This document shows, in pieces, positions 1 to 25,821 of a DNA stretch of 25,821 nucleotides; within the stretch, counting starts at the first letter, position 1, and each line of letters begins with the position of its first letter. This DNA is from Candidatus Enterousia sp. Lineage in GTDB: Bacteria > Pseudomonadota > Alphaproteobacteria > Rs-D84. Both the position numbers and the translations under genes were made by a program. The stretch spans positions 1 to 25,821 of the forward strand of contig JAZLBQ010000016.1 in assembly GCA_045613785.1 (NCBI GenBank). The letters run 5' to 3'. The notes under the pieces are model-generated. The model saw only the letters and a program-made list of their open reading frames with translations. It was not told where the DNA came from and searched no databases.

Positions 1-780
1 GCCCTTGCGGTATTCAATATTTGTTCCGCCCATACTTTCAAGCAGGCTTTTTGCTTCTTCTTCGCTTTCGCAAACTTTCAAAGCAGTTTTTCTGCCTGTT
101 TTCATAATTGCCCATTTATCAGCGGTTGCCCATCTTTCTTCGTTTGTGCAAGGTGCAAGTTCTGAATCTTCAAGCTTGCTTTCTGCTTCCAACTGTTCAA
201 CCTTTGAATAAATAAACTTTTCGATTTCTTCCAGATCTTCCGCAGTTACATCAAATCTATAAACGTATGTCGGCAACTGTGGATAGTTAGAATCAATTCT
301 TGCCTTGCTTTTTGAATGGTCTTTAAGAAGGGCGATGAATTCGCAACGCTTTACTTCTGCCCCGCACTTGCCCATAAGCCAAGCATAGATTAAACCCTGT
401 TTTCTCCAATCTTCAAAATCTTCAAACTGAATTTTCCAAACCGAAGCAGTCTTGAAATCGTGAAGTGTTTTTGTTTCTGGATCGTAAGAATCAACCCTGC
501 CCGTTACTTTTGAATTCAGTACATCAGCAGAATAAAATTCTTCCTTGATGGTGTTTGTGTTCTGCTTTTCCATAATTGAATGAACCGCAGTTCCAAAAAC
601 CGCCCACACAGAATCGCTTGCATCAACTTCAAGTTCGTCATAATGACGTTCGGTCAAAATTGTTTCGCAAGCCCCGTGCAGTAAAGTTGTTGCAGAATAG
701 CAACCTTTCTGATTGTGTCTTTCAACACTTACTGCATCCACAAATGCCTGTGGCAATCCAAGTTTGTTTGTTACTTTCAT
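1..780 (-). CDS. PD-(D/E)XK (Cas4/RecB-like) phage exonuclease, 3'-truncated by the window edge
   Basis: Not in the ORF track. Open frame from ATG at 780 (RBS AGGGGG) to the edge: MKVTNKLGLPQAFVDAV...FGTAVHSIME...VTGRVDSYD...LHDFKTAS...QGLIYAWL, containing the typical GTAVH, G-x-D, D-x-K and Q-x-x-x-Y motifs. Confidence 0.85.
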   Translation of the reverse strand, partial: MKVTNKLGLPQAFVDAVSVERHNQKGCYSATTLLHGACETILTERHYDELEVDASDSVWAVFGTAVHSIMEKQNTNTIKEEFYSADVLNSKVTGRVDSYDPETKTLHDFKTASVWKIQFEDFEDWRKQGLIYAWLMGKCGAEVKRCEFIALLKDHSKSKARIDSNYPQLPTYVYRFDVTAEDLEEIEKFIYSKVEQLEAESKLEDSELAPCTNEERWATADKWAIMKTGRKTALKVCESEEEAKSLLESMGGTNIEYRKG

Positions 781-812
781 AGTAAATCCCCCTAGTGATT
801 TAATTTAATATT

Positions 813-841
813 ATCTTAACACTATATTATAATAATGTCAA
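813..841 (-). promoter_or_regulatory. sigma70-type promoter for the nuclease gene, overlapped by an imperfect dyad
   Basis: Minus strand TTGACA-17 bp-TAAGAT with an extended TG. The arms TTGACATTAT and ATAGTGTTAA form an 8/10 inverted repeat. Confidence 0.6.
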
Positions 842-848
842 CACTTTT

Positions 849-1049
849 TTATATTGCGTTTCCGCTTGATTTTCCGCACCATCCATTATTATTGGAACTT
901 GTCGCAATCCCTTGCCATTCAATAACCCGTTTCATCTTCTGCCCGCATTCGGGGCAGGTTTGCCGATTCTTTAATCTGTCATAATCTTTAATACAGATTC
1001 CAACATTAAAAACTTTCCCGCAGGATTCACATTTGAACTTATAAACCAT
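849..1049 (-). CDS. FmdB-family zinc-ribbon protein
   Basis: Y-x-F-x-CxxC...CPxCG-x-x-M-x-R-V-I pattern, 66 aa. Confidence 0.75.
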   Translation of the reverse strand: MVYKFKCESCGKVFNVGICIKDYDRLKNRQTCPECGQKMKRVIEWQGIATSSNNNGWCGKSSGNAI

Positions 1050-1051
1050 TT

Positions 1052-1636
1052 TTATTTTACCCCCTTTAATGGCATTGCATAAGTAATTTTATTACCAGAT
1101 CTATTTTTTTCAAGTTCTGCATTATAACGTTTGGCAACTGCACAACATCTTGCACAACTGCAACTTTCGAATTCTTCCCTGTGGCAGGTCCAGGAAGGAT
1201 TACCGTAATTCTTGCAGAAAGAACCGCTTTTATGAACGCAATTATAACAAACTGTTTCGCCCTTGTCCCCGTTCTGATACTGTTTATTAAATCTAACAAC
1301 TTTCATTGGCGGTTGAAACTCTGATTTCTTCACAGACCTTGCACGGCAATCAAGCCCCTTTTCATAACAGGCAGGGCACATCGGCAAGCCGTAATCATAT
1401 TCACAACCGCATTCAAGGCAGACCGCCCAAATATATTCATTTGGTCTTTTGCCCGTAACTCTAACAAGCAGGCTTTTCATAATTGCAATCTCTGGAAACC
1501 TGCCGTTATTGCTTTTGTTTAATTCCCGCAGGAAGTTTTCTTTTTGTTCTTCTTCCAACTTACCAAGATTTTCTGCAACCCATTTTTTCTGTTCATCGGA
1601 TGCAGTTCCAAATCTGCTTTCAAGTTCATTAATCAT
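1052..1636 (-). CDS. Cys-rich putative Zn-binding protein of unknown function
   Basis: 194 aa with CLECGC, CPAC, CYNC and CSCARCC clusters. Overlaps the stop of the initiator gene. Confidence 0.7.
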   Translation of the reverse strand: MINELESRFGTASDEQKKWVAENLGKLEEEQKENFLRELNKSNNGRFPEIAIMKSLLVRVTGKRPNEYIWAVCLECGCEYDYGLPMCPACYEKGLDCRARSVKKSEFQPPMKVVRFNKQYQNGDKGETVCYNCVHKSGSFCKNYGNPSWTCHREEFESCSCARCCAVAKRYNAELEKNRSGNKITYAMPLKGVK

Positions 1637-2615
1637 TTTTTGCCCCCTTTATGTAATCATAATAATCGTCGTTCAATGCTGAATAATCAACGCCGTTCTT
1701 TTCATCTTCTGAAAGCCAATGTTTAATAAGGGCTTCAAGTTCTCTGCCTTTCGGCATTCCCATATTAAACCAATCTTTTTTGTGATAAACGAAAGTTGAA
1801 ATTCTATAAGTGCAACCGCTATCGAAATCAGCGTTCATTCTTTCTTCGATAAGCTGATTTAAACCGCCCTTCGGCATATCAATATATCTGGTCATATCAA
1901 AATTGTTCGGGATATATTCTACAACATTTTTATAAAAAGCATTAAGAGAAAAACTATTTTTCCAAGTGTCACTTTCTGCAACATAAAGATAATTTTCAAA
2001 TGCTGATTTCAGTTCATCCAGATTGTATTGCTTTGCAAGTTCTAAAAAGACACGACCTTTCCCCGTTTCAAAATAAAACAAATCTTTTTCAATCGGAATT
2101 ATATTTTTCTTTTTTGAATTATGCAGATTTATTTTATTAAAACAGTCTACAAGAAAAGGTTGCATCTCTGCTTTGATTACAGGAATAGTTTCTTGAATAT
2201 AAGCGGGCGGTTTTTCTGCTATATTATCAGTTATATTATTATTTATATTATTAGGTAAACTTTGTTTCATACCCCCATTAAACTTTGTTTCATACCCCTG
2301 TGAAACTTTGTTTAATACCCCATTAAACTTTGTTTCATACCCTGTAACTTTATAGGTGCAGAATTTCAAATTGTTCTGGAAAGTTTCATTTTTCAAAATC
2401 AACTGTTTTTCCATAAGGCTTTTTAATGCCTTCATTACACCTTGTTTTGTTGAATTAGTCCAATCTGCTAAATATTGCAGGCTTCCTGTAAATTCTGATT
2501 GACCATCCTGTGAAAATCCGTGAATGATTGCATAGATTAAAAGTTCGTTGCCTTTCAGTTGTAAATCATTCACCATAAAAGCTTGAATTGTGATAAAAGA
2601 TTTTTCTTTCACCAT
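1629..2615 (-). CDS. Phage replication initiator (N-terminal winged HTH)
   Basis: Likely start MVKEKSF at 2615 (RBS AAGGAG). LKGNELLIYAIIHGFSQDG...FTGSLQYLADW is a typical phage replisome-organiser N-terminus, and the gene carries internal iterons. Confidence 0.8.
   Translation of the reverse strand: MVKEKSFITIQAFMVNDLQLKGNELLIYAIIHGFSQDGQSEFTGSLQYLADWTNSTKQGVMKALKSLMEKQLILKNETFQNNLKFCTYKVTGYETKFNGVLNKVSQGYETKFNGGMKQSLPNNINNNITDNIAEKPPAYIQETIPVIKAEMQPFLVDCFNKINLHNSKKKNIIPIEKDLFYFETGKGRVFLELAKQYNLDELKSAFENYLYVAESDTWKNSFSLNAFYKNVVEYIPNNFDMTRYIDMPKGGLNQLIEERMNADFDSGCTYRISTFVYHKKDWFNMGMPKGRELEALIKHWLSEDEKNGVDYSALNDDYYDYIKGAKND
2221..2342. repeat. Probable replication origin: 4 iterons plus an AT-rich tract
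   Basis: AAACTTTGTTTMATACCC starts at 2257, 2280, 2303 and 2325 (spacing 23/23/22), next to an AT-rich stretch at 2221-2256, all inside the initiator gene (lambda O-like layout). Confidence 0.8.
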
Positions 2616-2632
2616 TTTGTTTTGTTCTCCTT

Positions 2633-2773
2633 TTGCCAAATAAAAAAGGTTTATCTCCTGCACTAGTCGGTGATGAAGCCGAATCCGCCCAAATTGCAAA
2701 ACGGAATTCTAATGCAGAAAATAAACCTTTCTTATGGCAACTTGTATTTTTGTTGGCTCATCACTTCCAACAA
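2633..2773 (-). ncRNA. Structured 5' leader RNA of the initiator gene
   Basis: A ~30-bp stem (2633-2666 with 2709-2740) whose mismatches are mostly G-U wobbles on the minus strand, plus two hairpins with complementary loops. Confidence 0.6.
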
Positions 2774-2778
2774 TCATT

Positions 2779-2807
2779 ATTATATAGCACTTATCTTATA
2801 ATGTAAA
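2779..2807 (-). promoter_or_regulatory. sigma70-type promoter of the replication operon
   Basis: Minus strand TTTACA-17 bp-TATAAT; predicted start site near 2773. Confidence 0.7.
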
Positions 2808-2964
2808 CAGAAAGTTAAATATTGCGTATAACAGGCTTTTCGGGGCTTGGTAATGATATTATACCTTTTTTGTTAAACACCCCCTGTTTTTTAAATCCTA
2901 GCCCTGTTATAGACCAAATTAATTAGTGGTAATTCCCTTTAATTTCCCATAATTCCCATAAAAT

Positions 2965-3003
2965 AAAAACCCGTGCGGGACATTGCATCCAGATCTGCAC
3001 GGG
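2965..3003 (-). terminator. Probable terminator at the end of the lysis operon
   Basis: Stem CCCGTGC/GCACGGG followed by a T-run on the minus strand. Confidence 0.55.
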
Positions 3004-3067
3004 AAACAAAAGTTTTTTATCACTCAATCAACTAGGGGGCTGATAGAGTAGATGTTTTTATAATACT

Positions 3068-3307
3068 TTATTTTTCTATGTCTGTCAAAATTGCATCAAC
3101 TGTAGAACCCCATTCTTCCCACTGCTGAACTAAATGTTCGTAGTAGTTTAGAAGTTCTGCAACTTCCTTCAAGTCTTTCGGGGCTTCCTTTTCTTCCCGT
3201 GCAGGCTTTGGGGGCAGGATTATTTCTTTTTCAATTTCCTTCGTTGTTCTGCACCCGCTGATTGTTAGAATTAACAATGTCGGCAATAATATTAAAAACT
3301 TCTTCAT
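3068..3307 (-). CDS. o-spanin-like lipoprotein (Rz1-like)
   Basis: Signal peptide with lipobox MKKFLILLPTLLILTISG-C and a Pro-rich segment. Overlaps the 3' end of the upstream i-spanin-like gene. Confidence 0.7.
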   Translation of the reverse strand: MKKFLILLPTLLILTISGCRTTKEIEKEIILPPKPAREEKEAPKDLKEVAELLNYYEHLVQQWEEWGSTVDAILTDIEK

Positions 3308-3545
3308 CGCTTCCTGCTTCCTTTATTTTTTCTGAAACCGATTTTTCATCGCTTTTTATTTTTAACAGTTTGTCAATGTATTTTGATAACTGTTCAACAT
3401 TCACTCTTGCAGCTTCAAGGCGGGCGTGTGCTTCTGCAAGTTCCTTTTTATTTAACTTGATTGTTTTTGCAAGTGTGTAAACTATCCCGCCAAGTGTAAC
3501 AATTATAGCAATTAATACCAGAATTAAAGTTGCCGTGAAACTCAT
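3231..3545 (-). CDS. i-spanin-like protein (Rz-like)
   Basis: N-terminal TM helix followed by coiled coil; lies after the holin and endolysin candidates. Confidence 0.65.
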   Translation of the reverse strand: MSFTATLILVLIAIIVTLGGIVYTLAKTIKLNKKELAEAHARLEAARVNVEQLSKYIDKLLKIKSDEKSVSEKIKEAGSDEEVFNIIADIVNSNNQRVQNNEGN

Positions 3546-3769
3546 TCTTCCACCTTCTTGAATTTATCAAGTGCCGTGTTAATTGAAATATCTCCAAAGA
3601 TTGCAGACATAGTTCCCGCAACCATGCAGATTTCATATATTGTCGCATTACCGAAAATACCCAACCACTTCATAACCGAACAGATAACAAGAAAGATAAT
3701 TGCCACAATTTTGACAATTAAAGAAACTTTCTTTGCCTTCAACTCTTTTTCTGTTTTTTCTTCTGTCAT
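3542..3769 (-). CDS. Putative holin
   Basis: 75 aa, two hydrophobic segments, charged termini, inside the lysis cassette. Confidence 0.6.
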   Translation of the reverse strand: MTEEKTEKELKAKKVSLIVKIVAIIFLVICSVMKWLGIFGNATIYEICMVAGTMSAIFGDISINTALDKFKKVEE

Positions 3770-4206
3770 TATTTCGCCCCCTTAATTTTTATAATTCTGC
3801 ATTCGGTTGCTTTTCCTTCTTCAACACATCTGGAAGAAGAAAGTGAATTAAAAACAACCTTGCCATCTTCAACCCCGACCCAATGCCCGTTATTGCCACG
3901 GCTGAATTTCACAATCGTTTTTTCTTTTATGTTTTTAATTGTTGTAATATTTTTCTTTTCAAAGCTTGCTATTTCTCGCCCTGTGATTCGTTTTATGCAC
4001 TCCGCCCAATAAACTGTGCATTCTTCATCAAGTGCGTGTTCTTCGATTAAATCAGATACAAGCATTATTGCTCCAATGTCTGACGGGTCCAATCCAAGCC
4101 ACCAGATCAACGTGAAAGCACAACACGCATAATCTTTAATTGATTTAAGCTTTGCATTCGGAAAATGCTTGTAAAGTTCTTCTGCCAAACTCTGCGGATT
4201 TTTCAT
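3769..4206 (-). CDS. Putative papain-fold Cys-peptidase endolysin (C39/DUF261-like)
   Basis: Candidate triad YACC / GHWV / FNSL; occupies the endolysin position upstream of the holin and spanins. Confidence 0.5.
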   Translation of the reverse strand: MKNPQSLAEELYKHFPNAKLKSIKDYACCAFTLIWWLGLDPSDIGAIMLVSDLIEEHALDEECTVYWAECIKRITGREIASFEKKNITTIKNIKEKTIVKFSRGNNGHWVGVEDGKVVFNSLSSSRCVEEGKATECRIIKIKGAK

Positions 4207-4236
4207 TTAAGCCCCTTGCGTTCGCTAACGCTCTCT

Positions 4237-4473
4237 CTATTTTATAAATGAAATTATAAGCCCAATTCCTTCTGTTATCAAACCAATAAGTAAAGCAATA
4301 AATTTTCCCATATATTTTTTTTCTGTTTCTGTTATTGCAAGTTTTATTTTTATATCAACACTTTCATTTATTTTCTTTGCGATTTCTTCGGGCATTCCCT
4401 TTATATCGTTTTTAATTTCTTTGATGTCGGATTCCATTTGTAGAACTTTGCTTTCAATAACTTCTGCATTCAT
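4237..4473 (-). CDS. Coiled-coil protein with C-terminal TM helix (XhlA/holin-associated type)
   Basis: Likely start MNAEVIESK at 4473 (RBS GGGGTGG); 78 aa. Confidence 0.6.
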   Translation of the reverse strand: MNAEVIESKVLQMESDIKEIKNDIKGMPEEIAKKINESVDIKIKLAITETEKKYMGKFIALLIGLITEGIGLIISFIK

Positions 4474-4551
4474 ATTTACCACCCCGCTATTGTTGCCAAT
4501 CTGCGATGCCCAACTTAAAATTTGACTTGTAAAGCCAATCCCCTTTTTTGA

Positions 4552-4580
4552 AGTATACACCTGATTTATTTTGTTTGCAA
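4552..4580 (-). promoter_or_regulatory. Promoter of the lysis cassette
   Basis: Minus strand TTGCAA-17 bp-TATACT, with GGTG directly before the -10. Confidence 0.6.
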
Positions 4581-4602
4581 ATGTGTAAAGTTATGTTATA
4601 AT
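4575..4602 (+). promoter_or_regulatory. Divergent plus-strand promoter
   Basis: TTGCAA-16 bp-TATAAT with an extended TGn -10; shares the palindromic -35 with the lysis promoter. Confidence 0.55.
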
Positions 4603-4643
4603 AAATTAGGTCAAGAAACCATCAAAAAGAACTCTCTCCAATT

Positions 4644-4667
4644 CCGCCCGATAACAAGGGCGGTTTT
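4644..4667 (+). terminator. Intrinsic terminator, plus strand
   Basis: CCGCCC-gataacaa-GGGCGG-TTTT. Confidence 0.55.
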
Positions 4668-4733
4668 CTATTGCTCTTAGCATTAGCCATTTGGTATACC
4701 TCTAGTTATTAGTATAAAAAAGTATACTGTCTA

Positions 4734-4768
4734 TAATATGCAATCTGTTACCTCAAATGCAGTGGCAG
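4734..4768 (+). repeat. Left 35-bp inverted repeat of the invertible tail cassette
   Basis: TAATATGCAATCTGTTACCTCAAATGCAGTGGCAG is the exact reverse complement of 5698-5732. Confidence 0.95.
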
Positions 4769-5295
4769 TTGCTATGCTTTTCAATCCAAAACTTCACATC
4801 ACCGATACTAGAGATAGTAATTTTGCGCCAGGTTATTATTTGGCAACTTATGGTGGTCAAACAGTTCAAGAATTTAAGAATACAAGCGTTATCAATACAC
4901 CTTTTAATACAGGCTCATTCTGTACACTGATTACTATGATTCCGTGGGCAGATTTATCGGGCGGTTTTCCAACACAATTTGCAATAAACACTTACATCAA
5001 TGGTGAAATAAAATATAGAGTTGCTTCAGATGCAAATAATTGGGGTGCTTGGGCAAAAATTGTAAATCAAAATGATATATCTTCAGCAGTATTTACAGTA
5101 GATACTGCACGCCAAAAAATAAACAATGCTCAAAGTAAATTAATTTATCGTGGCAACAAATTAGGCACAATAGATATATATGATGAAACAGGAAGCGGTT
5201 TATCAATAGATTTTGATTTTGATAATGGACAGATAAGAGTTTATTCTGTAGTCAGTGGTGTCACAATGGGGCAAAAAACTGCATATCTTTCATAA
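4738..5295 (+). CDS. Silent alternative C-terminus of the tail-tip protein (tail fibre knob-like domain)
   Basis: The only credible plus-strand ORF. It has no RBS, begins within the inverted repeat, and DTRDSNFAP...PWADLSGG...Q.A...YR...WGAW resembles tail-fibre/pyocin knob domains. Confidence 0.75.
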   Translation: MQSVTSNAVAVAMLFNPKLHITDTRDSNFAPGYYLATYGGQTVQEFKNTSVINTPFNTGSFCTLITMIPWADLSGGFPTQFAINTYINGEIKYRVASDANNWGAWAKIVNQNDISSAVFTVDTARQKINNAQSKLIYRGNKLGTIDIYDETGSGLSIDFDFDNGQIRVYSVVSGVTMGQKTAYLS

Positions 5296-5341
5296 TTAAA
5301 TACCATTAATAAAAAAAATGTCCTTGCTATTGAAATAATAA

Positions 5342-7246
5342 TTATGCTATAAGCGTGTCGCAATACCAAACACCGTTTCTATAGCCAAATCTTTTTAGAC
5401 CAACGCCCGGGTGGAAATATATAAATGCAGACCAAAGTTTTGCATTTGTACCACCATAAGTGTACCCTAAAACCATAACGGTCATATTTGGATTTGCTAA
5501 ACCTATAAAAACTCTAAAACCGTGTTCAAAATAAGCGTTGTTATATAAATAATCAAACCATTCTTTGAAATAAATGCTATCATCAGTAGATTGTGACGGT
5601 AAATCTCCCCAAGAAATCAAAGGCAATCTGTATACCCAACTTAAATCATTTATATTGTATAACTGATTTAACATTTGTCCTAATGGAGTTATTGCCCCTG
5701 CCACTGCATTTGAGGTAACAGATTGCATATTACCGCTAGTGACTGTATCGACTGGCATAGCAGTACTGTTTGCAAGGGCGTCAGACGTTATCGGGGCATT
5801 GTTTCCTGCTTGAATTGTATTTGTAGGAGTTTCCGCAACGTTCACAATGTTTCCTGCTTCATCAACAGATATAATTGCAACATAAGTTCCCACATTCATC
5901 GTAAGATTGACTGCACCCGATTTTCCCGTTGTTAAAGTCAATTTTCCTGTTCCGCCTAACTGCTTGAACCAAACGTGGTAAGTTTTTGCTCCTGTCTTTT
6001 CATTATCGAGATAAAGGGTGAAGGTTGCGTTTGTTCCGACTGTTCCCACAAATCCGATTGTATTATACGTAACATCAGCTTTAGGCATTGTGGTATCTGT
6101 CGGGATTGTGTACCACCTTACAGAGTCTGTTGAGGTTGCTTTTTCACTTGCTTTCTGAATCTGTCGCAACATCAACTGTAACTGTTCTGCTAGGTTGTTC
6201 TGTGGCTTTCCGAAACTGAATTGAATGTCATAACTTCCCCAAGCCCAATGCTCTGTTACGGACAATATTTGAGCAACTGCGGATTTTCCCGAAAAAGCAA
6301 CCGTAATTATATCGCCTACATCGTATTGCTCTCTGAAAATATAAGGACACTTTGCAAGTCCATTTCCTGCCATTGTCAACGTCTGTCCATACTGTGAAAG
6401 CATAGACAAGGCTTCTGCTTCATACTCATTTTCAGTTGTCATTGAAGATTGATTATCCCAAGATTCAAACCTGTCAAATCCGCTCGGGCTTCCGTTTTCA
6501 CCTTCGTAAATGTCACGGTCATCATTTTGACCCTTTCCGCCAATGTAGATGGCATTACTGAAACTTTCTGAACTGTCGGAAAACTCACCGTTTGCAAGGC
6601 TTTCATAATTCGTATCAAATCTAACTGTCTGCGACAAATTATTTCCTGCATAAACTTCTAAAGTTAAAGAACCGTTAAAGGCAATCCGCCAACCGATTTC
6701 TGATTGTGTCGCTATCGTTTTGCAGACTTCATACAGATTTGTGAACTGCTCTGAAACGGAATAAACCTTGCCAATTGCGGATTCTGTCGCAGGAATAACA
6801 TTATTAATCGGCAACTGTCTTTTTGCTTCTGCACCGCTTCCACATTGGTCTTTAATCAGATTACGCAAACACAGTTCACCCTTTGCGGTCATTACCCAAA
6901 GCCCGTTAGAGTTCATGTTTTTTATAACTCTGCGTTTCAAAATATACCTTGCGTCATATCCTGTAATTGTTCGAACCTGCGAGCCTTTGCCATCTTGACC
7001 TATGGGATCTTGAATTGAATATATTTCCCCGAAGTCATAAGGATTGTTTCCAAACTGAACGAATAAGCCACGCTGAAATAACTGCGAGTTAGGAATATTA
7101 TAATTTATTGTTATCGTGAAAACTCCTGCACTGTATAAATTATGTTCAAAACTCACTTCTGCATAATCGTCAATTATGGCTTGTAGGACAAATTCACTGC
7201 TTGAGTAAGAATATAATTTTAACTGCGGTTTTTCTTTATAACTCAT
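5342..7246 (-). CDS. Tail-tip/baseplate hub protein (ReqiPepy6 Gp37-like) with variable receptor-binding C-terminus
   Basis: Likely start MSYKEKPQ at 7246 (RBS GAGGGG). Motifs ITGYD..ILKRR, AIYIGGKGQ..DR, GFDRFE and YDVGDIITV; position downstream of Dit. Confidence 0.8.
   Translation of the reverse strand: MSYKEKPQLKLYSYSSSEFVLQAIIDDYAEVSFEHNLYSAGVFTITINYNIPNSQLFQRGLFVQFGNNPYDFGEIYSIQDPIGQDGKGSQVRTITGYDARYILKRRVIKNMNSNGLWVMTAKGELCLRNLIKDQCGSGAEAKRQLPINNVIPATESAIGKVYSVSEQFTNLYEVCKTIATQSEIGWRIAFNGSLTLEVYAGNNLSQTVRFDTNYESLANGEFSDSSESFSNAIYIGGKGQNDDRDIYEGENGSPSGFDRFESWDNQSSMTTENEYEAEALSMLSQYGQTLTMAGNGLAKCPYIFREQYDVGDIITVAFSGKSAVAQILSVTEHWAWGSYDIQFSFGKPQNNLAEQLQLMLRQIQKASEKATSTDSVRWYTIPTDTTMPKADVTYNTIGFVGTVGTNATFTLYLDNEKTGAKTYHVWFKQLGGTGKLTLTTGKSGAVNLTMNVGTYVAIISVDEAGNIVNVAETPTNTIQAGNNAPITSDALANSTAMPVDTVTSGNMQSVTSNAVAGAITPLGQMLNQLYNINDLSWVYRLPLISWGDLPSQSTDDSIYFKEWFDYLYNNAYFEHGFRVFIGLANPNMTVMVLGYTYGGTNAKLWSAFIYFHPGVGLKRFGYRNGVWYCDTLIA
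5698..5732 (-). repeat. Right 35-bp inverted repeat, inside the tail-tip gene
   Basis: Exact reverse complement of 4734-4768. Confidence 0.95.
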
Positions 7247-7340
7247 TTTCGTTCCCCTCATCATCAAGAATTTTATTTACGATTATCCAAGTTAAACCTG
7301 TTATTCCCGTAACAGTCAAGACTAAAGCTAAAATCAGCAT
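7236..7340 (-). CDS. Small single-pass membrane peptide (34 aa)
   Basis: MLILALVLTVTGITGLTWIIVNKILDDEGNENEL. RBS GGGGTG, starts 1 bp after the Dit stop and overlaps the next start, filling the gap exactly. Confidence 0.55.
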   Translation of the reverse strand: MLILALVLTVTGITGLTWIIVNKILDDEGNENEL

Positions 7341-7341
7341 T

Positions 7342-9855
7342 TTACACCCCGATATATTTCTGACGATAAGTAATTCTACATCTTAAACTTCCGTGACTTC
7401 GCAACACTCTAAAATAATTGGTCCCTTTTAATATGTTTAAATTCATATCAGAATTAGCACTTATATTATTTATAAGGTTTTCTGTTTCTGTAAAAGTAGA
7501 AAGTAAAACCACCCCATATTGTCCAATTATTACAAATATGTTTAATTTTTCAGAATAATCTAAACTATATATATTTTGTGATACACCACTGCTTCTGGTA
7601 GTCCAATTAACTCCATCACTACTAGTTAATGTTATACCGCTTTCGCCAACTATTAAAAATAGATTTAATTCTCTTGAATATGAAATATCAGAAAGCCTTC
7701 GTGTTGTCCCACTGTTTTCATCATTCCAATCTATTCCATTACTACTTGTTAGAATAGTACCATCTGCACCCGTTGCTACAAGTAATGTTAGATTTTCTGC
7801 ACAGATTATTCCAGATAAATTTTTTATAACCCCACTGTTTTGTGATACCCAATCTACCCCATTACTACTTGTAATTATTGTGCCATTATAGCCAACTACT
7901 ACAAAAAGATTTAATATTTTTGACCATATTATCTTAGATAACTGCACCGTTGTCCCACTATTTTCAATATTCCAATCTATTCCATTACTACTTGTAACTA
8001 TTTTCCCATTTGCACTTATAACTGCAAAAAGGTTTAATTCTTCTGAATAAGTTATAGATTTTAAAGTCAATGAAAGCAATTGACTCGTAGTTCTATCAAT
8101 CCAATCTGTCCCGTTGTTGCTTGTGAGTATTGTACCTGTATCACCAACGGCAACAAAAAGGTTTAATTCTTCTGAATAGGCTATACCATAAATGCTTGCT
8201 ATAACTCCACTGTTTTGTTCCACCCAATCTACTCCATTACTGCTTGTATTAATGAGTCCGTCCAATCCTACTGCTACAAACATATTAAACCTTGTTGAAA
8301 AGATTACATCTAAATAAGTTGCCAATTTCACTCTATTAATCCATTCTATACCATTATTACTTGTCAAAATCCGTCCGCTTATATCACCTGTTACAAATAA
8401 ATTTAATTCTTCTGAATAGACTATACATCCTAGCGTAGTATCAGTTCCACTATTTCTACTAATCCAATTCATTCCATCACCACTTGTTACAATTGTTCCA
8501 CTATTGCCAACTGCTACAAAAAGGCTTAATTTTTCTGAATATGTTATAGAGTTCAAAACATTTGGCACATTTCCGATTATTCTACTCCAATTAATTCCAT
8601 CTGGACTAGTTATAATACTTCCGCTCATACCGCCCGTAGATGTAACCACAACAAATAAATTTAGGTCATTTGAATAGGTTATATCCTGTAATTGGTCTGA
8701 TACACCACTACTTCGTAATGTCCAATTTACCCCATCAGAACTTGTTGTGACAGTTCCGCTTTCACCTACTGCCACAAATAAATTTAATTCACTTGAATAG
8801 ATTACAGAATTTAAAGTAAGGGAAACACCGCTTGTTCTTCGAACCCAATCTACTCCATTATCACTTGTAATTATTATGCCATCAATTCCAACGGCAACAA
8901 AAATATCTAATTCTTCTGAATAAGTCGTTGCACTTAAATACGCAGTAGTCCCACTGTTTCTTGTAACCCAATCAATTCCATTATTACTCGTTATAATTGT
9001 ACCATTATTGCCAACTGCTACAAATAACTCCAATTCTTCCGAATAAGTTATGCCGTATAAATTATTTGCAACTCCACTGTTTTGGAAGGTCCAACTAATA
9101 CCGTCATAAGATTTAAAAATTATCTCACGGGAAACACCAACAAATATACCTTTATTACTAGCATAACACACCGAATTCATTCTGCCATTATATTTTGTCA
9201 TATTGAAATTTAAAATTTCAGACACAACTTTTTTTTGACCATTATTTGTATCTATTAATAAATTATTTTCTAAAGTTCCATTATAAGCTATTTCTTTTGG
9301 TGTATTTAACCGTTGTATCAATGGGTTAGTTGTTCCTTCTCCATAAAAATCTATTTTCATTTGACAAGGCACATCCCCATCATTTTCTATAGTTGCAATT
9401 TTATTTGCGTCAATGTATATTTCTGTTTCTTCTAAATCTTCCCAATAAGGTGAAGGGCAAGAGAAAGCGACAGACGCTTTTAGAGTTCCTGCATCATTAC
9501 TGTTTTTATTTTCAAATAACGGAATCTGTGGTACGGCTTTAATCTGTCGGCTCAAATAATCATTAGTGTAAATTAAAGTTCCTTCCCCAAGTTTCGGATT
9601 TAATACAGAAATCAATTCACGCTTTTTCTGGTAACGCAATTCAAGGTTGTTTCCGTCATAGATGGCAACAGTTACACTGATTTCCCTCTGCTCCATTAAG
9701 GCATCGAGAAAAACACCGCCATCCTCAAACGGCACTTGTTGTGTCTGGATATTCAAACCTGTATTTGACAGACCTTCCCAATTTGTGATTCCAAAATTGC
9801 CCGCAGTCATATCTATCTGTGTTCCATTACCATTTATAAAAACAAGTTTCTGCAT
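7342..9855 (-). CDS. Distal tail protein (Dit) with inserted Asp-box/BNR beta-propeller repeats
   Basis: Sipho-tail-like ends (FSCPSPYWED, IENDGDVPC, TNPLI, LKGTNYFR, ITYRQKYIGV) flank 13 S-x-[DN]-G-x-x-W repeats of about 42 aa. Confidence 0.85.
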   Translation of the reverse strand: MQKLVFINGNGTQIDMTAGNFGITNWEGLSNTGLNIQTQQVPFEDGGVFLDALMEQREISVTVAIYDGNNLELRYQKKRELISVLNPKLGEGTLIYTNDYLSRQIKAVPQIPLFENKNSNDAGTLKASVAFSCPSPYWEDLEETEIYIDANKIATIENDGDVPCQMKIDFYGEGTTNPLIQRLNTPKEIAYNGTLENNLLIDTNNGQKKVVSEILNFNMTKYNGRMNSVCYASNKGIFVGVSREIIFKSYDGISWTFQNSGVANNLYGITYSEELELFVAVGNNGTIITSNNGIDWVTRNSGTTAYLSATTYSEELDIFVAVGIDGIIITSDNGVDWVRRTSGVSLTLNSVIYSSELNLFVAVGESGTVTTSSDGVNWTLRSSGVSDQLQDITYSNDLNLFVVVTSTGGMSGSIITSPDGINWSRIIGNVPNVLNSITYSEKLSLFVAVGNSGTIVTSGDGMNWISRNSGTDTTLGCIVYSEELNLFVTGDISGRILTSNNGIEWINRVKLATYLDVIFSTRFNMFVAVGLDGLINTSSNGVDWVEQNSGVIASIYGIAYSEELNLFVAVGDTGTILTSNNGTDWIDRTTSQLLSLTLKSITYSEELNLFAVISANGKIVTSSNGIDWNIENSGTTVQLSKIIWSKILNLFVVVGYNGTIITSSNGVDWVSQNSGVIKNLSGIICAENLTLLVATGADGTILTSSNGIDWNDENSGTTRRLSDISYSRELNLFLIVGESGITLTSSDGVNWTTRSSGVSQNIYSLDYSEKLNIFVIIGQYGVVLLSTFTETENLINNISANSDMNLNILKGTNYFRVLRSHGSLRCRITYRQKYIGV

Positions 9856-9866
9856 ATCTTCACCCC

Positions 9867-12800
9867 TTACAAAATTCCATTTATTGCCATCTGTCTGTTA
9901 TAAGCTTTAAATTGTTGCATCATACTAAATGCGGTTGTGTCTTGCAGATTGTTGAAAGTTACATTGAAATTATTAGTCTTTCCGCCCATATTTTCAAGGG
10001 CTTTGTTTGTGCTTCTGTTATTCAAAACCTGCTCACCACCTCTGAACTTTACTAATTCGGGTCCTGCTTCACCAACAATTGCCAAGCCCGCAGGTGCATT
10101 ATTTGTTCCTTTCGCCCACCATCCAAGAGCATGACCAATAGTAGAAACTCCACCTGTTAAAAGTGCCAATCCTGCATCACCCGCTTGTGAACCTGTTTGT
10201 GTTCCACTTGTCTCTCTAGTTAATGCAGCAAGCCCGCCCGAAAATATTGACCCGATTGCATTGCCAAGTGCGGTTAAAACATCCATCCAAAATTCAAAAG
10301 TCATAACCTTTTTTAATAAAGTAGAAAGTCCTTCTGAAAAAGCCTTGAACATTCCACCCGTATCACTTGAAAATATTTTGAGTATTTCACTTGCCAATCT
10401 GTTTATTATTTCTGGCAGTTTCGGAATAATAGCATTAATTACCGCAAAAATTAATTTAATTAGCGACTCTGCAATCTTTGGCACTAATTCTATTAATGCG
10501 TCAATTATTCCCATTATCGAGTCTGTTATTGAGTCAATAAATTCTTCATTAGTAAGAGCCACCGCCAATGCGTCTATAATTACTTTAATAACCCGCAGAA
10601 TAGCTCTAATCAATTTCGGTAGTGTTTTATTTGCACTTGTCATTGATTTTGCAAGGAAATCGCCAATTTTTTCAACCTGTGTTTCTAACATAGATACAAC
10701 TTTATCGAGATTTCTTATTATCAAATCTTCAAGAGTTGTCTGAATTGTTAAAATTACATTTAGTAAAGTATTCAAGCCATCATCAGTTTCAACCCATTCG
10801 CACAAACCATCTATCGCACCGTCAACCAAATCCACCATAATTGAAAGTAAATCTTCTGTAATCTGTGGAAGTGCAATTCCTATGCTATGCAACATATTAT
10901 AGACAACATCTTTTATTGCATCAGCGTTAATAATGTTCTTTAAGCTTGCAAATAATGTACCGATACTCTGCAAAACGCTCTGAACAAAATAAGGAAGTTG
11001 TGGAAGTGTTTCCACAAAAAATGTCAAAACAGAATCTTCAAATTCAAGTAAAGTGTCGAGTGCATCACTTATAGAAAGAGCAAAAAGTTTTTTGAAAATA
11101 TTTATTGTAGTATCTACGACTGATTTTATTGTAGACGCAATTTTTTTAACAACTGCAACAACTTTATTTGCATACTGTTTTGCATATTCAAGCATTAATG
11201 CCAATTTGCTTTTTTCGTCTTTTTCTTCTTCTTCGTTCTTTTTCTTTTTGTAATTTCCTAATTCGTCATAAATCTTTTTTTCTTCGTTTGCATAATATTC
11301 ATTTATCGCGTTTATTTCTTCGCCATTGCCGTTTGCGTTTTCTAATGCTTTTTCTTTTTCTTCTTCGAGTCTTTGTAATTTGAGTTCTAATAACTTTTCA
11401 TTATAATAACGTTCGATTGAGTATGTTTCTTCCCCCATCGCTTCTGCAAGGGAAACTGCTCTTTCTTTTTCCGTTTCAAGCATTTCTATTCTTTGTTCAA
11501 GAAGTTTTTCTTGCCACTCTGAATTTTCTTCTGTCTTTCCCAACTGCTCCAAAATCTGATTAATTATTGCCATCTGGTCTTTGTAATACTGATTATTTTC
11601 TGTAATTTTTCCGCCCGACTCACTCATAATATCTACAAGTTTTTCTTGATAGAATTTTAGTCGTTCTTCATTTGATACGGCTTCACCTGTTACCTTCTTA
11701 ATGTTTGCCCATCTTTTTTCCTGTTCGGCAATCATTTTAAGATATTTTTCTTTTAAGTCATTAATCAGCTTTTCTTCTTCTGCCTGTGCTTCTGCTTCCG
11801 CGCGGGCTTTCTTTTCAGCTTCGTTTTCTTTGCGTCTTTTATTGAGTTCTTCGGAAATTGTCTTTAATTGAGCATTGAGGTCTTTTATTTGGGCTTTATA
11901 TGCCTGTGCAGTTTCATCCGTTGCTTCATCAATATATTTTCCGTATAACTGAATATACTGTGAGTAGTTTCTTGTAATTTCCTGTTGCTTATGTAAAACT
12001 TCGGAGAATGCCCTTTCAAGGTTTTCTGTCGTTGCATCAACATTGACTGTTTCATCCTTGAAAACATCCGCCATTGCTTCTTTCAAACCTTTGGCTTTTG
12101 TTATAGCATTGTTTAAGTTTGTTACAACTTCTGTAAAATATTTACGCATCGGGGCTAATGCTTTTTCAAAAACACTTCCTAGATTTTCTTTCAAATCCCC
12201 AAGTGCATTTTTTAACTGTTTTGCAGAATCTGCGGTTGCACTTGCCAAGCCTTTATATTTATTACCAAGTATTTCTACGGCTTTACCGCTTTTTAGTTCT
12301 TCTTCTGTAAGGTTTTTTAATTCTGAATTCTGTTGTCCTAATCGACCTATATTGCCATTAAGTGTTGCATTTAATTGTTGTATTGCAGTTTCAAAAGATA
12401 TTGTTCCTGTTGCACTCATATCGGTTGCAACTCTGATAATATCCATTGTTTCTGCTTCTGTTCTTCCTGTGGCAATTAATTGTGCCATCATCGGCAGGAA
12501 CTGTTCATCACCAATTTCTGAAACTCTCTGCATCTCTGACGCAAATTGTTTCAATCCTTTTATAGAACTTCCGTCTAAATAAGGATTATTTTTTACTGCG
12601 GTTTCAAGAGCAATTTCTGCCTTATATTGATTTCTGTATGCTTCTGCACATTCATTTACAGTTTTTGAAATTGCTTGAAAAGCTTTTTTTGCAGTTCCAA
12701 GAATTGCAGTTACACCGCCCGTTGCAAGTCCGACCGCACCTAATGCACCAACAAGCCCGCTTTTTCCAAGTCCTTGAATTACACCCGAAACGGATTTTGA

Positions 12801-12893
12801 CAGATTTTCACTTGCTTTCTGTGCCTTCTTTATTCCGCTTTCAAAACCGCTTGCATCTGCGGTAATTTCTGCACTTATGTTGTAATCTGCCAT
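9867..12893 (-). CDS. Tail tape measure protein
   Basis: 1008 aa, helical/coiled-coil, C-terminal AKGT..APAGLAIVGEAGPELV motif; canonical position. Confidence 0.9.
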   Translation of the reverse strand: MADYNISAEITADASGFESGIKKAQKASENLSKSVSGVIQGLGKSGLVGALGAVGLATGGVTAILGTAKKAFQAISKTVNECAEAYRNQYKAEIALETAVKNNPYLDGSSIKGLKQFASEMQRVSEIGDEQFLPMMAQLIATGRTEAETMDIIRVATDMSATGTISFETAIQQLNATLNGNIGRLGQQNSELKNLTEEELKSGKAVEILGNKYKGLASATADSAKQLKNALGDLKENLGSVFEKALAPMRKYFTEVVTNLNNAITKAKGLKEAMADVFKDETVNVDATTENLERAFSEVLHKQQEITRNYSQYIQLYGKYIDEATDETAQAYKAQIKDLNAQLKTISEELNKRRKENEAEKKARAEAEAQAEEEKLINDLKEKYLKMIAEQEKRWANIKKVTGEAVSNEERLKFYQEKLVDIMSESGGKITENNQYYKDQMAIINQILEQLGKTEENSEWQEKLLEQRIEMLETEKERAVSLAEAMGEETYSIERYYNEKLLELKLQRLEEEKEKALENANGNGEEINAINEYYANEEKKIYDELGNYKKKKNEEEEKDEKSKLALMLEYAKQYANKVVAVVKKIASTIKSVVDTTINIFKKLFALSISDALDTLLEFEDSVLTFFVETLPQLPYFVQSVLQSIGTLFASLKNIINADAIKDVVYNMLHSIGIALPQITEDLLSIMVDLVDGAIDGLCEWVETDDGLNTLLNVILTIQTTLEDLIIRNLDKVVSMLETQVEKIGDFLAKSMTSANKTLPKLIRAILRVIKVIIDALAVALTNEEFIDSITDSIMGIIDALIELVPKIAESLIKLIFAVINAIIPKLPEIINRLASEILKIFSSDTGGMFKAFSEGLSTLLKKVMTFEFWMDVLTALGNAIGSIFSGGLAALTRETSGTQTGSQAGDAGLALLTGGVSTIGHALGWWAKGTNNAPAGLAIVGEAGPELVKFRGGEQVLNNRSTNKALENMGGKTNNFNVTFNNLQDTTAFSMMQQFKAYNRQMAINGIL

Positions 12894-12906
12894 TTTTCAA
12901 ATCTCC

Positions 12907-13197
12907 TTAAAACAAGCCTTTTAATGCACCTTCGGAAATCGGAATATCACGACCCGCAACGGGTCCACCTTTTTCTTCCAGATTATCGGGGTCTTTACCC
13001 CAAACCATACAAGCAATATAAACCGCTTGATTTTTTATTCTTGTCCTTTCAATTTCTTTCTTTTGGTCTATTAAAGCAATAATTTTTCGTGGTGTGGATT
13101 CCCAAAAGCTTTCTTCACTTATGCCCATTAATAGACATTCAGTCAATAAATAAGCATAAGGCAGTTCATCTACTTCGCTTCCTTCACCGCTTTTTTT
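12907..13197 (-). CDS. Tail assembly chaperone, frameshift extension (lambda gpT-like)
   Basis: The -1 frame is open from the A AAA AAA run at 13191-13198 through ...ELPYAYLLTECLLMGISEESFWESTPRKI. Confidence 0.75.
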   Translation of the reverse strand, partial: KKSGEGSEVDELPYAYLLTECLLMGISEESFWESTPRKIIALIDQKKEIERTRIKNQAVYIACMVWGKDPDNLEEKGGPVAGRDIPISEGALKGLF

Positions 13198-13514
13198 TCG
13201 TCAACAGGTAATGAACCATAGATTGCACGATTAAAAACTTCACTTACAATTTCAATATCTGCAAGCCCGTATTCATCAAGAATGTTTTCTTCTGTTACAT
13301 CTTCTTTGTCTACAAGCCCGATATATAAAAGATGTGGAAGTGTGTTGAACGGCATTTCTTCAACCTGCTTCTGCAACTTTTCCAAGTTCTTCAATCCGCC
13401 ATATTCTTTTTCAAGAATAGCCCAAGCAGAAAAACCGAATTTAATTTCTCTTTCCTTACCCTTAATAAAAAGAGTAACCTTTTCGCCCCTTACGTTGTTG
13501 AGTTCTTTTCCCAT
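13170..13514 (-). CDS. Tail assembly chaperone (lambda gpG-like)
   Basis: Lies between the major tail and tape measure genes, with a slippery A8 near its 3' end. Confidence 0.8.
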   Translation of the reverse strand: MGKELNNVRGEKVTLFIKGKEREIKFGFSAWAILEKEYGGLKNLEKLQKQVEEMPFNTLPHLLYIGLVDKEDVTEENILDEYGLADIEIVSEVFNRAIYGSLPVDEKKAVKEAK

Positions 13515-13535
13515 TTCTTTTATTCTCCTTTGATT

Positions 13536-13594
13536 AAAAAAAAATCCCTAGCGGGTATATATCGAAGTATACACCAACTAGGGATAAAACGCAA
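13536..13594 (-). terminator. Terminator-like hairpin after the major tail gene, overlapped by a promoter-like element
   Basis: Stem ATCCCTAG/CTAGGGAT with a T9 run on the minus strand; TTGCGT-17 bp-TATACT at 13594-13566. Confidence 0.55.
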
Positions 13595-13608
13595 ACTTAC
13601 CAGATCAA

Positions 13609-14532
13609 TTAAGAAAGACTTGCGTCAGTATATGGTGTTACACTAACCCCGTTATTATCTTTCAATCCGCTTGTAACAGTAACGGCAGTTATAACACCTG
13701 TTTCTGCTTCTGCCTTTGTGAAAGTAATTGTCGGTGCAGTTGCAGTTCCACCAAATGCAAGTGTTCCCGCCATACTCTTTCCGTCATCGTCAAATACAAC
13801 AATAGATTCGCCTACGATTGCACTTGATTCTGCAAAAGTAAATGCTTCGGCACTTCCCTTAGAACCTGTCAAGACAAGTTTTCCGTTTGACAATGCACCG
13901 CTTACAGTAACGGCACTCAATGACTGTGAAACAGAAACGATTGGTGCATTGAACCATCCCGAAAGAAGTGATGCACTTGCGGTTGGATCATCGGTGCGGA
14001 TATGTGTGCAGATAGTTCCGCTTTCCTGTCCGTCTGGAACAAAGAAAGTCTGTGTGAACTGTGCAGTTACATTAATATGACCGAAGTTAAGGCTTTCCTG
14101 TTTTGTTTCACCGCCTGTTTCGGGAACAGAGAATTTTCCTTTTGCATACCAGAAATACTGATAGCGGTTGTTTCCGTTTGCGTCTTTTCCCGCAAGCCAT
14201 ACACGGAAACCGAACGCAAAATCTGCACTCTGGTCAAGTACAGTTTCAACAGTAACACCGTTAACCTTTCTCTGTCCGAGCATAAGAGCCAAAACGGAGG
14301 GGTCAACATCAATCATTTCAAGATTGAGTTCTGTGTTGCCACGATTAGAAGCCGAGAAGAATGGACCATTGTCCGCATAATCAACGGCTACATCCGAGTT
14401 CGGATTAACGGTTGCATTTACTGCACCTTTTAACGCAATCGGTGTATCATATACGATTCCGCCTGCATCATCCGAAAGAACCTTTGCGATAACTACGTTA
14501 TCAAGACCAATTTTTGGTGCTTCGTTTGCCAT
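13609..14532 (-). CDS. Major tail protein (phi13-like) with C-terminal Ig-like extension
   Basis: KIGLDNVVIA, DYADNGP, FAFGFR and YFWYAKGKF motifs; about 105-aa beta-rich C-terminal addition. Confidence 0.85.
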   Translation of the reverse strand: MANEAPKIGLDNVVIAKVLSDDAGGIVYDTPIALKGAVNATVNPNSDVAVDYADNGPFFSASNRGNTELNLEMIDVDPSVLALMLGQRKVNGVTVETVLDQSADFAFGFRVWLAGKDANGNNRYQYFWYAKGKFSVPETGGETKQESLNFGHINVTAQFTQTFFVPDGQESGTICTHIRTDDPTASASLLSGWFNAPIVSVSQSLSAVTVSGALSNGKLVLTGSKGSAEAFTFAESSAIVGESIVVFDDDGKSMAGTLAFGGTATAPTITFTKAEAETGVITAVTVTSGLKDNNGVSVTPYTDASLS

Positions 14533-14567
14533 AATTTTTAATCTCCTTAAAAATATAACGTTATATC

Positions 14568-14942
14568 TTAAAGGGAATAAAATTCCCGTTTAAAATCCAT
14601 TATTCTGTGTTTTATACAATCATCAACATCTGGTGTTTCATTATTGGAAAGCATTGCCCAATAATCAGCACGAAATATTGAACGTACAACATCTGCGATT
14701 TCTTCCGCCTTCGGATAGTTTTTTATTGTTTTACTGAAAATATGAATTCTTACAGTTGCCGATGTTCCTTCGGGCAGATTGTCCGAAAATGCAACATCGC
14801 TTGAATTCATATCTTCAAAAACTACAAGCGGGAATGTTTTTACTTCCTGCGGATAAGCTGAAACAATATGCTTTTCACCTATCAGCGCAATTAATTCTGA
14901 ACTTGCGAAAAGTAATGTCATATAATATTTTTTTAAGTTCAT
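14568..14942 (-). CDS. Tail terminator/completion protein
   Basis: Position, size and FPLVVF...VRIHIFSK pattern. Confidence 0.65.
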   Translation of the reverse strand: MNLKKYYMTLLFASSELIALIGEKHIVSAYPQEVKTFPLVVFEDMNSSDVAFSDNLPEGTSATVRIHIFSKTIKNYPKAEEIADVVRSIFRADYWAMLSNNETPDVDDCIKHRIMDFKREFYSL

Positions 14943-15373
14943 TATCTAAAAATCTCCTTCCACAAATTAGCCATCCAACCTTGACACTTTATAAGACTAG
15001 CCGACAACCACGGGCGGGGCTTCATCTTGCTTGTGCCATATTCTAAAAATCTAGGGTAATCGGAATCGTGTATTATGCTTCCAACTTCCCCGACAACTTC
15101 ATTCCCCTTTACTGTTACCGAATGCGTAATACTTCGCATTAAATAACCTGTATCGGGTGCAGGCGGATTTCCTGCATAACTTGGATGATGGTGTTTCTTG
15201 CCATAACTAACATCGGGGTTAGTTGGTGAATCACGCATTATTGTTTTTGCAGTTCTTTCAACTTCTGCACTTGCCATTGTTACAAACTTTCTTGAATCGG
15301 CTTCGGCTTGTTTTGCCTGCCGTTCTAACATTTTTTGAAAGTCTGCAATGCTAATATCAATCCCCTTCGCCAT
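14942..15373 (-). CDS. HK97 gp10-like tail completion protein
   Basis: PPAPDTGYLMRSI and YPRFLEYGTSKMKPRPWL motifs; start at 15373 or 15379. Confidence 0.85.
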   Translation of the reverse strand: MAKGIDISIADFQKMLERQAKQAEADSRKFVTMASAEVERTAKTIMRDSPTNPDVSYGKKHHHPSYAGNPPAPDTGYLMRSITHSVTVKGNEVVGEVGSIIHDSDYPRFLEYGTSKMKPRPWLSASLIKCQGWMANLWKEIFR

Positions 15374-15776
15374 CTTCACCGCCTTCCGTTGGTTCTACAG
15401 GTTCGGGTGTCGGTTCGGGATCTGGTGTTTCTTCTGCTTCATTTTCAACAGGAACAAGCAGACATTCCCCGTGCTTACTCCACGCATTAATCGGCATTAT
15501 ATTAAACAATTCCGATTTGCCCGTAAAACTAGAAAGCACTTTTGCCCGATTACCACTTTTAATATTTTCGTGATAGCCGTTATATAAAAACAATCTGACA
15601 TTTCCTTTGCTTGTGGAAAGTCCGAAAGCTTTGATTTCATCTTCTGTCAATGTATGGGGCTGAACATCGCCTTTGATTTCTTCCACCTTCGACCAATCGG
15701 CAATAACATCGCCTTCATCGTCTACTTCTGAAACTTCGGCTAATATCTCCACAACGGCATTATTAAAACGAACCAT
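15357..15776 (-). CDS. Head closure / head-tail adaptor protein
   Basis: Position after the connector; beta-rich core with an acidic Pro/Glu C-terminal tail. Confidence 0.6.
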   Translation of the reverse strand: MVRFNNAVVEILAEVSEVDDEGDVIADWSKVEEIKGDVQPHTLTEDEIKAFGLSTSKGNVRLFLYNGYHENIKSGNRAKVLSSFTGKSELFNIMPINAWSKHGECLLVPVENEAEETPDPEPTPEPVEPTEGGEDGEGD

Positions 15777-16411
15777 TATGCAACCCCATAGAAAACATAT
15801 TTATCAAGCAGTTTTTTTGCACTTTCTGTCAATCCGATTTCGTTTGCACAATCTCCGTATGTATCGGAAATATGCCCTTCGGAATGTGCTTTTAAGCCAA
15901 CTGCCCCCATTGCATCCAAGTTGTATTTTTCAACAACAAGATTCAAGCAACAGGTTGTAATATCATAAGGCAATGAATCATCATTGCCCGCAACATAGCC
16001 CGTATCATCGGGCAGATAATAACCCGCAGTATATGAAACTAAAATATCCCATACACCCGCAACAATATCGTGTGTAAATCCACGAACGAAAGCTTTATCA
16101 CCCCAACCAAGACCACGATATAAACCGCCCCATCGGGCATACTGTGGCAGTATTTTGAAATCAGTAATCGACTTCCCGCCAACAGTTACGGAGGAAACCG
16201 ACTGCAACGGGAAGTGATTTAGATAAAATACCTGTCGGTTGTTTTCGCAATGCACTTCTTCCGTGTATTCTGCCCTTGCTAATTTATAGCCGATATATCC
16301 TTCGATAAGTGCTGAATACTGCTTAACCAAAAGATTAAGTTTATCATCCTGCGAAGTATCTTCTGCGGAAATATTGAGCATTGTTTTTACATCAGATAAA
16401 GTGCAAAGCAT
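15776..16411 (-). CDS. Head-tail connector (gp6-like)
   Basis: LCTLSDVKTML, IEGYIGYKL, SYTAGY..LPYDI motifs. Confidence 0.8.
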   Translation of the reverse strand: MLCTLSDVKTMLNISAEDTSQDDKLNLLVKQYSALIEGYIGYKLARAEYTEEVHCENNRQVFYLNHFPLQSVSSVTVGGKSITDFKILPQYARWGGLYRGLGWGDKAFVRGFTHDIVAGVWDILVSYTAGYYLPDDTGYVAGNDDSLPYDITTCCLNLVVEKYNLDAMGAVGLKAHSEGHISDTYGDCANEIGLTESAKKLLDKYVFYGVA

Positions 16412-16423
16412 TTTTCAACCACC

Positions 16424-16708
16424 TTATGAACGGGTATTAGGATTTACAGGATAATCGCCAAGTGTAACGATAGCACTTGAATCGTTTGTCTTTACATACT
16501 TTTTAGCAGTGTAAAGGTCAACCCAATTTTCGCCCGCAGACAAATCTGCAAACTTCACGAAGTTAGAAGTTGCAATGTCCGAAGTCTGAACTTCTTTTGA
16601 ATCTGCACTTGCAACAAACAATGCAGTATTTGCACCCTGTGGGTCAAATGCAGTATTTCCGCAAGCGAATGTATGAATCTGTTCTTTAATTGATGAACGT
16701 GTAATCAT
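16424..16708 (-). CDS. Putative capsid decoration/cement protein
   Basis: Small beta-rich ORF right after the major capsid gene; resembles the N-terminus of 19241-19822. Confidence 0.45.
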   Translation of the reverse strand: MITRSSIKEQIHTFACGNTAFDPQGANTALFVASADSKEVQTSDIATSNFVKFADLSAGENWVDLYTAKKYVKTNDSSAIVTLGDYPVNPNTRS

Positions 16709-16734
16709 TTTGCATTTCTCCTTTAATTAAGATT

Positions 16735-16811
16735 AAAAAGGGCTTCGGGGGAAACTAGGTTGCTTTCACAACGCACCGAATGTGTCGGGCTTTCATTTCC
16801 CGAAGCCCTTT
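16735..16811 (-). terminator. Large branched stem-loop after the major capsid gene
   Basis: 13-bp perfect stem AAAGGGCTTCGGG/CCCGAAGCCCTTT enclosing two small hairpins, followed by Ts on the minus strand. Confidence 0.55.
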
Positions 16812-16827
16812 ACTTTTTCTGTTTAGA

Positions 16828-18138
16828 TTAAGATACAGAATATGTTCCGTGAACAAATGCTTTTGGCTGACGGCAAGCAAAGTCAACTTCTGCGATAAGA
16901 CGGATAAGTGTCAAATCACGGTCGAATGCTGAAATTACTGAACCGTTGTCTGTGAATGTTCCTTCACGAGATACTTCGATCGAAATATCCTTTGAAATAC
17001 CGAACATCATTTCTGCAAAGTCACCAAGCCAGAAATCAGCATAATCGGTTGTAGTATCAACATACTTAACAGTTGAAGAACTGTGGAAATCATATCCACG
17101 AAGTCTACCTGTTCTTGACATTTCTTCTGACCAAGCGAATGGACCGCTTGCGAATGCCTTGTTGCGAATCCAAGATTCACCAATTGGGTTAAGCAACCAA
17201 TGAACATTTTCCATACGAACGTTAGCCTGTTCAAGAAGGGCAACCATATCGTTTGGTGTTGTCAATGCAAATGCAGTTGAAGAACTTCCGCTTGTCTGTA
17301 CATCTGGATTGTTTGCAAGTCCTAATGGCTGATACTGTGAACCTGTACCATTGAGAAGTGCATCATCAAGGGCAATGCGAGCTTTACGCATCAAATCTTC
17401 TGCAACCCATCCTTCAAGGTTTACACCGCTTTCACGGATAAGTGTATTTGACATTGCAGACTTAGCAAAAAGCTTTTTAGCACGCATATTTACTTCACCG
17501 AATGTTGGCTGAGTAATTCCACCAACTGTTTCTTCACCGCCCCAAGAAATAGCAGATGTTGTGTCCATTCTTGGAATAGAAAGATTTCCGTGAATAAGTG
17601 GAACACGGCGGATGTTCAATTTGTCGATAAGTGTATTAGCAACAAGGGCATCAATGTATTCACCGCTGAAAGCAAGTGGAACTGTGAAACCACCATCCGA
17701 AGGTGTTCCCGCAGTCATTGTCTTAACTCTTGCTTCAAGTACATTGTGAAGTGCCTTTGAATATGGGAAGTCTTTCTTTGCCTGTGCAAGAACTTCTTCT
17801 GGTGTAACCTGTTTAATGTTACTTGCGTTCTTATGACCCATTGCAGAAACTGCCGATGCAATCATCTGATTTACAATTGTTACAGGTGTTTCTTTTGCCT
17901 TGATGTTGTTTCCAGAACCAACGGCTTCTTTGAAGGCTTCAAGATAAGCAACGTTTTCTGCCTTTGTCTTATCTGCATTTTCGTTGATTTCCTTAACGGC
18001 TTTTGCAACGGCTTCGTCAATCTGTGCCTGTGATACACCTGCACCCAATTCCTTCTTGATTTCTTCTGTTTTAGAAGCAATCTGTTTTTCGGAACGCTCA
18101 TCAATGAGCTTTTCCAAATCTTTCATTTCCATCTGCAT
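16828..18138 (-). CDS. Major capsid protein, HK97 family
   Basis: Coiled-coil delta domain, then K|TMTAGTPSDGGFTVP, LLNGTG..QPLGL and WLGDF motifs. Confidence 0.95.
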   Translation of the reverse strand: MQMEMKDLEKLIDERSEKQIASKTEEIKKELGAGVSQAQIDEAVAKAVKEINENADKTKAENVAYLEAFKEAVGSGNNIKAKETPVTIVNQMIASAVSAMGHKNASNIKQVTPEEVLAQAKKDFPYSKALHNVLEARVKTMTAGTPSDGGFTVPLAFSGEYIDALVANTLIDKLNIRRVPLIHGNLSIPRMDTTSAISWGGEETVGGITQPTFGEVNMRAKKLFAKSAMSNTLIRESGVNLEGWVAEDLMRKARIALDDALLNGTGSQYQPLGLANNPDVQTSGSSSTAFALTTPNDMVALLEQANVRMENVHWLLNPIGESWIRNKAFASGPFAWSEEMSRTGRLRGYDFHSSSTVKYVDTTTDYADFWLGDFAEMMFGISKDISIEVSREGTFTDNGSVISAFDRDLTLIRLIAEVDFACRQPKAFVHGTYSVS

Positions 18139-18280
18139 AATTTTATTCTCCTTTTATGCTATTTAATTTTTATTTACGTTTCTTCCGTAATTTTTTTTAC
18201 GGCTAGGCTTTAGCCGATAAATCCAAAATTACCCGCCACGTTATCAAGCCGATTATTCTTGAAGGTGTGGCGGGGTTTAA

Positions 18281-18469
18281 TTACTTTTTCTTTTCAAGTT
18301 CTTTGAAAAGAAAGTTTCCGCAAATTGCAAGAATTGCGGTTTCTGCAATCTGGATAGAATCATTGATTGCAGTTGCATAAGGCGGGTTGAAGTGTGTGAT
18401 AAGTCCGATGGCTACTGCACCAACTGCACCTGTTATTACTGTGATAAGTTCATAAGTTTTTTTACTCAT
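18281..18469 (-). CDS. Small membrane protein of unknown function
   Basis: 62 aa, two hydrophobic segments, strong RBS AAGGAG. Confidence 0.65.
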   Translation of the reverse strand: MSKKTYELITVITGAVGAVAIGLITHFNPPYATAINDSIQIAETAILAICGNFLFKELEKKK

Positions 18470-18491
18470 TTCTTTTATCTCCTTATTGCGT

Positions 18492-18521
18492 AGTATAACA
18501 CAACTATTTTCTAGTTGTCAA
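18492..18521 (-). promoter_or_regulatory. Promoter upstream of the small membrane protein and capsid genes
   Basis: TTGACA-18 bp-TATACT with an extended TG; contains the dyad ACAACTA-gaaaa-TAGTTGT. Confidence 0.6.
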
Positions 18522-19227
18522 AATTGAGTGAAACATCAGGAAGTTCTACCTTTTCAACTTCGGGAAGTTCTACAAGATTTTCTTTTGCTTTTGTAAGCTC
18601 TGCCCCGCACGCTTTTAATGTTGCGTTACATTCCGCAAGCAGTTTTTCACAATATGCTAACTTTTCAAGAAGTGTTTCCTTTTCTGTTTTCTTTTCGGAA
18701 ATTAAACCTTTTGCGAATTCATCACCGAAACTTTTTACTGCTTCGGCAATTGCATCTTGATTGGCAGGAACGGCAACCGCAGAAAATTCCAACAGTTCCC
18801 ATTTCAGAATGTCAAAACCATTTTCAGTTTCAACCCACTCAAGCGGGATAAAACCAACCGAAACGGCATTCAGCATTCCTGTCTTATAACAATTATATGT
18901 GAAGTCTACAAGTTTTGCTTTTTCGCTTGCCTGCTCTGGATTTGTCGAAAGTTCTTCGATTGTCGGAAAATATACATCAGCTTTGACGCTATTTCCTTCA
19001 ACCCAAAATCTTGTTACTTTACCAAGCGGAAATTCCCTTGAATTATGGAAAGACAAGAAAACGGGATTTTTCATATAGTTTGTAAAATCAACACCGCTTG
19101 CCCGCAGAATATCGCCATCCCTATCGACAACTTCTTTTGAAATTGTGAAGCGGACAGTTCTATTTCCCATATCTTCGGTAATAGTTGACAAATCCTTTTT
19201 ATTGTTTTTGCCTTTTTCAAGTTTCAT
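18511..19227 (-). CDS. Prohead protease, HK97 family
   Basis: VDRDGDIL, NPVFLSFHN, AVSVGF and LLEFSAVAVPAN motifs. Confidence 0.92.
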   Translation of the reverse strand: MKLEKGKNNKKDLSTITEDMGNRTVRFTISKEVVDRDGDILRASGVDFTNYMKNPVFLSFHNSREFPLGKVTRFWVEGNSVKADVYFPTIEELSTNPEQASEKAKLVDFTYNCYKTGMLNAVSVGFIPLEWVETENGFDILKWELLEFSAVAVPANQDAIAEAVKSFGDEFAKGLISEKKTEKETLLEKLAYCEKLLAECNATLKACGAELTKAKENLVELPEVEKVELPDVSLNFDN

Positions 19228-19240
19228 TTTTTACCCCCGA

Positions 19241-19822
19241 TTAAAGCCCTGTCAATGTTACAACAACTTTAGCCATTCCGTCTTTGCCTTCTGTCGGTTC
19301 AATTTCAACGGGTTCTGTATAAGTTGAAGCATCAATCGAAACGGCTTTTGAAGTTTCAATTTCTGGAACATTTGAAAGTGTGATTGTTGCTTTCTTCATT
19401 CCGTCTTTTCCGCTTGTTGGTGTAACTTCAACAGGGGCAGTATAAGTTGATACATTAATTGTCTGTGCCTTGTTATCTTCCAGATCTACATCGGTTAGTG
19501 CAACGGCAGAGTATGACACTTTCTTTACGTCATAATCACAATCACCAACAATTCCCACGGCAACATCACAACCAACGATTTTCACAAACTTCTTTGCACC
19601 TTCAAGTGAAAAAGTGAAACCTTTGTTAAGGCTTGCGTGTCCGCTATCAAGTGTTTTGAAATCTGTATAACTTCCACCGACTGTGTCGCAATGCTGAACC
19701 TTTACGGGTGTTCCATTTGTTCCACCGATACAAACAACCGCAAGTGTATCAATTCCAAGTCTATTGAAAGCGGTCTTTGCATCGCCAATAATTCCAATCT
19801 TGTCTAACATTGTTTTACTCAT
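19241..19822 (-). CDS. Putative virion decoration protein with two C-terminal repeats
   Basis: N-domain resembles 16424-16708; tandem ~41-aa repeats STYT.PVE..PT.GKDGM.K..[IV]TL. Confidence 0.5.
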   Translation of the reverse strand: MSKTMLDKIGIIGDAKTAFNRLGIDTLAVVCIGGTNGTPVKVQHCDTVGGSYTDFKTLDSGHASLNKGFTFSLEGAKKFVKIVGCDVAVGIVGDCDYDVKKVSYSAVALTDVDLEDNKAQTINVSTYTAPVEVTPTSGKDGMKKATITLSNVPEIETSKAVSIDASTYTEPVEIEPTEGKDGMAKVVVTLTGL

Positions 19823-19846
19823 TTTATTTATCTCCTTAAAAATAAA

Positions 19847-21970
19847 TTACATCATTACAAACGGGGCAACAGTACACCTGCAATTTGCGACCTGTCCAAC
19901 AGGTGCTGACGGGTCCCCCGCATAATCCATCCAAGCCCCTTCCGTCTGACTTGTTGCAGGTACTTCAAACTTATCGGTTGTCGGGATAACAGTTCCATCC
20001 ATCAGCAAGTGAGAATCACGGGTTCTGTCATCCTGTACTGAAATCCATTCTTTATAGTTTATACCTTCCGCCTTGTATAATTCCATTGCTCCTGCATTCA
20101 TTGTAGAACAAGATTCAGTTCTTGCAATCAATGTTGCACGGGCTTTTTTATCTTCTGCAAAAGAATCATCAGCAACGGCAACAAGTGCTTTCACCTGTTT
20201 TCTCAAATCTTCACCACGCTCAATGCTTTCTGAAAGTGCCTTGCGAAGTTTCTTTTTTGTGGTGTTATTCATATCACGGCATAATTCAAGCCCGTAATTA
20301 TCAACCCACAAATTGAATAAACGTCTTACTTCATCGCTGATTTCTTTTACACCTTTTTTATTTAGAAGTTCGCTTCCGTGTTCTGCACCTACTGTCAAAC
20401 CATTTATGAAAGCACCAGCTAACGTATGTTTCAACGCTTCATCCATCTTGTTGTCAAAAAGGTTTTTAATTGCAGTTGGAACATCCTTGTTTTCTTCGCA
20501 AGCTTTTCTGATTGCTTCATCAACCAATTCATTCTGTTTTGTAAATGCTTTAATCATAGACTTGCGAAAAGGTTCTTCAATGCTCATTGCCCTTGCATCA
20601 AATACTTTCCAGATCGTTTTTCGTCTTTCCTTGTCTGCATCCGATTTCAACATTTTATACTTGCTTTCATAATTTTTTTTTATGGTGTTATATTCTTCTT
20701 CGGAAAGTTCTTTTTCTGCATCCGCTTCTGTGTTTGGTAATTCAACAGGATTGCTTTCTACTTCGGGAAGTTCAATAGGCTCTGAATTAAAAGGTTGTTC
20801 AACCTGTCCGAAGCCCCGCAAATAAATATCACCGCCCTTTTCGTCTGGTTCAAATCCCATACCAATTCGCCAATCGTTGACAGTAAGAACACCACGGGAA
20901 AGTCCGTCATTTAAGATTTGCAGTTTCTGTGAAATATCTTCTGAAATATTGTTTTCGTGATGCAGAATTAAATTCTGTTCCTTGTCGTAATCTTCCCACA
21001 ATAACTGTGAGTTGATAACACGCTCAAACATTCGCAAGCGGTCTGCTAATACGTTTTTATTAAGCAAATATTCTGCACTGTCGATTGTGCTTCTGTTTGA
21101 GTTCTGCAAAATACCCATAATTTCGGGCGGAATGTGGAAGTGTTCGTTTGCACTATCACGCAAGAATCTTCGGCTTTCTACAAAATCCAATTCTGTCGGG
21201 CTTTGTGAAATCTTTTCAAACTTACTTCCTTCACCTGTCAAAACCATTGGTTCTTTTGCGTGATGGAATCCCGCCATCTTCTGCAACCAAGACTGTTTGA
21301 TCTGGTCTGCGGTTTCCTTGTTGCCCTGTGGTGCATAAATAATTGCAGATGGTGTTGCATCATTAAAGAAAAGATTCTTTGCATATTTTGACGCATATTC
21401 ATCCGACTGTATTTCATCTCCGATGGCTTCGGCAGTTCCCTTTCCCCTGCCATAAGGGTCGTTTAAATCTATATCCTTAAAACAAATTACATCTTCAACA
21501 GGAACATAAATTGAATTTCCGCTTGCAGTTCCTAACGGGTAAATCTCCCAATATTTAGAAGTTGCCGATGGTGTCTGAACTACCCAAGAAGGGGCAACAG
21601 GTTGCAAAGCAATTACCTTTCCCCTTGCATCACGGATTTTTAAAAGATAAGCTTCACCGACTAAATCATAACAAGCAAAAACAAAATAACGGATAGTCCA
21701 TCCCGTCAATTCTCTATCAGATGGGCAAGGATTTTCAAGCAAATTATAAATGTCGTGGGTTTCAATAACTTCTGCTTTGTTTTTGTTTTTTCGGTAGTCT
21801 GATTTTTTGTATAAGAATAATTCGGTGCTTGCACATTTATTCGCAATTACACGCACCCCGTCTAAACGAGGATTGGTGTGATATAAAGCCAACAAGTCAC
21901 GGCTTGCCATTGTTGGAGCTTGCGACCAAGTTTTCCTAATCATCGTCTTGATTCTTTCAAGTGGATTCAT
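19847..21970 (-). CDS. Portal protein (HK97-like) fused to a MuF/SPP1 gp7 minor head domain
   Basis: Portal motifs (VGEAYL, FFNDATPSAII, FHIPPEIMG, LTVNDWR) plus C-terminal RATLIARTE, KEWISVQDDRTRDSH and NCRC. Confidence 0.9.
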   Translation of the reverse strand: MNPLERIKTMIRKTWSQAPTMASRDLLALYHTNPRLDGVRVIANKCASTELFLYKKSDYRKNKNKAEVIETHDIYNLLENPCPSDRELTGWTIRYFVFACYDLVGEAYLLKIRDARGKVIALQPVAPSWVVQTPSATSKYWEIYPLGTASGNSIYVPVEDVICFKDIDLNDPYGRGKGTAEAIGDEIQSDEYASKYAKNLFFNDATPSAIIYAPQGNKETADQIKQSWLQKMAGFHHAKEPMVLTGEGSKFEKISQSPTELDFVESRRFLRDSANEHFHIPPEIMGILQNSNRSTIDSAEYLLNKNVLADRLRMFERVINSQLLWEDYDKEQNLILHHENNISEDISQKLQILNDGLSRGVLTVNDWRIGMGFEPDEKGGDIYLRGFGQVEQPFNSEPIELPEVESNPVELPNTEADAEKELSEEEYNTIKKNYESKYKMLKSDADKERRKTIWKVFDARAMSIEEPFRKSMIKAFTKQNELVDEAIRKACEENKDVPTAIKNLFDNKMDEALKHTLAGAFINGLTVGAEHGSELLNKKGVKEISDEVRRLFNLWVDNYGLELCRDMNNTTKKKLRKALSESIERGEDLRKQVKALVAVADDSFAEDKKARATLIARTESCSTMNAGAMELYKAEGINYKEWISVQDDRTRDSHLLMDGTVIPTTDKFEVPATSQTEGAWMDYAGDPSAPVGQVANCRCTVAPFVMM

Positions 21971-22005
21971 AAAAAGTTACTTCCTTTTCTTGATATTTGA
22001 TTTTT

Positions 22006-22034
22006 AATATACACCAAGAAAAAGAAGTTGTCAA
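22006..22034 (-). promoter_or_regulatory. Promoter upstream of the portal gene
   Basis: TTGACA-17 bp-TATATT, with GGTG directly before the -10. Confidence 0.65.
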
Positions 22035-22039
22035 AATTG

Positions 22040-22348
22040 CTAACTATTGATTTCTTTCATCCGTTCCATTTCGGCTTTTATGCGGTCTATTATATTTTCA
22101 TCAACAACATAATATCGCCATAGCCAATGAATGAATTTATGCGTAAGATTATTACAACATAAAAAATTGTCATTTAAGACAGTGTAATTTTTTTCCCGCA
22201 AATCTTCGTGGTGAAAAGAAAAATTCTTGCGTAACGGCTTTTGCGTAATCTTATCAACCTTTCCGCATTCAATAGCCTTTTTCTTTTTATGCTCTTTAAA
22301 TGCTTTAGTGTTTCTAAAATTACGCTTTAGTTTTTGTGCTTCGTTCAT
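22040..22348 (-). CDS. HNH-like endonuclease (possibly packaging-associated)
   Basis: FHHEDL...NFLCCNNLTHKFIH pattern; basic N-terminus; near the terminase genes. Confidence 0.6.
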   Translation of the reverse strand: MNEAQKLKRNFRNTKAFKEHKKKKAIECGKVDKITQKPLRKNFSFHHEDLREKNYTVLNDNFLCCNNLTHKFIHWLWRYYVVDENIIDRIKAEMERMKEINS

Positions 22349-22566
22349 TTTGTAACAGTCTTTTTCGGTGCTTCCTTGTTTACAATCTTTTCTTTCTGTT
22401 CATCTGGAACGAAAACCATTCCAAGATAATCGCACTTATAGATATAGCCCCCAAAAGTACGTGTTATCTCATAACCTGTTTCTGCATCCAAGCAAGCCTG
22501 CCCGAATTTCAGCCCTTCCAATTTTTCCTTCAAATCTTCGTCTGGATGACGTACTACCCGTGCCAT
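22345..22566 (-). CDS. Hypothetical protein
   Basis: 73 aa, RBS GGGGG, overlaps the next gene by 4 bp. Confidence 0.65.
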   Translation of the reverse strand: MARVVRHPDEDLKEKLEGLKFGQACLDAETGYEITRTFGGYIYKCDYLGMVFVPDEQKEKIVNKEAPKKTVTK

Positions 22567-22577
22567 TTTTAACCCCC

Positions 22578-23876
22578 TTAATATAACATAGGTCTATTTA
22601 TTTTAGGCTCATAAAAGAGCATTAAAACCGAATCCGCCTTGTCGGGTGATTTCCCGTTGTTCCTTGCTTTGTAACTGTCTTTACTTTCAACCACCCGCCT
22701 TGCTTTGTGGTCATAAGAAAAACGTCTGTCGGTCAATTCGTGGAACAATCCCGAATCATTTATTAATGATACATCAGATATTGGAAAAGTACACCACATT
22801 TCACTTGGTAAATCTGCAAACTTGTCTATGTCCTGTGGTTTACTTCCGAAGTTTATCCCTATAACATTTTTATAACCCCTAGATTGTAGAATGTCTACAA
22901 CACCACCGCCAACACCTGTTTCATCAACCTTTATTGTCATATTATGATTATTTCCCGCCATTACTTCAATATGTCCGCACAACTCGACCAATGACATATT
23001 TTTATATTCTTTAAGTTCTTTAAGCTTCAAGCCTTTACGCATTGAAATTATTGAACTATCTGAACCATAACGGGCAACGTCCACCGCAATTTGATAATCA
23101 CCTTCATCGTCAACTTCCCTTTCCATTGCTTCGTGTACTGCTATTCTTGACATAACTGCATTATCTGCCTGTGATAAATATTCACCTTCCCAGATGTGGC
23201 GGGCTATATCTGGATTGAACTTATAATCGGCTTCCCTGTCCTTTGCAAGTTTTTCAGTAAACCACGGGTTATTGTTCCAATTACATTTGACTACAACCGC
23301 ACCTTCACGCAGTTTCAAACTTTCAATTGCATCTTCTTCTGTGTTCGGGTTATAACTTGCCCATATTTCCGACCCGTTCATTCGGATTGTCGGAATAAGC
23401 ATCTGCAAACTTTCTGCGGACACGCTTTGTGCTTCTTCTATCCACGCTCTGTCGTAACCTTCAAGGGATTTAATCGCATTGCCCGCCCTTAAATCTTTCA
23501 AGCCCCTAAATATTACACGGCTTCCGTTTTCGTTTTCCAAAACATCCCGCAGGATATTCCAACCGCCCAATTTCAAACGCTTTATTGTTTCCACACATAG
23601 TTTATAAACTGAATCATCAAGGGATTTCTGAATTTCACGGCAACAAACAAGATTGTGTCTTTCTGCGGTCAATTCCTGCATTAAAAGGCTTGCTATACTC
23701 CAAGACTTGCCCGAACCACGACCGCCAAATGTTATTTTATATGGTGCGGGTTTTCTGAAAACTTCAAGACACGGCACAACCTGTGAAGCATAAAGCCATA
23801 AATATTTTTTCTGATTTTCTGCTGATAGTTTGAGAAATTGTTCTTTTGTTATTTTTGGAATCAGCGGTTCTATCAT
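22578..23876 (-). CDS. terL: Terminase large subunit (PBSX-like)
   Basis: GGRGSGKS Walker A, CCREIQKSL, WIEEAQ Walker B, VDVARYGSD and SPDKADS nuclease motifs. Confidence 0.95.
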   Translation of the reverse strand: MIEPLIPKITKEQFLKLSAENQKKYLWLYASQVVPCLEVFRKPAPYKITFGGRGSGKSWSIASLLMQELTAERHNLVCCREIQKSLDDSVYKLCVETIKRLKLGGWNILRDVLENENGSRVIFRGLKDLRAGNAIKSLEGYDRAWIEEAQSVSAESLQMLIPTIRMNGSEIWASYNPNTEEDAIESLKLREGAVVVKCNWNNNPWFTEKLAKDREADYKFNPDIARHIWEGEYLSQADNAVMSRIAVHEAMEREVDDEGDYQIAVDVARYGSDSSIISMRKGLKLKELKEYKNMSLVELCGHIEVMAGNNHNMTIKVDETGVGGGVVDILQSRGYKNVIGINFGSKPQDIDKFADLPSEMWCTFPISDVSLINDSGLFHELTDRRFSYDHKARRVVESKDSYKARNNGKSPDKADSVLMLFYEPKINRPMLY

Positions 23877-24235
23877 TTCATTAATTCTTCAAAAGCCTGT
23901 AATCTTTCTTCGGTTGTCTGTAATTCTGTTTTTATTTCTCCAGAAAGATTCAATTTGCTTCCTTCGGTTGCTTCCCTTACTTCACGCAACATTGCCACGC
24001 TTGAACTATCGCCCCTTGCGATAATCTTTTTCATACATTCATTGACAAGCTCTGCACCTGTCAATTTTCTTTCTTTATCGCCTTGCCTTACGTTGTATTC
24101 TTTTCCAAGAAACTCTGCATAAATCTGCGACATCAATTTTCTTTTTTCTGTGTTTTCCTTTCGCTTTTGTACTGATTTCATCTGCATTTTTTTTGCTTCG
24201 TCTGTTGTGGGTATTCTTAAATTCTGCTCATTCAT
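23873..24235 (-). CDS. Probable terminase small subunit
   Basis: 120-aa helical protein overlapping the terL start; NEQNL..PT..EA N-terminus. Confidence 0.6.
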   Translation of the reverse strand: MNEQNLRIPTTDEAKKMQMKSVQKRKENTEKRKLMSQIYAEFLGKEYNVRQGDKERKLTGAELVNECMKKIIARGDSSSVAMLREVREATEGSKLNLSGEIKTELQTTEERLQAFEELMK

Positions 24236-25356
24236 TTCTTCCCCCTTTTTCGTGCAATATTCGTGCTACTTTCTACTTTTTCATAACCTTTGCCGATATA
24301 TTGAAAACTATATGTATTACGTTGTTTAGAACATTGTTTTGCAGTAATACTATTTTTACCACACATTAAATGCCCTGTGTGAATACACTTGAAATTCTTA
24401 TTCTTCATAACAGTTCTTACAAAACCCTTTAAGCTTGTAATTAATGAAAAATAGGTTATATCAGTGTTTTTCATTACATATTCACCAAGCCAATTAATCA
24501 TATATTGACCGATTCCTAATCCTTGATAATCTGGCATTACAACAATTCTGTGATAAATCCCCATTTTTCTATGGCTATTACAAGGAAAGTGTATATAGCT
24601 ACAGAATCCAACAGGCTTTCCGCTTTCTGTAAAAACTGTGAATTCTTTTGCATTTTTATTAAAAGAATGGCTCAAATAGTGATACTTGCTAAAATATTTC
24701 CAATATCCTTTTGTTTCTCTGATGTTGAGTTTAATTTTTTTTCGCCGATGTAACCCCCTTGTAATTTTGAATTCCATTGTATCTGTATAAAAAATCCAAT
24801 CGGGTTCAAGCCATTCTATTACATCAAAATGGCAGGTAATTGCTATAAATTTCTTATTTCTTTTTCTTACTGTTTTTTGAATAGCAAGGCTTCCAAACTG
24901 TGCAACTTCTCTGTCTATAACTGATGTATATTCATCAAATGCAATTATTTCTTTATTCTGCAATAAAGCCCTTGCCAGATCCACACGCATTTTTTCACCG
25001 TTTGATAATACATTATAGGGTTTAATCCAACTCTTTGGTGTTGAGAATCCTACTGCATTTAATGTCTTTATTATATCTTCATAGGATAAACCCTTTTCAA
25101 AATCATCTATTACAGAATCTTTTGAATATTTGAAATTACATATATAATCACCGAATAATTCTTTTGCTATTGTTGTTTTTCCTGTTCCAGATTTACCGAC
25201 AATTATTCCAATATTCCATTCATCTGGTAAATCAAAAGAACCTGTGAATTCTTCTTTGATTAAATCTTCCTGTAAATCGAATTGGTCATAAATTTGCGAA
25301 ACCCTAAAAGATTTCTGTTTTATTTCATTTTCTTTTATAATGTTGAAACTTTGCAT
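24232..25356 (-). CDS. ABC-type ATPase fused to a GNAT acetyltransferase
   Basis: GKSGTGKTT, LSNGEKMR, IAFDEYTS and ITCH motifs, followed by FSKYHYL and RIVVMPDYQGLGIG (acetyl-CoA motif). Confidence 0.9.
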   Translation of the reverse strand: MQSFNIIKENEIKQKSFRVSQIYDQFDLQEDLIKEEFTGSFDLPDEWNIGIIVGKSGTGKTTIAKELFGDYICNFKYSKDSVIDDFEKGLSYEDIIKTLNAVGFSTPKSWIKPYNVLSNGEKMRVDLARALLQNKEIIAFDEYTSVIDREVAQFGSLAIQKTVRKRNKKFIAITCHFDVIEWLEPDWIFYTDTMEFKITRGLHRRKKIKLNIRETKGYWKYFSKYHYLSHSFNKNAKEFTVFTESGKPVGFCSYIHFPCNSHRKMGIYHRIVVMPDYQGLGIGQYMINWLGEYVMKNTDITYFSLITSLKGFVRTVMKNKNFKCIHTGHLMCGKNSITAKQCSKQRNTYSFQYIGKGYEKVESSTNIARKRGKK

Positions 25357-25820
25357 TTGTAACCTTCTTCAACCATTCGGTTGTAAACTTCTTCTTGTTC
25401 TGCACTATCTGAACATTGGATAATTACTTGAAATTCTGCTTCATAATCAACTTCATCGGGCATTATTTCTTCTGCACCATCATAGTTATTATTAGAAAAA
25501 TCTATTGTTGTATCGGGCAATTGGATTTCGTCAAAATTGATTTCCAAATCATCAGCAAATTCAAGAACGCTTTCTTTTGTCATTTTTCCATAAGTGGAAT
25601 TCAGTCTTAAAAGCTTTTGTTTTGCTTCCGTCTTGTTTTTCGCTTTGATATAAAACACGGGTAACGGCGGGATAATATAGCCGTCTTTCTGCATTCGGCA
25701 AAGTGTTTCAAATCTTCCGTGTCCGTCTAAAATATAATTAGTCTTGCCCGATTTCCAGATATAGAACGGGAACGAAAAGCCGTATTTAATAATTGACAGT
25801 TTTATTTTGTCATAGTCTAT
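25335..25820 (-). CDS. ParB/Sulfiredoxin-like protein, 5'-truncated by the window edge
   Basis: The frame is open to the edge beyond the listed ORF: ...KIKLSIIKYGFSFPFYIWK...YILDGHGRFETL. Confidence 0.8.
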   Translation of the reverse strand: MDYDKIKLSIIKYGFSFPFYIWKSGKTNYILDGHGRFETLCRMQKDGYIIPPLPVFYIKAKNKTEAKQKLLRLNSTYGKMTKESVLEFADDLEINFDEIQLPDTTIDFSNNNYDGAEEIMPDEVDYEAEFQVIIQCSDSAEQEEVYNRMVEEGYKCKVSTL

Positions 25821-25821
25821 A

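Follow-up and report, generated by a model that had tools for sequence, protein, structure and literature searches.

Genome organization of the phage

The window, that is, the whole stretch of 25,821 bp analysed here (contig C16), is part of a circular siphophage genome of approximately 35.8 kb. The ends of contigs C16, C17 and C20 overlapped exactly, by 125, 98 and 141 bp, which closed the circle. The sample in which this phage of about 36 kb was found is an animal-gut metagenome; the phage sits in a small alphaproteobacterial bin, and its relatives sit in bins of Treponema, Acutalibacteraceae and Christensenellaceae. The G+C content of the window was 37.0%, slightly above the 35% or so estimated in the preliminary description. 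Four structural or packaging genes could be assigned by PHROG matches (Table 1). Outside the window, two ORFs of C17 (898–1695 and 1801–2517) both matched PF00145, the C5-cytosine methylase family. PF01555 and PF02086 gave no match on the phage contigs.

Table 1. Genes, CCAGATC sites and exceptional GATC and CCAG sites of the window
Feature	Position	Strand	Remark
Window (contig C16)	1–25821		About 72% of the circular ~35.8-kb siphophage genome (C16 + C17 + C20)
Tape measure	9867–12893	−	PHROG match
Major head	16828–18138	−	PHROG match
Portal	19847–21970	−	PHROG match
Terminase	22578–23876	−	PHROG match
CCAGATC	231–237	+	Antisense to gene, codon phase 0, reads GAT CTG G
CCAGATC	1095–1101	+	Exact count
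CCAGATC	2989–2995	+	Intergenic; exact count
CCAGATC	4102–4108	+	Exact count
CCAGATC	13600–13606	+	Intergenic; exact count
CCAGATC	15419–15425	−	GATCTGG on + strand; present in 7/7 aligning lineage-A/A2 loci
CCAGATC	19480–19486	+	10 aligned relatives: CCAAATC 6, CAAGGTC 4
CCAGATC	20609–20615	+	Relatives: CCAGATC 4, CCAGATT 6, CCAAATC 3, CCAGATA 2, other 5
CCAGATC	21299–21305	−	GATCTGG on + strand; 21 aligned relatives: TATCTGG, AATCTGG, GATTTGG or similar
CCAGATC	24975–24981	+	Exact count
GATC outside CCAGATC	480–483		Context GGATCG
GATC outside CCAGATC	7006–7009		Context GGATCT
GATC outside CCAGATC	13986–13989		Context GGATCA
GATC outside CCAGATC	16978–16981		Context CGATCG
CCAGG (CCAG then non-A)	1190–1194	+	
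CCAGG (CCAG then non-A)	4828–4832	+	
CCAGC (CCAG then non-A)	20415–20419	+	
CCAGT	5751–5755	−	ACTGG on + strand

Counts of GATC and CCAG in the window

Exact counting revealed 14 GATC sites in the window, ten of which lay within CCAGATC (8 on the plus strand and 2 as GATCTGG), as had been counted by eye. Similarly, 46 of the 50 CCAG/CTGG sites were CCAGA/TCTGG, in agreement with the earlier tally of about 45 against about 4. The four exceptions were two CCAGG, one CCAGC and one ACTGG; the CTGG of the last starts at 5752, one base after the position first assigned to it. The GATC at 480 had been described as overlapping TCTGG: the two do adjoin, sharing only the G.

The null consisted of 500 shuffles preserving the protein and codon usage of each gene. 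GATC was expected 57.3 ± 5.8 times in these shuffles and about 84 times from the base composition of the window; the previous rough estimate was about 80. CCAGATC made up 0.71 of the GATC sites (shuffle mean 0.067, maximum 0.14), so that the chance of this context had been underestimated at about 2% per site. CCAGA made up 0.92 of the CCAG sites (shuffle mean 0.40, maximum 0.51). A shuffle of this kind had been set beforehand as a possible refutation, and the bias survived it because both observed shares exceed the maxima of all 500 shuffles. An artefact of codon usage or amino-acid composition might be suspected in a genome with a skewed composition and all but two genes on one strand, but none of the 500 shuffles approached the observed values, and the pattern is strand-symmetric and present in all frames (24 CCAGATC sites in a pool of eight contigs occupied all three frames, with 9 sense, 12 antisense and 3 intergenic). 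This explanation is refuted by the shuffles. The bias was also considered as a trait of the bin's main genome and rejected, as only 27 of the 804 GATC sites (3.4%) on ten large contigs were CCAGATC and all 16 NCAGN words were present.

Purging of short words

The GATC deficit is one of many. The phage has purged about sixty short words, which is classic restriction-site avoidance of unusually far reach. Among the counts against shuffle expectation in the window were CATG (3 vs 46), CCGG (1 vs 31), GGCC (0 vs 23), GCGC (3 vs 29), CGCG (3 vs 19), CCTC (12 vs 57), ACAGC (0 vs 49) and TCAGG (2 vs 34), and TCAGC stood at a neutral count (39 vs 46 ± 6). In a 47.7-kb pool, the minimal avoided words numbered 6 of four bases, about 20 of five and about 34 of six. 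Restriction-site avoidance in phage genomes, as outlined by Rusinov et al. 2018 (PMC6286503), similarly concerns short words (chiefly Type II targets) that are lost from both strands of dsDNA phages independently of coding. Compared with that outline, avoidance in the present phage was much broader, many of the purged words were asymmetric 5-mers, relatives at 69–91% capsid identity differed in their purge profile, and one purged word persisted only within a longer asymmetric word.

Survival of CCAG as CCAGA

CCAGA itself occurred at a neutral count in the window (46 vs 42.9 ± 4.8 in the shuffles), and its sibling words CCAGC (1 vs 16.7), CCAGG (2 vs 10.2) and CCAGT (1 vs 36.3) were depleted. 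Across 35 related phage loci, the NCAGN words toggled independently, word by word. One relative group kept CCAGC (71) and CCAGT (90) and purged CCAGG (5); L017 kept CCAGC (31) and purged CCAGG (2) and CCAGT (3); L019/L020 kept 17 CCAGG and had no CCAGC. CCAGA was in turn purged in L011 (0 vs 17 expected), L014/L015 (2 vs 38 expected), L021 (0 vs 7 expected), L057 (1 of 21 CCAG), L058 (1 of 54) and L060 (1 of 16), so that CCAGA-directed pressure exists in this ecosystem. The same kind of leftover could be observed for CAGC, persisting as TCAGC in 68 of 74 sites, and for AGCT, persisting as AAGCT in 129 of 136.

The preliminary description had proposed that a modified base within CCAGA shields overlapping restriction sites. 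In its full version, a CCAG enzyme and a GATC enzyme would both be blocked by one modified base, and CCAG followed by any other base would be purged as unshielded. The high shares of CCAGA among CCAG and of CCAGA-overlapping sites among GATC (10/14) agree with this, as does L011, whose 11.4 kb lacked CCAG altogether. Against it stand the separate losses of CCAGC, CCAGG and CCAGT in the relatives, the parallel leftovers in TCAGC and AAGCT, and the lack of CCAGA enrichment. The full version is thus already disfavoured, and we regard it as very unlikely. For CCAG a shield is neither needed nor supported, because CCAGA is neutral and its three siblings were lost independently; for GATC the idea fits, as described below. 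The restriction of CCAG to CCAGA arose incidentally from many separate purges and has a cause different from that of the CCAGATC pattern. Three 5-base targets, CCAGG, CCAGT/ACTGG and CCAGC/GCTGG, were each purged on their own, and CCAGA, free of counter-selection in the window lineage, was left over.

Survival of GATC within CCAGATC

In the closed genome, 22 of the 27 GATC sites were CCAGATC, and similar shares were obtained in further window-type contigs (L095, 12/14; L178, 12/13; L034, 5/6). The base following the word was T in 8, A in 6, C in 5 and G in 3 of the 22 sites; any base is accepted there, so that the CCA flank on one side suffices. AGCT, unlike GATC, fitted a two-flank multiplicative purge model. 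CCAGA was followed by TC in 58 of 286 cases in the window-type lineages compared to 0 of 445 in all others, and at the orthologous positions sister lineages avoid GATC. The sites turn over, with gains in the window phage at synonymous positions where relatives avoid GATC. The relatives' words at 19480 mark that site as such a gain, the variants at 20609 were all synonymous (x-Ile-Trp), and GATC was absent at 21299 from all 21 aligned relatives.

CCAGATC exceeded the shuffle expectation 2.4–4.4-fold, with an excess in 6/6 region-by-phage sets (11 vs 3.1, 4 vs 1.4 and 5 vs 2.1; further sets 7 vs 1.7, 8 vs 2.1, 5 vs 1.2 and 4 vs 0.9). Under a constrained null in which all purged words were forbidden and CCAGATC was permitted, 12.5 ± 2.1 sites (range 8–17) were obtained compared to the 22 observed. 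Purging cannot account for GATC inside CCAGATC. In a post-hoc comparison, other purged words ending in TC were, at best, slightly commoner before TGG (5/39 vs a 1.7% baseline, the words being nested). By region, GATC occurred 12 times against 17 expected in C17, the early/replication region, and 8 times against 43 expected in the structural genes.

Proposed mark on CCAGA/TCTGG

The rescue by a single CCA flank, its limitation to one lineage and the avoidance of GATC at orthologous sister positions appear to fit the shield idea for GATC, and the best reading of the survival of GATC is a probable overlap with a strand-specific modification of CCAGA/TCTGG. GATC would be purged except where it overlaps CCAGA, and CCAGATC would be tolerated, even somewhat favoured. 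Most likely, virion DNA would carry a strand-specific methyl group in the asymmetric word CCAGA/TCTGG. As m5C or m4C it would sit on the cytosine of TCTGG, the same base as the cytosine of GATC on that strand; as m6A it would sit on the final adenine of CCAGA, the same base as the adenine of GATC. A GATC overlapping the word would then be half-modified and poorly cut by GATC-specific restriction enzymes. As an overall explanation from the sequence data, a multi-word purge, a CCAGA leftover and GATC tolerated under a putative CCAGA/TCTGG mark is the best available, and we give it an even chance. Protection alone does not explain the remaining excess of approximately 1.8-fold over the constrained null, nor the higher CCAGATC density in the early/replication region.

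Dam or Dcm overlap effects, in which a methylase site blocks the restriction site that it overlaps, are familiar from cloning practice, and here too a methyl group from an enzyme with a different, overlapping word would protect the site. Unlike in overlap blocking, the protection in the window phage is deduced from an evolutionary footprint alone, and blocking does not predict the enrichment that the protected word also shows. That methylation of one strand already lowers cleavage is reported for the GATC enzyme DpnIII, which leaves fully 5mC-methylated DNA uncut and cuts hemimethylated DNA at lower efficiency (PMC4471560). In Neisseria meningitidis, a Type IIS system (NEIS0771) is reported to include an m5C methylase that recognises CCAGA (PMC7973814, PMC7046676). 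The likeness consists of the same 5-base word with cytosine-5 methylation; Neisseria itself and its habitat are unrelated. Going by these reports, the Neisseria system shows that a restriction pressure directed at CCAGA and a mark on that word are both realistic.

Candidate writers and alternative origins

The writer of the mark is at least as likely to be a methylase of the host, whose marks progeny DNA would carry along, as the split C5-methylase of the phage. If all hosts of the lineage carry a CCAGA modification enzyme, progeny DNA would arrive CCAGA-methylated, CCAGA would need no purging, and variable GATC systems would be kept from the overlapping GATC. The sister phage G003 (loci L034, L178, L188) bears the full CCAGATC signature, and PF00145 was not found in its available 31 kb, the missing part being tail genes. 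At the C5 locus G003 has a 275-aa N6/N4 methylase, 82% identical to that of a signature-less phage, and relatives of its second N6/N4 methylase (88% and 76% identity) lie in contigs with 0/6 and 0/2 CCAGATC. The signature is thus common to phages with different cassettes (C5 only; N6/N4 only), and no phage methylase tracks it, since G003 lacks the C5-methylase and relatives of its N6/N4 methylases lack the signature. Likewise, no gene of recognisable modifying function was found that window-type phages share and the sister type lacks. The CCAGA purges in other lineages further indicate that CCAGA-specific systems circulate. The sister type has nearly the whole purge profile but lacks CCAGATC, which would require hosts that differ in a single enzyme only, and we consider a host writer a tentative possibility. 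The phage's own enzyme, possibly with two targets, would methylate TCTGG with or without CCAGA and protect CCAGA from a Type IIS enzyme, leaving the overlapping GATC half-methylated as a side effect. No other methylase was found in the closed 35.8-kb genome, and an m5C CCAGA methylase is on record from Neisseria. Among the long contigs, only L095 has a close homologue (73% identity) of the target-recognition ORF, and it bears the signature; a 2.4-kb contig with a homologue at 72% identity has CCAGATC at its single GATC (1/1), and contigs of 4 kb or more whose homologues are no more than 61% identical mostly lack CCAGATC. L095 is a close relative of the window phage, however, so the co-occurrence is not independent of descent, and G003 has the signature but no C5-methylase. 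Several in-frame stops lie between the two ORFs, and in L095, where the homologue is also split, the break falls at a different point; activity of the candidate is therefore not assured. Overall, we consider this enzyme an unlikely writer.

CCAGATC could also be positively selected in its own right, as the site of a protein of phage or host or as a half-protected GATC that would be nicked instead of cut and feed recombination-dependent replication, or it could be the trace of short-patch repair biased from T to C at GATT. The excess persists even under the permissive constrained null, leucine before G is encoded by CTG in 7 of 13 cases after GAT compared to 3 of 74 after other T-ending codons, and CCAGATC is densest in the early/recombination module (ERF, SSB, exonuclease), whose total GATC count lies close to expectation. 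Yet the positions turn over between relatives, with neither strand bias nor periodicity or even spacing (P 0.12–0.88 and 0.15–0.71) nor flanking conservation past the seven bases, and an imperfect null may underlie the excess. Selection of the word itself appears quite unlikely to us.

Phages and bacteria have orphan, multispecific or two-subunit C5-methylases, among them the SPR, phi3T and SPbeta enzymes and M.AquI. The candidate resembles them in being phage-borne and encoded in the early region, with catalytic motifs spread over two ORFs and, by eye, apparently more than one target-recognition module. The words classically targeted by this group, GGCC, CCGG, GCGC and CCWGG, are all purged in the window phage, so its enzyme gives them no protection. 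The NCBIfam subunit model 'DCM_methyl_Nterm' scored 22.5 and 26.7 bits, below its cut-off of 93. L043 carries an N-terminal ORF at 71% identity and has 0 GATC in the contig. A search with the C-terminal ORF gave 3370 matches among proteins of 130–417 aa; many of the 120 matches listed were 140–260 aa long, so it is common for such proteins to stand alone, as this ORF does.

Genome and relatives of the phage

The window is one whole contig (C16) of a 26-contig, 1.04-Mb bin and carries the gene set of a siphophage, namely terminase, portal, protease, major head, head-tail connectors, major tail, and tape measure, together with Dit- and tail-protein homologues, an exonuclease, and a replication initiator. 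Since exact end overlaps were found at all three joins (C16 to C17, 125 bp; C17 to C20, 98 bp; C20 to C16, 141 bp), these contigs form a circle of approximately 35.8 kb, the gene order of which could also be seen in two related contigs, L095 and L178. Relatives of 40–45 kb were rated complete by CheckV. By megablast, an 8-kb part of the window matched none of 50,697 phage records.

The main genome of the bin, with 41% G+C, showed no trace of the word biases of the phage, and relatives collected by their capsid protein were binned with Treponema, Acutalibacteraceae, and Christensenellaceae, the close relatives there being loci L181–L187. Because relatives sit in the bins of unrelated taxa, being binned with a genome does not count as evidence that phages of this family infect it, and a host link to the main genome was rejected on both grounds. 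A second terminase and portal occurred on five more small contigs (C6, C9, C11, C13, and C23) in the same bin, which are fragments of at least one further related phage; GATC in these was mostly GGATC, with two GATCTGG. Two other contigs, probably other mobile elements or phages, had purge profiles of their own: C21 (40.6 kb) contained 1 CATG and 7 GATC and carried an N6/N4 methylase, and C2 (11.1 kb) contained 0 GATC.

Coordinates of the features discussed
Feature	Contig	Coordinates	Strand	Remarks
CCAGATC site	window	15419		kept in 7/7 window-type loci aligning there
CCAGATC site	window	19480		CCAAATC in 6/10 aligned relatives
CCAGATC site	window	20609		variable among synonymous x-Ile-Trp codings
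CCAGATC site	window	21299		GATC in 0/21 aligned relatives
Inverted repeat, 42 nt	window	4734-4775 and 5691-5732		93% complementary; flanks 915 bp
ORF	window	4738-5295	+	weak PHROG match to host-range/adsorption protein
Tail protein gene	window	5342-7267	-	last ~125 codons in the 915-bp segment
ORF, 374 aa	window	24232-25356	-	ABC-type ATPase and GNAT acetyltransferase domains (PHROG 11143, unknown function)
C5-methylase ORF1	C17	898-1695		PF00145 profile positions 2-216, E 6.5e-43
C5-methylase ORF2	C17	1801-2517		PF00145 profile positions 244-322, E 9.1e-12
Swap locus	C17	634-3809		downstream of exonuclease gene
Swap locus	L178	6394-7878		downstream of exonuclease gene
Small ORF		1052-1636		window-type phages only
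Small ORF		3769-4206		window-type phages only

Survival of GATC and CCAG

The preliminary description had counted 14 GATC in the window, ten of them within CCAGATC or its complement GATCTGG, and these counts were reproduced site by site. Its further claim that CCAG/CTGG survives almost only as CCAGA/TCTGG held for 46 of the 50 sites (19 on the plus strand and 27 on the minus strand). In 500 shuffles preserving every protein and the codon usage of each gene, both shares stayed far below those observed; the bias thus outlives the codon- and amino-acid-preserving shuffle under which the description would have given it up. CCAGATC lay in every reading frame and ran both with and against the genes, with 3 of 24 sites intergenic in a pool of eight phage contigs (47.7 kb).

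Observed word counts and shares against shuffles
Word	Sequence	Observed	Shuffle
GATC	window	14	57.3±5.8
CCAGATC	window	10	3.8±1.2
Share of GATC in CCAGATC	window	0.71	mean 0.067, max 0.14
Share of CCAG as CCAGA	window	0.92	mean 0.40, max 0.51
CCAGA	window	46	42.9±4.8
TCAGC	window	39	45.6±5.5
ACAGC	window	0	49
CATG	window	3	46
CCGG	window	1	31
GGCC	window	0	23
GCGC	window	3	29
CGCG	window	3	19
CCTC	window	12	57
GATC	C17 (early module)	12	17.0±3.3
GATC	structural genes	8	42.6
CCAGATC	C17	11	3.1
CCAGATC	C16, early part	4	1.4
CCAGATC	C16, structural part	5	2.1
CCAGATC	L178, early	7	1.7
CCAGATC	L095, early	8	2.1
CCAGATC	L034	5	1.2
CCAGATC	L001	4	0.9

Several other four- and five-base words were depleted in the window as well. 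With a cut-off of at most 15% of expectation, the minimal avoided words of the pool comprised 20 five-base and 34 six-base words, including many 6-bp palindromes. Depletion went beyond codon usage and protein, was strand-symmetric and frame-independent, and followed a lineage-dependent profile, the NCAGN and four-base profiles varying among 35 relative loci found via the capsid protein (69–91% identity). Many of the purged words match the specificities of NlaIII, HpaII, HaeIII, HhaI, MnlI, EcoRII, BsrI, BbvI/TseI, and enzymes of 6-bp palindromes. Global base modification is disfavoured because restriction sites are purged wholesale; a scan of ORFs, mostly of at least about 100 aa, against PHROGs and Pfam revealed no biosynthesis or transfer genes for hypermodified bases (deazaguanine, hydroxymethyl or glucosyl pyrimidine).

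CCAG survivors as a remainder of five-base purges

In the NCAGN grid of the pool, six cells were empty or nearly so and the remaining cells were normal or high. Within the window, CCAGA was neutral and TCAGC stood at shuffle expectation.

NCAGN words in the phage pool, both strands combined
Word	A	C	G	T
ACAGN	194	0	149	119
CCAGN	97	3	4	2
GCAGN	260	3	91	122
TCAGN	110	68	3	60

Across the 35 capsid relatives, the NCAGN cells were lost or retained independently of one another, so the units of selection are five-base words. Loci L016, L032, L033, and L035 retain CCAGC (71), CCAGT (90), and CCAGA (153) and purge CCAGG (5); L017 retains CCAGC (31) and TCAGG (44) and purges CCAGG (2) and CCAGT (3); L019 and L020 retain ACAGC (41) and CCAGG (17) and purge TCAGC (5); L014 and L015 purge CCAGA (2 versus 38 expected) and GCAGG (4); and L011 contains zero CCAG and zero CAGC. 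CCAGA alone was purged in L057, L058, and L060, where it accounted for 1 of 21, 1 of 54, and 1 of 16 CCAG, respectively. The survival of CCAG as CCAGA in the window is therefore a leftover and not a shield, three of the four CCAGN words happening to be targets. For CCAG, the modified base within CCAGA that the preliminary description had proposed as a shield of both words is unnecessary, but for GATC a proposal of this kind fits. In L058/L105 (15.6 kb), CCAG was nearly all CCAGC (53/54), a mirror image of the pattern in the window.

The same leftover arithmetic accounts for the survival of TCAGC and AAGCT. CAGC was nearly confined to TCAGC (39 of 42 sites in the window, and likewise in L001, L003, L034, and L095), and 129 of 136 AGCT sites in nine sequences of the window type, the lineage with the CCAGATC signature, were AAGCT, with AAGCTT itself being common (56). 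The flank-pair counts of AGCT fit a two-flank model in which the five-base word of each strand is purged independently.

GATC survivors and the CCA context

Of the 27 GATC in the closed genome, 22 were CCAGATC, four GGATC, and one CGATCG. The base 3' of CCAGATC, read off the site list, was T, A, C, and G at 8, 6, 5, and 3 sites, respectively; all four five-base words of the other strand are thus tolerated when CCA stands on one side, and a sum of longer purges cannot produce such a pattern. The CCA context acts dominantly, one flank rescuing GATC as a shield would, in contrast to AGCT with its two-flank purge. The effect is restricted to one lineage: within the window pool, L001–L005, L095, and L026/L034, 58 of 286 CCAGA were followed by TC, as against 0 of 445 in all other groups. 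CCAGATC made up 12 of 14 GATC in L095, 12 of 13 in L178, 12 of 13 in L188 (which overlaps L178 and L034), and the single GATC of L094, and its orthologous positions turned over between relatives. Among non-GATC words ending in TC, TGG followed 5 of 39 survivors of four words against a baseline of 1.7%, a post hoc comparison of nested words.

Judging from these word counts, a methyl shield on CCAGA/TCTGG, of phage or host origin, has in our estimation an even chance of being the cause. The sole methylatable base of TCTGG, its C, is the C of GATC in GATCTGG, and the last A of CCAGA is the A of the overlapping GATC. CCAGA is a realistic methylation target, given the precedent in Neisseria meningitidis and the several lineages here that purge it; PMC7973814 and PMC7046676 describe a Type IIS system of that species with an m5C methylase for CCAGA. 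For DpnIII, a 5mC-sensitive GATC enzyme, PMC4471560 states that hemimethylated DNA is cut less well than unmethylated DNA. A four-base TCWG mark in place of the five-base one was rejected, as every GATCTG was GATCTGG except one that was also CCAGATC, and GATCAGC was absent.

Excess of CCAGATC

CCAGATC exceeded the shuffle in all regions and phages tested, at 2.4–4.4 times expectation. A stricter null, in which synonymous codons were swapped while 57 purged words and unshielded GATC were never allowed to rise, yielded 12.5±2.1 CCAGATC (range 8–17; 26 samples from 5 chains; 10–14 in a first run) against 22 observed, which leaves an approximately 1.8-fold excess. The Leu codon before G was CTG in 7 of 13 cases after GAT versus 3 of 74 after other T-ending codons. 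Total GATC was near expectation in the early module on C17. No significant periodicity or evenness of CCAGATC spacing was detected in the four sequences tested.

It is conceivable, and in our judgement very improbable, that the lineage cultivates half-protected CCAGATC as a supply of nicks or that the excess is the footprint of a T-to-C short-patch repair bias. CCAGATC is concentrated in the recombination and replication module. With the former, half-modified CCAGATC there would be nicked instead of cleaved by a GATC enzyme of the host, and the strand-specific nicks would feed replication driven by ERF, SSB, and exonuclease, so that the restriction enzyme would become a supplier. With the latter, the bias would be tied to cytosine methylation of GATC and would be the first such footprint in a phage.

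Candidate writers of the proposed mark

The sole methylase of the closed genome is a C5 enzyme (PF00145) on C17 in two ORFs, the first with the N-terminal catalytic motifs and the second with the C-terminal motifs, separated by several in-frame stops; two target-recognition-like modules could be seen by eye. No match to PF01555 or PF02086 was found on the phage contigs. The split looks genuine rather than a lone break. The homologue in L095 likewise comprises a pair of intact ORFs, 353 and 254 aa long, and is split elsewhere, and stand-alone proteins resembling ORF2 are common, since many of the 120 matches listed, out of 3370 among proteins of 130–417 aa, were of 140–260 aa.

That this phage enzyme writes the mark is, on the gene content of relatives, unlikely. 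The window phage and L095 carry the C5-methylase, but G003, a related phage record composed of L034, L178, and L188 (31 kb, missing only tail genes), bears the signature with no match to PF00145. At the C5 locus, G003 has instead a 275-aa N6/N4 methylase, 82% identical to that of L180, a locus in which 11 of 12 GATC are GGATC and CCAGATC never occurs. A second N6/N4 methylase of G003 was rejected as the writer, as the contigs that carry its relatives of 88% and 76% identity had 0/6 and 0/2 CCAGATC. The coordinates of the two N6/N4 methylases are L178 6369–7196 and L034 2351–3640. The sister-type record G006, which is without the signature, matched none of the three methylase families, and across the sister records no methylase family tracked the signature. 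A search of 10 related viral records for the C5 N-terminal ORF gave no match; its homologues occurred at 12 viral loci, of which only one exceeded 30% identity, and that one was without GATC. Convergence of distinct methylase cassettes on a single target is one possibility; the other, a host enzyme as the writer, its mark being carried over on progeny DNA, is possible but doubtful.

No gene of evident modifying function was found to be exclusive to window-type phages. Two small ORFs confined to them gave no indication of such a function, their nearest annotated Atlas clusters being G39P-like (0.85; 11% of members) and DUF261 (17% of members). The 374-aa ORF with ATPase and acetyltransferase domains lies upstream of the terminase at a locus of variable content, with an N6/N4 methylase or another gene in relatives; as tblastn gave no match to it in any of seven groups of relatives, it was rejected as the source of the shared signature. 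A cassette-swap locus was also seen downstream of the exonuclease gene, where the split C5-methylase of C17 is exchanged for the 275-aa N6/N4 methylase in the sister phage.

GGATC in the sister type

In the sister-type loci (L006–L009, L029/L179, L031, L056, L180, L181, and L230–L233), GATC was nearly all GGATC, mostly GGATCG. The fraction surviving in this context was 14/16 in L179, 11/12 in L180, 8/10 in L181, and 26/26 in L230–L233. A second shield on GGATCG was rejected, as the context showed no enrichment over the shuffle (6 vs 15.4 and 8 vs 5.4) and both GATC flanks were constrained. Purges of AGATC and TGATC (WGATC) and of the palindromes GGATCC and CGATCG explain this context without a shield.

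Relation to known avoidance strategies

That methylation at an overlapping site can protect a restriction site is familiar from laboratory practice. No description of a purged site persisting solely within a longer asymmetric word was found among the papers listed for CCAGA methyltransferases and restriction or for phage site avoidance. Restriction-site avoidance itself is established and, according to Rusinov et al. (PMC6286503), mostly concerns orthodox Type II sites; the present case is a clear, testable variant of this strategy. Context-limited survival of a word can have two origins, the leftover of several longer purges or a true shield, and one-flank sufficiency together with comparison of relatives provides a useful rule to separate them. 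The lineage-specific purge profiles of this phage family would also reveal which restriction specificities its uncultured hosts possess, including asymmetric five-base words such as CCAGA, TCAGC, CCTGA, and GCTGT. If the CCAGATC shield is true, then in nature a methyl mark on one word guards another restriction target that overlaps it, and this protection shapes genome composition.

Possible invertible tail segment

An inverted repeat in the window flanks 915 bp that contain the one large plus-strand ORF and also take in the end of a tail protein gene on the minus strand. No invertase for the segment was noticed. From its repeats, the segment looks invertible, and inversion would swap the C-terminal end of the tail protein.

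Follow-up and report, generated by a model that had tools for sequence, protein, structure and literature searches.

An inverted fibre-linker repeat frames a candidate tip-exchange cassette in a siphovirus tail-tip gene

The tail-tip gene found in the window, which is the whole stretch of 25,821 nucleotides analysed here, ends in a cassette of two alternative tips that is tentatively best explained as a functional unit for tip exchange, recombining through homology in a conserved linker. In the mechanism proposed, the constant 520-aa part of the protein would end in the conserved linker (...SGN-MQSVTSNAV...), and a second tip with the same linker-coding head would be stored tail-to-tail on the opposite strand, untranslated in place. 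One crossover between the inverted linker copies would flip the 929-bp interior and fuse the silent tip in frame, generating a 698-aa protein. We infer both the flipping in the window phage and what carries it out: the crossover would be the work of general homologous recombination acting on tracts of 15-62 bp of identity, probably through the phage Erf/exonuclease/SSB/NinB/resolvase set during replication or through host RecA, with a dedicated invertase apparently not involved. The same linker may also work as the junction for trading tips between phages, and flipping would be rare per genome, yet sufficient to maintain both tips in large phage populations.

Organization of the tail-tip locus

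The tail-tip protein matches the Sipho_Gp37 family over residues 24-354 (E 2.6e-44, 152.2 bits against a cut-off of 26.2) and the minor tail proteins of phrog_538 (2.5e-48), and the likely start of its gene is the ATG at 7246, which is preceded by a Shine-Dalgarno sequence. The layout of a Mu/P1-type switch of the C-terminus, which had been recognised in a sequence-only reading of this DNA, holds on this protein, whose gene follows those for the tape-measure protein and Dit, in the Tal position (Table 1).

Table 1. Coordinates of the features discussed, in positions of the window
Feature	Position	Strand	Remarks
PD-(D/E)XK-type exonuclease	1..780	-	phrog_2139; cut at contig end
Flank outside outer arm	4669..4733	.	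non-coding, conserved; also in L007 (without silent cassette) and L005 (stub only)
Outer repeat arm	4734..4768	+	exact reverse complement of inner arm; heads silent cassette; same 11 residues
Silent alternative tip	4738..5295	+	185 codons from motif ATG, 175 after motif; no Shine-Dalgarno
Spacer between convergent stop codons	5296..5341	.	46 nt
Expressed tip	5342..5697	-	118 aa plus stop; no family match
Tail-tip (Tal-position) gene, Sipho_Gp37 family	5342..7267	-	PF14594, phrog_538
Inner repeat arm	5698..5732	-	in tail-tip gene; encodes NMQSVTSNAVA where constant part meets expressed tip
Dit (distal tail protein)	7342..9855	-	with long repeat insertion; puts switched gene in Tal position

A repeat finder reports two arms of 42 nt (4734-4775 and 5691-5732) that are 93% complementary and 915 nt apart, and base-by-base comparison delimits within them a perfect core of 35 bp (4734-4768 and 5698-5732), a pair that cannot be due to chance in 25.8 kb. 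NMQSVTSNAVA is in frame in both arms, in one as an internal stretch of the minus-strand ORF of 641 aa and in the other at the start of the plus-strand ORF, so that the base comparison and the reading frames agree with the perfect, coding inverted repeats described earlier. The further copies of the 35-mer that the sequence-only reading had proposed to look for are absent: none with up to 6 substitutions occurs in the whole 1.04-Mb assembly, a result with which blastn agrees, and none of the 16-mers of the core is found elsewhere in that assembly. By eye, the only dyad elements in the 35-mer, or in the 21-nt core that it shares with other loci, are two TGCA tetramers, and a Xer/dif-like site in the arms was dropped as a candidate, the likeness to the consensus being weak by eye. 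A diversity-generating retroelement (DGR) was likewise rejected, as a reverse transcriptase is missing from the PHROG matches of the window and the repeats, of just 35 bp, are inverted.

The 929-bp interior consists of the two convergent tips and the spacer only; it holds no chaperone gene, as had been stated. When positions 4769-5697 are flipped in silico, a comparison of lengths only gives a 698-aa ORF that ends in the complete alternative ORF, the tip after the motif passing from 118 to 175 aa, which is the replacement that had been predicted. The flank outside the outer arm is probably involved in regulating the lysis genes rather than in the switch, since it is present in relatives that lack the cassette (L007) or retain a stub of it (L005).

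The constant part of the protein, about 520 aa, has 964 protein matches at E<=1e-30. The 120 of these that were listed range from 574 to 1116 aa in length, with matches covering 76-92% of the query, so that their ends differ. The sole relative found for the expressed tip is that of L031 (54-57% identical), and a structure model built on this two-sequence alignment is unusable (pLDDT 53.5); a search with residues 520-641 of the tail protein found no relatives. The two tips have no mutual similarity in BLASTP at E<=1e-3. In the silent tip, residues 19-110, approximately, probably represent a widespread fibre 'knob' domain, and residues 111-185 a second small domain. It matches phrog_5499 (1.3e-6), has 720 relatives at E<=0.001, and is modelled with a pLDDT of 79 overall and above 90 over residues 20-110. 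The best Foldseek E-value of the model is 6e-3, and in the fold comparison (VIA) the top 10 matches are all phage fibre or tailspike domains or chains, with Z 5.8-8.1, a range that the tool calls middling; in particular, the predicted knob aligns with the Mu tail fibre 8ju3 over 74 residues (Z 6.9, rmsd 2.6, 22% identity). The earlier description of the alternative tip as knob-like thus finds moderate support. A Gp37-like protein, P0197, ends in a knob 39% identical to the silent tip. A search of a word-indexed collection for longer proteins containing the silent tip (E<=1e-10) gave none, a result of little weight as P0004, found with HMMER, was missed too. No relative of either tip of the window was found in IMG/VR, and blastn of positions 4000-7300 gave no match among INPHARED phages.

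Recurrence of the cassette and conservation of the linker

Two convergent tips between inverted linker repeats are present in 5 of the 20 Gp37-lineage loci in which the gene is complete and followed by 500 nt or more (the window, L003, L016, L028 and L036), selected from 29 loci examined. The layout is found also in two unrelated phages, L054 and L058, and among the 16 IMG/VR loci matching a 20-nt pattern two inverted copies occur in three (L054, L058 and L065, the last being the L003 contig). From their coordinates, the tips of the paired loci other than the window abut within 0-44 nt. Intact full-length ORFs account for 7 of 8 silent copies, lying 0-46 nt from the expressed tip; in L005, only a 32-aa stub of the silent tip is left, which is decay. 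The silent tips of L003 and L036 (dN/dS about 0.22 over 172 codons, dS about 1.0) have, to judge from this codon comparison, diverged under purifying selection. The recurrence of the layout, the intact silent ORFs and this ratio in two silent copies disfavour the locked relic that the sequence-only reading had listed among its options.

Tips that are silent in one phage can be expressed in another, as in the case of the silent tip of L028 and the expressed tip of L017 (69% aa identity) and of the silent tip of L003 and the expressed tip of L007 (65%). As all three silent-versus-expressed matches are 51-69% identical, tip exchange between phages could explain them with no flipping within a genome. 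L003 and L036 have a common silent tip and different expressed tips, and a search of IMG/VR with the L003 silent tip returned nothing beyond two contigs known before, in both of which the tip is silent. Two separately stored contigs of a cassette-bearing relative, G006 and G011, agree at 100% across the outer flank and the silent tip. G011 ends 13 nt past the stop of the silent tip, inside the segment rather than at an arm, a break that indicates replacement of one tip by another among strains living together, rather than inversion. The contigs of L003, L051 and L016, too, terminate at the cassette or close to it. G002 is rated 100% complete; it is uninformative on cassettes because it begins mid tail gene and does not wrap around.

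The repeat is a conserved fibre-linker motif that marks a module junction in many phage fibre genes and is not private to the window phage, a point that had escaped the sequence-only reading. The motif is found inside the unrelated fibre proteins P0003, P0042, P0076 and P0078, ahead of various tips, and gene callers list proteins that begin exactly at its ATG (P0005, P0093 and P0109). A 21-nt core is present in both arms of all seven paired loci, from three phage lineages, with one mismatch in L016. The perfect identity between arms, which has one common starting base in 6 of the 7 pairs, extends for 35, 21, 15, 62, 21, 27 and 28 bp, being limited to 15-21 bp in L003, L016 and L036 and reaching 30 bp upstream into gene sequence in L028. 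Variants that differ between genomes are common to both arms of any one genome. Variable identity length together with shared arm variants is the pattern that would be expected of gene conversion rather than of a fixed enzyme site, and the common core with its shared start base would fit a site-specific enzyme's site as well. Full-text searches of the literature found no description of a motif-defined cassette of this kind, and the peptides VTSNAV, VTSGAV, ITSNAI and VTSKAV occurred in no relevant paper; three papers retrieved (PMC8042965, PMC13501310 and PMC8766483) have no bearing on phage fibre inversion.

Recombination genes and orientation

The earlier statement that the 26 kb lack a serine or tyrosine recombinase is confirmed by family searches of the window ORFs, in which no recombinase family, including PF00239, PF00589 and PF07508, found a match. 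Beyond the window, where a recombinase search had been suggested, the 96.5%-complete bin contains no PF00239, PF07508 or PF01548 (IS110/Piv-type DEDD transposase), and its two PF00589 matches, both on chromosomal contigs, are XerC/XerD-like. PF00239 was not found in related virus records (0/5, 0/1, 0/4 and 0/1), a search whose controls matched in 12 of 14 known genomes, nor was PF00589 in relatives (0/5, 0/1 and 0/1); in a further set of four records one PF00589 match was obtained, G008 (L058), a 433-aa tyrosine recombinase encoded 270 nt from the silent tip and beside a cI-like repressor, as an integrase would be. These searches of relatives covered loci other than the metagenome-only L016, L028, L036 and L024. 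In particular, G006 and G011 overlap at both ends to give a circular genome of about 35.4 kb, and neither PF00239 nor PF00589 is present in it or in G007, a 95%-complete unrelated carrier. A G007 'transposase' was discarded as an invertase candidate, its only match being a weak one to rve/DDE (E 0.004). Among the small unannotated ORFs of the lineage there may be a new kind of recombinase. The exonuclease at the contig end belongs to the homologous-recombination genes that the phage itself carries, of which Erf, SSB and NinB are encoded on bin contigs C17 and C23, and also in G001 and G011; the window lineage further encodes NinG/EndoVII-type resolvases, and G007 encodes the annealing protein Sak4.

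As for orientation, 16 public sequencing runs, all available as Logan contigs, were found; 14 of them contain sampled words of the sequence, in a fraction of at most 0.11. At 85% likeness, X1, X2, X3 and X5 gave only unitigs of 70-419 nt on the region, among which no piece bridges an arm. A few joints of low depth, which have 20-36 nt to each side and are of a kind that according to the tool's warning often derives from other organisms, connect 4733 to 5846 on opposite strands in X5 or skip from arm to arm in X2, X3 and X5. The run unitigs neither support nor refute flipping, and the flipped junction of the window phage was seen in no read or contig. No flipped relative is present among the 120 listed proteins or in IMG/VR, and no two near-identical phages were found that carry one pair of tips in opposite orientations.

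Alternative explanations

A difficulty for recombination through homology is that perfect runs of 15-21 bp, as in L003, L016 and L036, are short for efficient homologous recombination. This is also an argument for a site-specific inversion switch whose recombinase acts in trans on the asymmetric 21-nt core at the start of the linker, the candidates being a tyrosine or serine invertase of the host or of a co-resident prophage, Xer, or a phage protein of an unrecognised family. We consider such an enzyme unlikely. It would account for the sharing of the core by seven arm pairs from three lineages, including synonymous positions and, in 6 of 7, the start base; short asymmetric repeats at the heads of cassettes are typical of tyrosine-recombinase shufflons, such as the 11-bp rix sites described for Rin, and the same source proposes an in-trans invertase for a second bifidophage locus with no flanking recombinase (PMC6109161). 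The tyrosine recombinase close to the silent tip of L058 would also fit, but its length and its cI-like neighbour are those of an integrase. Moreover, the window is devoid of the families concerned, the bin offers XerC/XerD-like proteins only, and the circular relative and G007 have neither PF00239 nor PF00589. The 35-mer is not among the invertons of the bin, the putative host, because no other copy exists there, and identity tracts of 35-62 bp with variable ends are more than a site-specific enzyme would need. With comparably low probability, the cassette could instead be a static archive, in which the reverse-strand tip is stored or left over and reaches expression only by recombination at the linker with a co-infecting phage. 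The linker as a general module junction (P0003, P0042, P0076 and P0078), the 574-1116 aa of the 120 listed constant-part relatives, matched over only 76-92% of the query, the decayed stub of L005, the different expressed tips combined with a common silent tip in L003 and L036, the break of G011 inside the segment and the flipped state not being seen in run unitigs, listed proteins or IMG/VR are all consistent with it. An unexpressed copy, however, should decay, yet 7 of 8 are intact and abut the expressed tip within 0-46 nt, and two of them differ with a dN/dS of 0.22 at a dS of about 1. The reverse orientation with an in-frame repeat, present in three lineages, is also the sole arrangement in which a single crossover swaps tips with no loss of DNA.

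Direct expression of the plus-strand ORF as a separate small fibre or knob protein, with the 11 shared residues as an attachment peptide, is very improbable. The motif supplies an ATG, P0005, P0093 and P0109 have been called as starting exactly there, and TATAAT directly precedes the ATG in most silent arms, at a spacing, however, that does not fit leaderless expression. As had been noted from the sequence, the ORF has no ribosome-binding site: no Shine-Dalgarno sequence precedes the ATG at 4738, whereas a G-rich one lies 5-15 nt before the ATG in about 20 of 24 minus-strand genes checked. A terminator-like hairpin on the plus strand (4644-4672) lies closely upstream of the ORF; the DNA upstream of the silent ATG is entirely different among WIN-type loci (those of the kind in the window), L028, L054 and L058, that of L028 being a copy of gene-internal sequence; and a need at the protein level would not hold all synonymous sites identical between arms. 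Even less credible is an assembly artefact in which two strain variants of the tip were misjoined through the shared linker. Assemblers do struggle there, several related contigs (L003, L051, L016 and G011) breaking off at the cassette or close to it, but beyond the outer arm come a unique, conserved flank and the lysis genes instead of the reverse-complemented gene of a fold-back error, the same layout recurs in at least seven contigs from different collections, and the separately stored G006 and G011 agree completely across the outer flank and the silent tip.

Significance

Invertible fibre switches are textbook cases of site-specific recombination, and inverton finders and annotators usually depend on a nearby recombinase. 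If exchange through the linker is true, phages would hedge their host range by means of a short in-frame repeat and general recombination alone. Such switches could then be looked for in a wider range of places, and the assembly breaks at the tail tip of these phages would be explained, as would the metagenomic 'orphan' ORFs that start at the linker ATG. In a broader and more doubtful form, unrelated gut and rumen phages would share a 21-nt 'recombination handle' in a ...GN-M(Q/H)SVTSNAV... linker that, paired in inverted orientation with a stored tip, makes a reversible host-range switch without a site-specific recombinase, based on phage annealing proteins (Erf, Sak4), and that between genomes lets tips be traded as standard parts. 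In that form the switch would be an equivalent of Mu G inversion that dispenses with a recombinase, and the phage analogue of antigenic variation by silent cassettes. The linker offers a junction motif, open to testing, by which exchangeable receptor-binding modules could be predicted in uncultured gut phages, and could be a natural splice point for tip-exchange studies in laboratory phage-host pairs.

Comparison with known systems

The cassette is a variation on the Mu/P1/Rin kind of switch. In the G segment of Mu, inverted by Gin, and the C segment of P1, inverted by Cin, as well as in e14 (Pin) and p15B (Min), inverted repeats lie inside the fibre gene, and inversion in Mu and P1 gives the constant N-terminal part one or the other of two unrelated C-termini for receptor binding. 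Here too, repeats inside a tail gene flank alternative C-terminal parts in opposite orientation. Unlike in Mu and P1, no Hin/Gin-family serine invertase (PF00239) adjoins the segment or is present in the lineage records searched, no dyad-symmetric 26-bp site with a 2-bp core is seen by eye, and the window segment contains no counterpart of the chaperone genes (U/U', tfa). The segment is also smaller, 0.93 kb against 3-4 kb, and the switched protein is that of the siphovirus Tal position instead of a myovirus side fibre.

According to Mavrich et al. 2018 (PMC6109161), the Rin shufflon in prophages of Bifidobacterium comprises five cassettes and rix sites of 11 bp, a XerD-like tyrosine invertase is encoded next to it, and its variants were observed in reads. 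The likeness lies in a siphophage whose receptor-binding protein has a constant N-terminus and variable C-terminal cassettes, with inversion as the proposed mechanism (PMC6109161); as in Rin and the R64 Rci shufflons, a short asymmetric repeat heads every cassette. Compared with Rin as there described, the present system numbers two cassettes, its identity extends over 15-62 bp, a recombinase is absent and variants were not observed, and, unlike in R64 Rci and Rin, no PF00589 gene lies beside the window cassette, the integrase-like gene of G008 (L058) being the sole case. The tRNA-Met bifidophages 689b-1 and Bb423phi2 are closer in one respect, since a segment of about 500 bp, bounded by an 8-bp repeat and made up of a small gene plus the 3' terminus of a structural one, is inverted between them with no flanking recombinase, its functions being unassigned in that account (PMC6109161). 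The authors proposed an invertase in trans, in their words previously unreported in phages (PMC6109161). In both systems the segment concerned takes in the 3' end of a structural gene and has no flanking recombinase. In comparison with the bifidophage locus, a 35-bp repeat, a tail tip, a recurrent layout and a complete recombinase-free relative genome are found here, and only one orientation per phage is seen, whereas both are described for 689b-1 and Bb423phi2.

In T-even phages, conserved boxes in gp37 and gp38 guide the exchange of modules in fibre genes, and Neisseria pilE/pilS and Borrelia vlsE use silent cassettes for antigenic variation. The likeness is that short coding motifs work as handles for homologous recombination and that unexpressed donors are kept under selection. 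Those systems rely on exchange between genomes, or on one-way conversion from same-sense or scattered donors, whereas here a single inverted donor abuts the expression site, and one reciprocal, reversible crossover suffices.

Genomic setting of the tail-tip cassette

The bin that holds the window comprises 1.04 Mb in 26 contigs and is rated 96.5% complete, the window being its contig C16 (25,821 bp, 37% GC). All real genes of the window lie on the minus strand in siphophage gene order. Pieces of two or more related phages are spread over further bin contigs (C6, C9, C11, C13, C17, C20, C23): portal, tape-measure protein and DnaD-exonuclease block each occur a second time, and there are two Erf/SSB sets. 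Phage contigs have thus been binned in bulk with a small genome, which weakens any host assignment. One relative was binned with a Eubacteriales MAG, and the bin organism, Candidatus Enterousia, is a putative host only.

Features of the window
Feature	Position	Strand	Remarks
ParB-like/methyltransferase gene		minus	truncated by contig end
374-aa protein	24232-25356	minus	directly upstream of terminase region; phrog_11143, E 5.7e-88
Terminase, portal, protease, major head protein		minus
Adaptors and major tail protein		minus
Tape-measure protein		minus	1008 aa
Dit	7342-9855	minus	837 aa
DNA unit within Dit	7603-8000		four copies, 123-nt period (repeat finder; 8000 is the upper edge of the scanned region)
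Sipho_Gp37 protein		minus	641 aa, Tal position; PF14594, E 2.6e-44
Inverted repeat, second arm	5698-5732		35 bp
Silent tip ORF	4738-5295	plus
Inverted repeat, first arm	4734-4768		35 bp
Terminator-like hairpin	4644-4672	plus	clean, with T-run; downstream of promoter-like site
Promoter-like site	4575-4602	plus	TTGCAA, 16 nt, TG-extended TATAAT
Small lysis-region genes		minus
DnaD-like replication protein		minus
Cysteine-rich protein	1052-1636	minus	194 aa, several CxxC pairs; between DnaD-like gene and exonuclease
PD-(D/E)XK exonuclease		minus	truncated by opposite contig end

Dit has a weak DUF6242 match and carries a long insertion built of tandem units of about 41 aa, which looks like a beta-propeller-type decoration and might give the baseplate a second binding module. 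In the 374-aa protein, an ABC-ATPase-like part is followed by a C-terminus that resembles acetyltransferases, and the related virus record G001 has a 226-aa ORF that also matches phrog_11143. The cysteine-rich protein has no family match in Pfam or PHROG; ORFs of similar size stand at the matching position in C6, G001 and G011 (a further virus record). The promoter-like site and hairpin could give rise to a small RNA, some 60 nt long and antisense to the lysis-gene leader, just upstream of the silent tip.

The inverted repeat and its recurrence

The inverted repeat pointed out in the sequence-only reading is real, its arms matching perfectly over 35 bp (42 nt at 93%), and the whole bin holds no further copy. 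ORF reading bears out that both arms encode NMQSVTSNAVA in frame, and the proposed exchange of tips holds in silico: flipping the interior turns the 641-aa ORF into one of 698 aa that ends with the complete plus-strand ORF. Past this motif, the expressed tip measures 118 aa and the silent tip 175 aa, and the two have no sequence similarity to each other.

Searches with the tail protein yielded 12 loci from IMG/VR, 23 from metagenomes and 1 from a genome, several being one contig stored twice. The 29 distinct loci examined, window included, comprised 20 in which the gene is complete and followed by 500 nt or more, 6 cut within the gene and 3 with less than 500 nt downstream. Five of the 20 examinable loci (the window, L003, L016, L028 and L036) have the two-tip layout, in the order of in-gene linker, expressed tip and opposite-strand second tip headed by an inverted linker copy; L005 has the outer arm and a 32-aa stub only. 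A 20-nt pattern derived from the arms matched 16 IMG/VR loci, with two inverted copies in three: L065 (the L003 contig), L054 and L058, the latter two from phages quite different from the window lineage. By coordinate arithmetic, the tips are separated by 0-46 nt in every paired locus.

The linker is a general module junction. It is found inside unrelated fibre proteins with various tips after it (P0003, P0042, P0076, P0078), and the database proteins P0005, P0093 and P0109 start exactly at the linker methionine, as a gene caller would report for a silent cassette. The constant part of the tail protein has 964 protein matches at E<=1e-30. Among the 120 of these that were listed, query coverage is 76-92% and length 574-1116 aa, so that their ends differ, and 22 of the 120 bear the strict motif. 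In L010, L031, L033 and related loci, the Gp37-like gene ends at about 500 aa and linker and tip form a separate downstream ORF with 72-188 aa preceding the motif, so that constant part and tip can be one protein or two.

Silent tips as protein modules

The silent tip of the window is a genuine protein module. A search of 1.84 billion representative proteins gave 720 relatives (E<=0.001), which are 84-4047 aa long and match mostly over tip residues about 16-120. In PHROG, the tip weakly matches an entry labelled 'host range and adsorption protein'. A model built on a 68-sequence alignment reaches pLDDT >90 at residues 20-110. Foldseek gave this model no match below E 6e-3, and the best ten matches in a wide structural search were all phage fibre or tailspike chains, with Z 5.8-8.1, a middling range on that search's own scale; they include AS12 gp42, phage K gp144, the phi812 baseplate, the R2 pyocin fibre, Mu fibre 8ju3, T4 gp34 and the phi11 RBP. 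The expressed tip of the window has one relative, in L031, at 54-57% identity.

No two tips are the same, yet sequence comparison indicates that tips silent in one phage are expressed in another. In particular, the silent tip of L028 is 69% identical to the expressed tip of L017 over the full 93 aa, the expressed tip of L007 is 65% and 51% identical to the silent tips of L003 and L036, respectively, and the terminal knob of P0197, a Gp37-like protein, is 39% identical to the silent tip of the window. The ORF is intact in 7 of 8 silent copies. Between the tips of L003 and L036, both in silent position, dS is about 1.0 and dN 0.23 over 172 codons, giving a ratio of 0.22 that is rough because dS is near saturation.

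Recombination genes

The reported absence of a Ser/Tyr recombinase from the window extends to the bin, where only XerC/XerD-like genes were found: one XerD-like and one XerC-like tyrosine recombinase, on large chromosomal contigs, one of them adjoining lptG. The 26 contigs have no serine recombinase (PF00239), large-serine-recombinase (PF07508) or IS110/Piv-type (PF01548) domain, and neither PF00239 nor PF00589 occurs in the virus records G001, G002-G005, G006, G007, G009, G010 and G011. G001 (46.3 kb, terminal repeats, rated complete) has no cassette. The weightiest of these negatives come from G007 and from G006 (14.3 kb) with G011 (31.2 kb). The latter two share sequence at either end, 619 nt (at 100%) and 9,438 nt (at 99.9%), and thus join into a circular genome of about 35.4 kb, whose phage bears the L003 cassette and, across aligned stretches, shows 68-90% identity to the window. 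It is therefore a complete cassette-bearing relative without a known site-specific recombinase. L058 departs from this pattern: a 433-aa tyrosine recombinase (8909-10210, plus strand) begins 270 nt beyond the silent tip, alongside a divergent cI-like repressor; L058 is apparently a temperate phage and the enzyme probably its integrase.

A full set of homologous-recombination genes is present in the window lineage (Erf, exonuclease, SSB, NinB, and nucleases of the NinG/Rap, Holliday-junction-resolvase or EndoVII type), and C17, C23 and C6 carry such genes from two or more related phages. A stretch of about 9.3 kb in G011 that is missing from the window encodes a ParB-methyltransferase, small unknown ORFs, an EndoVII-like nuclease, NinB, Erf, SSB, a methyltransferase and an exonuclease. 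G007, an unrelated carrier rated 95% complete, encodes the annealing protein Sak4 and a 'transposase' that matches DDE/rve weakly.

How the tips may be exchanged

The feature is real and recurrent, an assembly artefact being hardly credible. Assembly does fail at the hypervariable tail-tip region, since the part missing from G011 (L073 and L074, 31 kb; G006 is L075) is precisely the one that runs from the expressed tip across the Gp37-like gene and into Dit. It is also very improbable that the plus-strand ORF is expressed separately; a Shine-Dalgarno sequence is absent before its ATG and present in about 20 of the 24 genes checked. The cassette is probably functional. Perfect identity between arms extends, at its longest, over 35, 21, 15, 62, 21, 27 and 28 bp in the seven paired loci. 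Arm identity starts at one and the same base, the T preceding AAT-ATG, in six of them, reaches 30 bp farther upstream into gene sequence in L028, and has a right-hand end that differs by locus; variants that differ between genomes are common to both arms within one genome.

Variable tract ends and within-genome homogenisation are the traces expected of gene conversion or homologous recombination. We tentatively favour, at somewhat below an even chance, a working tip-exchange cassette that recombines via linker homology, in which crossover would be carried out by phage annealing-protein recombination or host RecA. A site-specific recombinase, acting in trans or of an unrecognised kind, is an unlikely agent that these tract ends and homogenised arms do not favour, but a 21-nt core constant across three phage lineages and perfect runs of merely 15-21 bp in three loci would fit such an enzyme equally well. 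A static archive used only in between-phage exchange is about as unlikely. The main weakness of the favoured reading is that no flipped molecule was seen, the public sequencing runs found containing at most 0.11 of sampled words and short unitigs only. Near-identical phages with opposite cassette states were found neither among the 120 listed relatives nor in the IMG/VR search. G011 breaks off within the segment, 13 nt past the stop of the silent tip, a position that suggests replacement of tips among co-existing strains.

Comparison with known systems

Full-text searches of the literature brought up no account of this linker-defined cassette. Its design follows the principle of Mu G/Gin, P1 C/Cin and p15B Min and, among siphophages, that of the Rin shufflon of Bifidobacterium prophages, as presented in PMC6109161. 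Unlike the Mu/P1 kind, it has no chaperone genes, and it lacks the adjacent serine or tyrosine invertase that defines the Mu/P1-type and Rin-type families; it is a clean test case for invertase-free host-range switching. Its nearest precedent is the second inverted locus in PMC6109161, where the repeat is 8 bp long and no recombinase lies at the flanks; a trans-acting invertase is the explanation put forward by the authors.
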